From: Perkinsus olseni
Lineage: Eukaryota
Direction of reading: 5' to 3'
Length of the DNA: 58,532 nt
Assembly (NCBI GenBank): GCA_013115125.1
Contig: JABANN010000165.1
Location: 1 to 58,532, forward strand
In this document: positions 1 to 58,532 of the stretch, in pieces
Layout: each line of letters starts with the position of its first letter
Position numbering within the stretch: position 1 is the first letter of the stretch
The notes under the pieces: model-generated
Told to the model about the DNA's origin: nothing
The model's database searches: none
What the model saw: only the letters and a program-made list of their open reading frames with translations
Position numbers and translations under genes: made by a program

Positions 1-103
1 CAGTCTTGTACGGTCGGTCGTTGAGAAATTTCAAGAGTTCAAAGTTGTTCACGAAGTTTTGAAACTCCCTTTAGTTTGAATCACATTGAACGTCGGGGTC
101 GGT

Positions 104-855
104 TCACTGAACGACCCGAAGGAGAACCTCGCGGCGCACGAAGCTCACCTGGGTGTAGGTGTAGTATTCATTGACCGAATACGACGACAGAATTGAGTCG
201 GCCAGAATGTGGTCCGGGATGTCGGTGATAAGACGATCTGAGCGGCGGAAGGCTGCGGTCGATGTCGTTATCGAAACTAAATTTGTGAAAGCTTCGTCCG
301 ACAAAATTAAGATACCTCACGCGTCTTCATTTTTTTGCTTCATTCCCGACAGCAAAGCAATCGGATGGCTTACGGTTGATTTAACCATTCTGTGGACGAA
401 AGCTTTCCCGAAACAATTTCGGCCGATATCATAGTCGACGATAATTGAATTGTTGCTGAGCCCGGTGAGCTCGGAGCCGCCCGAATTATCGACAAGCGCA
501 AAATTACCCGTGCAAATCATTCGAGAGGACAATTATTTTGCTTTCGACTGCTACCATACTTCGAGGATTTCCAAACGAAATTTCGCTTTACGAGAGTGTG
601 GGGCTGCGAAGTCGCTAAGAAACGACAGCCTCTGATCAAAGCGTTATAAAATTAACGCCTAGTCATACATCGAATCTTTCGCGTGCGAAGGATGAGTGTC
701 CTTCTCCAACCGTTCAGAGGAGAGGCTCATGTCGCGACAACAGGCGAGCGATAACGGTATACCGGCTGGCATTCTATGGCCTCACGACCAGTAGAAAAAA
801 CAAGGAGAAAATCGTCCCGGGACTCACTTTTCGGCCGCTTCTGGTTGGTGTCCAT
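104..855 (-). CDS. Hypothetical multi-exon protein, divergent from calmodulin (boundaries uncertain)
   Basis: Candidate first exon MDTNQKRPK followed by a GTGAGT donor near 826. Further coding-like segments at 317-532 and 104-304 are separated by splice-like signals. No recognisable domain. Confidence 0.3.
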
Positions 856-975
856 CCTTACAACATCGCGCCGTCTACAATGAAATCGATCGCCAGGGCG
901 CGCGCGATCTCATTTCGAAGACTGGCGCTTGGGTCGAGCCGTTTTTCAAGATACTTTTTTCAGTCTCGCTCCTGA

Positions 976-1707
<732 letters not shown>

Positions 1708-2631
1708 AGACGACCAAGCAGCACATTCACGGGATGGTGCCTTTTGCTGTGTGTTGCACTGCTATCGTTCATTTGCGTGACTGGGGCTCTGAGATGCGTT
1801 AGTGAGCGAGGGGCCTCAGTTCAAGTACGCCGTCAATTCACTGGGGACCAGAGTGTGATGCGTTTTCGGCTTTCACCAGGGAACTCTCGGCATTGGGTTT
1901 CGGCGCAATACTTCGTGCGTTTCATCCGACCTTCGTTTAGTGAATGCGCAATGAACCACTTCGTGGCCGATGCCTCTGTTAGTGCCATCGTTCGCTAAAC
2001 GCACATACAGGCGGTCAGGAAACGCCTTTTTATCAGTGTGAGGGCAAGCTGTTGTTGCTGTCGGCCACCGTACTGAGCGAACGATAGTCATTGAAGCTGT
2101 TTGAAAGAGCATGGACGTTGTAGCGTTGGACTGAATCGAGGATGGCGAGCGATTTTATCCTGATATCGCGGAGGCCTGTGTGATGGTTCGCATCTTGGAT
2201 GGACCTTCAGCTTGCGGCCACCGATAGTTACCTGTCTTTTGGTGTTGGCTCTCGCCCATCAAGTGGCCTATCTGCGAACGAAACCTCAATATCGCTCAGT
2301 TCCGTATCTTTTCTAATCCTCCGTCGAATCGTTGTCAACTGCCCTTCAATCGTCTGAGAATTCGTGGGACTCGAACCTCCCGTTCAATAAAGCAACTAAA
2401 ACGCAGAATCGATTCTGGAATTGATTACTGTGTGTGAGGCAATAGTCCAAGGTCGGTTCCGGCTTACTCAGACTCGAAGCCGATGTGCTCAGTTGGAGAC
2501 TTTCTGTAGCGTTGGCATTCAGTGCAATCAGACAGATTGTCAAGAAGCTTTTCCCAGGGGTAAATTCAACGAGGAACAAGCTGTGCACGCATGCACAAGG
2601 TGTCGGACGAGCAACGCGGTCATCCATGACA

Positions 2632-2988
2632 TCATTTGCTATTTAGCTTGGTGAATTGACGTTCCAAATTGTGATGCTCTCTACGAAATCTAAGCGCCAG
2701 TAGAACCAACTTCGCGGATTGGATGTTCGCGTTCGTTACTTTCCCATGCACGTCCTTGGCGTCACGCATCGAATTGGTGAGCGTCACATCGGCAGTGTCG
2801 ATGTCTTCTAGCTGTCTCCCGATGCTCACTCGATAGAAGCTCTCATACGGACTTGACGGAGCAGTTGACGCTACCTTGAACTGCTTCTTGTTGTCGACAC
2901 CTTCCAGCAACCAGCAACCATCACGCTTGTTTGAAGAACTCGTGAAAGAGAAGTGTCGTTCACATGCCCATGCGTACGAATGAGTCAC
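2632..2988 (-). CDS. Probable exon(s) of a hypothetical protein
   Basis: 118-aa open frame with protein-like composition and further spliced-looking segments downstream. No domain recognised. Confidence 0.25.
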   Translation of the reverse strand: MTHSYAWACERHFSFTSSSNKRDGCWLLEGVDNKKQFKVASTAPSSPYESFYRVSIGRQLEDIDTADVTLTNSMRDAKDVHGKVTNANIQSAKLVLLALRFRREHHNLERQFTKLNSK

Positions 2989-3152
2989 CGCTGCGTTACA
3001 CGATCGATATACCCACAGCCTGAAGATGAACCGGAAGATTAATACTTGAGGTACTTACTGAGTAAAAACTGGTATTTCCCCCCGAATTTTAAGCCGTGTA
3101 TTCCAAAATTATTTGGCACATTTTTCGAGGGACCCTCCGAGATCTCAGCACC

Positions 3153-3294
3153 CATTAAGAGTTGTGGTCTGAAACTTTGGGGTTATACTCGGTAGGGTCC
3201 TAGAAGGTATCTCTATGAATTTCGTTTCGTAACTCGTCCCAGTTGGAGCTGGCGGCGAGAAAATCACGATATTCCAAATTTATTTGGAGGGCTG
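3153..3294. mobile_element. One end of a Tc1/mariner-like MITE (same family as 51197-51455)
   Basis: 3153-3294 aligns in reverse complement to about 51197-51352. It ends CACGATATTCCAAATTTATTTGGAGGGCTG followed by TA. Confidence 0.75.
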
Positions 3295-3372
3295 TAAAGT
3301 ATCGAAATCGGATCTGATCGCTCGACGGCTGGTCATTACTACGTTTGACCAGTTCACAGTTCATCGGTGACA

Positions 3373-3831
3373 ATGTTACGCGGGAGGCAGCTCATCGTTC
3401 GTCTCTTGCTCCTTTCAACCGCCTGTGGAGTTACTCTCAAGGGTTCTCAACAACGCCGTGGAGCCTCTGATGTATTCTCCGGCAGTGCCTACTCTGCTTC
3501 GGCCAGCAGGAAACTCGCCAGCACGTTTGATGCCGAGTTCTCTTGCCGTACAAGAAATCACATTTTTGACGATGTATTTTTCGATCGGTGAGGAGATGCC
3601 ACGTTCTTTTCTATGACCGCAAAACGAGACTATCACTGCAAACACACGGCCACCGGGAATGTTACGATGCAGCTGTCTATCAAGCTCGACAACGAGTGTG
3701 AGGCTCTTACTAAAGACTCGGACGCTTACTACCAGCAGGACTTCCTAACTGGGATATTGATCTTCAATTCGTATAAGTTCATGGCAATCCCGATTGGGCA
3801 GCACAGCTACGAGACCTGCACCCATTGGCAG
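3373..3831 (+). CDS. Putative secreted hypothetical protein, first two exons (3' end not resolved)
   Basis: N-terminus MLRGRQLIVRLLLLSTACG resembles a signal peptide. GTGAG donors near 3588 and 3831 bound Cys-containing coding segments. Confidence 0.35.
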
Positions 3832-4398
3832 TGAGGTAAATTGAGGTCAGTCTACCGAGTTTAAAGCCTAAGTTGACGACAAGTTCGATATCGCATTTCT
3901 CGAGCTCTTCAGCGTGGACGCTGCCTTCCATCTGGCCCAATGGCGATGCGGTTTAGCTATCAACACTTCCCGGTGATACATCGCATCAACTTTATCGTTT
4001 AACAGCGACTGTTGAGCGGCCTAAGGTACGATTGAACTCACCAATTCTATATAATCACTTGAAAGCGTCACTGTTGTGTTCCACCAGTCGCGGGAGTACA
4101 CCGGAGAGATAAACGGTGAATAATAACAAGTACGTCCGTCGGACCCGTAGCCTTCACTTTGAAATCTTCCCACAGATCAGGGCACTCATGTGACAGGGGA
4201 TAGAGACCCTTGAGACAGAGTTGTGATAGGTCCAAGAAGTTTTAACCATCAGAAGCTCTAGAGGGTGATTTTGGATGTTAGTGATGTGCTCTGTCAGACA
4301 GCGTGTTATAGCGGCCTTTCATTGAAACCCAACAAAGACCTCTCACAATGGGGCAGAATATTCTAAACAAGGGTGATGATAGGGCACACTGCTACTCA

Positions 4399-6190
4399 TC
4401 AACCAAGATGGTTCACATTTACATTCATCGGCCGACGGTCGCTCTTCAAGTAGTCGTTGATGCTGGGTATACGACTGAAGTATCGGTGGAATTCAACCCT
4501 GAAAGGAACCCAACAACTCAGTTCACAACGGCGGGGCTCCCAAGAGACTTACAACTCGGGATACCACTTGTCGAAGTTTCGGGACTGGTCAAGCGTCTTC
4601 CGCAAGTGTAAATCAACAACATCGAAGAGCTGAACATGACCAATGTTGAGGCAGCTCTCATAATCGGCAAAATTCCGCAGAAATAATTGGTAAATGAAAA
4701 ACATGTGGGCACCTGAAAAGATTCCTTTTGACTTTGCACGCATGCACAAACGAAGCTGTGATCACCTTTGTTATCGCCAGATCTACTGCTAGGGTTGATG
4801 TGCCTTCTCTCGTACGCAGCGACCGCCTCCGATGAGAACTGACCAATGTAAGCTAAATTATAGTATCTGAAAAAGAATACGCCTGTCCCGGATGATGCAG
4901 CTCAATGCCCAATCTTGCAATCTTGCAGTCTTGCAATGCTTCCAGATGCACACCTTGCTACTGTTGATCTCATATGCATGGCCTTAGTCTGCCTAAAATG
5001 CTCCCTACAGAGTCTGCATACACGACGTGTATTACACGTTCTGATGGTACACTATCCCTAGGAACCAAAAAAACTGTGAATGATATAATATCTATCACAG
5101 CTTATTCGTTGAAATATCATTGATACTTATACTGGTTGGGCAATGCGCAACAAGGTTGAAGTTTCCGACGGTGATTTCAAATTCAACAACTGTCCAGCCA
5201 CCCGGACTCACTCAAGTCGCATTGATTCGAGGCCGCTGAGCATCTCATCGATCGCTGCAAGCTGCGCAGGGCTTCCACAATACATATTGTTCATCCGCCC
5301 AAGGTACCTGAACAGCACCATCGAACGCGCTTCTCGCGCACGCTGTAGTCGTCTGTCCTCAGTTCTGACCTTGGAAAGCGACATAGGGCGTCGAGAGGCC
5401 GCGTGCTCACTTGGCGCGAATGAGGGCTGCTAGCTAATGAAGCTTATCGCTCTTTCTCATCTACTGCGCACGACGTCACGCTGTCTCCATCTCAACGATT
5501 CCACCCACGCGCATGACGAGATGCACACTCCTGCCCGAGACGTCCTTACCGTAGTATGCCGTCCATCTGCGCGACTGTATTGCCCTTGTGAACGAGAAGC
5601 GGTACTTGACCGAAGGGAGAGTCGGCCATACCAGCGTGGCCTTTCATATCTTGGTAATTCACGTCCACCTGATGAGAAGGAACTAGCCACCCGAGACTCC
5701 CGGATAAACGAGGGGATTTGCTCTTGTAGTTCAACCTACGGTCTCCCACCAACCCCCTAGATCGACCCATCAACGTCACACTGACTGAAGATACGCGTCG
5801 ACAACTCACCGGCATACACGGAGGGCCTTTCGGCGAAATTTATTTTATTCAACGGAACTTGGCTGCTTCTCAGCCAGTCAGCTCACCTCGGCGTAAGGAA
5901 GGCGGTTTAGCTCAAGCATCAGGCGGACAGGCTCCCCTCGTCCGCGCATCGGGAAGTACTTCAGCGAATACTCGACCGGACTATCACTGCTTGCCGGATC
6001 CTCCATCAAACAATTTATGTACAACTGATGAAGTGAAACGGTTGATCGATTTGTGAAAATATCTTTTTCATAACTTCCGACCTTCGCTGGGTTGAAATAT
6101 TTCCCCTCCTCCAATCCGCTACTCATCGGTAAGAGTGCAAATAACCTCGATCTCTCATCATACTTCCAGTCAGCAAAGAATGCTTGTTTA
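4399..6190 (-). CDS. Glutathione S-transferase (sigma/pi-like), multi-exon, with an N-terminal extension that may start at 6482 (hydrophobic signal/anchor)
   Basis: Spliced exons give YSLKYFPMRGRGEPVRLMLELNRLPYAE|VDVNYQDMKGHAGMADSPFGQVPLLVHKGNTVAQMDGILR|YLGRMNNMY...IDEMLSGLESMRLE|YYNLAY...|AHMFF...VQLFDVVDLHLR...YPEL|VEFHRYFSRIPSINDYLKSDRRPMNVNVNHLG*. This contains GST N-domain (Y, RGRGE, PFGQVP) and C-domain motifs. Stop at 4399-4401. Confidence 0.9.
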
Positions 6191-6576
6191 CGCTAGACAA
6201 ACCGCTTCTTCGTTCATGCGTTAAGTTTCCGATGACGCTCTACGAAGCAGCTGTATGAGACTTTTTCAACCGACCATCACAATGTGATAAAAGACTGCTC
6301 GTTTCTGTGAGCGAAAAATCTGCGTGAAGTTGTTGCCAGGAACTCATAACGCAACCCATGTGTAAAGAAACCGATTCCGTCTGGCCGCCTGCCGTTGGAG
6401 ACCGACTTGTCACAGTAAGGACACATAAAAGGATGCCAAAATACAAAACAAGCAGACAGGAGAATCTTATGTTCACTTTCATTCATACGTGAGTTCACTT
6501 CCCTCCGACACAGCAGAGCAACAATGTAACGATGCACGAAAGAGCAGCACAATTATTCAAAGATTTACTCGTCAAT

Positions 6577-9030
6577 CTACGGACGTTCTCTTCCGCGACT
6601 TCTTCTTGCCTTCTTTTCCTGCACGGGCATTTCATTAGGCAGACCGGACGCAGGAGGAGGGCTTGCTTTCCACACAGTAAACCAATCGACGTCCTTGGCG
6701 GGCGGCAAAGGCATTGACGTGCCCTGAGAGAGAAGAAAACGAGTTCCAGCACGATACATTGTCACTTGGGGATTCTGTTGGGATTGTTTCACTTTCAGTA
6801 CTCTACTCACAACGTACCCACTTCTGAAAAGATTTCGCTCAGTTTTCTCGACCAGCACGCTCATCATGAGCAACCTCAAGATACTCGGGTTCTCGAAAAA
6901 TGTCGAACCATGTCAAATGCAAGTAAAAAGATACTAGACTAGAATTATCGGCACCGAAACTCACCGGGCGCGTGCTCTGATGCCCTCCAGGTATCCGATT
7001 GAGCGAGAACATGACGTGAAGAAGAGCTGGATAGACATCTACAACGTATTGGTATATTTTATAGAAGGGAAATATAATACTTGCTGCGAACCAATCTGAG
7101 AAAAAATCATAACGGCCATTCGAAAGGTCCTCGGTTCGATCCCCGGCGAGGGCTTCTTACTCCATTGCCGACGGACATCTCGTCGGTTTCGTAACGTGAT
7201 TGCCATGAGGGCCACCGAGATACCATGAAAGACTACAAAGTATATGCCAAAATATACACCAATAAGGGCCGGCTGACGAACGAATATTGACACCAGCAGA
7301 AATGGTCTGAAGGGAACCGTGCTCAACGCTCATCCCCGAAGTCCCTGGTTCTATTCCCCCACCTTAATATCATCACAATAGTCGGCACGACGTCAGCAAC
7401 GAAGGACCAAATACGGCCGACCAAGGCTTCTCGAGAACAGCAGCCTTTCGCTCGGATTGTCGGGACAAACGCAACCACGAACATCCGCAGCCGAAGATAC
7501 CATCGACCGCACTCCGAAGAAAAATGGCTACTCCCCGTATCAGTGCGGATCTGAGGAAGGACTACTCGCGTGAAAGCTCAGCAAGGCCGACCCGCGCACC
7601 TGGCTGCCGCCCATTGAGGTTTCGAAGTCATGCCTCAGATACTGCTCCATCATTAACGACGGCTGTAGGAACCCAGGGGAGTCCGTATCCTGACACCTAT
7701 GCATCGTCACGCGCCGCGAAATTATCTCAACTCACGTTAACTCCCACGAAGCCACCTAGGGTCTTATGAAGGGCAGCCCTATCCCACAGCGACACCGCCT
7801 TCCGAGGAGTTACAACGCATGACCCTCCCAGCTTCTCTTGCGCGAAGGACATTCTGAGAATCGATCAACCGGGCGTGCGCTTTGTACGCCAACCTTCGAA
7901 GCCCACGTACATAGCCCTTTGCTTGACCATGTAGTCATGCAGTGTGACTGAAGGCATGCTGTTGACGCCGCGCACTGTGGGTATGTACCACACCACCTTC
8001 GTGCCGTGCCGCCGATAGTCCTACGGCAATACAAACTGCTCATCACTAGCATGAATCATCATGCGTTAACAGGAGGCCAGGAAATTCGAAATTTCTGGCG
8101 GAATTCCGCGAAATTCTGTGAAATTTTGTGATTTTTTTTTCACAGTTCTTATCGGAGCTATTGAAGTGTTCTATGGACCAATCTTCGCTCCACTGTACTA
8201 AAATGATTCATCACTATCCGGAGTTAGAATAATATGTTCCTCTAATAAGTACCTCTGTTTCGAACTATTGCTTTTTGAATTGTTGAAGAGTTTTTATCAT
8301 TGTTTACGGAATGACCTAACCGCCTGACTCGACAGGATGAGCTCACTAACCTGCGTGTTGAGGTCCAAAGCCACAGGCAACATGAAATCATCGTTGGAAT
8401 CAGCGTCAGTGATAAGCATCGCATACCGGAATCTGGAGTAGGGTACGAGGGGTACATAATCGATCACGTGATCGATTGTTACGCAGAGTTCCGGTTCTCT
8501 TGCGGATTGGCCCATCGCAGGACCGACGGAATCCAAGATTTGTTTGCCCAGTAGATCGCCATGGCTTTGTTGTCCTCGGGAAGATACGCATAGTTCACAT
8601 CCGGAGAAACGGAGTCCTGAAGCGTTGAGAAATTGCAAGATGGGATAAGGTCGCAAGATGCTCACTTGAATCATCTTGCAGCAATCATCTGCTGGTGCTA
8701 AATCTTTCCCGACTTCAACCACAAAAATGGGACTACAGCCATGGACTTTAGGGGGAAGTAATGTAGTGCATCTGCACGCATGCACAAAAGATACCGACGC
8801 ACAGCGAAGAATCTCGATATCTTCTGACCTTCGGAGTATCTTTCTCACTCGCCCACGTTTAACTGGGTCAGTACAACAACCGCTGCGCAGCGCCACGATA
8901 ACACAAACGTCGGTGACGGCCTCCTCATTTTGATCGACCTCATCACCAATCACGCCGGTCACAGCGTTGCCACTTTCAGACACACTGCGTCCTCCCCGAC
9001 CTTTCTTTGACGCCGGTAGTGGCGGCCACC
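6577..9030 (-). CDS. GT2-family membrane glycosyltransferase-like protein, paralog 1 (catalytic and C-terminal TM region; N-terminal exons probably extend to about 13 kb)
   Basis: Exon motifs PIFVVEVGKDLAPADDCCKMIQ, VSPDVNYAYLPEDNKAMAIYWANKSWIP, FRYAMLITDAD, KVVWYIP, AVSLWDRAAL, RPFLLVSIFVRQP...LRNRRDVR and PPAKDVDWFTVW are collinear with paralogs 2 and 3. The family assignment rests on my recall of protist/fungal GT2 motifs. Confidence 0.65.
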
Positions 9031-12000
9031 TGAGAGAGAACTGCGTGAAGGAAATGCAAGAGAGCAAGATCCCCCTTACCTGGAGCTGAGTATTGCTGGC
9101 AAGAAAGCTAGAATAGTGAGAATAAGACCGTCGAGAAGGACGAGCCAGTCTACAACCGCAACTGCTGGCACTGACTCTGAAACGACAAAAGAGTGGTACG
9201 TGCGATATGCTTGGGGTGATTACACTAAGGCGCGGGTTCGACTCCCACACCTGTCATTTCAGTCGTGGGCGGTCTAAAAATAGATTTTTTGCCTGCACTA
9301 GGGGAGCTGCACACACAAGTCCCAAGTTGAAAGCTTCCTCCATCTCGACCTCATCCGTATCTTCCTAGGTCAACCTCGAAGATATGCTTCTTACCTCCCT
9401 CAGCTCCATTGCGTATATAATCGAAGAGGTCCAGCTTTCCAGAGTTCTGATAGATTTGATTAGGGAAAACTCCAACGACCAGAAGGCAGCACAGAAATAG
9501 TAGGAGCCACGCTCTAAGAAAAACGCCATTAAAACGACATTCCTGCGGATCGAACCAGAGACCTTGCGGAGGACGACGCAGCGCTCCCCCATCTCACAAA
9601 ATAAGTGTTAGTGCCCAAAAGTATACGCCTCGTCGAAGGGCCGTTTTCGCTCGATATTGAACCTCCAGCAGGGCTACGGACACTCTCGCGCGCCACTCTT
9701 TACTTTGGAAGCGAGCAAAAGGGTGAATTGGGGTACCTGAAAGTTTCCTCAAAATACATAGCGAAACGACGCAAGCAAACGACGTTTTCCAGCCTCCATA
9801 CCGCGAGTTGAAGAAAGGAAAAAAACTTCACAGAATTATGAGCTCTGTGCTACGCTCCGCCTATGTTTATGCGTGCATATCCAACGCCCAAGCTCCCTTC
9901 GGCCTTGTTTTTCTACTAACAATTGATACAACACTCGTACCCTACCGCCATCCAATGCAAAAAATCAAAATTCTCAACCCTACATTTCGAAAAAAACCAA
10001 GAAAAATTGAAGTAAAAGCATCCCTCCCCTTACCGCGCTCGTCCACAGTCTTCACCAGTCCCCCCGCCAGGTCCTGCAGATTGCCATGCTCAAACGCCAT
10101 GTGAACGTTACTCCGCAGTCCAGAAGGAGAGTCCACGTCCACCGAGAACACCGACTGCGGTGATTTCACAGAATCCGTGTCGCTATGCTGTTCTTCGGCC
10201 TACGGGGGAGGACAAAGTTACGCGTTGAGGAAATGCAAGATTGCAAGATTTCACTCACTTGTTTTTCCATCAGACGCCTGTGCTCTCGATTTGCCTGCTC
10301 TGTCCAACTGGCCTGCACTCGCCGACGATACGCCGCTTGTATCTAGCAAAAAAAATTCGCGCGCCACGAAAATATTTCCAGAAAGAATCCAAAATTCCTG
10401 ATCTTACCCCCGGCAATTTCCGTTCCATCACTTTCCGATCCACTTCACCCAGGCGGGCTTTTTTCCGACGATTTACCTAAAAGGCGAAAAATTCCGAAAT
10501 AAACGTCCTAATGTTCTCGACTTACGTAGAACCGAATCTCTCCAATTGCCACGAAGAGGACCCAACATGCACAAATAATCAGCAGGGCGTTGGCGATGAT
10601 CACCTGAAAGTCACGCGCCACAAAATTATATGGCTGAAGGGTCACACGCCACAAAATTATACGGCTGAAAAGTCACGCGCCACGAAATTATACCCGTCGG
10701 AAAAATTCCGAATCCAGGGACAATGGCTAAAGGCGCTTTCCAACGGCATGAAGCCAGCAAATTAGTACCAAAAATCGAACAACTCCCAGAGCGCACTCGC
10801 CTTTGATTCTCACCTTTCCGGGAGGGATGTCGCCGTTGGTAGTGCAAAAAGGCTCAACACTCATCCCAGCACCGGACACAAGATTTTGTTGCAAATCCAG
10901 GGCAAGGAGATACTGGCAAGAGCCACCAAAGGGCAATATCGCCTCATTGAATCTGGAAGGAGTGGTATTAATAATCTGCACGCACTCTTGTTGAACCCAC
11001 CCTCCCTCCGTCCAGAGAATAGCGTCCGAAGGACAACTACTCCCTCCCGAGAGTTGGACAGAGAAGTCGCAAGGGAGAGTCGCGAGGCAATTGACCTTAT
11101 TCCTGCCTTCCTGAGTACCTGACGGTAAAAATGACATCACCAGGGATCGATCCCACGACCATCCGCTCCAAATAATGCAGTGAAACCACTATATGCTTAA
11201 CAACGCGAAATACAGTTCGTTCAGATCATTGCACTGGATAGCGCTAAATTCAAACTCTCAGTAGTGAAGGCGAAAATCTCGCCGCCAAATTAACTTTTCA
11301 TACTGCATTCCGAAATAATTTGGAGCGCTGTAGAAGGACTGAGAATCGAACCTCCGCCCTCACCCTTCGCAGACCAGCACACTACCATTAGACTAACTTA
11401 CACCCTAATTGCCCATCACGATTCGCCACGCTGGCTGTGTACGGGCCATAAATCCTCGACCAATCTTGCTGCTGTTGAATCTCACTCGCGTAAGATACCC
11501 TCACCCTACAGTACAGTCCGTCAATATTCTCGCTGGCAGCGAAGGGCACCGCCTAAAACAGAAAATCATTTCACCAGAAAAATTCTGCAAAATACTTTCG
11601 GGGAGAATCGGAACCCTCGGCATCATTTCAATCGTCACTCGCCACGAAATTCCGGACAGTTGAGCAACTGTTGCAGCAAAATTGCCTTTGGATGAAACGG
11701 CCATAACACGAAGTAAACCAGGGATAGAACCTCCGCCTTCCGCTACCGAATCCATGATAGATAACGACTAAGCTAATACAGACCTGCTAAAGCCCGAGCT
11801 CTGTAATACTCGCAGTAGTTCGACGCCAAGCTGGAAACATGGCGGGAAACAATCAACAGCTCCTGAGCAAGCCTCGCTCTCCAGTGCCCCATCAACCTAC
11901 CGGGAAGGGGCAGTTGAGCGCCGTCACCCAGCTGAGGGAGCCGACCATGATAGTAACGGCGACGCCAACCGCTAAAATCAAGGCAACAATGGCTCCTATG

Positions 12001-14258
12001 ACCCGGAGAAGCTCCGGTATGGGAGAGAGGAAGGGCGGCGGGGTCCGAGCCAAAAGATACCTGACAAGAATCAACCTCAAGATATGCTCTCGCCGTTGCA
12101 CTCAGGCTTTCCGAGTCAATGGTCGACCTCTCACGTTCAGCCAAAAACACGCCTCCGGTAAATCCTCGAGTGGGCGAGTGAAAATCCAATTTTCATTCTA
12201 CGTTCCACGTAATTGACTACGGTCTCCCACATCCATACAAAAGACCCAAAGATACTGCTTTTTCCGCCGCAGAAACGTGAAATTTTATAATAATTTTTGG
12301 CTAATTTTCGGTAATTTACGCATTCAAAAAAATCACGAAAAATTCTTTCCACTTCACCCCTTGCCTTACTGTCGCTCCTGCTTAAGAACCGCTCCGAAGC
12401 TCCTATCCGATACAACAGGAGCCGTCGCTGCGACCCCGCCCAACCGGCGCCCCCCTGCCGCGGCTTCCGCATCCCCCACCACGCTTCCCTCTGCGTCCGA
12501 GTTGAAATCCGAATCACCTGCCAGTAATAACCGTCCAGAAAACGTCACGCGCCACGAAATTACCTCCATCCGATCTGAAAGTATCTGCTCTATACCTCGG
12601 CACTCCAACCTCACCATCCTGCCCAACTGGCCGGGGGCTTTGATACTCCCCCGGCGCAAAAAATGACTCATCCGAGCTCCCGTTACCTAATTCAACCAAC
12701 CATTGTTTGAATCAGTAGCCAGTGCTCTCTACTGCTCTTAGACTTGTTCTTTTTTTGCGGATTTTTCCGCAAATTTTTGCAAATTTTCCGATTTCCTAGA
12801 ACGTCGCTGATGAAAAGCGGCTATCTCATTAACAACCATCACCCCACTACTACCCGCGTCCAGAGCAGCCTTCGCCGCGCCCCCTCCTTCCACTTCCTCG
12901 ACCAGCTCCTCCCGTACACCCCCGGCTCCCTCTTCCGGTAGATCCCCCTCCCCCTGCTGCCCCTCCACGCCCGTGCTGGGCGTGACCGGCGGGGGCGGCG
13001 GAAGCTGCGACCTGGACTCCCCTCCGGTCTGGGACCAACTGAAGCAAGAGCATCTCCGATCCACAATACACCAAGACACCTGCGCCCACGTTCGGGAAAA
13101 TTTTCGAGCCCACATTTACCGAAAAAACGATTATGGAAAATTTTCTCGTATACTTCGAAACTCGATTTCATTTCAACTCCTTCCTCGCACTTTTCCCTCC
13201 ACCGGTCAACCACCGGTAATCAAAAAAACACAAGAAACAATTTCTCTAAAACTCGCGATTTTTCGACTACGAACGGCTACGCGTCCTCGAACGACGGATC
13301 AGCCCGGAACCCAAACCCCCTGCTGCCCTTTACCACCTTCTGGGGCTGCTCCCCGACACTCCCGGCCGGCCCCTCCTAGGCGTGCTCGGATGAAGTGGCG
13401 GTCGACTTCTAGGGCTCCTCTGGGCTACTGTGGGAGGCAACCCTGAAAGCAGAGAGGTGGACGCTTCCTGTTACATGGCGTGTTGAAGAAGCGTAGACTA
13501 ATGGCCAGCAGGAATGGGCTGAGCGTGCCTAGTTGCAGCTGCCATAGCGAGGTGCCCGGGTCCACGTGTCCCTGGATACCACCTTCCTACACTGCCATCC
13601 TTCGGGCGTGGTGAACGCTCAACTAGAATCAAAGCTTGTCAGTCTTCGAGTTCGCTGCAGTGAAGCCGCGGATATCCGGACGAGTTGCGAAAATTGTGGT
13701 ACGCAACTTCAACCCTCCCCCCCCCTCGCCCAGCACTACTTGGATCCACCACTGGCGAGTGATCCGTGGGCGTGTGAACTATCCGTCGGTGGGCTCCAGT
13801 GTGATGAGGCCCTAGTATATACCCATCCGGAAGCTCCGACCTCTGTCCTCCTGACGACCCAGGTTCCATTCTATGCTGATACAAATAATAAACCCTGCGA
13901 ATCTTACGTTAACCCGTATCCAACCAAAGTGAAGCAAAGATTCTTGTGAAATCGTCGACCTTTTGTCGTTGTTTGAAACGCAGGAAATACGAGAATAATA
14001 ACAACGGGGAGAATTATAACGTACAAAGATGCTGCAACAGAGTATCTTCGCCTTCACTGAGTGCCATGCGCACAGCGAAGATTTTCCTTCCTTCATCATC
14101 AATCTACTCCAAACCTATTCAGCCATCACCCTTCACCAGGATAACGGCGTCACTGTACAATATTCCGTGCAAGGATTTCATACCAAAACTTCCGCATAAA
14201 ATCCGTACCACTACCAACTAAACAACATAACCCTTCCCCCTTCCATCGCCACTGGAAT

Positions 14259-17200
14259 CTACTTCCCCGAACGCCCCAGCAAGGACTTCTCCGCGGCCGT
14301 CCACACGACTTCGCAGCTCCTATGGACGTCCCCAATCTTCCCGCTCCGACCCTTTTTATCGCCAACATCGTCATCACAAACCCACACCGAAAACCAATCG
14401 ACCGTCGCACTGCCTGGTAGCGGTGGCACTCCTGCTCCGCAAGGCTGAGAAATAGGAGGAAGATGCGTTGAGGAAATGCAAGATTGCAAGACTTCTACCT
14501 GCTTTTCTCTTTGCTTCACGGAAGGGCACGCTGAGCATATCTTAAACATAGAGTGGAATAAACTCGTATAAAGATATCCAATCCCATACGCCAACTTATA
14601 CAACGGTACTGCGAATAGAAGTAACGTCCTGATGTAAAAAGCGCTCGCCCGCCTGATCGATTTCCAAGCTCAGTACATCTTCCAATGCCGCTTAATCTCC
14701 GGTCTTCTCCGGAGCGACAAGCAGGTCTCGATCACAGACAGGACGTTGAGAATGAGGTAATAAATCTGCCGAAAAAGCGGAAAAATTTGTCTCAGAAATG
14801 ATTCGGACATAATTTTTTCACGCGCCGCAAAAAAAATCAAGAAAATTGTTTTTTCATCCATCCGTGAAAGACACTACAAAACAGGCTTGTTTCCAGCATT
14901 TTTTCTGTTTTTTTCGGGAAAAGGGAAGAATTTCCGAAAAAATCCTCCAACTCATGATTATTACCCCGAGTAATATTGGTATGTCGATAGGCGCACGCAG
15001 GAGCAACGTACCCAAATAAAACGGCCTGAAAAAGCAAGAAAAATCAGAAAAAATGCGGGAAAATTCTGGAAAATTCGCAAACCTACCGGACAACGACAAA
15101 GAAGGCAGGAACGAGGTAGTAGAGGGCGATGCTGAGCTTTGCCGCCCATCTGAGAGAAGCGGATGGAGTGGTACGCACATGATTAATTCCGCGTACCTGG
15201 GCCAAGTAGAAACAAAGGGGTTGATGAACTCCCAGACAAGCGTGCAAAGGAGCCGCCAATCTTTGCAGTGCGACCCGAACTGATCATGATTCGTTACTCG
15301 AACCTGAGCTCAAAAAGATCCTTCCCTTGGCTCAACCGAACACCACTTGCCGCCTCACAACGACCGGCCGTCCAGACTCGAGGACCCACCAGAGCGTTAT
15401 CATCGCACACAGAAAAGGAAGAAGAATCGACCCATACAGCAATCCATCGGGGGGGACTGGAATTTCACACAATGTCATTCATCGTGTAAAGTCAGCGCGC
15501 AACTGCGTACGCGTCCGTCATATAGCTAATATGCCTGTCTGCTGTCTGCCCTCGGCCGCGATAGCTCTTCTTCCCTCTCATGTTGAGTTCCCATCCGGAT
15601 CACGCTGAGGCGCTCCCGCATCGCCTACTCATGCTCCCTATCATTATCGCTCATAATCCAACAGTAACACACGAAGATTCTTTCTGCTTCCAATCGGCGG
15701 CAGGAGGTTACCCCGGAGTTCCTCTTTTTCGCGGCCAAAGCAAAAGTGATTACGTTATTCCCCAACTCTCAACTCTAGATCCTCATTTCTAGCGGAGCGA
15801 AGTTTTTTCCTATCCCCCTTCCTATGACCTGAGGAGCCGCAGTAGCCGTGGACGCTCCCTTCATGCGCATCTGCGTGATGGACATCCTTTGAGTTAACTC
15901 GCTGCTGGTCATGCATGCCTGATAAAGATACTCTTGAAGAAGAAGGCGGGTAACACTACAGAGCCTTCAACTTGTCTTTGCTACGGTTCGACCTAAGATT
16001 CCCCGATCCAGTTCAACAGTCTCGACGATACCCCTCTAATCAGCCCCATTGTCATTCCTGGCGACTAAATGATATTCACTAGTCTAACGGAAAATTTTCC
16101 CCGAAATTTCCGCAGGATACGCGAAATTTTCGGGAAAAAATCTTATTTTCCGCCGGGAAATCCCCTCACCCCATCCGTCCCGCTGAGCTTCTCCATGGTC
16201 TCGAAGAGAGCCTTTCGGTCCCACAGGCACACTGACTTCTGCGGCACCACTACTGCGCTCCTCCCCAGCTTCTGCTGCGTTAAAGACACGCTGAAAGAAC
16301 AAACGAAAACTACGAAAATTGCAGAAAAAATCGAGGCACACCCAAACAAAGTCGCAAAACCAAAATCCTGAAGAAATTTGGTACGCACGCATGCGCATTT
16401 CTAAGGCTCCAGCTGTTCCAATATCGATCAACCGATCGATTCTATGCATATCTTCCTCTGCACCCGACCTTATTACATTGCATCGGCCTTTAAAAGGTAA
16501 TCGTCCACCCAGACAGACTGTCCCTGTCCCTGGATGGTCGGCCGAACGGTAGATGGGAACCACACGACGTTATTCCCGCTGCTTGATATAGACTGAGGAG
16601 ACGGGAAAAACAGGGAATTTCCCGGAAAATTCCGAAATATTCCGAAGAGAATAAAGGAGATATTTTATACGAAAACACTACATGTCAAAACTTGGCGATA
16701 ATTGGGAATCTCGCAATCTTGAAAGATCTCGCGATTCCTCAACGATCTCACCTTGGTATCAAGCTCCATAGAAGTAGGCAGTAACAAGTCGTCAACGCCA
16801 TCCACGTCGTCGATCACCAGGGCGTAGCGAAACCTGCAGGGAATCTTTCGGCCCGCATCTCTTCATCTCGACTTACGATGGAACCTTCACGCCTCCAGAA
16901 GATACGTTGTACCGTCGGACTTGCGAGGATATCCAATACTTGTTTGCCCAGTGGATGGCTATCGTCTTGTCGTCTTCCGGCAAGTAAGCATAGTTAATAT
17001 CGGGAGATACTGTGTCCTGCAATCCGGAGGGCGCAGGTTCGATCCTCGGTGGGTCTATTTCATGCAGTAACTCTCAATCAATGATTCAGTCAATCAGAAT
17101 ATCTCCGTATGCGATAATCGATCATGTGATCGATTTCATTAGCGATACTCACCTGAAGCATCTTCCAACAGTCATCGGCCGGCATCAGTCCCGGACCGTG

Positions 17201-17720
17201 ATCAACAACAAAAACCCGAGAAAATCCGGGTGCATTACAGGGGAAAAGATTCTCGCATCTGAGAAATGCGCACAGCGAAGATTAACAAAAGATATCCCCA
17301 GCGCACAGCAAAGATTCTCCTCACCTGCGGACGAGCTTGGCGATTCGCTTCCCCTTGGTAAAATCGGCACAACTGCCGCTTCTAATTGCGATTATTGCGC
17401 AGACGTCAGGGTCCACGCTGGAGACCTGTCTCGGGACTGAAAAGATACCGCAACTTGAAATCTTGCGTTTCCTCAACGTCCCAGAAATCCCTTCCGCATG
17501 ACACCCAGAAAATCCCCTGTGTATTCCTGTAAATTTTCAGTCCATCTCTGAAAAATTCCCGCGAATCCCCTTCCCGGGTAAAAAATTTCCGGAAAAATTT
17601 ACCAGGAAAATAATTTTTCCCGTATCTCACATTTTTCGATCGGACTGAACTCGTGTGCTCGCCGGGAGATCTCCGCTGAGCTCATCCGCTCTGGCTTCAC
17701 GTCAGCCACCCGAGGCCACC
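14259..17720 (-). CDS. GT2-family membrane glycosyltransferase-like protein, paralog 2 (N-terminal exons may extend to an ATG at 22260)
   Basis: Exon motifs SRVFVVDHGPGLMPADDCWKMLQ, VSPDINYAYLPEDDKTIAIHWANKYWIS, FRYALVIDDVDG, VVWFPSTV, SVCLWDRKALFE and PLPGSATVDWFSVW. Confidence 0.65.
15026..15086 (-). promoter_or_regulatory. Intron composed almost entirely of 10-bp phased A/T tracts (PATC-like; representative example)
   Basis: A-tracts at 15029-33, 15039-43, 15048-53, 15060-63, 15070-73 and 15079-81, between a GTAGG donor and a TTTTCAG acceptor on the minus strand. Confidence 0.6.
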
Positions 17721-19912
17721 TGAAACAAAAAATACTTGACGGAAAAATGGCCTGGGCGCAAGAAAAGTAAATTACCGTACGAAGGATTCGAACCGACGAC
17801 CTTTAGATTCCAAGCCAGCACCCCCTACCATGTGGCTCTCAGAGCTGCCGGAATTCCCATCACTATCAGCACGGCGATGTCCGCCAGAACGAGCAAGTCT
17901 GTGAAGACCCACGGAGAAGTCCCCGCCTGTTGGATACCCCGAGCGGCATCTAGTATACCTAAAATCTTGCAATCTTGCTCTTTCTTATGTTTTCTCAACT
18001 TACTCCACCAGGACGATTCGAATAGTTGCCGGGGAGATACCACGAAAACGAAAAGGCACGCCAGAATGTGGACAACGAGGAAACTGAAAAAAGACAGATA
18101 TCGTGACCGCGCGCCACAAAAATATGACAAAATCTTCGCTGTGCGCGAAGATATGCCCACCTTCATTACAAAATAGCGCGCAGTATCGTCTTTAGCACTC
18201 CCCTGATGAGCGCAACTTTACGCCGCTTCCGGATACCAACCTGCCACAAAAAATAGGAAAAAATACAGAAAATCCATATTTTGCGGGAAAAAAATCCTGA
18301 AAATTTTGCTACTGAAAAAAGGAAGATGTACGCAAAGAAGTTTCGACCGATTGCAATTTCGCGCGCCACGAAATTCGATCCCTCACCCGCATGCTCTTCA
18401 CTTGAACGCTCCACCCAGCAGCACGCTCTCGACATAGCGGGTTCATCGCACCTGTAAAAGATGCGTTCCTGCGCACAGCAAAGATTCCTCCAACCTCCCC
18501 TACCGATTCCGAACCTTGACGCCGAGTGCGCCCGAGCGAACATCGCTGTTGGACTGGGGTCGTGGCTCAGGATACTCCTACGAGTTACGCAAGGAGTGGT
18601 ACGGAGTTTCTGGGTGAATCCAAAACTCACCCGTGCTCAAAATACTTATGGACGTTCGACCTCAGCCCCGACGGAGAATCTTGATCGGCCGAAAATCCTC
18701 GAGCTCCCGGGGACAAACTTCCTTCCTGAAAAAAATCGGAAAAGTTTCCGGAAAATCAGAAAATTACGAAACCTGTCAGTCTTACCAGTCTCTCCCCTTC
18801 ACTATCCGTTTGACGTTGCGCTTCAACCATATACCTACACCAATTACACTTGGAATCTTGCAATCTTGCGCTTCCTTGCAATTACCTAACGCCCTCGGCC
18901 TCCCAGCGAGCTTCAACCCTTCTTCGCATCTCTCGTCTAACGTCATGCATGTGACTGGCTATAACCGAGCAATCCACCGCACGCTCATGCCGCTGGTAAA
19001 TTTCGCACCACTGAAGGACAGGAAAAATCTTCGCCGTGCGTAAAGATACTCTCCCCAGCTCACCCAAAGATATACCTCTCGCGTGGCTACCAGGAGGACG
19101 AGGATAATGCCAGCAATGATGAATCCTTGAATTACAACAATATGACCAGGAGAAACCTGAAGGGAAAAATTCGGAAAATTTTCGGATAATTTTCCAGAAG
19201 CGAAAAAAAAAGAATCAGAAATTTGCCATACTCATAAAATTTCCGGAAAATCGTCAATCATTTCCCGCGGTAAAGTTTAGAGGAAAAATCATCAATTTCC
19301 CACGCCGAGAAATTTTACAAACTCAGGAAATTTCTCTGAGGAAAATTTGTAAACCCGGCAGAAAAAAGGATACAAAATTCACGGCAAAAATGGCAGAGCA
19401 AAAAATTCCGAAACAAACTTCGCTCCGCTAAGAATGTTTTTTACATTTCCGTCAGCAGAGCAGACCGGCTCCAAACCAATAACCGCGTTATTGACAGTAA
19501 CTTTATGCTCCTCATCCATTGTCAACCGGAGAGGCGATGAATTGGAAAAATACGGCGGGAATCTAAAAAAAATAATTTCGCGCGCCACGAAATTACGTAT
19601 CTTTCGACCTCATATCTGACCAGGATACCCGAGAACTGTCGGCGATGGTGACGCTCGGGTCCACCACATGCGAGCATGGCAGGGCGGAGATGCAGGTCCA
19701 GCAGTGGGCACCCGCACAATCACCGGAAAATTCATCTGTCGTGAAAAAACCTGAAAAAGTAAGGGAAATTTCCGGGAAAAATTGATCCTGGATTCGACCG
19801 CGGGGCGGGGAAACTTGAAAAGGAATAAATAAGATAAGAAGTGAGAAGATACCCAGCAACGCATGCCATTCGATTTAGCGTCACGCGCTACGAAATTGCC
19901 CTCAATCTGACA

Positions 19913-20023
19913 GGAAAATTCACCGTCACGCGCCGCGAAACTATCCTCCATTACGAAATTCACCGTCACGCGCCGCGAAACTACCCTCCATTAAGAAATT
20001 CACCGTCACGCGCCACAAAATTA
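19913..20023. repeat. 40-bp tandem repeat (about 2.7 copies), each unit carrying the GTCACGCGCC(A/G)C(G/A)AAA motif
   Basis: Unit GAAATTCACCGTCACGCGCCGCGAAACTATCCTCCATTAC, with the motif starting near 19925, 19965 and 20005. Confidence 0.9.
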
Positions 20024-20400
20024 CTCACCGCAAACAGCTCCAGTGTCAAGACTGTAATCAGTAATTTCTTTCATTTCCGTTTGGCTGACGGCCTGGGTCG
20101 GGTCGAATTGGAACCAGAGGCGACATCGGCTGCCCTCGATAGTGTCATGCGTACCCGTCACATCCCAGGCTGCGAACACCTAAAAATTTCGGGAAAAAAC
20201 TTGAAAATTTTCCCCAATTTCCGCCGAAAATATCTGTGTCTCATGAAAGTGATGAAATTTTGCCGGAATCTTCACTGTTATCGGTTCAGTGGTGATCACG
20301 GAAAAAAAGAGAAAGTAAAAAATTAGAGGAAGAGAAAAGGCGAAAAAAGGATATCTTTCGACCGTCACGGCCCAGGTTGTGAGCAGTGCTCACTGAGCAC

Positions 20401-20503
20401 CTGCAGAAAATTCGTGAAAAAATTCCAAAAAAATTGCGAGAAATCAGACAAAAATGACAAAAAATAGGAAAATTCCCAAAAAATGATAGAAAAGGCAGAA
20501 AAA
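20401..20503. promoter_or_regulatory. Run of ten A-tracts phased at about 10 bp (PATC-like)
   Basis: A-tracts start at 20407, 20417, 20427, 20441, 20450, 20459, 20469, 20478, 20490 and 20499. Confidence 0.6.
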
Positions 20504-22404
20504 TATCTTTCGACCGTTTATTGAGTACTTGCCCACCTTAGAATAGCCCGGCACTTCACCGTAGGTGTGAGCCGCTCTGATGCACGTAAGCTCACTGAAC
20601 CATTCAGTTGACTGGGTGAAGACAGTTGCACTAATAATGATAGATATAACCTGGCATACAACCCGACCTATTTCGTATCTTGCAAGCTCAACCTCATTGA
20701 TACCACTTACAATCCAGATAATGGTGAACAGTATTCGACAGCAATACCCACAAGGATTCACCAATCTCTTGGGCAACGTACTGCGGAAATACCTGATGAT
20801 GAAAAAGCTGAGCCGACTTATTTCGTATCTTACACGCTCAACCTAAGATACCCGAGCGGCTCTCCAATTCGTTGCTCAACTCCAACAGCCAATGCTTATA
20901 ACCCTGCTGGTGCGCCAAAACACTACTACCGAGCCAAAAGTCCACTCAAACGATTATACCCGGGTAAAAACGTTCCCCACTTTCTCTCATAGGTCATCAT
21001 TTCCTCCATAGGCGACATGCCCGTCCGCGGAGTCCTCGCGCTCGTCGTGGCAGCCGAAACCATCAAGACATCGGTATCGAGAAGAATATCTCTATCCGAC
21101 GCTATTTCCGCTGACGGACTAACACCACCGGCTGACAGAACGGGGCGATGCAAAAAGCGCTCGCCATAGTGATCGATTCACCAACTCACCATCGGATCCG
21201 AAGGAATCTGCTCGGCGGCGAAATTTAGGAGAGGACCGGCGTACTCGCGCTGACAGTAGAAAAAGTGAGAAAAAAGACATAAATTTTCACGGGAAAAATA
21301 AAGTTGCAAATATATTCTCACCCGGCGATACTTCCGCTGCCGCTAACGTAAAAAAGTCGGAGAAATAGGAAAAAATTAACAAATTCAGACGGTGAATAAG
21401 CGGAAATTTCCGGATGAGGATGGGCACTCAGAGCCTATACGATAATATCGAAAACTACTTACCACCGTTGAAAAAACGTACAAGACGAGAAAAAAACGAA
21501 AAAAACGTCTCATCCTGAATCTCTCGAAAAAAATATTTTCGGAATTAAACTGGTAAAATTATTCGGTAAATTTTACCGATTGAGAAATTTGCAGAACGAG
21601 GCGGCTGCACGGTTAGCACGATGCAAAACGTTCTCCCCTAGGAATCGAACCCGGGTCGTCCGTCAAACAAACTAACGCTCTCCCTACTCGGCCGTGATTC
21701 CCCTATCTCAATCTCTTGCGGCGGTTCCGGCGGCGGAGATATCGAACCATCCTCCTGGATAACATCAAACTGTTCCGGAGGCGGGGACGGTGGAGAAGGA
21801 GCCACCGGGGACGGGGCTTTCCGCGGCGAGGCGGTTCGTCTGAGAAAATGCAAGTGGAGCAAGATTGGTAAGGCCCATAGCACGACCACAAACCCCGTCA
21901 GAAAAATCTTAATTTTCCCGAAAATACAGAAATTTTCTTATGATTTTTCCCCTCACCTCGGGCTGTCCGTTGCTAATTTTGGCGTTCCCGGATGGAGGGG
22001 CGGCCGCCGAGGGCCGACGGACGGACTCGGAGCGCGCGGTGGCTGACTGCGTGGCGCTGAAGGAGCAATAAAATATCTTTCTACGTACGTTCGCCACGCT
22101 TCGACCTAAGATACCTACTTCTCTGTGCAGGGGAGTTTGCCGTCCGCATGTGAACGCTCTGACGGCCCCTCGACGAGGATTCCCTCACGCCCGATCCGCT
22201 CCGACGGTGCGATGAGCTACCACCACCAGCAGCAGCAGACGGCGTGGACTTGTAGGCCATGGAAGAAGAAGAACAACAACAATAACGCAGTAGTGCCACT
22301 ACTGACCCGAAAGTGTCAAACAAAAAACGCTTCGCTCCGCTAACACAATCTCCCTGATCGAAACCTTCCGTGGTTCGGACGACATTACTGTAACTACTCA
22401 AAAA

Positions 22405-22639
22405 CCGCATCGCTCCGCCTACATTACCAATACAAACGAATAACAATACCGCTCCGCTCCGCCTACATTACCAATACAAACGAATAACAGTACCGCTTCG
22501 CTCCGCCTACATTACCAATACAAACGAATAACAATACCGCTTCGCTCCGCCTGCATTACCAATACAAACGAATAACAATACCGCTTCGCTCCGCCTACAT
22601 TACCAATACAAACGAATAACAATACCGCTTCGCTCCGCC
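22405..22639. repeat. 44-bp minisatellite (about 5.3 copies) containing the CTTCGCTCCGC motif
   Basis: Unit CGCTCCGCCTACATTACCAATACAAACGAATAACAATACCGCTT at 22411, 22455, 22499, 22543, 22587 and 22631 (partial). Confidence 0.95.
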
Positions 22640-23099
22640 CTCCCATTGAACCCACACTATAACCAAATTCCGTCCTTCTGATAAGCCGCTTGATTAATGA
22701 CTCCGTTACGGCTTTCCCGATTCCCTCAGGAGACCCCGGAAAATGCGTTTTTACACAGAAGTCCGCGGAATGGTAAATTCAGCAAAGAATCTTACAATAA
22801 CAATCTCAGCCTGCCCAACCAAAAGGTACGCTTCCGCACAGCGAAGGTTTTCCTCTTATTCTTCGGAGCCTTGGCGATCAGGGTGATGGTGATGATGATC
22901 TCCGGTACCCTGCGGGCCCGCGCCCTTCCATACCTGCATCACCAACATAATAATTTCGTGGCGCGCGGTCAGAAATCCCAACAGAAATTTGCACAGACAT
23001 CCATACATAATTTTTCCACGAAACTACAAAAACCGTAAATTACCTCGAAAAATTTTCGGCAGGCCCGAAGAGGTCCCCGGTTCGAACCCCAAGGCCGAC

Positions 23100-25880
23100 A
23101 TTTCTCCCATTATTACCGAAAACCAGTCCACTTCCGTACTGGGCGGGCATGGCGGGATGTCTCGAATATCGTCCACTCGCAGGCCGACCCGCAAAGAGTT
23201 CTCATCGCCGGTCAGAGCACGCTCTTGCCAGTTCGATCCGAAGAGCAGTACGAAGTGCTGAGAGAGAAGCCCAAAGGTCCCCGGTTCAATTCCCGGCGCC
23301 CACGTTTTTCTGTCGCCCAATTTTACGACGATTACGTGGGAAAAATCTGCTAATCAATCTGGCTGATTCACCCGAGGAATCGATCCTTGCCCCCACAGGT
23401 TCGATTCCCAGGACCGGCATTTCTTACCCCAGCTATTCTTGTAAATGAATTAATCGCTTGAAAAAACGGGTGAAGTAAAAACCCGCGAATGCCGTACGAA
23501 GTGCCCGGCCGGCGTATTCTTGATAACCTGAGATTAACAAAAATCTTCGCTGTGCGTGAAGATACGCCCGACACAAAAAATTCCCTGTCAGCGGGATATG
23601 TTTTATCATGAATGCCATTATCTTTCGAATCCGTAGTCTGTTCGAAAACAATCTCGCTCGCCCGAAAAACCCACCCTCTCTTATCCGAGGCCAAGGTCAA
23701 GGCAGCCAGAAACCATGCAAAGACGACCAGAACGACGAGCATCACCAACAGTGCCAGCGGGTCACGAAACACCAGCGAACAAAGTATCTGACAAAGACGA
23801 CGTCGCCGGGAATCGAACCTGCGCCTCACCATGTACCTCCACGAAAATCAGAAAAAAAATCAAGTTCCCGTCTCAACAAAAAATGAATCAGAAAATGCCT
23901 TATCAGAGGATCGAACCCGGGACCTACCAGAGGGCGCAGGAAGTCCAATATTCCGGATAATATAGGAATGAAGAAAAGAAACGGCTTCACAATCACCGAT
24001 CGGAGGTGGGTGAGGGATGGTACCCAAAGGAGTTCGCGAAGGTATCTGAAAAAATGTGGTATCACAAGAAATTACAGACTTTTTGACTTCAGAATAATAG
24101 AAAAATATCGAAAAATTTTCGACTAGGGAGAAATTCGACAAATAGTGGCCACGTACAACATCATGAATCTTGCAGGCGCTGCAGCCTCGGTCTCCTGCGC
24201 CACATATTCTAAAAGGTTCCTCGGTTGAAATCCGACGTCAACCTGAACAAAAGTGAAAAAAATATCCAGAATTTACCCTAAAATTTCCCAACGGTGACCT
24301 TCACTCGCCACAAAACTATGCAAGTACGCTGGAAGACCCGCATACACCTTTCCCGCACAGGTTCGATCCCCACGGCTCACATATGGCGATTTTCCGAAAG
24401 TTTCAGGAGCTAATTGCTCCGCCGTTTGAATAGTGTCTTCATCTCTTTGCCGAAGCATCAACAACCCCGCGTATAAATTGCTCACCCTGAAGGGCTCCGT
24501 GCCATGCTCATACAATACCTGAAATAATTTCGTGGCGCAGTGAAACCTTCGACCTTCCGAGGAATGCAAATAATTTCGTGGCGCAGTGAAGCTTTCAACC
24601 CTCCAAGCAAGGCAAACAATTTCGTGGCGCAGTGAAGAATCTTCATCGAAAAAAGGTCACTAGCATCACGCTCAACACTACAACTAGTGATTCCGTAGGG
24701 CAGCGAGTAACTCCGTCAATGACACTCATCAACCTTAGATACCTTCCGATGTCCTCAAATTTTGAGGCTCAAAACCCAGAAATACCAATTTTCCTGACAA
24801 TTTTCCGAAATCTCTCGAAATTTTCCCATTTTTTCCATTTTTCCGCTCACCTTGTCAAGAGTTCCACGGTGCCACAGGCTGACGCCTCGCTGAGTAGCCA
24901 GAGCTCCTCCCAAAAATTGCGCTTGAAAATTGATGTGCGTTGATTCTAGTAAAAGCCGCATATCCGCAAATTTGGCCAAGTCTGGTGAGGGTCTCTGAAA
25001 AAATAGAAAAATCCGAAAAACTTCGCTCCGTCCTTTCCTACATTTCGTGGATCAATGGTGACGGGGAAATGAACCGCTGCGGGTCTCGTTTCTCTGAAAA
25101 AGGGAAAAATTTTCGGCAAAATTGCAGAAAATTTGCAAGCTTTTCCGAACTCACTCGAGATTAAGCGAGTGCAGGTCGAAACCGCTGGGTAATACCGTCT
25201 CGATGTCATCGATCACCAGGGCGTAGCGAAAAGTTGAGTTCCCACCTGACCGATGAAATGAATCTTCGACGCACTGCACACACAACCCAATGGCTCACCT
25301 CCATTCGACTTCGGTTCAGAGACACCCGAGTTGCCCGATCTGACCGTAGAAAAATGTATTAAAAATACCCTTGCCAGGGATCGAACCCACGACCTCCTTA
25401 CTTGATCTCAACGCCGCTCTCTCCCGCTGCCTTTTTACCAGCATAAGGTATCCAAATCTTGTTAGCCCAATAAGCCCCCAGTATCCTATTATTTTCCGGT
25501 AAATAACTGTAGTTAATATCAGGCGATACGACGGTGTGTATCTGAATAATTTCGTGGCGCGCGAAAAGTACGAACGGCTAAACGCACTCGAAAACGAGTT
25601 AACAAAAAGAGATTTCGTGGCGCGTGACGAATAAGAACAGCTACATGCACTCAAAAACGAGTTAACGAAGGATAATTTCGTGGCGCGTGACGGAAATCTC
25701 TCCTCAGAACCCACTTACCACTCGCCACGTATCGTCCACCGGAGTCAAGCCCGATCCACAATCCACCACAAAGATTTGCCGGGCGGGCAAACCGATGTCG
25801 AGCAGTCGGGTCAGACACCGGACTAGATTCCTACGGCTATCCACATTCCACGTACAAGCGCCGTTTCCCGGTAACTACGA
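23100..25880 (-). CDS. GT2-family membrane glycosyltransferase-like protein, paralog 3 (N-terminal exons probably extend to about 29 kb)
   Basis: Exon motifs LPARQIFVVDCGSGLTPVDDTWRV, VSPDINYSYLPENNRILGAYWANKIWIP, FRYALVIDDIETVLP, AAVHFPVT, HINFQAQFLGGALATQRGVSLWHRGTLDK, VLYEHGTEPFRVSNLYAGLLMLRQRD, TM segment FRDPLALLVMLVVLVVFAW and IPPCPPSTEVDWFSV. Confidence 0.7.
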
Positions 25881-28800
25881 ATGAAAAAGTAATAAAAAAC
25901 GCGCCTCGCTCCGCTAAGGATTTACCAGGACAATAGCGCACATACTATCCGGGAAGATGGCGTCACTTCCAGTCTTAACGATTTCTTCATGAACAGACGC
26001 CTCCGCTCCGAGCTGAAAAAGGCCATGTCGCGCGCCACGAAATCGCAAGAGGCTCGACCGTCACGCGCCACGAAATTCACCTCGACGTCTCTTGCCGGCG
26101 GCGAGATGCCAGTAGACGCCGTGTTGAGTTCATGGGGAGCATCGTGCAAACCTGCAAAAATGCAATAAAATCAGGCAGCGCTAGGACGAATCGCGAAAAA
26201 ATCAGAAAATTTTTCGACTGGTCAATTTTTTTACCTTTTTCAGCAGATCGGCGCTCTTTCCGTCTCTTGAAGAACGAAGAGGCAATTCCAAATCCGAGGA
26301 CCTGGCGAAAAAATCATAAAAATGCCCAACCCCGGGATCGAACCCGGGCGTAAAGCAGCCCTACGAAGAACTCAATTATATAGTCGCTGAAGGCCAGGAC
26401 GTCCAGCCAAGCGTAGACGCCTTGATCGGAGTTGCGAGTATCGGGATGGACGATCGGGTCCAGGAATGCTCGAGGGGAAAATCTGGGGGAAAAAGTCTGC
26501 GTAACGTGAAAAAGAAGATCCTGGGATCCGAACCAGGGACCTTCCGCATGGCGGAGGTGAAGCTTGACCTACTCGACATAATTCATGGGTTGATCGAGCA
26601 GCACCAGGCACATTATGCAGACGATGAGGAGAAGATAGCTGATACCCACTATGGCGGTCTGATTCCGCACACGGGAGGCGACCTGCAAACGGAAAAATTA
26701 CCCGCAAAATCGTTCCCGAAAATTGGGTAAATTTCTCCGGAGGGATATCAGTAAGGGCTGTACCCCGTCCCCCACCATCTAGATTCTTTCCGCGCGCCAC
26801 GAAATCTCGGCGTCTCTCACCATCGCTTTTTTCCGAGCTCTCAGTCCCGCCATCAACCTCAAACGATACCGCCAACTCCCCGAGGCAAATCTAAAACAAC
26901 AAAAAAGTCGCCCCTCCCCGGAATGGAACCCGGGACCTTTCGATTACCTCCTCTTATGGTCAGCCGACGTCATAGGAGGTTTCCCAGGTTTCGCCGCGGT
27001 ATTCTAAAATACGACAGACCACGGGATAGAACCTCCGACCATCAGCAAGTGACTCTATTGTACTACCAATTCCAGCAAACTCCCCGTCTCAAACTTCGGT
27101 CCATTATGGTCCATAAAATCATGAGGCGGCCCAGCAACCACAGGTAAACCACACCAACGCCTTTCAACCTAAACGATAGCAAACATTCCCACCCAGGTTC
27201 GAATCCCACCGCCGGCATTTTCTTAAACTCACCACTGAATGCATGTCCTCTCTGACGTCATTCATCTGAGGTTCCAAAATCGACAGCTCCGCAGCATGGG
27301 TCGTCATGACCCGTTTGAACGCCGTACGGATCGTCAGCACGGCCACTGATAAGTAAATCGATCACCTGGGCGCGCGCTAAGTTAACCCCTACCGATATAT
27401 GCCAGTAAGAACACGAGAACTCCCAGGAAAAGCCCTCTGATGCCGATGATGTCAGCGGGCGAGACCGTGCTGGCGAAATCACAGTATCTGTCGGAACCCG
27501 AAATAATTTCGTGGCGCGTGACGGAAAAGAAATCGGGATTTTTAGGAAATTTTTTATGAAAAATTGGGAAAAAAACGAAAAGTTGCACTTTTCCCGCCTG
27601 AAAAAAATTTTCCCGATAATCGAGACTCACGGCTGGACTGCTATCGCCGTTTGAGGCACCGTGGTCGGTTGATCGTGCTGGAGATAAATCGTCTGCGTAC
27701 ACCCATGGTCCTGACAAAAATACATCCCAGGAATCGAACCAGGGACCTTCCGCTTACGATATAGTCGTTTTCATCCGCTCCCCACTTGACCGTTTTAGCA
27801 CAGGTCGAATTCCCAGTCAGCGGTTTCGGTGACGGTTGGCCGTTCGGACCATTAAGGGCGAGCCAACACGAGACAGGCGCATGACACCGCACCTAGCAAG
27901 CAGAGCAAAAATCTTCCGCGTGCGCAAAGATTCTCCAAGATACTCACATAACAAAGATGTCCCGGACCGCAATCTTCATACTGATATCGAGATGGTATCC
28001 AACAGGTCGAACCCGCACCATTATCCTCTGAAATCGCCAAAAATCTTCGCTGTGCGCAAGATACCCGCATCCCTTACTTTGGAAGCCCACCGCTGCTGCC
28101 CTATAGTTGGTGATATTATCGAAAGAGAACGTGAGTTGACAGAACGTTCCATCAACATTAACATCATGCGGGACGACCGAAGCACTCGGGCACTCGAAAA
28201 GTGGGTACGTTTCTGAACAACGACACAAATTCCCGTTTTTTCAGCCCTCGGAGGACCTGGCCCAGTAAATTTGTATCACGCGGTAAAATTTTTTTCTCAA
28301 AATTTCGGGGCGCAATTTTCCACTCACAGTTCGGCACTCACAGAGACCCCAAAAATACCAAATAATAATCGCTTCGCTCCGCTCACCTCCTGACTTGATC
28401 CATGCCAACGACCACGTGTATATCGTAGCCGCGAGCGCTGCACAAACAATGAGATAAGTCGCCGCGCCCGGAATCCGAAAAACCAAAAATGACGCGATCG
28501 GCCAGGCTTTCGGTTTCGGCTTCAGGGACTTCTCCGCAGTATGCTCTTCCTCGAACTTTCTATCACGCTCCTAACCCAAAGACCCCGAGTTCAATTCTTG
28601 GTTGAAGCATTTTTCTACCTCTTCCGCTTTCGTGAGATACTCCTTTCGGCTCTCTTCATCTCCCCCAGGGATTTGCCGCAGATTATGAAGAGGGTCAGTC
28701 AACGACACAACGGTTCTGAAAATTCCGCGAGAAAAAATCTTCTTCCACTAGCCGGGATTCGAACCAGGGACCTCCGGCGTCAGAAACTATCAGAAAACTC

Positions 28801-31002
28801 TAGCCCATCTGTCCGCCTAGCTTGTCCTCTCGCGTCGACGGCCCTGCGAGTTTGCGAGATCGTAGTCAGGAATTTTAAATTTCGATAAATTTCGTTTTTT
28901 CTGCCCCGGTCTGAAAATTCCATAGGGAATTTCACAAATTAATCAGACAAAACGTAGCAATTTTAATAATCTTTTCTGCTCCAATAACTTTTCCAATAAA
29001 ACGACCCAACCCCCGCCAATCTCTTCACTACCTTTTACGAGTACTTCCCGTCATCCCAGTGCTGCTCCTGCGCGATGGTGCCGGGTGAAGCGGCGGGCGT
29101 GCGCGGTGGCTCCTCTGGGCCACCAGCGGTGACATCCCTGAGCAAATATATATCCTCGTCCACATTACGGCAAGAAAAAATTTCCACCCGACCGTCGGGA
29201 AAAGGGGATAAAATAAAGAGATTTCTCTCCCAAAAAAATTCGCAAATTCTCAAGCTCTTCAGAGAGGCTTTTCCCTAATTGATTCCAATCACCCAACCAC
29301 CACGATTTTCCACCCCGCAACGAAATTTCGGTCCGCTCGAAATAGCTGAGTTTCCATCACACACTTCGCAAGAAAGTCAGCTCGACCAACTCAACTAATC
29401 GCCCGTAAAAATGTGCATCAGGGCTAGTCTCGTTGCGCCGGTTGTCGGCGTTGGATTTGAAACTCCCACCCACAAGAAGAAAAAACCTGCGGGAAAACGA
29501 AATTTCAGATTTTCAATGATCACAGCCGCAGCTTTGCCGAGTAGAACGTGAATGCGATTTTCAGCCAGAACGATAATCTCGTGGAAGACCTTAACGGCTG
29601 TGAGTTTTCTGTTAGCGCTCGAAAGCGCGATGAACGGAAATTTCTAAAAAATATTTTCTTCTCAGAAACCAGGGTTGCCTCGAAACCAAAAAAGAAATTC
29701 TCAACCAAAAGCAAATTTCCTGGAAAAAATCGTTCTCCCCATAAGAAGGAAAAATAAAGCTATACCAACTTTCCCCCATTTTACGCGGATCCACTCCAAT
29801 GTGTGGAACGTTTCCGTGGTCATTGAAATGATGCTCCGATGATATCATAAATCGATCAACTGAATGAACTGTATTTCTCACCCGCGTACGAAACCAACGA
29901 CATTCAATAGTCCGTCCGAATGACCGCGCGCCCGGACATTCCTCCCTTTCCGAGACACCAGTTGCAAAAGTACAAATTAAAAAAACAAAAAGAAAAGCAA
30001 ATTATCGATTCTGTCAGTATCCACGGAGCCGAGCCCTTCGTCAACTGTCATCTGCTTCCTCTCACCTTCCGAAAATAAATTCCAAACGACGAAAAAGATA
30101 ACTAATGGCGTGAAAATACTCGCCGGAAAATTCTCCAATTTTCTCTTAAATGATGATTGTAATTCTAATTTCGCTCGTCCCGATGCGCATCTGCATCTGA
30201 GTAATTTATCAGAGACACTCCACCAGCGGTATAAAACTTGATATGGCCCCAACTCGCACGGCGCTGCTGCTTCATAGTGACTCAAATGCTGCAAAGACGA
30301 GCAGGAAAAAAAGAAGATGCTTCCCATTCGTGGATAAAACCAGTTGGAGTTCGCAGGAAACGGCAAGAGCTGAATTCTAAATCGCTCTGGAAACGTGAAC
30401 CATACCAAAAAACGTGGTTCAACATGATTAATTTTCAAAGATTCGTCGTACATATTCGGCGCTTCACAACTACTGTTAGCGATCAATAATCACGATGAGC
30501 CAATGCGAGCTACCGCCGTGCTGATTTCACCCAGCAGGCATACGAATGAGATTGACCTCTGTTTCCAAATTTTTTTCATTTCCTCCGACGCACCTCGAAA
30601 TCGCCTTTCTCTTCAAAAATGTGCGTTCATCAACTCAAGGTAGTCATCGCAAATTGCGATTCGCAATCCACAAACATCTCATGACCGCGCGCCACGAAAT
30701 TCCCCTCCCTTTTTATAACCTTTCGGAGGCGGTATATCGCTGTTGTGATGTCTCTGTCTCTCGTTCGCCTTACGGTTCATATTTCGCTCGCCTTTATGCA
30801 ATTTGCATGAATCGCGCATGTCCGTGGAGGCTGCGGATCACCCCGTCACTAAATCGAATCAGGCATCACTAGATAAGCTCTTTGTGGAACTAACTGCCAT
30901 ACTAGCAAGATGTTTCAAGTGCGCAAGATTTTAATGTTGCGAGCCTTTGTTGCCTGATGTTGGTAAATCTACAGAGCCACGGAAGGGCATTTTCGCGCTG
31001 TG

Positions 31003-31146
31003 ATATCGAGTTGATATTATCAACCGAAGAGGGATTGTCAATAAGTTATTGACAATAACGATTCTCATTCTAGCAGTTGCAGTTGTTACACTGCCGATGA
31101 TACGAGCTCTAGTAGAGCTGTTCTACATAAGCCTTATGTCATAAGG
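31003..31146. repeat. Cluster of four 22-nt inverted-triplication scars (putative hAT excision footprints)
   Basis: 31038-31059 t-caataa-g-ttattg-a-caataa-c and 31125-31146 a-cataag-c-cttatg-t-cataag-g are perfect. 31003-31024 and 31105-31126 each have one mismatch. Confidence 0.75.
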
Positions 31147-31689
31147 GCATTTACATCAAACAAATAGGAAGATGCAGGTTCCATCACGAAACGTGATGAC
31201 GTTAGATGCGTGGATGCGTTTGAATAGTTGTTAAGATAAAGCGGCAGACTGGAGGAAGAGGAGTAGATTGAGTAGTGAGACGCGGCGTCCGGCGGACGCC
31301 TGTGATGAAGTTTGGAAGAAGGGAGATATGTTTCGTTGAAGTCGGGAGAAAATAGGTCATTGGAACGTGCGTTCGCAGGGAGTTCACGAGAGTGTGTGCG
31401 AAGTAACTATATCCATAGGCATTATCGGTAACGATTCCGCAGTAGTTACGCTACCGACTGCAGTCTACCAGTATTCAGGTACCGTTGACGCTTGCTCCAT
31501 CTCCGATGCTTCTCAACGACTCCATGGTAGAGTTGCGATCTAGCAAAACATCGAGCTCGTACGAATTCAAGTGGCTTATGAATCTGAAAATGCACTTGGG
31601 CCACCGGGGCGAAGATACATACTGACCTCAGCACTGGATCTGCTCCCAAGTCTTCGTTATCACCGGCTGCGTTGCAACACTCATTGCTA

Positions 31690-31873
31690 GTAGAAGATAC
31701 ACTATGACGATGGTCGGCAGTTGTGGTGGTAGGCATAGCCGGAGTCCTCATATTGCCGGTAGAAGATGCACTATGACGATGGTCGGCAGTTGTGGTGGTA
31801 GGCATAGCCGGAGTCCTCATATTGCCGGTAGAAGGTGCACTATGACGATGGTCGGCAGTTGTGGTGGTAGGCA
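31690..31873. repeat. 69-bp tandem repeat (about 2.6 copies), with a further partial copy at 33010-33061
   Basis: CACTATGACGATGGTCGGCAGTTGTGGTGGTAGGCA... recurs at 31700, 31769 and 31838. Confidence 0.9.
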
Positions 31874-33105
31874 GGGTTTTTCCTTCCCGAGCACTATTAT
31901 TTCTTTCCAATTCTTTCTTCCCGGAAAGAAAGGAAAGAAACAATGTTCGGTTTCTTCCTGGCATCATTGTGCAATTCTTTCCGAGGGGTTTAATGCGATG
32001 GTCTAGCGGTAAACTTCGCTGTTAAGATCCTGATAGTCGGGGGTTCTACCCTAGCGAGTGTCATTTCTGTGCAAAAATGTGTTGTAGCTACCAAATTGGC
32101 ACCGAGTAATCAACAATTTGTTGACAAAGTCATATCGACTTATCAGATGAGTCTTATCCTGCTGGAAATGCGGATTTTCTACTGAGGCATACGTGATACT
32201 CGCATAATGCGAGTCGCATTCAATACAATTCAAGCGTAGATTGTCAGGTTAGGTAATGAACTTATCTTCGAGCCCTAGGCGGCCTGCTGCCGCTACGGCG
32301 TGGCCGCAGGCTATGAGCACGAGGAATTCCTTCCCAGTGACTGTGAACCAAATGACAGGACTGATTATTAATTATTAATTATTAATTACTAATTAAATTT
32401 TCTTGAATCTAGCTGTCACCGCATCACACTATGGCGAACACACGTGTTGATATCCGGAGTTGAGTGACTCAACGACTGGGAATGTATTACGTTCGCTACC
32501 AGACGATCAGATCGTCACGATCTATTGAATAGGCTCCTCGGCTAGCGGCCGCCGCTAAGCGGCGCCACTCCCATGCCGAGGCTCGACTGGCCAATGCGTT
32601 GTCTGGTACTCCAAGGGCAGCTGCGGCGAGCACTACCTGCTCGGTGTACTCATTCCAGACATTAGTCACTTCTGTCGATCGAGATGGAGCCATAGAATTT
32701 CTACGATAGAAATGAATTAATCCAGATAATCAGGAGTCCTGAGTGATTATTCAGGTGAGTCACCCGGGGTGACTATTCACTCGCTTCCTGAGTCAGGAAG
32801 TGGTCAGTACTCCGCCGCTTTGAGAGCGCGATAGTTCACGATATCAAACCGTCGAGAATGACTGTAATATGGCGGAGCTGCTCAGCCTGGGCCGAGCGAA
32901 TGGGCATTCTTTCCACTCTTATTATTTCTTTCCCATTTCTTTCCGGAAAGAAATGGAAAGAAATGGGTAGGAAGAAACTATCGCTTTGTTTCCGGGAAAG
33001 AAAGAACCCTGGTGGTAGGCATAGCCGAAGTCCTCATATTGCCGGTAGAAGGTGCACTATGTCCCTAAACCGCAAGCGGCGGTTTAGGGAGCTCATCCGT
33101 CTACA

Positions 33106-34188
33106 CTACGGGTACACATCAAGTAGTCTTTCACAGAATTGTACTACCGTCTGCAAAGTGTCAGCTATGTCTTCGCCCTGCCCCGATTCCAGCTTCCTCA
33201 GTGCTATCAGGACCGGCTCAGCGCCTTCATTTTCATCCTTCTCGAGGACCACCGTCGTGGCGAGAACTTCCTCGCCTTTATGATACGTTTTCCATGCGTC
33301 AAACTGCATCTGAAAAGAGCTGTTCTGTACTCGATAGCTCACATGAAATGAACCCCAGGATGAAATCCTCACCTGCAGCGGTCGGTTTTGGCGTTTCAAG
33401 CGGCTTTTTACTTCCTCCTTAACTTTTGAGTACCTCTCCTTCACCGCGGTTGACACCGCCTTCGCACTCGGAAGGGAGCGATCTGCGTCAAATGGCCTCC
33501 CGTTGCGAGCGCCGAGGTCCGTCGCCAACTGTATAAGCTTGCGGAAGGCCACAGATTCGGTCACTGTCAAGGGCAGAGCTTGCGCGACTATAAGGTCCAC
33601 ACACGCCTCGAGAAGACGACCCCGTTGGTCCCCGGCCAATGGAGTCGGATCTTTAATATAATGCAATACAGACGGAGTATCCTTTCGTTTCCCCGAGCAC
33701 GCTTTAAGATGACGGGTGAGGGTACTAGTGTTACCCTTCTTGCACTTGAATATGGTGCGGCATAAGCTGCACACAGCAAAGTCCTTGCAAACGACACGAG
33801 AATCTTTCACGCGGATCTTCATGAAGGCCGTTGTCGACCAGACGTCTGAGCGGGCACTAGAATTCTTGGGTAGGAAAGGCTCGAATATACGCTCATCCAG
33901 CTTCTCCGTGGGCTTGGGTTCCGGAAGAGAGGAATGAGTACCCGAGGCGCAGTCATCGACCTTGTCTCCTTCCGCACGCGTCCCCTGTTCCTCATTGTTG
34001 GGTGCTACGAACACCTTCTTTCTCTTTGTCGGAGGAGAACCCGTGAGGAAGCCCTTTTGTTTCGCATCACCCTTCTCGCCCTCCAACTCCAGGCGCAAGG
34101 CTCGAGCAGCGATATCAGCTGCTGTTTCAGAGATGATGGGCACCTCGTCTACCACTAGATGAGCAGCTGACGATGAAGATGATGCCAT
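33106..34188 (-). pseudogene. hAT-superfamily transposase, C-terminally truncated fragment
   Basis: BED zinc finger (SDVW...CSLC...GNTSTLTRHLKAC), Hermes-type DNA-binding/dimerisation region (LPLTVTESVAFRKLI...LPSAKAVS) and first catalytic Asp motif (QFDAWKT). An in-frame 63-nt GT-AG intron lies at 33310-33372. The ORF stops long before the remaining catalytic residues. Confidence 0.85.
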
Positions 34189-34198
34189 AGATAAACAT

Positions 34199-34970
34199 CT
34201 AGCTAACATCTATATCCCAATCCTCCGCAAGGTCAACCAACAGGGACAGTAACCGGCCTCTAACTGGAGAATGTGGATGTGTAGGCGGTAGATCATCGGA
34301 GCAACCTCCGGCTATAGTGAGTATCGCCGACCTTCCCTCTTCCATCGCAGATTGTACATCCACTATCGAAAGAGGGTCTTCAGCCGTCAACAGAGAATCG
34401 ATTACACCAGGATGGCGCAGAAGAATACGTTCAAACTCCACCCGTAACGCTTTGAAACGTACAATGCCCTGGGGGAGGAAAAGAGACGAATAATGAGGGT
34501 TCCTGAGGCCCCCAAGATAACCATCACGTAGAACAGGAGAAGCCTGGCTAGGGGAACTCGCAAGACCAGACGTAGAAGCACAAGTAGAGGTAGTACAGGA
34601 GGGCAGGAGGGCCACAGGATCATGCTTTCATGAGGATGACTGGTTCCGACTTGGCCCTTTGCCAGCCGAAGGTGACACGGGCGCAGAAGGGCCACCCGCC
34701 AGTTCACCTCGCGTCTGACCACTTTGGTTGGCCTCACGGCGGGGCCTCTTACAGTCCCGATTACCCCGCGGCATTGGATGCGCCGTGCGGCAATGGAGGC
34801 AGACATGCCTACGCCCCATAGGACACGGCTCGTCTCCATTCGCGCCACCACAGCGACCATTCTGGTAGGAGAAGCAGATCTCGTTCCCGCGGTGGGCAGC
34901 CTTGCCACGGCCTCCTTTGTCCTTGTTATCAGTCTTAGCTTGGTTCTGATCAGCGCCAGCAGACCGTAGA
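34199..34970 (-). mobile_element. Fragment of a DIRS/Ngaro-like (tyrosine-recombinase) retrotransposon: gag zinc finger and start of pol
   Basis: CFSYQNGRC...CPMGRRHVCLHCRTAHP...C zinc-finger array, followed in another frame by GGLRNP...SPVRGRLLSLLVDLAEDWD, a pre-RT segment I recall from alveolate DIRS-like elements. The RT itself is absent. Confidence 0.6.
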
Positions 34971-34986
34971 CGAAAAATTTTCGCAG

Positions 34987-35257
34987 GGTGTACGAAATGA
35001 CGGTGTACGAGTTGAAAGCGGGTGTGTGTATGAAATGACGGTGTACGAGCATTATGTGTACGAGTGTACTGTGTACGAGTATTATGTGTACGAGTATTTT
35101 GCGTACGAGTTTTACATGTACGAGTTTTCTGTGTATGGGTTTTTGATGTACGAGTCCTCGGTGTACGGATATTTGGTGTACGAGTCGAAGGTGTACGAGT
35201 ATTCGAGACACGAGTCGAAAATGTACGAGCTTTCGGTGTACGAGTCGTGAACATCCC
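34987..35257. repeat. 15-bp period array: conserved GTGTACGAG plus 6 variable nt (about 17 units); probable subterminal repeat of a DNA transposon end
   Basis: gtgtacgag-cattat, -tgtact, -tattat, -tatttt ... -tcgtga, ending acatccc at about 35257. Confidence 0.8.
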
Positions 35258-36574
35258 GTCGGAATTTCACCCTAAATAACAGTACCATTCCTTTTGCTAC
35301 TCCCAACCGGTTCCGGTGGTTCCTGATAAGAGGAAGATGGTGGCGCCGTGAGAGAGCAGCCATCGTCCTCAGTTGATGTCGCGGACGGCTGGCGGTCCGC
35401 CAAGACACTCGAAAGCGGCGGGGAGTCGATACCCGATTTACTGGGCTGAATTTATAATGTGTGAATAACAACAACTACTACTCATCATACCGCTCCTTCC
35501 ACAACTCCTGGCCGAGAATCCACGACGGAAGAATGCTGCTATATCCTCTGAGGCCTTCACTACCCTATTCACTGGAATTGAGAAACTCGACTGAGCACCT
35601 TCGTCAAGTCCTCACAGACAGACTTCCACCAAAACTAGACGCTCATGTCGTTGATCCTTCGATAAGAAGTTACCGCACGCCACGAAATTGCCGTACCATC
35701 ACCACCGGCCCTCCCAGGCTTGTACGAGCTACTGAACGGAATCAAAGTGCAATGGCCGATAAAAATATCCCCCCCCGGCTTCGAGACGGCGACGAACACT
35801 CAACTGTGAGCCCTGAGACGTGACGACGCGAGGAATAATTTGAAACTGTCGGTAAATATCTGAATCGTCAGTCAGACCGCACGAAAACCGAGTAAACCTG
35901 GCAAGCTGCCTTGGGGTCAGCTTGCCCTTGGATGAGAGCTTGGTCTTGGGTAACTTCCTGGCCTTGGTAGGCAGCCACCACTTGGATAAAAGTTCGGGTT
36001 TCTAGTTGCCCTGTCGGTTTTCGGGTGGGGTTTCGGGTTTCCCTTTCTCCGCACTCACCCGCAGTCATTTGTTTTTTTCTCAAGGCTGGCGGTTGAAGTT
36101 CGACTTGCAGTTGGGGTTTAACTCATAGTTGGTGTTCCTCTCGGGGTTCAGTTTTACAGTAAAACTTTTACTTGGGGGAAAAATTCAGTTAGCACTCACT
36201 TTGTAAGATCCACTTCAAAAAAGTCACTTCCTGCGTTACGATAGATTGAAGCCCGACAGAACCCGAACCCGAACTCTTCAAACTTTGAGTTGAAAGTTTG
36301 AAGTTCAAACTGCCTTGGACGAAGCTGCTCTTCTGTACAACAAGTGCAGTTTTCGTACAATCTTACTCACGATTCAGATATTTACTGATACTTTCAGTCA
36401 GAGCCGACGCGACGGGCGTCAGAAAATTCTCGCGCGCCACGAAATTATCACGCCCCAACGGGGGAAAGTTTTCCCGGAAAACCATATTTCTAAAGAAAGC
36501 TGCCATTTTCTAAAGAAGTTTCTCGCTCGCCCCCTCGCTTAGATTTTCGCCTCCTTCCTCGTTTTGCCTTGTGC

Positions 36575-36643
36575 CTCCCATATGGTCTAGCGCCTCAACG
36601 TGGCGTGGGAGTGATACTCTTTCGGAGTATGCTAAGCTAGACC
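36575..36643 (+). ncRNA. HDV-like self-cleaving ribozyme at the LINE 5' end
   Basis: P1 CTCCCAT(36575-81)/GTGGGAG(36605-11); P2 GGTCTAGC(36584-91)/GCTAGACC(36636-43); P3 GCC/GGC with L3 TCAACGT; P1.1 CA/TG(36612-13); P4 ATACTC/GAGTAT; J4/2 GCTAA with the catalytic C at 36632. Confidence 0.9.
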
Positions 36644-36747
36644 GGTTATACCGTGCTCGACAATCACCCAACGGGTGGTGACGGAGTGGCGGTGACTTCC
36701 ACCTGCCCCCCTTTTTTTTGTTCGGCTTTCCGCACATCTCTTCCAGT

Positions 36748-39700
36748 ATGGTCCCTCATACTCGTCATCGCCCCTCCCGCCGGCATCGCAAGCGCCCGCA
36801 TCGATTTACCGTGGTATCCTACAACATCAACGGATTATTCGGCAGCAAGTTGGAGCTGGCCCGTTACCTGTCCCTTGCCAAGCCCGGCTTGGCAAGCCGC
36901 ATGTGGTCTGCCTTCAGGAGACATTCCACACCGAAAGCGCCCACCTACGCTTCCCGGGTTATCACGTCGATCATCTGCTTTCGGCATCGATTCCGGGAAC
37001 ATCTCAGGGGTCTCGCCGTGGTCGTCGCAGCGGTGGTCTGGTCACACTAATCCGCGACGATCTTACCTACCACCATTTGTATACCATTACTTATGCTGAT
37101 TCACACGATTTATTCTGTATACTTGCCACAGTTGTTCACGATAAAACCCAACACCCTCCATTACCGTTGTCGATTATTAATTGCTATTTTCGCCCGTCTG
37201 TTAGAATTCCAGAGGACCCTCTCCCGCATATTCCCACACAGCACTCTATCATTCTGGGAGACTTCAATGGGCATCACCCAGCTTGGGGGACTCAGATCCC
37301 TCATGCGACAGACCAGCGCGGAACTATGCTCTACCATTGGGTCCACTCACACAACTACAAGCTACTTCATCATGTTCAAGAACCACCAACTTACATGGGG
37401 TACAATGGAACTATGTCATCGATAGACGTGATGGGGGTCACTAAAGATATTGCTCCTGCAGCCCATAAGTTCATCCTCACAAATGCTCTCGCTGGCTCCG
37501 ACCACCTCCCCCTTCAGCTCACACTTGGTGTCATCCCCCACTTCACCAAGCAGTCATGTCGATCCGCCAAACGGCGCACGTGGAACTTTAAGACTGTGGA
37601 TTGGACCGCCTTTCGCTCAGTCCTGGATTCGCACATTGCTTCGATTGATTGGTCGTCTTCAGTTCATGTAATCCATTCTCAGATATCCAGTGCTTTCGCC
37701 GCAGCAGCCTCACACTTTATTCACCGTGGTCGTCTACACCTGTACAAGCCGTTTTGGACCCCCTCTCTGAACAAGCTCCGGCTAGAGAAGAATGCAGTCC
37801 GACGGGCCCTATATCGCCGTGCTGCCGCCTTCTTACCCCATAGTATTCTGCAGGATTATACTGTACTCTATCAGTAGGAGGTATAAGGCTGCTATACGAA
37901 CAGCTCAACGACAACATTGGGAGAAATTTACTTCGACTCTGGATTTCGCCACGAAAAAGGACTGGAAGGTAGATCGAGCTATGGCCTTAGGAGTGGGGCA
38001 AACGACCACGTCGACGACAGTCATCGACAATGCCCGGGGGGCAGCTGCGGCGAACTTGTATTCACTTTACTTAAGTCGAGATATTTATCGATCACGTTTG
38101 AGTACTGCATCGACTCATCATTGGCAGCGTCAAGGCAATCTTCTACTTCGTCAGCGTCGCTCTGGAACCTACGTTGAGACCTATCCGCGGGCCCCTTTCA
38201 CGTGGTTGGAATTTTCAGCAGTATTATACAAAGCGAAAAAAACCTCAGCACCTGGACCTGACAACATCCATCCAAAGTTTATTGTTCATGCTTCAGACGT
38301 GGCGTTGAGGGCTATTCTGCGCCTGGTGAACTTGACTTATACCACGTCTGAAATTCCCCGCCAGTGGCGTTCAGCTAAAATTATAGTACTGAAGAAAAAC
38401 CCTAGGTCACACGACTCCACTTGTATAAATTTTCGGCCAATCTCTTTGACTAGTATAGTAGCTCGACTGGCGGAGGCTATGGTGCTCAATCGAGTACAGC
38501 ATGAGCTCTTATCCACGGCCAACCCACAGCCCCTCCACCCTCACCAATTCGGCTTCCAACGATCACGAGGGGTTGAGGAGGAGGTAGCCTATGTAAGCTC
38601 TTCGATCAAATCCTCTCTCCACTCTCAGCATAAAATAGTGGGTCTTCTAAGTTTGGATTTGCGAAAAGCATATGATACCACGAATTTGTCCGTCTTACGT
38701 AGTCGCCTCCACACGGCTCTCGCAACGCAACTTATCCCATGGATTTGTGCGTTTCTCAGCGGCAGAAACTTCATGTGGACATCAATGAGGAAAGATCAGA
38801 GTGGCGTAAAGAAGCTCAAGGTCTTCCTCAAGAGGCAGTGCTAGCGCCGGTGCTCTGGGCAATATTCATAAACCCCCTTTTACAACTCCTAGACAGATTC
38901 TGCACTGGAGCAAGTCCGGCATTAACGGGCTTTGCTGCATACGCAGATGATGTGGTCCTTTGGGCTTCCGGATCATCTCAATTCGAAGTAGATTGTAAAC
39001 TCCAAATGGTCTTAAATCAGGTCCAGGCGTGGGTAGAATAGGTAGGGATGGACTTAGCAGAAGATAAGACTCGTCTCATCTACTTTACAAAAACTAAGCG
39101 TAGACAAATTCGGCATAACCAAATCATACTGAAAGGCTATCATCTTCAACCAGTTGATCAAGTCACCATACTGGGGGTTATCTTCGACTCTACCTTATCT
39201 TGGGGCCCACAAATTGAGAAGATCCGGAAAAATGTGAAACATCGGGCGGAAACCATATTTCTACTACTTCAAACTCCTACCAAAATTCACAAAAAGCTTT
39301 ACAAGCAATATGTAAAATATAACTTTACAATGGGTAGCTCGGCATGGGCCTTCGGGGTGACGCAAGAGAGGTGGAAGTTAATAGAAGGATGTTATTCCTG
39401 TGCTATTAAGTCTCTCTTAGGCTGTCCTATATACGCCTCAAAACGTTTGAGTTTGCGGTTAGCAGACGAGCCACCCTTGACCTTGCTCATCTATTCCTAC
39501 TTGAGTCGATTATTTCATAAGTTGGCTCGCCTGCATCATTCACCATTTGCGGTCTTGACTGCTGCCACTTTACCGACAGCTACTGGTACAGCGGTCATAT
39601 GGTACTCCGAGACCCACTCAATCCCAGTACTCCGTCTACTACGTTCCAGTGCCCAACTGGCGGCTACGGTCTGGTCACCCCTTTACCATCCCTCTTCAAG

Positions 39701-40784
39701 GCCATGTCCAGAACCTGTCTGCCCGGTTCACCCTAGCAACTGGACAACACCGCTGACAATATCGACTTCGTTGCCGAATGTGCCCGCGGCCGCTACTCGT
39801 ACAGACTACTTAGCAGCTATTACCGAGGTTATCACAGAACACCTCGTAAAAGGCCGGCTAGTTTTGCTCGTGGATGCATCCTATCAAGACCTCGCCTTTC
39901 GAGCTTGGGGAAACAGGGCGAGTTATGCGTGGACGCTTATCTGGAAAACTCCGGTCTCACCTACTGCTTCCCCGGACTCTACTAGCAAAGGGCAAGGAGC
40001 ACTAGGCCCGCAGATCTGGTCTTCAACTGAAGCTGAACTACAAGCTTTGCGTTATGCACTCCCGGATCTCTCCCGCACTCCGGACCTTTTGGCCCTGCTC
40101 CACCATCGGGGACCCCTCATCATTTGTACTGACAGTCTAAGTGCATGCAACCTTCTACAACAAGGCTGGTGTCAAACGTCCCCCTACAAATCCATCGTGT
40201 GGTCTATCCTCTCCTCTGTGGTCTCTCTTCAAGCCGGCTCCCCGATCAGTCACGATCTTTCAACATCTCCTACCCGACTACAATGGATCAAGGCCCACGT
40301 TGGGTTCTCACTACATGATGAAGTGGACAAGAGGGCGAAGACCCTATCGACTATGCCTCCCCGATACCCGCGAGAATCGCTAGGCGGAGCGTTAGCCAAA
40401 ATACAACACTTCAAGAGTAGAACGCTAACAACACTCCAGTACACCATTCCGGGGGAGATCTACTGCGCGACTGGCCCGTACGCCTGGCATCGCGACCCTA
40501 TTCACTCCCTCTCTCGTGTAGACCAGTGCCTCATTTACCGCCTACGACAAGGTGTTCTACCCCTCTATCATCCTGCCTTATGTCCACTCTGCAATGGTTC
40601 TGCCTACTCGGTACGTCATCTTCTTCTCTATTGCCCAGGTTTAAACAGGTTCCGACCATCCTTCATCTCTACACCGGTACAACCCGAACTTGAAGACAAG
40701 TATTTCTTCATGCTCCTCTACTCGACCAAGGAAATGCTTCAAGTCTCACTCTCCCTTGCCAAAGCCAGCCATCTCCACCTGTGA
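36748..40784 (+). pseudogene. LINE polyprotein: AP endonuclease, reverse transcriptase, RNase H, C-terminal CCHC
   Basis: APE: SYNING, CLQET, ILGDFNGHH, GSDHLP. RT: APGPD, FRPISLTS, QFGF, LDLRKAYD, GLPQ, YADD. RNase H: VDAS, TEAEL, TDSLS, WIKAHVG...DEVDKRAK. CPLC...HLLLYC. Three frameshifts (about 36890, 37870 and 38780) and an in-frame TAG at 39039-39041. Confidence 0.93.
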
Positions 40785-40981
40785 CCTCCCTCTGTAGATA
40801 CCTCCTACTTTTGCTGTGTGGGATTGGGAGACTCACATCCGCTGGTCCCGCTCGTTATCTTTCGTTCACTCTCTTTTATTTCTGTCAGGACAGGGGATTC
40901 ACTGCCGCTCGTTACCACTCTAGCGTGCATTAGTCGTTGTAAGGGCGATACGCCAACAGGCGTGTAATGCCCCGGTAATAG

Positions 40982-41026
40982 GCGTTGCGTTGCGTTGCGT
41001 TGCGTTGCGTTGCGTTGCGTTGCGTT
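40982..41026 (+). repeat. (GCGTT)9 microsatellite, the 3' tail of the LINE
   Basis: Nine perfect units running directly into the downstream TSD. Confidence 0.92.
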
Positions 41027-44000
41027 GCCTTGTGCTGCGGCCTTGCCTTGTGTTACGGCTTTGCCTTGGGTAACAGCCTTCACCCGTGATTTCGGCTCTC
41101 ACCCGAGTTGGGGCTTTCACTTGCAATCGACGGTTTTTTTGTTTACACCTGGATAACAGCTTTGCCTTGTCTTATGGCTTTGCCTTGGGTAACAGCCTTC
41201 ACCCGTGATTTTAACCGTCTCCAGCTTAGATTTTAACCCTCTCCAGCTTAGATTTTAACCCTCTCCAGCTTAGATTTTATCCGCTTAGTTTTTCGCCGCT
41301 TAGATTTTCACCGTCTACCGTAGACGGTCTACGGCTTGAAAGTTTCAAGTTGAAACGGTTACGGCTTTCTTTAGTTTTTGGTATTCTCGGGCGTGCGCTA
41401 TTCTTCTTTGGTTTTTCCCCTCCTCGCTTAGATTTTCACCTCCTACCCCCCAATGGGGCGGCCCCATTCATCGACCGACCGGGTCGTTAACAAACTTGTT
41501 TATCGATAGAAGCTCTTCTTATGCATCGTGCTGTACATGGTTCAATCGCCACGTCCCCCAGCTCAGAGAGCTCCGCCGACTGTCATGCCAATTCTACACC
41601 ATAGTGGTCTTCAAAACTCTCCTGCGTCAGCCGCTGCGGTCTTCCGAAGACCGTCTTCGCAATGCAAGAACTGACTAGCTTACCCGCTTTGACCCTCTGG
41701 TCGGACTTTTTCGCTACCCTTCGGAGTGTATGATGCTATTGGGACGCACCAGGGAGCTTCCTAGGTGAACGCTACTTCAAACTCAATCATACTGAGGAGT
41801 AGGACTCCTACTGTAGGAGGGGTTTTCGGGTCCAAAAATTTGTAATTTTCCGAATCGGACAGTGTCATTTTCCTGGGTACGGGTCGAAGGACTCTCTATG
41901 TATCGCTGATCCTGGGGTGAGGTGAGCTGAACGAGGGGCCTGCAGGGGAGGAGAGATCAGGATACGCTACGAGGGTCTCAACCTGCTGGTGACGACCGCA
42001 GACCGCGGCCAGATGCCGAGGATTTCGCCTGAGGGGCACGAAAGCATTCGATTTTTGAATCGAGATGAGCCCTGGGAATTGTAATGCTTATGTAGCTGAT
42101 CCTGTCCTGCTTCGACAAGAAGGTACGCTGAGGCTAAGTGGCGGATGATAAGAAGACAGCAGATGAAAGGTTGGATTCCAGATGGCAAAACCCGGGTGCT
42201 GTGTTCTCAATCAGCCAGTCTTTCAACAGAAACCCCCAGCGCGTTTCTAGCTCGACAGAAAATTTAACGTAGTAGCAGCGGGAAAGAGAGTCGGAAAAGT
42301 CGAATGTCTTTCACGGGAGAGTCTTTCGAGAACGGGCGGCAATTGTGTCTCACGAGCGTTTGCAGAGGAACGCAAATTTTGGTGAAAGTATGGATTTTGA
42401 AAATTGTAGATGACCTGGAAGCGAACCGAGGTGGAGGAAAACTAATAGAAGTAAAAATAGGAGGGATAGTAGAAGTAAAGTAGAGAATAGAAATTGACAA
42501 GAAACGAAAAAAAGTAGAACTGGATAAAAAACTGTTTAGTAATAGACATCGACGGGAGATGAACTTCGATTGGAAAATTAAAGTCTTCTCTGCGAGTGCG
42601 TCCGTCAAGGATGGGCGAGAATTGGGACTTACAAATGTCTGTGCGCGAAATTCGGCCAACCCGGAATCCCAAGGCGAGTAAGGTGAAAGTAAAAAAATAG
42701 AAGGTGACGTTGAGGCTGAGTAAAGTTGAATTAATTTCAAGTAACGCTCCAGTAGAGGACATTGACTTGTGTGATTGTGTGATTCGTGTTGTGCGCTTTT
42801 TTCAGCAGCAGCAGCAGCCGTCGCCTCCTCAGCGATTTTATTTTCTTCTTGTTTCGCCTATATTACGCATACACTATACAATTGCCACCCAGGGATGCCT
42901 GCGAAGACTTTGAAAAATCCGAGCGTCACTCACCGACCACCTCCCCCTGCGCGTGATGGTGATGATGATGGTGACACTCCCTCGCTTAATGAGGGCCTCG
43001 CGAGTACCGGCATAGTCTTCCATCGTCATCAGCTCAAGCGAATGGCGTCCGCTCTGCCCAGTCCTGGAGGTAGTAACCCTGGGCAGGTTCGATTCTAGGG
43101 TGCGGCGGCATTGTTTTCTTTTCAGCGCTGAAGAATCTCGCTTCCGCTAATACGGTCCTCCCTGCGGATGATGAGCCTCACGAAAGCGCCACGCCGAGAG
43201 TCCTTCGACCCGAGCCCAAGAAAATCACTGACGAGACCTCGCCCGATTCGGGGCAATCCTATTCGAAAGAATTCGACGAGGAAAATTACAAATTGTTGGA
43301 CTCGAAAGAGTACAGCGACTTCCAGTATTACCTGGACATCGGTCGAAGGTCTACCACCACTAGTGGCCCGGGAGAAGGCGCACTTTTCTTATTCGAAGAT
43401 CAAGGTTGTTACGAAGAGGTGATAGACGGGGCAAAGGGTGGGGATCTTTCGATCGGCGATGCATTCGTTAAGCATAATTAAGAGCCCTCAGATTGAGTTA
43501 GTGCTTTCAATAGCGTTCTTTTCCGAAGGTTGTCGGTAATCAACGGAAATTCGCGTGGAAAATGCAAACTGGTGGCGGAAAGCTAGTTTGAGTGCGCTTA
43601 TCGAGCGCCGCCGAACACGCACTCTCCGCTCACTACTTGATGAGAACACAGCCCCTCTGTGAGCAACTGGGCTTCTTCCTCTTCTTCTTCTTCGCACCAT
43701 CTGGCGACAGTGCCGTTTGCCGCGGGCCAGAGAATAATAGTTCGCTAAAGAGAGGTGGAACTCGAGTGTAGTCCGCGATGGGCCGTGAACTCATAACCAT
43801 CGGTTAAGGCCCGTTACGAAGCACAGCGGACCGTCATAAAGTATGCTTGGTTTGCTCGGTGATGCGTCACAACTTATGATTATTTTTTCATCCTTATAAA
43901 TTATAATTATATCATAAGTTTAGATTATTTTCAGTGAAAATTTTTCACTATAAGTTATGATGAGTTCTACGTCTAGCGGGACAATACTCAGGCATTAGCG

Positions 44001-44443
44001 GTAGAACGAAATGGAGATGAGCCACTCCAAATTGGAGTCTCCAATGCCAGAGTCACGTACAGCGTATTTTACATACACTGCGTGACGGCGTGGCGAACCA
44101 CACAGTCGGGAACTCCTAGGCGACAGACCTCGCTGGAGCTATGTTGTCTGCCGAAGGTCTTCCCACGAGGTTCGAAAGAAGAAGAAACGACAATCGTCCT
44201 CGTTCTTCGTGTTTAGCGGAAGAATTCTCGTCACTCAAGACGAAGACTCAGCAAGTTTCGTCACTCACAACGTTAGAATAAATAGATGCATGATAGATGG
44301 ATCAAGATAATAGATAGATCGTCAATAGATACAGCACTTTGAAAAGCGAAATGGGCTTGGCTCAGGTCACGTCACGTGACTATCGTCCGTCACAATGAGA
44401 CACGCACGTGGGCCACGTGACGATGATATTGCTGATATCGTGA

Positions 44444-44500
44444 CGGATTGCTGATGATATAACCGCCACGTGACGTGGCGGTTATATCATCAGCAATCCG
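44444..44500. repeat. Perfect 28-bp inverted repeat with a 1-nt centre
   Basis: CGGATTGCTGATGATATAACCGCCACGT-G-ACGTGGCGGTTATATCATCAGCAATCCG. Confidence 0.97.
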
Positions 44501-44551
44501 CTCACTGAGTTAGTAACGCTCGACTACACTCTGACTTTTCTCAATATGCAT

Positions 44552-46615
44552 TCAACTGTTCTGGCCTCGCGGCGAGGCCCTCGCCTGGTCGAAAAAGTCC
44601 AATGCTTCAGTGGGATTCCAAAGAGGCTCGGCGGGGGAAGGATCGAAACCATTCCACGCGGGAGCCCCAAGCGACACATCACCATCCACGCCGGTGTTTG
44701 CATGGGCCATCGAAGTAGAGGACGGAATGTCAGTGTTACCAAGCTCACCGTTCCCGCCAATAGAGAAGCCCAGAGGGGCACCATTACCATTTCCAGGGCT
44801 CTGTTGTGGGCCCGGACCGAGGCTCTTGTCCAGGTCTGGGATGCTGCTCGGTCTCATAGGATAACTTACCTTTTTGATAACCAATTCGACCTCCATCGAC
44901 AGTCGGTAGCAAACCTCGATATCATCCCCATAGATGCTCCAGCCAAGGACCTTGGAGAACCGTATAAAAGCCGCAGTGACCGCTCCACGATTAGAGGGAT
45001 TGATGGTATCGAACATGTAGCATCCGGTGAGAATTTTAACGACCATTGCGAGGGGGCCGACCACGAATGGGCGCTCCTTGCCCGGAGGGAAGAAACAGAA
45101 GGTACGCGAAGAATCTGCACCTATCTTCATTGTAACCTTCACGAAACCAAGAAAAGGAGAGACGCTCTCGTAGACAGTTGCGAGGGGCTGGCCCGTCGGA
45201 GGCAGACCGGTAGGAGTCAGTGGTACAGGCGTGGGTGGCAACCGCTTGCGAGGCCGGCCGGTAGATGCCTTTGCTGCTCGCTTCTTACGTTTCTTTCCAG
45301 ACTGCTCAGCACTCTTGCTGATAGAAAGACTGGAAGGCCTTAAAATCGCCTCAACACCAAAGCTGTCCCTCTTTGAACCGGGCATGTCATTGCCTCTCCA
45401 GAACAAATCGTGGGCATTGGTATTAGCATCTGGAGGCTTCGTCGGCTTCTCCGCTTTCTCCGGAATGGATTTTAAGGTCATTCTATATCTCTCTTTTCCG
45501 ATGGTAAATTCTGCTTCCATGGGAGTGGGGAAACAGACGGAATTATCCTCGGCTGAGATCTGCCTGAAACCCTTCCCGGCTAGCGATGACGATAAGAGTT
45601 CAAAATACAACTTCGCCTTTTGGTACCCAATGGCGTCAATTGTGTCGTACACCAGGCACCCGGTGGAGGGATGAATGACCATTCTGTACGGGCCGAGCGT
45701 CCACAGGTTTTGATTCCCATTCAGAAGGAACTTGAAGGAGCAGAACATCCCCGCTTGAATGACCATCATGACCCTCGCGAAGCCATCAATGGGCTCAGCA
45801 TTCTCGTAAATGGCAAGGCTTGGGATTCCGCCTGAACCCACTCTCCCCTCGGTCCGCACCACGGCTGCTTGTTGCCGTTGGTGGCTCATCGGAGATGACT
45901 CTCGCGCGGTAAAGCCTTCCACAACCTCGGGCGTCGGGTGGTCATGTGGGCTCCCGATGCTCGTGGCGGTCGAGCTAGCTTCTGTCGCTCCGAGATGATA
46001 AGAATCATGATCGGCATCATCGACGCTGTCCATCTCTCCCACAACTGATACGTCATCGACCTTGAGTAGCTCATATGGCTGACCGTGGAGCACGAGATGA
46101 ACAATACTATCAGAGACCGGACAGACTCTGACATCGCGCCAGTAGAGTCGAATGGAGGAAGTGCTATTGAGTCTCCTCTCAACCTCTCTGAAGCTCTTCT
46201 CAAGAATTCGCCTCTCGAGCAGATTTTCCCCAGAATACATCAAACAACCAGCCCCGTCCGGCTCCAACTCGTGCGGGCCAACGGGAATCGCTGTTGTCAC
46301 GCCCAGCAGCAAGAAGTGGAGGGTCGTCGTCATATTCGTGTAGAGCTCCATGACTATCCCCGCGAAGTCGCCCACAGAAGCGAAGCTCCCATATTTTCCC
46401 GTCGCGACCAGAGTAGAGTCAGGGCCGTTGACGCTCCCGTTGGCACGAAGACCTCCAAGGACAACGAGCTGCAGGAGTCTTCGAGGCAGTCCGTAGAGCA
46501 GTAACAGAAACGTGGAATTTGTTGATTGGCGTAATGTCTCTCGTGACGGGAGGCAAAGGAGACGGGAGTCCCGTCTCCTTTGCCTCCCACGGGCGCGCGC
46601 TGCTGTCGTCACCAA
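44552..46615 (-). CDS. Intronless hypothetical protein with three tandem copies of a roughly 110-aa two-Cys domain; possibly secreted; true start uncertain
   Basis: 687-codon open frame. Repeated cores IPVGPHELEPDGAGCLMY...DVRVCP, WTLGPYRMVIHPSTGCLVY...DNSVCF and FVVGPLAMVVKILTGCYMF...DIEVCY are separated by low-complexity linkers. A hydrophobic stretch lies near the N-terminus. Confidence 0.7.
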   Translation of the reverse strand: MVTTAARARGRQRRRDSRLLCLPSRETLRQSTNSTFLLLLYGLPRRLLQLVVLGGLRANGSVNGPDSTLVATGKYGSFASVGDFAGIVMELYTNMTTTLHFLLLGVTTAIPVGPHELEPDGAGCLMYSGENLLERRILEKSFREVERRLNSTSSIRLYWRDVRVCPVSDSIVHLVLHGQPYELLKVDDVSVVGEMDSVDDADHDSYHLGATEASSTATSIGSPHDHPTPEVVEGFTARESSPMSHQRQQAAVVRTEGRVGSGGIPSLAIYENAEPIDGFARVMMVIQAGMFCSFKFLLNGNQNLWTLGPYRMVIHPSTGCLVYDTIDAIGYQKAKLYFELLSSSLAGKGFRQISAEDNSVCFPTPMEAEFTIGKERYRMTLKSIPEKAEKPTKPPDANTNAHDLFWRGNDMPGSKRDSFGVEAILRPSSLSISKSAEQSGKKRKKRAAKASTGRPRKRLPPTPVPLTPTGLPPTGQPLATVYESVSPFLGFVKVTMKIGADSSRTFCFFPPGKERPFVVGPLAMVVKILTGCYMFDTINPSNRGAVTAAFIRFSKVLGWSIYGDDIEVCYRLSMEVELVIKKVSYPMRPSSIPDLDKSLGPGPQQSPGNGNGAPLGFSIGGNGELGNTDIPSSTSMAHANTGVDGDVSLGAPAWNGFDPSPAEPLWNPTEALDFFDQARASPRGQNS

Positions 46616-49600
46616 GGGGCCTCACACTCCGGCACTCCATCGATTGACGGCAGTTGACACTGTAATTCGTCACCTTCATACGTCCAAGAAGCTGTCTCAT
46701 GAATGGTAAGTGGTAACTCACCACTGGTGAGCAATCGAACTCACAAGTCGAGGTCACCTGGGCCTGGAGTTTTGTGCGTGCTTTTGCACGAACGTCACGC
46801 TACGAGTTGAGATCTAATCTCACTTATGGTGGTCTGAAGTCCACAATCTCACGGGGACATGAAGCCACCCTGACACGCGGGATCGACAGCAGTTAGATAC
46901 TGGCCACTATGCTGCTTCAATCGCTCCGCCGTTCTCACGTCGTGGTGTCCTAATTTTTTGCATATTGGCCCGACTCGTTGAGCCTCACTTTTGCTGCCTG
47001 TCTAAGTGCAAGCTGTATGATGCGACTTTACCGTACCGTGGCCGCAGTGACACTGACAGGGTGGCAATTCACAATGTGAAGCTACATGCGTCATTTGCGC
47101 CCACGTTCCGCTACGAGTTAGAATCTTGTGTCATCTATACGACGACGTAATCTCATGACTACGCATCAAGATCGACTGGTCTCCGATCACCACAGCGTTG
47201 AAGAGGTGCGTACGTAGTGAAGAATGGGGTTAAGACTTTACCGTTGAGTTTTTGGAAGCTATCCAATGCATTTGGATGCTCTTTTATCGTGTTGCGAAAC
47301 GCTATTGTGATATTTTTGAGGCGAAAGAAAATAATTTTTTCATCCATTTAATGCGCCCTGGTAAATGATGATGAATTTCGTCATCACTTCGCGGCGGAAG
47401 CGTTTCTTCCGCGGCTAACTTGGCGCGGCTAACTTGCTGTACATCTCGAAGTGATCTAATATCGGGAATCCCGATTCGGGATATGTGCCATTTTTGCTTC
47501 GTGAAGAGCTCACTTAGCACGGGCCCTCACGGGAATCACGAATCTGTCATTACGTGTGTCCACTACGTCTTCTGAAGTTTCTATTCCCACCTGCCTCGTT
47601 ATCATTCCCTCTGTCTCCCCTTTCAGGTTGTAATCTGCACGATACCGGTGAGCGTCGTGGCCGGCGCCCCTAGGTCCTCCGCGTCTCTTCATTCCACATT
47701 TTATACAGTCAAATTTAGCGGCGAAGTTGCCGCTCCCGGCTTCATCGAATTCGGTCAGGCCGAACTTCTTCCGACTGTCAAACTTGCGGAGTGAGTTGGC
47801 GTGGGGGCTTCGATTTTTTTTCTCGGACTCTCTGTTCTTTCGAACCACGCACATATCGCCTTAAGAATTCGGCGTGCTCGATTCAGTAGTTCATTCAAGT
47901 CGCGGACGAAAACAACGATGTTTGTAGGACTGTATTCGTTAGTACTGGTCCACTAGAGGTGATACTATCACCGTGATAGCTTTCCTCTAAAATACAGCGC
48001 TGCGGTACTCCCGGTCGCCTGATGTTATCCGCCGTTTTGGCCCGGTAGAATGTGATATCATTCCGCTGTGTATGCCTTCAACCAGCTTTTATTTTCAGTT
48101 GCTTATCACCGGCCATTCAGTGTGCCTTCCCAATAGTGGAGGAGAGAACTACGCGGTTTCTGGGCATCCTCGGCTTGAATAAAGGGAAAAGGTGACTCAC
48201 ACCATCACCCAACTGCAGCACCCTCGTCAGCTCGAAGTGGCATAGTTTATTCTCCTCTTTTTTCAGGGAACCGTCCCTCACTTTCCTCAGTATGTGTCAA
48301 TCATTTTCAATTCCACCAATGCTGAACGTTGACGGTGTAATGTACCCCACCGAGCGCTCCGAGACGGGTCTCATTCAAATGCGTAAGAAATCAAGATTTC
48401 GCGCGCCACGAAATTAAGTAACTCAAACTCGGTCGAAAACTGAATAATTATTCATGATTTCGTTGACTGGGTCCCATGTAGAAGAACTTTCCAAGGTTAT
48501 TTTTGCATCTTGCATAAGTACCAAAACTTCGCCGAATCGCACGCGCTTGGTCGTTGCTCAGTACCTCCGTGGGACGATCCCCGCCAGGCCAGCGTCTCTG
48601 TTTTCCGGGTTTCGTCCAAGGAAGCGATGTTTTGTGGCGCAGTACGGAGTTGCCGGAAATTTTCCCCGCTCCTGGGTGAGCTGCTATTGGAATTTCGTGG
48701 CGCAGTGACGATCATGTCAGGTCGGCTCCCGTCCGGGTTTATACCTATCGAGCCCCAGCGTATAACACTGTGGGCATTTATCGGTTCTAGAATGTCTTCC
48801 ACCGCCAAAAATGTTGGCTCGGCTGTCCCGACGCCGTCGCCGGTCCCCCCGGTTGAATCAACTGATAGCGGACCTCGAGAGAGTCTCGCGGTAAGCGACG
48901 CATTAGAAACCGTTTCTTGATCTATTTTGGTAATTATTAGTAATAGCAATTTCAATCCTCGGCCAGGTGTCGGTGAGAGCCGCCGCATCGATCGCTCCGG
49001 TCACAGGCGAGATAGAAATCTACGAGATTGGTGGTGGGGACGAGGTTTCCTCCCAGATGGCAGCCAATGAAGTGACGAGTTGTCGATGGTGCGGTACGAT
49101 GACAATGTTTTTCAGGCAACTACTGTGCTCTTGTCGGGGGTCCGATATCGTTTAGAGTGATGATGACAATGATAATAATAATAATAATAATAATGATTAA
49201 CATTAATTAACAGTAGAATAGTGGATTTAGGAAAGCGCGATTTGTCCAGGTTTATTATTACACCTATCGACTCTAGCGTTTAGACCTCGACTTTTGTACA
49301 CCACTGAAGGCGATGACGACGACCAGAATCGTCAGGATTCATTTCAATACTTTACAATATCATTAATATTATTAGTAATATATTGAACAAGAAGAAGGCG
49401 ATTATTAGTAATAGATTGTTGTATTTGCGTCGCGCGCCGCAAAATGCCACGTATGTTGCCCGCACAGCTGCCGATAATAATTAGGCTGAATCTCATCATT
49501 CATCACTGTGGTTACTCTGGCCTCCTCCTCCTACTCTTACTCGTCGGTAATGTTACTTCGTATTTCATCATCGGTATTATGTGTCGATGATGATGATGAT

Positions 49601-49993
49601 GCCCTTCGAAAATCAGCTGCTGCTTATCCGTTATAAGCCGACTAGTATAAATAATAATGTTATGAAGTAATACTGCTGCCAATCGTGCTGATGCCCATCA
49701 TCATACTTGTGAATTCAATTAACCATCTTCGGAGTTGTGTTGGGCAGTTGGCCATCGCTATTCCACATTTCGCATCGCGGGTCAAGGAGCCTTCGTTACT
49801 TCATCAAAAGAGCCATGGAACTTTTCTCCGGTCCCCCATTATGGGGTTTCATCATCTCGATGCGAGAGAGTTTGCGGAGTTTTCGATAAACTGCTGTTAG
49901 CCTTGTTCGGCCTTGATCAACACCATTTGAGTAGTTCAACGAAGCCACTGGTACGCAACAGGCGGCGGAGGCAACAAGAGAGGTGAGGAAAAG

Positions 49994-51030
49994 TCATGAA
50001 TCGGTGGGAGCGGCGGCCCTCATCATGTGCGGCAACACTCCATCGTTGTTTTTAACGCTTTCATCCGCCCCGTTAGCAATGAGGAACTCAGCCAGGGAGA
50101 TGTGGTTGAACCTGACGACCTCGTCCAAATCCACGATCATCGTAACTTCTTACTGATAGCAGACGTGCAAGGCAGTGTTGCCCTTCACGTTCTTAGCGTC
50201 GATATTGACCCCACAGCCGAGGAGGTACTTCGCTATCCTTCTGTTGTTGTTCTGGCATGCTATCATCAGCAGCGTGTTGCTCTGTTGTGCCTCGACCTCT
50301 GATTGGGGAAATGCTCACGCGCCCAATCCGAATGAATTTTAGAGCGTAGTTGGGCTAAGTGGAGCAACGTCTACCACTCATGTCAACGGAACCCGCGGGA
50401 CGTTGAGATCAGAATTGGGCAGGATCGCCCGGTGAAATTGTCGTAGCATCTTATCGTTCCAATCACAAGTCTCGAGAGATGCGAGAATCTCTTCCATGCT
50501 CTGTTTGAGTAGACGGCGGATGAGCTTTGCACGCATGCACAAACCAGCAGCATCAGGCACACTTTCGATGAGACTTCTGTCCTCCTCAAGCAGGGACTCC
50601 ACGGCCTCGTAACGATTATGACGAACCTGACGCAGGACCGACTACCGAAGGCATCTAACAATGACATATTCGGGAAGAGGGCCACGCCTCGCCAGTACCA
50701 TAACTTTCGGTACACTTAAAATACGTCGACTGGAGAGTATCATTCTCTCACAAGAGAGAAAATGATGAAGTCACATCTCTAATGCATCGAAGGGCGACGA
50801 GAAGCGCCTTCGGATCGACACCCCCCTACACAAGAGATGAGGACCTCCACGCCCTTCTTCTCCTCGGTATCATCTTGCAGATCTTCCAGTGCCCCTACCC
50901 TTCCTACCGCCTGGCCAAGAGCTTCCGTTGAAGATGAACAAAAGCCCTTACCTGTGAGTCGGCATCATCATCCTCTTCTTCTGTCTTCTGAACACTGAGA
51001 CGAGAGTCCATGATGAGGGAGGGGTCGGGC
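49994..51030 (-). CDS. Ankyrin-repeat protein, 3' exons (the gene probably extends upstream past 52.7 kb)
   Basis: Spliced VEVLISC|VRHNRYEAVESLLEEDRSLIE|...SNTLLMIACQNNNRRIAKYLLGCGVNIDAKNVKGNTALHVCYQ|FNHISLAEFLIANGADESVKNNDG...TDS*. GNTALH ankyrin consensus; stop at 49994-49996. Confidence 0.85.
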
Positions 51031-51196
51031 TGGACGAGCTGCCCCCGGTTGGGACGAATGTGACGGTCCAAGTCCGGGCGCGAGTAAGCTGCCGTTGGTA
51101 ACCTTATGTATGCATCTCCAACCCCTGCACAGCGTTCCTAGTCGTATCATGCCTCCACCGTTGTGATTGCTAATTATGCGCCGATCGTCTTATGGG

Positions 51197-51455
51197 CAGT
51201 CCTTTAAATAAATTCGGGATATCGTGTTTCTCTCGCCGCTAGGGCCAACTGGGAAAAGTTACCAAACGAAATGTTTAGGGATACCTTCTAGTACCTTACT
51301 GAGTATAACCCCGATTCGGGGTCCCCGAAGTTTTAGACCACAACTCGTAATGAGTTATGTACTCATTAAGTCATGTGCTCAGTAGGGCACTTCGTTTCGT
51401 AACTCGTCCCTAGCGGCGACAAAAACACGATATTCCAAATTTATTCGGAGGACTG
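51197..51455. mobile_element. Tc1/mariner-like MITE, about 260 bp
   Basis: Imperfect TIRs CAGTCCTTTAAATAAATTCGGGATATCGTG / CACGATATTCCAAATTTATTCGGAGGACTG. TA is present on the right flank but not the left. Homologous to 3153-3294. Confidence 0.78.
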
Positions 51456-53143
51456 TAAGCGTACGTAGCTGATTCCTCTCAAGAGAAGAAGGAGAACTAG
51501 AAGAAAGATTTTACGCTCCTCTACGACTTGCGTCGTCTGTGAGGATCAACAGAGAAACAACAGTCCCACACCGATCGTCCCGGGTTCGATCCCCGGTGGT
51601 ACCCACTTCTCTCCACCGTATAATTATCAATATCGTTGAAGAAGGTCGCATCATTTCGAGATGCACTCCCAGAACCTGACCGGCAAACGGCCTCCTCGAA
51701 AAGTAATGCAGCGCTACTGGAAACGGAGATGGAAAACTATCGATCATCGAAATTGAAACCGTTATTTATGATACTGATCCAATTCTTGGAATTGATCGAG
51801 GAATGGGGTAGTGGACAGTTTCTACCGTCAAAGGCATCGCCCCGGTCCCTGGGCAGACCAACAGCAGCACCATCGTCGTACTCGATGGTCGGAGCATTCG
51901 GTGCTATGGTCCGAGGGCCTTACAACAGAGCATCGCTCAACGAGGAGACAGTCGGCGTAGACCAGTACCCGCCATCGACCCCTCAGTGGACTTCACGTAG
52001 CCGCCAGGACTGGGGACGGCCTCAACAGCCGGACCAGGAGTGGGTATCAGGCTGTAGAGGAATTGCAAGATTGCAAGATTGCAAGATGTGCTGCAGTCCC
52101 TACTGATGGCCAGGAGACACTGTCGAGCTTCTCTGGACCAGAAGCCCTCCAGGCGGCGCCGGGCACCTGCTGCTCACAGCTTGCGGACATATCTGCTGCA
52201 CCGGATCGAGAGGGCGGGAGAGATGAGCACGGTTACTCGTTCTTTGATTCTCGCAGCGATCTCGTCAACGACGTTTTCGTTGTCCAGCAGCAGCCGCGTG
52301 AAGGCGTCTTTCACGGCTACGGCGATCTCCGACCGTTCTTCTGCGACGACGCCCTATCAGCTCGCCGGGAAGGGTGCTCTCACCTCGATCCGCGGCAGAT
52401 CGTCTCGAGGAGTGTCGGGAGGAGCTGCCCTGAGGACGACCACATCTCACGCTAAGGGCTGATGAGGGAGGCGGGAGGGCACAGCCGTCACAGAAGGTCT
52501 TCTCACACGAGCAGACACCAACGGAGTTTGCTCGTCAGCGTGTGGGTTGGATTCCGAAGGTCGAGGAGGGACGGCTGCTGCTGCCGCCTCCGAGCCCTGG
52601 ACGGCGTCTCCTTCGGGATTACACGGCGTGCGGTGATCATCTACTGAGAGAGTATCTTAAATTTTGCGTTGAGCAAGCGTGACCTGCACCTTGCCGGACT
52701 TCTGGCCCGTCTGCCCGCTGCAACGCCAAGGCCTTCCTGTAGCTCTCGGCAATCTGAAACAGGGCCCTAAAAATCTACTGCCATAGAAATCGTCACGCGC
52801 CACGAAATTCTACACCGAAGATAGACAATAAAATAGCAGTGCTTTGCTTGGCCGTATGGAGCCAATTCAAAAGCATAGAGACAGTGCTCCGGTAATTTGG
52901 TACAAATTCATTATAGAGAATCGCCCTTCGAGTGCCCTTTACTGCTCGCTATGCGGGCGTTGAGACAGCGTGACGTCGTGCGTAGTAGGGAGAGTAGAGA
53001 GAAGAGGTTGGCGGCCCGCATTTGCAACAAGTCAGCGCGCCGTCACTCTTCACTCGGCCTTTGAACCCTCTGTGCAGCGTTCCAAAGTCGAAACCTTCTT
53101 GTGATTCAGAGACATCTCTCCTACTGTGACGATCGCCCTGTGC

Positions 53144-54039
53144 TGGTAGCTGTTACTGATTATGCGCCGATCGCCTTGTGTATGCGTGCATAGCTTATTC
53201 CCCTCGAGAAAGTAAGCTTAGAATAAAAAGGTAGGTAGACCCTAAACTCCTTTTCGCCTTGCGTTGACTATGAGCAACAACGGAGGGGCAACAGTAGCCC
53301 AACCTAGAGCTAGGATAATTGACTGTTGTTTGTAAGTAACTCATGAGTATGTGTCCCTACAACACTAATATGGTCATGCCAAGTTCACAAGATAGTGAAG
53401 ACGGAGGCTCCAACACCGAAGACGATCGAGTCCCTCATTGCGAGTTTGGGTTCCCTTATTCCGAAGTTAGGGAATCTGTTACTTATCATGCGCCGATCAT
53501 CTTGTGCATGCGTGCATAGCTTATTCCCGTCGAGAGACTAAACTTAGGAGGTAGAAAGTAGAAAGACTTTACACTCCTTCTCGCCTTGCGTTGACTATAA
53601 GCAACAACGGAAAAGCAACAGCATCTTAGTCGACATCAAACAGATGAAAGCCGAAGGCCCTGTAGCCTTATCGAGCTACTTCACGACTCACCTCATGTCT
53701 CTGAGAGATAACCTGGGCGGCGCTCTCACAGCGGAACCCTTCCCTCAGGAGGGATACCAGGAAGGATGGGTACTCCGTCAAAGCCGGGGCTGGCCACTCG
53801 AACCGGGCGAACGACTTGGCCTGATGGCAGGCAATGAGGATAGTCATGCACTCACAGGACGGCATTCGAAGAATCGAGTGTCCCCCAGTATCCTGATCTA
53901 CCTCACTATGCACTGGCTGCGCATGGACGACGCAGGATGAGAAGGGACGTAAAATATTTCTCCTATTTCTTCTTCGAGGGGAATCAGCTATGCACGCATG
54001 CACAATAAGACGATCGGCGGATGATAATTAACAGCTCTA
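53144..54039. mobile_element. Non-autonomous TIR element (hAT-like terminus) with a duplicated left end
   Basis: CTGTTA..TATCATGCGCCGATC..CTTGTGCATGCGTGCATAGCTTATTCCC occurs at about 53150 and 53476, and in reverse complement at about 53978-54034. The right terminus reads TAGAGCTGTT on the minus strand. A fragment also occurs at about 51168-51195. No clear TSD. Confidence 0.6.
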
Positions 54040-57000
54040 TGCAGAGTTGTTTCTCAAGCGAGGGGCAGAAGCCTCCGATCACTGCCACTGCGATTTGAAG
54101 CTACGAAGCTCGTGATGAGCCCGAGTCCCCCCTCCGAGAGACGCTCCCCACCGTCTGTGGTTTCAATTTGTCTTCAATCCTTTTGCTCAGCCTCGCTCGA
54201 ACCCCGTTGTCCATGACTACTGCCTTTGGCGTGCCGTACCTGCCATCGCCCTACTCGCCCTCAGCCCGATCAGCCCACCCCTACAGAGTAGCAGCGTCAA
54301 TGCTCGGCAACAGCTCGTTATGCACAAGTTTATTAACGTCGATCCCTCGATCTCTCTCCCAGATATCCTTCGGCTCCGGAGAGAGTACAACTTCTAGCTT
54401 CTCAGGAGGGACTGCTGAGCGTAGTAGAAGAGCATCCGACGGGCACCTCACCGCAGCCTTCGGGATCTCGCTCGAACTGCTCAGGAGTCGGTCGCGTGTC
54501 ACTGAGGGGTGCCGCTGGTTGCAGAGGCACCTACAAACGGAAGCGCGGCTAAGAGAGAGAAGGGCATCTCTTTTCCACTGGCACATCGCCAAAAATTCAC
54601 TGAAAATTCATTTTCCGCTTTCTCCGGATCTTTCCTGATGCGTTAAAGTACACCCACTTTAGGATGTCATAGGTGAGAAAAATATCGGAAAATCAAGATA
54701 ACGGCGGAGCGAAGTTTTTATGATACGGTCTCGGTTGAACAGTAGCAATTTTTTTTGCGAAAAAAATGACTGACACCAAATTCTGGCAGCTGTTTTTCCT
54801 GCATTCTTTCGAGGGTGTAAGGCTTGGCCGGGCCTATGATATCTGGGAAAAATTCCGGAGGTGGCATGGTGACGGGAGAGATCTCGATCTGAAAATTGGA
54901 ATAACAAAATTTCGGAAAATTGCAGAGCTGACCATCTTCTGAGGAGGGATAGGGGGGAGGTCTTCCTCGGCATTCACTGGGGGAGGGGGGTCCGGACGAA
55001 CCTGTCGAGGGACGCAAAGCGATAAGGTGATCGATTTGAGAATGCTACCACGCAGCCGGCGAGAGGCTCCTCTTCGAATTTGATAGGAATGTCCATCGAG
55101 GAAACCCCTGATGATGGACCGAGAAGCGAGCAGGCAAAACGCCGTGACGAGGAATCGAACCCGCGACCTCACCATCGCCTTGGCCAGCAATGACCTCATC
55201 GAGACCGTCAACGGGAGGTTCGTAGTCAACGGACAAAGCGACCGGAGGTAGCACCACATCGGAAGGATCTACTAATAATACCAAATCGAGCACGTGATCG
55301 ATTCGTGATTACTCACCTATACCATCTTTTCGCTCTTTTTTATCAATTTCCATCAGATCCGGCGGCTCCCCACACAGCACCTTCAGGAAGCACAGGCGGA
55401 TGGACCCCATACCAGGGCACCGGGTCGGGGAGGGCAAAACCCAACTACTGCGGCAGCAGCAGCAGCAGCAGCAGCAGCCTAGTGATTCAGCTCGTCACGG
55501 ACGATTCAACCACAGAGAAGTCCCGTTTTTACTGTTATTCTGAAAAAACTTCAAAATGTTTTACGGTATTATTTTTCATGATCATAATTTATGTTCTTCA
55601 GTATAAGAGATTGAAAATAGGTGATAATGTTTATTGCAACTTCGAGTCGGATATCTTCTTATTACTAGCTGGTCGAACTCCTCCGAGTGTCGCTTGACCA
55701 GCTGCTGCTCCTCCGCCGTCAACTCGTTCATCTCCTCCACTACGTCCCACGCCCTCTCCGCCATCTCCGGCTCAACCACGCCTGAACTTATACCATCCCA
55801 CGAGTGAAAGTAACCACAGAAGCTTGAGATGAACAAAGGGCTCAGTGCTGTTACTCCTGTTACGCACGCCAAAAATCTCACAAGTAAAAATCTTCCCACC
55901 CCTAGTGCTTTGACGTTGTTCCCTTCATCGTTGTTATATCCCAGATTTGAGTACTGTACTGTGTGAATCAGTACTGCTATGCTCCTATTGGTCGCCAAAT
56001 TGAACTATTCTACCATTGCTACTCTGTGACGGTCTACGCAAGCACAGTTCTCAGATTTCAATTTCGCCCCCCTGTTATGTTGAGCACAGCACCAAGGTAG
56101 TTCAGGACGCCCGCATTTCTGTGCTGCAGCGACCTCTTCTTCACTCGCCAGCAGTTTCCATCGCGCCAGTCCTCAGCACGCGTAAAAACATGCAACACGA
56201 TTTACGGTAGGTGCGGTACTCCGCCGTCAGGAGCAAGATAGATTATTTTTTATCCCCCACTATTATTCGATCGGTGAAAGCATCCACTTTCACCCATCTG
56301 AGATCCCCCAGTGGGCGATGGCCGTCTTCTGAATCGTCACGCGCCACGAAATTGTCCATCTTACTTTCCAAAGTAATATCGTCCTTCAGAGCCTCAGCCA
56401 CGTCGTGTCCGATGGTTTCTGCATAGACTGCGTGAAGTGACTCCTCCAAGATTTTGGCGGGGACGTTGCTGAGGGCGATTCTCAGGTACCCTTATGAGCT
56501 ACGGCTCTACGCAGTATTTTGCCAAGTACCATGGTCAACCTAAGATTCCCTAAGATTCCGAATGTTCCCATATTGAGAGAGTTTCATGCAATCACACTCT
56601 CAATAGGTAGGAGACTGTATGAGTTTTCCGGCGGTGTGCTCGCTACACGCACTCGCCTTGCAAACGAAGAATCCCCTCAACCGCACCCCTTCTCGAAGTC
56701 CGCTTTCTGGCGAAAGATCTTAACAACTCCTTCAGGCGTTCCGGTCTGAAACTTAACCGTAAGTGCTTCGCTCCGCCGGCCTCAACCATTTTGACCACAC
56801 CCTACCTGATCGTCTCCTGAGCTCTTGCCTCGCCTTAGGACTGTCTCATCCATGCTCTTACCCCCACCAACGCCACTACCACTTGGGATCAGGTACCTGA
56901 CGGGCCCAATGTCTCTCGCGTGGGTTTGTGTAGTACCCCTTCTCGCAGAGGTCCTCGTAGGTTGGGCTCTCCTCGACAGCTCTGTCGCCCTCTTCAGCAA

Positions 57001-58532
57001 CTACAACCTATTAACAACGTGATTGTAGCATAAAATTACGCCAGCCAGTGTCAGGCGGATATTTCGGTAGATGTAACAGCTATCTGGTCCATGACACTAT
57101 CTTCTCAGTGTCTTCAACAGCTGCTTCATCACGGCATCATTCTCTTTGTCTTTGCCCATGATCAACCTCCCATCACCACATCAACACTCCACTGGCGTCG
57201 CTTTCGCATTTTCACGAGTATGCGCTTTGTTTTCAAGTCGTTTTCAAACCTGCCGACCTCCGCTGCTCCTGCCCGCCCTCCCCCCTGTCCTGGCCTTCGC
57301 CCGTACAAGCACATATAGCAGTGCTGAGCATGCAGGGGGTTCCTGTGGGTGTGGGGCTGCCAAACGGGGAGGGTAGAGGAGGGGGGAAGAACTGTGGAAG
57401 AAGGGTCTGAAAGGCAATGAGAATCTTCGAGGTATCTTTAGGTATGAAGTCAGCACGGCTGTGGGTCGAGGACTGGCCCGTTCTGAAAACGACGTTTTTA
57501 CTGCTAATGCTACACTTTAACTTTCGTCACACTTTCTGTTCCGTATCTTCCAGAAGAAAGCCGTCTTTTCGCTTTCCATAGAACTGTCAGCTTTCATCAT
57601 CCCACAGAAAGTTCACAATAGCACTGCACTGAGTGTATGGTAAGGACGCGAAGAGAATTCCACCCCATCGTACGAAGCTCTCATCATCACCACCACCAAC
57701 AACCTACCCGCACGATTCTCATTGACGGCCACGGTGACAGCGGTGTCTGGACGGGCGGGCGGATCCTGAAAAGCGAGAGTTGTGGTACTGGTAGTGGAAC
57801 GCCCTGGCATGCTTCGTTCGACTATCTTGAATGCATCACTAGAAAAGAGACGAAAAAATTATGTTGTTCAACAATTTGCTCAATATCGACCGAATATTGT
57901 AACAATCGTGCTGGTTGTTCAATCTTCGACCACACTCGTGCTCAACCATGATCGACCTTGGATACGTTTTTACCCGCTCTCTCTTTGGCACTCACGCTCT
58001 CTGGCAATTTTCAAGACAATCTTTCGCTAGACCGAAACGAAAGAACATCGCCCATTCCGTTTTGCTGGCCGCGAAGAATCCACTGAAACTACACCGAAAA
58101 ATTACGGTTTCCCGTGGTGAGGCCAACTCGAGGCTCACCTGTTGTTGTTGCTGCTGGTCGTCGTCGTGGTGGTGGGGGTCTGTGTCACTGCCTGACATGA
58201 AAGGAGTTACTGCGGAATCAGCAGAGACCACCTGCGACTATCTTGAACTTTAACAACACTCTTGCTACAGTACGCGCAATCTCAAGAGCCCCGTTTCGTG
58301 TCACCAGCTTAACTTCGTCCCTAGAGCTCGTAGCGACCTGAAATTTCGGCTATGGGCTCTCCTAACGTTGTTATATCGTTCAAATGTGTCACCGTTCGAA
58401 TTATCGAACAAGAAATTTTTGGGGCATTTTCCACCGTGCGCCGGCAGAGGGGCTCATTGCAGTGTGTCGATCACCCCCTGAGGGAGATCGAGGTGGGCGA
58501 GCGCTCCTTACTTGTCTGTGACCGTCACAACC

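Follow-up and report, generated by a model that had tools for sequence, protein, structure and literature searches.

The 58,532-nt stretch of DNA analysed here (the window) contains a non-autonomous hAT-like element, a truncated copy of a hAT transposase ORF, a LINE (36552-41296) and tandem repeats, and it is interspersed with 22-nt inverted triplications that we refer to as scars. In each scar, an 8-base word W without its last base is followed by the reverse complement of W and then by W without its first base (W[1-7]+revcomp(W)+W[2-8]), which makes the site 14 bases longer than W alone. Strains were compared through the assembled contigs of sequencing runs, including X4, a run from a different sample and study, and X7, a run of a diverged strain. 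The hAT-related features are the following.

31864..31871: left 8-bp target-site duplication GTGGTAGG of the 1140-bp element (direct-repeat search)
31872..33011, + strand: 1140-bp non-autonomous hAT-like element with scars inside (ends, 8-bp duplication, tandem-repeat interruption)
33012..33019: right 8-bp target-site duplication GTGGTAGG of the 1140-bp element (direct-repeat search)
33109..34209, - strand: 367-aa ORF, N-terminal part of a hAT transposase, truncated copy (52% identity to P0004)

CAG-type termini are typical of hAT elements. The 1140-bp element begins with CAGGG and ends with CCCTG, with 17 of 25 terminal positions complementary, and carries subterminal GGAAAGAAA repeats close to both ends. 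It interrupts a 69-bp tandem repeat, which continues on the far side of the element. The 8-bp duplication, the short terminal inverted repeats and the subterminal repeats are the criteria that place it among hAT elements. The window has 15463 pairs of 8-bp direct repeats; eight enclose CAG/TAG ends, and of these only the 1140-bp element has a long inverted repeat; it is the one element-filled 8-bp-duplication site of the window. Within the element, a joint of 31973 to 32966 is present in X4 and X7 contigs, which points to a shorter relative elsewhere.

A hAT transposase consists of a BED finger, a catalytic core and a C-terminal hAT dimerisation domain. The ORF aligns to residues 4-306 of P0004, a protein of 789 aa that carries the hAT dimerisation domain PF05699 (26.2 bits versus a cut-off of 21.4). 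A zf-BED match in the ORF scores 19.2 bits, under the cut-off of 20.6, and no C-terminal part of a hAT transposase lies within the window. The host is taken to be a Perkinsus-like alveolate, a placement based on one transposase hit at 52% identity.

The scars comprise 21 perfect and 8 slightly decayed instances, 29 in total, and are given below, where "listed earlier" denotes those in the initial annotation and "new" those added here. They are hosted by the LINE, the non-autonomous transposon and tandem repeats.

5018..5039: perfect scar, W=ATACACGT; listed earlier, confirmed by scan
20379..20400: perfect scar, W=GTGAGCAC; listed earlier, confirmed by scan
24753..24774: perfect scar (new), W=CCTCAAAA; full scan
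30646..30667: perfect scar (new), W=ATCGCAAT; scan; within an X4 zero-gap contig piece
31003..31024: one-mismatch scar; scan; no 14-base X7 gap among the indels listed (weak)
31038..31059: perfect scar, W=TCAATAAC, polymorphic; scan; 14 bases absent in X7, present in X4
31105..31126: one-mismatch scar, 2-base overlap with the scar at 31125; scan
31125..31146: perfect scar, W=ACATAAGG, polymorphic; scan; 14 bases absent in X7
32199..32220: perfect scar (new) within the 1140-bp element; full scan
32502..32523: perfect scar (new) within the 1140-bp element; full scan
32543..32564: perfect scar (new) within the 1140-bp element; full scan
32691..32712: two-mismatch scar; full scan
32752..32773: one-mismatch scar; listed earlier, confirmed by scan
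36151..36172: perfect scar (new); full scan
36289..36310: two-mismatch scar; full scan
36461..36482: one-mismatch scar (new); full scan
36878..36899: perfect scar within the LINE; scan; zero-gap pieces of X4, X10 and X11
41312..41333: perfect scar within a decayed 22-nt tandem array; scan; register test
41335..41356: perfect scar (new), one base past the scar at 41312..41333; full scan
41446..41467: one-mismatch scar (new); full scan
41638..41659: perfect scar (new); full scan
41798..41819: perfect scar; listed earlier, confirmed by scan
43927..43948: perfect scar (new); full scan
44024..44045: perfect scar; listed earlier, confirmed by scan
44564..44585: perfect scar (new); full scan
46710..46731: one-mismatch scar; listed earlier, confirmed by scan
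47461..47482: perfect scar; listed earlier, confirmed by scan
47958..47979: perfect scar; listed earlier, confirmed by scan
51308..51329: perfect scar; listed earlier, confirmed by scan

The 11 perfect scars of the initial annotation all fit the pattern exactly, and the full scan of the window adds 10 more; its four one-mismatch cases each have exactly one mismatch. Setting aside a match at 32375 in AT-rich low-complexity sequence leaves six of seven one-mismatch matches. Two of the four two-mismatch matches are of low complexity, leaving two scars, and 13 matches have three mismatches. Ten first-order Markov shuffles, pooled, gave no match with zero or one mismatch, 2 with two and 21 with three, and the chance expectation given earlier, about 2e-4 per window, has the correct order of magnitude. 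In this natural genome, scar density is about one per 2-3 kb; 13 unrelated metagenome loci (98.6 kb) contain none. The scar 8-mers are mutually distinct, no word being repeated, as had been claimed.

A sharp peak at word length 8 had also been predicted, and it is observed at this length alone. With one base trimmed on each side, k=8 gives 21 perfect matches, k=4 gives 15 (about 14 expected by chance), k=6 gives 2 (one of low complexity), and k=5, k=7 and k=9 to 30 give none in the window, so that within k=4-30 the signal exceeds chance only at k=8. Other trims at k=6-10 yield 0-2 matches; trim 2/1 has a single k=8 match, namely the one-mismatch scar at 36461.

The geometry of the palindromes is equally restricted. 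The window has 61 perfect palindromes built of 7-base arms around a single central base, against 3.2 in shuffles (19-fold), and 42 of the 61 lie inside scars, whereas even palindromes are at chance level (4 versus 3.8) and those with a two-base centre number 6 versus 4.6. Each of the 21 perfect scars contains two such palindromes, one centred on the complement of W8 and the other on that of W1. The expectation that footprints would be centred on the complement of the element-bordering base thus holds for both centres, as reported for Ac/Ds (PMC5873905). Outside scars, 11 isolated one-base-centred palindromes stand against a chance expectation of about 3; two have arms of 20 and 28 bases, and the rest have arms of 7-8. 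This excess suggests that outcomes with other hairpin opening distances probably occur besides the 22-mer scars. A search of the window for plant-type short footprints found none.

The presence of the scars was independently verified in other sequencing runs. The stretch compared contains 17 perfect scars, 13 of which are spanned by X4 contig pieces with zero gaps and zero differences; because contigs from a different study's run reproduce them unchanged, the scars are not an assembly artefact, a point on which a check had been called for. Empty alleles carrying a single 8-mer had been predicted, and two sites supply them: the X7 contig omits exactly 14 bases at 31039 (depth 130.3 of 167.6), where X4 retains them, and exactly 14 bases at 31126 (depth 118.5 of 118.5). 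Such exact omissions occur at at least 2 of the 17 perfect scars, among the indels listed, and each corresponds to an empty allele with a single 8-mer. In the decayed tandem array, deleting 14 bases from each of the scars at 41312 and 41335 brings the 22-nt unit back into register. The ancestral state of a scar site is a single 8-mer. Among the indels listed in the contig comparison, no scar site has an element-filled allele that would link a scar directly to a hAT copy.

The scars are also unevenly distributed. Eighteen of the 21 perfect scars fall in 30001-58532, the half of the window that contains the hAT parts (p=0.0007), and among all 29 scars there are 10 gaps of less than 150 bases, a number matched in none of 20000 simulations. 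Neighbouring scars overlap or stand 1-40 bases apart. Local hopping is a behaviour of hAT elements, and the clustering of scars near hAT parts fits with it.

We consider it likely that each 22-mer is the donor-site scar of a hAT insertion followed by excision, with offset hairpins on the two flanks joined through annealing of an inverted duplication. Insertion would duplicate the 8-bp target W = a-X-b. On excision, the transposase would nick one base into each flank and the 3'OH would attack the opposite strand at the element end; a nick one base into the flank with hairpin closure is established hAT chemistry. On both flanks, the hairpin tip would be the complement of the element-adjacent base. 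Host nucleases would then cut each hairpin open, 8 or more bases away from its tip, and two 3' tails would result; the 8 bases nearest the tip would read b'-X'-a' in one tail and the complement of this in the other, so that the two could pair perfectly. Annealing of the tails, trimming of flaps and filling of gaps would then give a-X-b'-X'-a'-X-b, 14 bases longer than the original site. The uniform product points to annealing-driven joining, of microhomology or single-strand-annealing type, with little direct end joining. The middle 8 bases of a scar can be derived from either hairpin tract, which the model itself leads one to expect and which is not independent evidence for it. The hAT-excision origin proposed in the initial annotation gains support from the k=8 peak, the empty alleles, the resident hAT parts and the complement centres, all established here together with the pattern itself. 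We infer the former element at every scar site and the repair route, the route from its product alone, and the uniformity of the scars, unusual compared with other hAT footprints, is explained only through that inference.

The same hAT hairpins could have been joined differently, by nuclease opening at a fixed distance and ligation or by synthesis-dependent, polymerase-theta-like copying of one tail primed by the other. The final scar sequence cannot tell these routes apart, and the isolated odd-centred palindromes (11 versus about 3 expected; arms 7-8, 20 and 28) lend such alternatives some weight, but ligation at a fixed cut leaves the exact loss of one base per duplication copy unexplained unless the 8-base tracts overlap, which is annealing. 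The longest complementarity between the predicted tails would, moreover, be exactly the 8-mer, and we regard these alternative routes as unlikely. The scars could also stem from another hairpin-forming cut-and-paste superfamily with 8-bp duplications. Mutator-like elements, for example, make duplications of 9 bp (8-11), but a 9-base class is missing here, k=9-11 giving no matches. No Mutator-type Pfam domain was found among 158 ORFs scanned (8 + 150; 17 of the 167 ORFs of at least 90 aa lie outside the 150-ORF set, at least 3 sharing frames with the 8-ORF set), and the window itself contains hAT parts with an 8-bp duplication. Muta1 resembles the proposed process in making 8 or 9 bp duplications and flank hairpins, and differs in that more than 90% of its excisions in yeast are precise, according to the account in PMC5499845. 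Such a source is very improbable.

A transposon-independent origin could lie in template switching during replication, or in breaks at which fold-back priming copies the opposite strand and then returns. Events of this kind make short inverted copies and would be in keeping with the local clustering of scars. Such a process has no ruler, yet within k=4-30 and the trims examined only k=8 is seen, with one base missing from each side, and even-centred palindromes are at chance; we give this origin very little credence. Scarcely credible is an origin as a sequencing or assembly artefact or as a motif selected for its structure, a protein-binding cruciform for instance; nothing speaks for either except the regular shape. 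Identical scars in another study's run and the absence of two from the diverged strain argue against an artefact; against a selected motif stand the all-different 8-mers, the placement of scars in a LINE, a non-autonomous transposon and tandem repeats, and an Rfam search in which no family matched.

If hAT excision is the source, the closest precedent is Ac/Ds. According to PMC5873905 and PMC1978519, Ac/Ds excision in plants, budding yeast and Candida albicans adds palindromes whose centre is the complement of the element-bordering base; they are attributed to the opening and joining of flank hairpins, often at microhomologies, and their arms reach 20 bases in yeast. The scars share these complement-centred additions. 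Natural and experimental hAT footprints are usually heterogeneous. In contrast to the mixed footprints of Ac/Ds in Candida, with 28 kinds in 128 events and arms mostly of three bases or fewer (PMC5873905), and to the complex patterns reported in rice (PMC4423477), one 22-base product here represents nearly all recognisable events. The scars also differ from Ac/Ds footprints in having full 7-base arms on both sides, overlapping across the whole inverted duplication.

V(D)J P-tracts are 1-4 bases long, have an even centre, there being no one-base hairpin offset, and are joined by classical end joining, whereas scar tracts have 8 bases and odd centres, and the proposed joint would be annealed. 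The likeness is that off-centre opening of hairpin-sealed flanks gives palindromic additions in both, a parallel already drawn for Ds footprints (PMC1978519). mPing owes the uniformity of its excision repair, as proposed for the scars, to the target-site duplication, from which the microhomology used in repair is derived; its excision is precise, the donor site regaining its original sequence (PMC4561436). In the scar model, the homology would instead lie between inverted, hairpin-made copies, and repair would therefore add 14 bases.

Sites of cut-and-paste excision are normally invisible or too variable to recognise, and transposition history is consequently known only from the copies that remain. 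With a fixed scar shape, excision events become countable by a simple pattern search, their order in time can be read from scar decay and strain sharing, and local hopping and hot spots can be tested by mapping scars against resident elements. A product this uniform further provides a natural record of how DNA hairpins are opened and breaks are joined in a little-studied alveolate lineage. Because each event adds 14 fold-back bases, frameshifts and small hairpins follow, so that scars are a class of mutation that deserves annotation, and they can serve as presence/absence markers between strains.

A more far-reaching proposal, which we hold to be doubtful, is that essentially every hAT hairpin break in this lineage passes through distal opening and inverted 8-bp annealing, a single deterministic route because direct (Ku-type) joining would be absent or shut out at such ends. 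If so, the genome would be a complete, countable and datable ledger of past excisions, scars would be a major source of 14-base indel polymorphism between strains and, since scars adjoin scars, old scars would attract new insertions.

In the scar words themselves, the second base tends to be T and the seventh A, a weak bias over 21 sites; at position 2, the 42 symmetrised observations are T 19, G 11, C 9 and A 3 (p=0.0066, one chosen test). This lean resembles the Hermes target consensus, given as nTnnnnAn in PMC10368747.

The 22-base scars of the window, each consisting of an 8-mer (W) lacking its last base, the reverse complement of W, and W lacking its first base, are a genuine feature. All 11 perfect and all four one-mismatch cases listed in the initial annotation are present at their coordinates; the existence of the pattern is therefore confirmed, but the count of 11 is not, as a full scan of the window recovers 21 perfect cases, about twice the number reported. 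The same scan yields seven cases with one mismatch (one of them an AT-rich low-complexity run), four with two (of which two are low-complexity cases), and 13 with three, compared with 0, 0, 2, and 21 cases with 0, 1, 2, and 3 mismatches in 10 Markov shuffles pooled. Four or so of the cases with three mismatches (11269, 17590, 32138, and 47228) resemble older scars, as does one, near 32110, that carries a small deletion. Every scar 8-mer is different. In the word-length scan of the window, the predicted peak at a word length of 8 is observed (21 matches), and this length alone lies above chance: words of 4 bases give 15 matches, which is the chance level, words of 6 give two (one of low complexity), and words of 5, 7, and 9 to 30 bases give none each. 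Trimming 0 or 2 bases instead of one per side leaves 0 to 2 matches. No scars were found in 13 unrelated metagenome loci (98.6 kb in total), 12 of which come from GC-rich contigs (58–71% G+C); these loci are single chance matches to a 19-base dispersed motif and serve as a negative control only.

Each scar is a 14-base gain within pre-existing sequence. Scars 41312 and 41335 lie within a 22-nt tandem array, at its decayed end, and deletion of 14 bases from each restores the register of the array unit. In terms of geometry, the window contains 61 perfect palindromes with a one-base center and 7-base arms (3.2 in shuffles), 42 of which are the two overlapping palindromes present in every scar. 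Palindromes without a center base (4 versus 3.8) and with a two-base center (6 versus 4.6) are near the shuffle level, so the excess is specific to odd centers. The two palindrome centers of every scar complement the last and first bases of W, which would be the bases touching the element had W been its target duplication. Ac/Ds footprints are described with the same center rule in the footprint passages of PMC5873905, where arms of up to 20 bases and microhomology at 88–89% of joints are given for yeast, and the same model is put forward for Arabidopsis in the corresponding part of PMC1978519.

The stretch is present in 11 public sequencing runs, four of which (X4, X7, X10, and X11) were aligned to 30600–50599, all as contigs; X10 and X11 cover parts of this interval only. 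The initial annotation had raised the prospect of an assembly artefact, yet the same scars occur in contigs of X4, a run whose sample and study are other than the possible source of the window. Of the 17 perfect scars in the interval, 13 are covered by X4 contig pieces with zero differences and zero gaps; the remaining four lie outside the X4 pieces listed. Run X7 represents a diverged strain, with 0.32 of words in common and most pieces 90–99% alike. In one X7 contig, two stretches of exactly 14 bases are missing, one at 31039 (depth 130.3 of 167.6) and the other at 31126 (depth 118.5 of 118.5). As removal of these bases leaves a single 8-mer, X7 carries the empty alleles of scars 31038 and 31125 that had been anticipated. 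The other indels listed for this contig between 30755 and 31367 all lie away from scars 31003 and 31105, which have one mismatch each; this is a weak hint that the decayed scars are the older, shared ones and that perfect scars are young.

The window is eukaryotic and has few recognizable genes. Among its eight long ORFs, Pfam identifies the endonuclease and reverse transcriptase domains of a LINE (36903–38844) and a weak BED finger, and nothing else; searches with 150 of the 167 ORFs of at least 90 aa returned no family at E ≤ 0.001, and Rfam and tRNA scans of the window gave no matches. The resident hAT presupposed by the initial annotation is represented in the same window by a truncated transposase ORF and an element flanked by an 8-bp duplication:

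33109–34209, minus strand: BED ORF, 52% identical over 83% of its own length to a 789-aa protein.
31872–33011: 1140-bp element with CAGGG...CCCTG ends, subterminal GGAAAGAAA repeats, and a flanking 8-bp duplication, GTGGTAGG.

The 789-aa relative, which is labeled a hypothetical protein of Perkinsus olseni, contains a hAT dimerization domain above the Pfam cut-off. On this single transposase match, the source of the window is provisionally taken to be Perkinsus-like. The window matches only residues 4–306 of this protein, the C-terminal transposase part being absent from the window, and the transposase copy is thus truncated. A metagenome scan with the transposase query found no relative. Within this ORF, an X7 contig piece over 33708–34153 exceeds the window sequence by 14 letters and may contain a scar in X7 that the window does not have. 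The 1140-bp element adjoins the BED ORF, and its host site is a 69-bp tandem repeat that resumes beyond the element. Contigs of both X4 and X7 contain a joint of 31973 to 32966, which points to a shorter relative of the element elsewhere. Three perfect and two decayed scars lie inside the 1140-bp element and one in the LINE, which X7 does not cover; the presence of scars inside these elements indicates that the scar-forming process has been recent.

Upstream of the transposase ORF, a 15-base unit that includes GGTGTACGAG is repeated approximately 11 times over 34975–35274, and the array is followed by CACCCTA at 35274, which on the minus strand would read as a TAGGGTG terminus; depth over this array is 15–40× single copy in X4 and X7. 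The autonomous element may have its subterminal repeats and its end here; matches to a partner end for the putative terminus were at chance (10 versus 9.4 expected). A second element candidate, 53458–56562, from a strict scan for duplications with inverted ends, has an 8-bp duplication but is weak, as 11 of the first 12 end bases pair and none beyond, and it was not counted. Besides its endonuclease and reverse transcriptase, the LINE (36552–41296) has a weak match to RNase H. In contigs of X4 and X10, positions 36551 and 41297 are linked through four other letters, an arrangement that resembles a copy of the surrounding repeat lacking the LINE; X7 has no depth over 37270–39270. A homologue search with the C-terminal ORF of the LINE found none.

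The target logo of the scar 8-mers, symmetrized over both orientations (n = 42), favors T at position 2 (T 19, G 11, C 9, A 3; p = 0.0066); T occupies position 3 in 18 cases and position 1 in only 4. The agreement with the Hermes preference, given as nTnnnnAn in the target-site passage of PMC10368747, is suggestive for this small number of sites. The scars are unevenly spread, with 18 of the 21 perfect cases in 30001–58532 (p = 0.0007), the half in which the hAT parts are also located. Among the 29 scars with up to two mismatches, low-complexity cases excluded, 10 gaps are shorter than 150 bases, a number equaled in 0 of 20,000 simulations; scars 31105 and 31125 overlap by two bases, and scars 41312 and 41335 are one base apart. 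This distribution fits local hopping and hot spots. In silico removal of scars lengthened no ORF, so there is no sign of recent gene breakage by scars here.

Our preferred explanation, which we consider likely, is that these scars were left by hAT excision and that a single annealing-based route repaired the breaks. With W written as a-X-b, the known chemistry would give an opened left hairpin with the top strand a-X-b'-X'-a'... and an opened right hairpin with the top strand ...b'-X'-a'-X-b. The 8-base tracts would be complementary as 3' tails, and their annealing would generate exactly the observed a-X-b'-X'-a'-X-b. No longer stretch of complementarity would be available to the two tails, which would account for the uniformity of the product. 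A Mutator-like element is an unlikely source. Muta1 also makes flank hairpins and 8–9-bp duplications (passages of PMC5499845); however, a 9-base class is absent, no such protein appears among the ORFs scanned, and excision of Muta1 is described in the same passages as mostly precise. Neither template switching nor fold-back priming is governed by a ruler, and neither would yield a single length with odd centers only. The independent contigs and the polymorphism exclude an artefact, and a selected motif is unlikely, as the words are all different and are located in repeats and transposons.

The excision chemistry and the general type of footprint are already known for hAT elements. What differs here is that one product accounts for nearly all recognizable events, that the joint is a full inverted copy of the duplication, and that the density in a natural genome reaches approximately one scar per 2–3 kb in this window. 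By comparison, 28 kinds of footprint in 128 events, with arms mostly of 3 bases or fewer, are given for Candida in PMC5873905, and excision patterns in rice are described in PMC4423477 as complex, being "perfect" in only 8 of 94. The nearest concept is that of mPing, for which duplication-derived microhomology makes excision precise (as summarized in PMC4561436). Unlike in mPing, the homology here would lie between hairpin-made inverted copies, so that repair adds 14 bases. Our literature search, of main texts only, found no account of such scars or of transposon excision or footprints in Perkinsus, and nothing on Perkinsus end-joining genes; the same 22-base product may already have been recorded in yeast assays.

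Short footprints of the plant type, with both duplication copies kept and the two middle bases complemented, are absent among 8-spaced 6-mer repeats. Outside scars, one-base-centered palindromes with arms of at least 7 bases number 11 (approximately 3 expected). Two of these, at 44444–44500 (28-base arms) and 46548–46588 (20-base arms), are long and perfect, and may have arisen at excision as one-sided hairpin joints. In their vicinity, at 44373 and 44412, are several 7-base palindromes centered around CACGTG. A 689-aa open frame with an internal repeat-like architecture (44555–46621, minus strand) ends just past scar 44564; it matches no Pfam family, and an Atlas search gave scores of at most 0.78 and no lead.

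A 1903-base contig of X10 aligns in five pieces (42831–43067, 43124–43416, 47625–47790, 48720–48889, and 49116–49713). GT is found at or within 2 bases past the piece ends checked on the plus strand, and the contig consequently resembles a transcript that has been spliced. Neither an ORF nor a Pfam family was recognized for it. The 4.2-kb gap of this contig holds five scars.

Two short motifs are dispersed through the window. One, of approximately 20 bases, is built around the 12-mer GCGCCACGAAAT, often with CGTCAC before and T after, and has 29 sites at up to one mismatch (0.27 expected) between 7711 and 56352 (e.g. 12549, 25675, 26065, and 52797). Its flanks are unrelated to one another, its strand runs in blocks (all plus from 7.7 to 20 kb, all minus from 22.9 to 25.7 kb), and it sometimes lies within 31–63-bp tandem units. 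The motif may serve as a regulatory site or represent a very small dispersed repeat, and a literature search found nothing on it; its sites also form the breakpoints of contig joints in other runs. The second dispersed motif is a doubled 8-mer, AATCTTGC or its complement, in at least six unrelated contexts (4910, 10234, 14477, 17963, 18854, and 52062). Over 4001–30000, approximately 26 kb, the plus strand sustains a negative GC skew and a positive AT skew, which end near 30 kb, where the scar-rich and transposon-rich half starts.

Follow-up and report, generated by a model that had tools for sequence, protein, structure and literature searches.

A word of 18 nt recurs 35 times in the 58,532 nt of DNA analysed here from the clam parasite Perkinsus olseni (GCA_013115125.1 JABANN010000165.1:1-58532, hereafter the window, of which positions 6,577-57,000 are shown), and this motif is non-coding, orientation-free, sharp-edged and conserved position by position. 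We consider, with roughly even confidence, that it may be a selected double-stranded-DNA site for a putative binding protein, spread by copying and multiplied by slippage. The sequence-only reading had likewise argued for a selected protein-binding site rather than a transposon relic; the flank, duplication, decay and spacer tests described below fit that view, the site being a candidate known from sequence alone. Almost nothing is known of how regulatory or chromatin proteins read DNA in Perkinsus, and a sharply conserved word offers a handle for such a factor.

Copies of the motif and their variation

About 35 dispersed copies on both strands had been claimed, and the claim proved accurate: we found 35, 31 by weight matrix and four carrying one extra A (24526, 24572, 24618 and 48691), with a chance expectation of approximately zero, and each coordinate given earlier lay no more than 2 bases from a copy. 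Allowing up to three mismatches to the 18-mer yielded 25 matches in the window against a shuffle mean of 0.11 (maximum 1; 100 shuffles), and an iterated weight matrix at a score of at least 15 yielded 31 copies against none in each of six Markov-simulated windows. A 36th candidate, at 48630, falls within a predicted exon and was dropped. Only seven copies match the 18-mer exactly; the true consensus, on the other strand, is AATTTYGYGGCGCGYGRM, with approximately 16 informative bases.

Nine positions are invariant across 26 loci, as defined on the same copies that were scored, and the flanks carry less than 0.5 bit, which gives the motif its sharp edges. The core had been described as nearly invariant; this holds for the nine fixed positions and fails for two core positions, the S positions 6 and 8, which vary in 5 and 3 of the 26 loci, respectively. 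Neutral decay, the sign that would speak against selection, was looked for and was not seen: an unweighted search of the window found 15, 10, 6 and 0 copies at 0, 1, 2 and 3 mismatches, that is, no tail of decayed copies, and all 22 mismatches fall at 5 of the 14 positions (p 3e-7; 5e-5 with only 17 taken as independent). The variation is almost all between C and T (22 vs 1), and positions 6, 8, 9 and 13 are changed in sense copies (19 in all) but in none of the 5 antisense copies. This C/T-only variation may in part reflect strand-biased mutation, which counts against the selection reading. The further argument that the core is invariant despite being rich in CpG is void; it carries no weight because CpG is undepleted here (observed/expected 1.08 in the window and 1.36 in introns). 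Among 40 cross-strain substitutions listed (the full table has 983 further rows), none falls within the motif against approximately 1.3 expected, a comparison with no power.

Thirteen metagenome loci and four viral loci on public contigs gave one match each; these were taken as chance because they stand alone, lack a second copy and are for the most part GC-rich. A literature search that covered subscription journals thinly gave no description of the motif among the papers listed; the core 10-mer occurs in 44 papers, and of the 20 listed, none concerned Perkinsus or a relative by its title or the start of its abstract.

Host genes, introns and orientation

Where do the copies lie? Our first impression was of a pseudogene or a centromere-like block, which was ruled out by RNA contigs that correspond to three spliced genes, and the intronic location of the copies is absent from the sequence-only reading. 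Three tandem spliced GT2-like genes occupy 6.6-29 kb, all on the minus strand. Gene g3 (6577..13038; 25 modelled exons) encodes a GT2-like membrane protein paralogue and is based on a spliced RNA contig of 3682 nt and a model in which an internal exon boundary near 11402-11505 is uncertain and the 5′ end is not fixed. Gene g2 (13946..22277; 33 coding exons) is based on 15 RNA joints, all CT..AC, and on a model that matches P. olseni FOZ62_014837 at 757 of 783 columns; its product is GT2-like (Atlas features, 0.96) with no Pfam match, and we take the leader-like letters at 22277 to be its trans-spliced leader. Gene g1 (22685..29137; 30 modelled exons) is based on an RNA contig that starts at 22685 and a model whose 5′ end is not fixed. 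A PDB search with the host protein gave nothing under E 0.1, and a six-frame ORF that runs across introns gave no match in a protein search. Before hand corrections, the gene model deviated from the cover of run X18 by no more than 20 nt in 17 of 30 bins.

All 27 copies in g1-g3 are intronic and none touches an exon, introns making up approximately 53% of the modelled genes. The motif is held by 17 of the 85 modelled introns, of which three are RNA-confirmed among the joints listed (15 of 122) and the remaining 14 are model-based. In g3, plus-strand copies lie at 7706..7723 (sense, 46-nt intron 7690-7735, no more than one codon away from a g2 intron that lacks the motif), 10356..10373 (a TTCGCG variant, sense, intron 10343-10407), 11634..11651 (sense, intron 11553-11900) and 12544..12561, an exact copy directly after the GT of the 46-nt intron 12518-12563. 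In g2 they lie at 14817..14834 (degenerate, intron 14766-14964), 18106..18123 (intron 18084-18169) and 18358..18375 (a pseudo-palindromic variant, intron 18241-18386), these three introns being the RNA-confirmed ones, and at 19577..19594, where the copy follows the GT directly and forms most of the 34-nt intron 19563-19596. In g1 the plus-strand copies are a degenerate one at 24300..24317 (intron 24243-24380; the diverged run X9 has a 1-base deletion at 24308), a sense pair 33 apart at 26027..26077 in the 68-nt intron 26013-26080, and a sense copy at 26789..26806 (intron 26683-26820). Minus-strand, antisense copies lie at 22952..22969 in the last intron of g1 (22934-23116) and, as an exact copy, at 27505..27522 in intron 27488-27630, the boundary of which is less sure because RNA cover exceeds the model by approximately 55 nt. 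Arrays occupy four further introns and are described below.

Beyond these genes the copies are single. Upstream of g1, a plus-strand copy at 30684..30701 lies in an intron or a spacer. On the plus strand, those at 35672..35689 (in a 40-nt GT..AG stretch of the minus strand), 36429..36446 (5 bases after a GT on the minus strand, 250 bases ahead of the LINE reading frame) and 52792..52809 (exact, in a GT..AG stretch of 38 or 49 nt on the minus strand) are assigned to introns by eye only. Predicted plus-strand introns hold the copies at 48398..48415 (+, intron starting at 48383), 48691..48709 (−, with the extra A, sense, 45-nt intron 48676-48720) and 49429..49446 (+, degenerate, antisense). The last, an exact plus-strand copy at 56336..56353, lies in a 36-nt GT..AG stretch of the minus strand that is in frame and stop-free, and that the gene model read through as exon.

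The sequence-only reading had also suggested a centromere-type site. Such a centromere-specifying or kinetochore-loading motif might indeed be long, orientation-free and clustered, as this one is (27 copies in 20 kb vs 8 in the remaining 38 kb). However, the centromere type is unsupported because the copies stand singly or in groups of 2-4 in introns of spliced genes; the arrays have just 3-4 units, lower-density copies continue across unrelated genes to 56 kb, and a literature search found no Perkinsus centromere study among the matches listed. We regard this explanation as most improbable.

The copies in g1-g3 face both ways, in 13 sense and 4 antisense introns (13:4, p 0.049), the sense ones including all three shorter than 50 nt. 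The AATT end lies a median of 14 nt from the splice site that it faces (p 0.007, in a test chosen after the data had been seen) and no more than 15 nt from it in 9 of the 17 introns (p 0.011). Both the sense bias and the short distance of the AATT end are better accounted for by a splicing role or an insertion bias than by a role purely at the DNA level. An RNA-level splicing element, whether an intronic enhancer near the 5′ splice site, a branch point in the TGAC end or a G.U hairpin of the pre-mRNA, would also agree with the common C/T variants, which all lie opposite G in a possible sense-strand stem. Against this, the two best conserved arrays (C and D) are both antisense, the commonest variant has little tendency to fold (0 to -3.6 kcal/mol), 68 of the 85 introns and all five calmodulin introns lack the motif, and companion words of the same introns are found outside introns too, in 3′ UTRs and spacers. 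The hairpin was rejected as the conserved unit, being weak for the main variant, and a splicing element of any of these kinds appears to us quite unlikely.

Intron lengths in g1-g3 have a median of 66 and a maximum of 525 nt, the calmodulin introns measuring 45-53 nt. Gene g1 has no intron position in common with g2 or g3, and intron turnover is therefore high. The g2 motif intron 18084-18169 lies at exactly the same position as the motif-free g3 intron 9514-9597, two further motif introns lie within one codon of a paralogous intron position, and 14 have no shared position. The motif probably did not make intron 18084-18169, and the same probably applies to the two others; judged by this comparison of positions, at least one motif intron is older than the g2/g3 duplication.

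Flanks, arrays and the spread of the copies

How might so many copies have been placed? Non-aligning flanks had been reported, and the similarity among the 25 loci indeed does not exceed that of random intron DNA (anchored identity 8.0 and 7.6 of 30 vs a null of 7.8); an extension of the copies into a common transposable-element consensus was looked for in these flanks and was not seen. Around the motif, candidate target-site duplications reached no more than 9 of 35 for 2-mers (best of 48 boundary choices) and 2 of 35 for 3- to 8-mers. Short contigs of the diverged run X9 exit the motif into differing flanks (agreement 0.46-0.55; 6-9 contigs, three edges). None of the 17 motif introns holds both orientations, which rules out a terminal-inverted-repeat model, and a Helitron 3′ end was ruled out by the lack of conserved bases behind the motif. 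A MITE or DNA-transposon relic was likewise rejected: common consensus, target duplication and a spread of decay with an old tail were all missing. Rfam gave no match in the window at the gathering score, and there were no tRNA genes. As a separate observation, one X9 contig joins 24545 to 12539, possibly reflecting an inverted pair elsewhere.

Four groups of copies form tandem arrays, with periods of 31, 40, 46 and 63 that agree with the local triplets previously described in units of about 30, 40, 47 and 63 bp. Array A (10610..10689, +; 3 copies, period 31) lies at the 3′ end of the g3 intron 10604-10813, and its unit resembles a 29-nt GT..AG mini-intron plus 2 bases. Array B (19880..20022, +) has 4 copies at a period of 40-45 in the g2 intron 19751-20028. 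Arrays C and D are antisense in g1: C (24526..24636, −; intron 24519-24850) consists of 3 identical 19-nt extra-A copies whose spacers differ at 8 of 27 sites, and D (25548..25691, −; intron 25542-25718) of 3 copies at a period of 63 whose spacers differ at 12 of 45. The motif had been thought to be repeatedly re-amplified in unrelated units; the arrays are present, and a special mechanism is needless. Three of the four (B, C and D) begin and end at the motif, with n motifs and n-1 spacers, and array growth fits slippage between two neighbouring copies.

Because motif and spacer within an array are of the same age, they provide a control for conservation. Motif pairs differ at 13 of 164 sites and spacer pairs at 30 of 129 (p 4e-4, from four arrays with non-independent pairs). 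Taken over both ways of pairing, divergence is 8-12% for the motif, against 23% for the spacers. The worst-case pairing of motifs gives 11 mismatches in 91 and is borderline (p 0.052, two-sided); in the antisense arrays alone, the motif differs at 3 of 37 sites and the spacers at 20 of 72 (p 0.024).

These observations bear on the possibility that the motif is left over, without selection, from a very short piece of mobile or captured DNA that was pasted into introns or made them, and that it owes its identity to recent spread, conversion or uneven mutation. A copying step is required in any case; the tiny introns 19563-19596 and 12518-12563 amount to little beyond motif and splice sites, the unit of array A is close to a mini-intron, and intron turnover is high. 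The correlated variants among the copies (GTCAC, TTCGC, ACCGC and the extra A) could represent subfamilies, and repeat monomers of C. elegans are reported to show position-specific, transcription-linked mutation (bioRxiv 10.64898/2026.08.08.743475). Such a remnant is nevertheless opposed by the lack of a common flank or target duplication, the absence of copies at 3 mismatches, the spacers of the same duplications being 2-3 times more diverged than the motif, the one motif intron exactly at a motif-free paralogous position with two more within one codon, and the absence of introns with both orientations. We hold it to be unlikely.

We also considered whether a recombinase or transposase uses the motif as its target or core site, which would make the motif-bounded arrays products of exchange. 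One variant has a 7-7-7 inverted arrangement (AATTTCG, 7 bases, CGAAATT), with perfect 7-bp arms at 18358 and 19577 and near-perfect ones at 10356 and 48398; the arrays consist of n motifs and n-1 spacers; and the window contains an ORF at 34.2-35.3 kb that we take to be a DIRS-like gag piece, itself without a Pfam match. In most copies, however, the right arm is poor, the tolerated changes are asymmetric between the arms, none of the copies in the window carries an inserted element, and plain slippage suffices for the arrays. This explanation is, in our judgement, very unlikely.

A candidate binding site and its companions

We return to the binding-site explanation, in which AATTTYGYGGCGCGYGRM would be bound as double-stranded DNA by a sequence-specific Perkinsus nuclear protein. 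First, the copies would have been placed by a copying process whose carrier left no trace; such a process is needed because point mutation cannot create so long a word dozens of times over. Second, slippage or unequal exchange between close copies would have produced arrays of the form motif-spacer-motif-spacer-motif. Third, binding would hold the G and T positions fixed, with C and T swapping at YpG steps. Fourth, and as the weakest step, overall doubtful, the factor might act on chromatin in gene bodies, together with B-box sites and phased A/T, either placing nucleosomes or keeping silencing away from a block of genes with long introns that adjoins transposons. The YpG steps may allow an arginine-guanine reading, and the AATT end seems to us to resemble the yeast SCB box.

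Sharing introns with other conserved words, B-box relics and A/T phasing hints at a chromatin role, and is the sole pointer towards the insulator or condensin-loading types suggested by the sequence-only reading. Between 7600 and 29038 (unstranded), 50 of the 85 introns contain at least one recurrent word. The A/T phasing at 10 bp, by our own score rather than the published PATC algorithm, is 1.37 in the 41 introns of at least 80 nt, against 1.01 ± 0.05 in shuffles (0 of 300 as high) and 0.85 in exons. Helical phase-locking of the motif to the A/T tracts was apparent with pooled copies and lost significance when each intron contributed a single flank (p 0.05-0.8 for the three periods). Of the 85 introns, 18 contain B-box relics; in 14 relics, the box is kept and the outer T-stem pairs are lost (11 of 42; shuffle mean 14.7).

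A broader and unlikely reading is that the introns of Perkinsus, the sister lineage of dinoflagellates that bears nucleosomes, have evolved to encode a chromatin code made up of five or more long words that are orientation-free, together with lone B boxes and PATC-like phased A/T tracts. As part of that reading, the code would keep the genes of repeat-rich blocks open via dedicated factors, in convergence with nematode chromosome arms, with the 18-mer as its commonest word in the window. If words, B boxes and A/T phasing act together, they would constitute a second, independent case of anti-silencing introns, so far known mainly from nematodes; if the word is a pasted seed only, it would still inform how introns in this lineage gain sequence. 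Perkinsus is the closest well-sampled dinoflagellate relative that keeps ordinary nucleosomes (PMC5029490), and our literature search listed no Perkinsus chromatin data among its matches.

Several known systems resemble parts of this picture. The extra-TFIIIC sites of C. elegans are reported as protein-binding words in the form of interspersed repeats, enriched in introns and grouped in repeat-rich domains (PMC6950938); interspersed words in introns and B-box relics are found here as well, whereas the 18-mer is neither an A nor a B box, has no tRNA-like carrier and is known from its sequence. The resemblance to Caenorhabditis PATCs (PMC4947018; bioRxiv 10.64898/2026.08.08.743475) concerns the host introns rather than the word: they exceed the calmodulin introns in length and contain A/T tracts phased at 10 bp. 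PATCs, in contrast, are a distributed feature rather than a word, no significant phasing of the motif with the tracts was seen, and no Helitron minisatellite was found here. Most non-nematode genomes are described as lacking comparable PATC frequencies (PMC4947018, whose Table S4, on the PATC content of individual species, may be relevant to the claim made here), and the main text of the bioRxiv report on PATCs does not mention Perkinsus.

Introners of Amoebophrya, a related lineage, are described with inverted repeats at both intron ends and family-wide similarity (PMC7789003). Repeated words of 8-20 nt near intron ends and high intron turnover are features in common; unlike introners, the motif introns are mutually dissimilar, none of the 17 has both orientations, and at least one appears to predate the g2/g3 duplication. 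AP2 domains have been reported for P. marinus (PMC4117751); none of the AP2 sites was matched to the 18-mer. Like the E2F/DP-like sites of Cryptosporidium, for which C. parvum motif 3 is given as DTTGSCGCCH (PMC3734150), the motif contains a [C/G]GCGC[G/C] core accompanied on one side by a run of T; here, the T run lies three bases further from the core, and the word is longer and lies in introns rather than upstream.

Copies of the motif in introns of three paralogous genes

Is the recurrence of this 18-mer real? Allowing up to three mismatches, we found 25 matches in the window where 0.11 would be expected by chance, and a weight matrix recovered 31 copies in the window compared with none across six simulated windows. 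Four further copies carry one extra A, so that all 35 copies reported in the sequence-only reading were recovered, far above chance; a candidate at 48630 was excluded from the count because it lies inside a predicted exon. Below, S denotes the strand reading AATTTCGTGGCGCGTGAC, the reverse complement of the 18-mer as originally described.

Three tandem minus-strand paralogues, g3 (6577-13038), g2 (13946-22277) and g1 (22685-29137), with approximately 1030-1130 modelled residues and 25-32% identity, hold 27 copies. All 27 are intronic, occupying 17 of the 85 introns, and none touches an exon. Three mapped runs show spliced-RNA behaviour across 7600-27590; 15 of 122 RNA joints are shown, each of which skips CT..AC, and these confirm three of the 17 motif introns. 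Before hand corrections, modelled exon length was within 20 nt of one RNA run in 17 of 30 bins, the remainder being gene ends, UTRs, three places corrected later, and others attributed to extra contigs or unexplained. One exon of the block matches P. olseni FOZ62_014837 at 93%, and the g2 model agrees with that database protein in 757 of 783 columns. One RNA contig carries leader-like letters at 22277, which we take to be a spliced leader. Judging from Atlas features (0.96), the predicted proteins look like family-2 glycosyltransferases; a Pfam search of the g1-g3 protein gave no match.

Seven of the eight copies outside these genes lie within GT..AG stretches, predicted or read by eye, including that at 56336, which the gene model reads through as exon; the single copy not placed in such a stretch is at 30684. 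Within g1-g3, S corresponds to the sense strand in 13 motif introns and to the antisense strand in four, and the AATT end of the motif tends to lie close to the splice site towards which it points (median distance 14 nt; p 0.007 in a test picked post hoc). We consider a splicing element improbable.

Probable spread of the motif and growth of its arrays

How might these copies have arisen? The motif, whose flanks had been noted not to align, had been proposed to be a selected protein-binding site, not a transposon relic. At 25 loci the flanks indeed resemble each other no more than random intron DNA does, no target duplication was found around the copies, and no intron contains both orientations. 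In the tests available, these observations speak against an introner or transposon relic, and the motif fails the tested features of Amoebophrya introners, as far as the consulted part of the source describes them (PMC7789003). Contigs of a diverged run that touch the motif alone continue into differing flanks, which indicates that other sites in the genome carry the word, with no shared extension. At 33-41 kb, a hAT-like zf-BED zinc-finger ORF (33106-34209) precedes a broken LINE encoding endonuclease, RT and RNase H (36696-40784), and the reading frames of both contain no motif copy. That the motif is a recombinase or transposase site seems very unlikely to us. A gag piece with a 15-bp repeat (34199-35266) is presumably DIRS-like.

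Intron turnover within this one gene family is heavy: of the 29 intron positions in g1, none is found in g2 or g3, which have 12 exact positions and two within one codon in common. Where the g2 motif intron 18084-18169 lies, g3 has a motif-free intron at exactly the same position; for two motif introns of g3, a motif-free g2 intron lies no more than one codon away. Therefore, the word came into old introns, or disappeared from them, at the first of these places and probably at the other two, an argument that covers three motif introns and not the other 14.

In each of the tandem arrays B (19880-20022, g2), C (24526-24636, g1) and D (25548-25691, g1), n motifs alternate with n-1 spacers. The flanks outside the arrays mostly resemble the spacers no more than chance would give, the right flank of B matching at 11/22. 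This pattern is the expected trace of slippage or unequal exchange between two adjacent copies. Such events would have built these arrays, with isolated pairs, e.g., 26027/26060, as the likely substrate. In array A (10610-10689, g3), a 31-nt unit that looks like a mini-intron is simply repeated three times.

Probable sequence constraint and possible function

We consider that the motif is probably under selection. First, nine positions are invariant across 26 loci, and information falls below 0.5 bit on both sides. Second, an unweighted search gave 15, 10, 6 and 0 copies at 0, 1, 2 and 3 mismatches, the 22 mismatches being confined to five of 14 positions. Third, the arrays allow sequences of equal age to be compared: neighbouring motifs mismatch at 13/164 sites and neighbouring spacers at 30/129 (p 4e-4). 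With the worst motif pair set against each spacer pair, the motif figure is 11/91 (p 0.052, two-sided), and the two antisense arrays, C and D, give on their own 3/37 versus 20/72 (p 0.024). Four arrays with non-independent pairs stand behind these values, and the invariant positions were defined on the same copies. The three 19-mers of array C are identical, and its spacers differ at 8/27. Strain substitutions in the motif (0 of 40 shown, approximately 1.3 expected) give no power. The earlier appeal to CpG richness does not apply, because CpG is not depleted. A seed pasted without selection is a less probable account, ranking above a splicing element.

On S, variation is almost only C/T at YpG steps (22 versus one G/A), which suits a guanine-reading protein on one strand, a G.U hairpin or strand-biased mutation. 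Proteins can read guanines along one strand. The hairpin is weak for the main variant, and changes at positions 6, 8, 9 and 13 are confined to sense copies, favouring a mutational share.

The motif is real and intronic. We regard as most likely, at even chances, a putative double-stranded binding site that is under selection, that copying has dispersed and that slippage has multiplied. Context tentatively suggests, as the favoured function, a chromatin role in gene bodies; the centromere element also envisaged in the sequence-only reading is the least probable alternative. In the portions of the sources consulted, the motif behaves most like C. elegans extra-TFIIIC sites, which are binding sites carried by repeats and overrepresented in introns (PMC6950938), yet is no member; its host introns resemble PATC introns, of which it is likewise no member (PMC4947018; bioRxiv 10.64898/2026.08.08.743475); and it contains an E2F-like core whose spacing differs (PMC3734150). 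Our literature search, covering main texts, with subscription journals mostly outside coverage, found no description of this word.

Companion words, A/T phasing and neighbouring features

Five other recurrent words, 14-21 nt long, include three that occur in both orientations and one palindrome; some are also found in UTRs and spacers. The second word, TTGTGCATGCGTGCA (2584, 4735, 8773, 50528, 53176, 53502 and 53991; exact in six of seven copies), ends the intron at 8772-8828 and includes the TGCAT AP2 core given in the part of PMC3734150 consulted. The third, AATCTTCGCTGTGCGC (10 copies, 8797-28042), occurs in the 3′ UTRs of both g2 and g1 and in the paralogous introns 17259-17324 (g2) and 8772-8828 (g3). 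GAGGAAATGCAAGATTGCAAG has eight copies (4922-18857 and 52057), CGCTTCGCTCCGC has 12 (15791-28370 and 56764), six of them within a 44-bp array at 22404-22639, and the palindrome AATCGATCACGTGATCGATT lies at 8458, 17116, 55017 and 55284. At least one recurrent word is found in 50 of the 85 introns of g1-g3. B-box-like tRNA tails occur in 18 of the 85, in both orientations (7126-28772, plus one at 55168). In the 14 relics whose 5′ context is complete, the box persists and outer T-stem pairs (11/42) are no better than the shuffled mean of 14.7, suggesting DNA rather than RNA.

Possibly more surprising than the motif is a PATC-like 10-bp phasing of A/T tracts in g1-g3 introns (7600-29038): 1.37 in the 41 introns of at least 80 nt versus 1.01 ± 0.05 (0/300), and 0.85 in exons. 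It is not evident in 1-6500 or 41000-58532, and motif phase showed no significant alignment with the tracts.

Elsewhere lie a calmodulin gene (1014-1710, plus strand) with five introns of 45-53 nt, a minus-strand gene at 4400-6010 that we assume to be GST-like, and a minus-strand ankyrin-repeat exon (50037-50266). A 689-aa ORF at 44552-46621 (minus strand), with no Pfam match, has no introns, unusual for such an intron-rich genome, and contains a duplicated segment. Beside the zf-BED ORF, a 69-bp tandem unit with its flank occurs at 31683-31950 and 32900-33060, approximately 1.2 kb apart. By eye, similar stretches at 3060-3310 and 51200-51460, 48 kb apart, share TTTCGTTTCGTAACTCGTCCC and CACGATATTCCAAATTTATT and are probably a small dispersed repeat.
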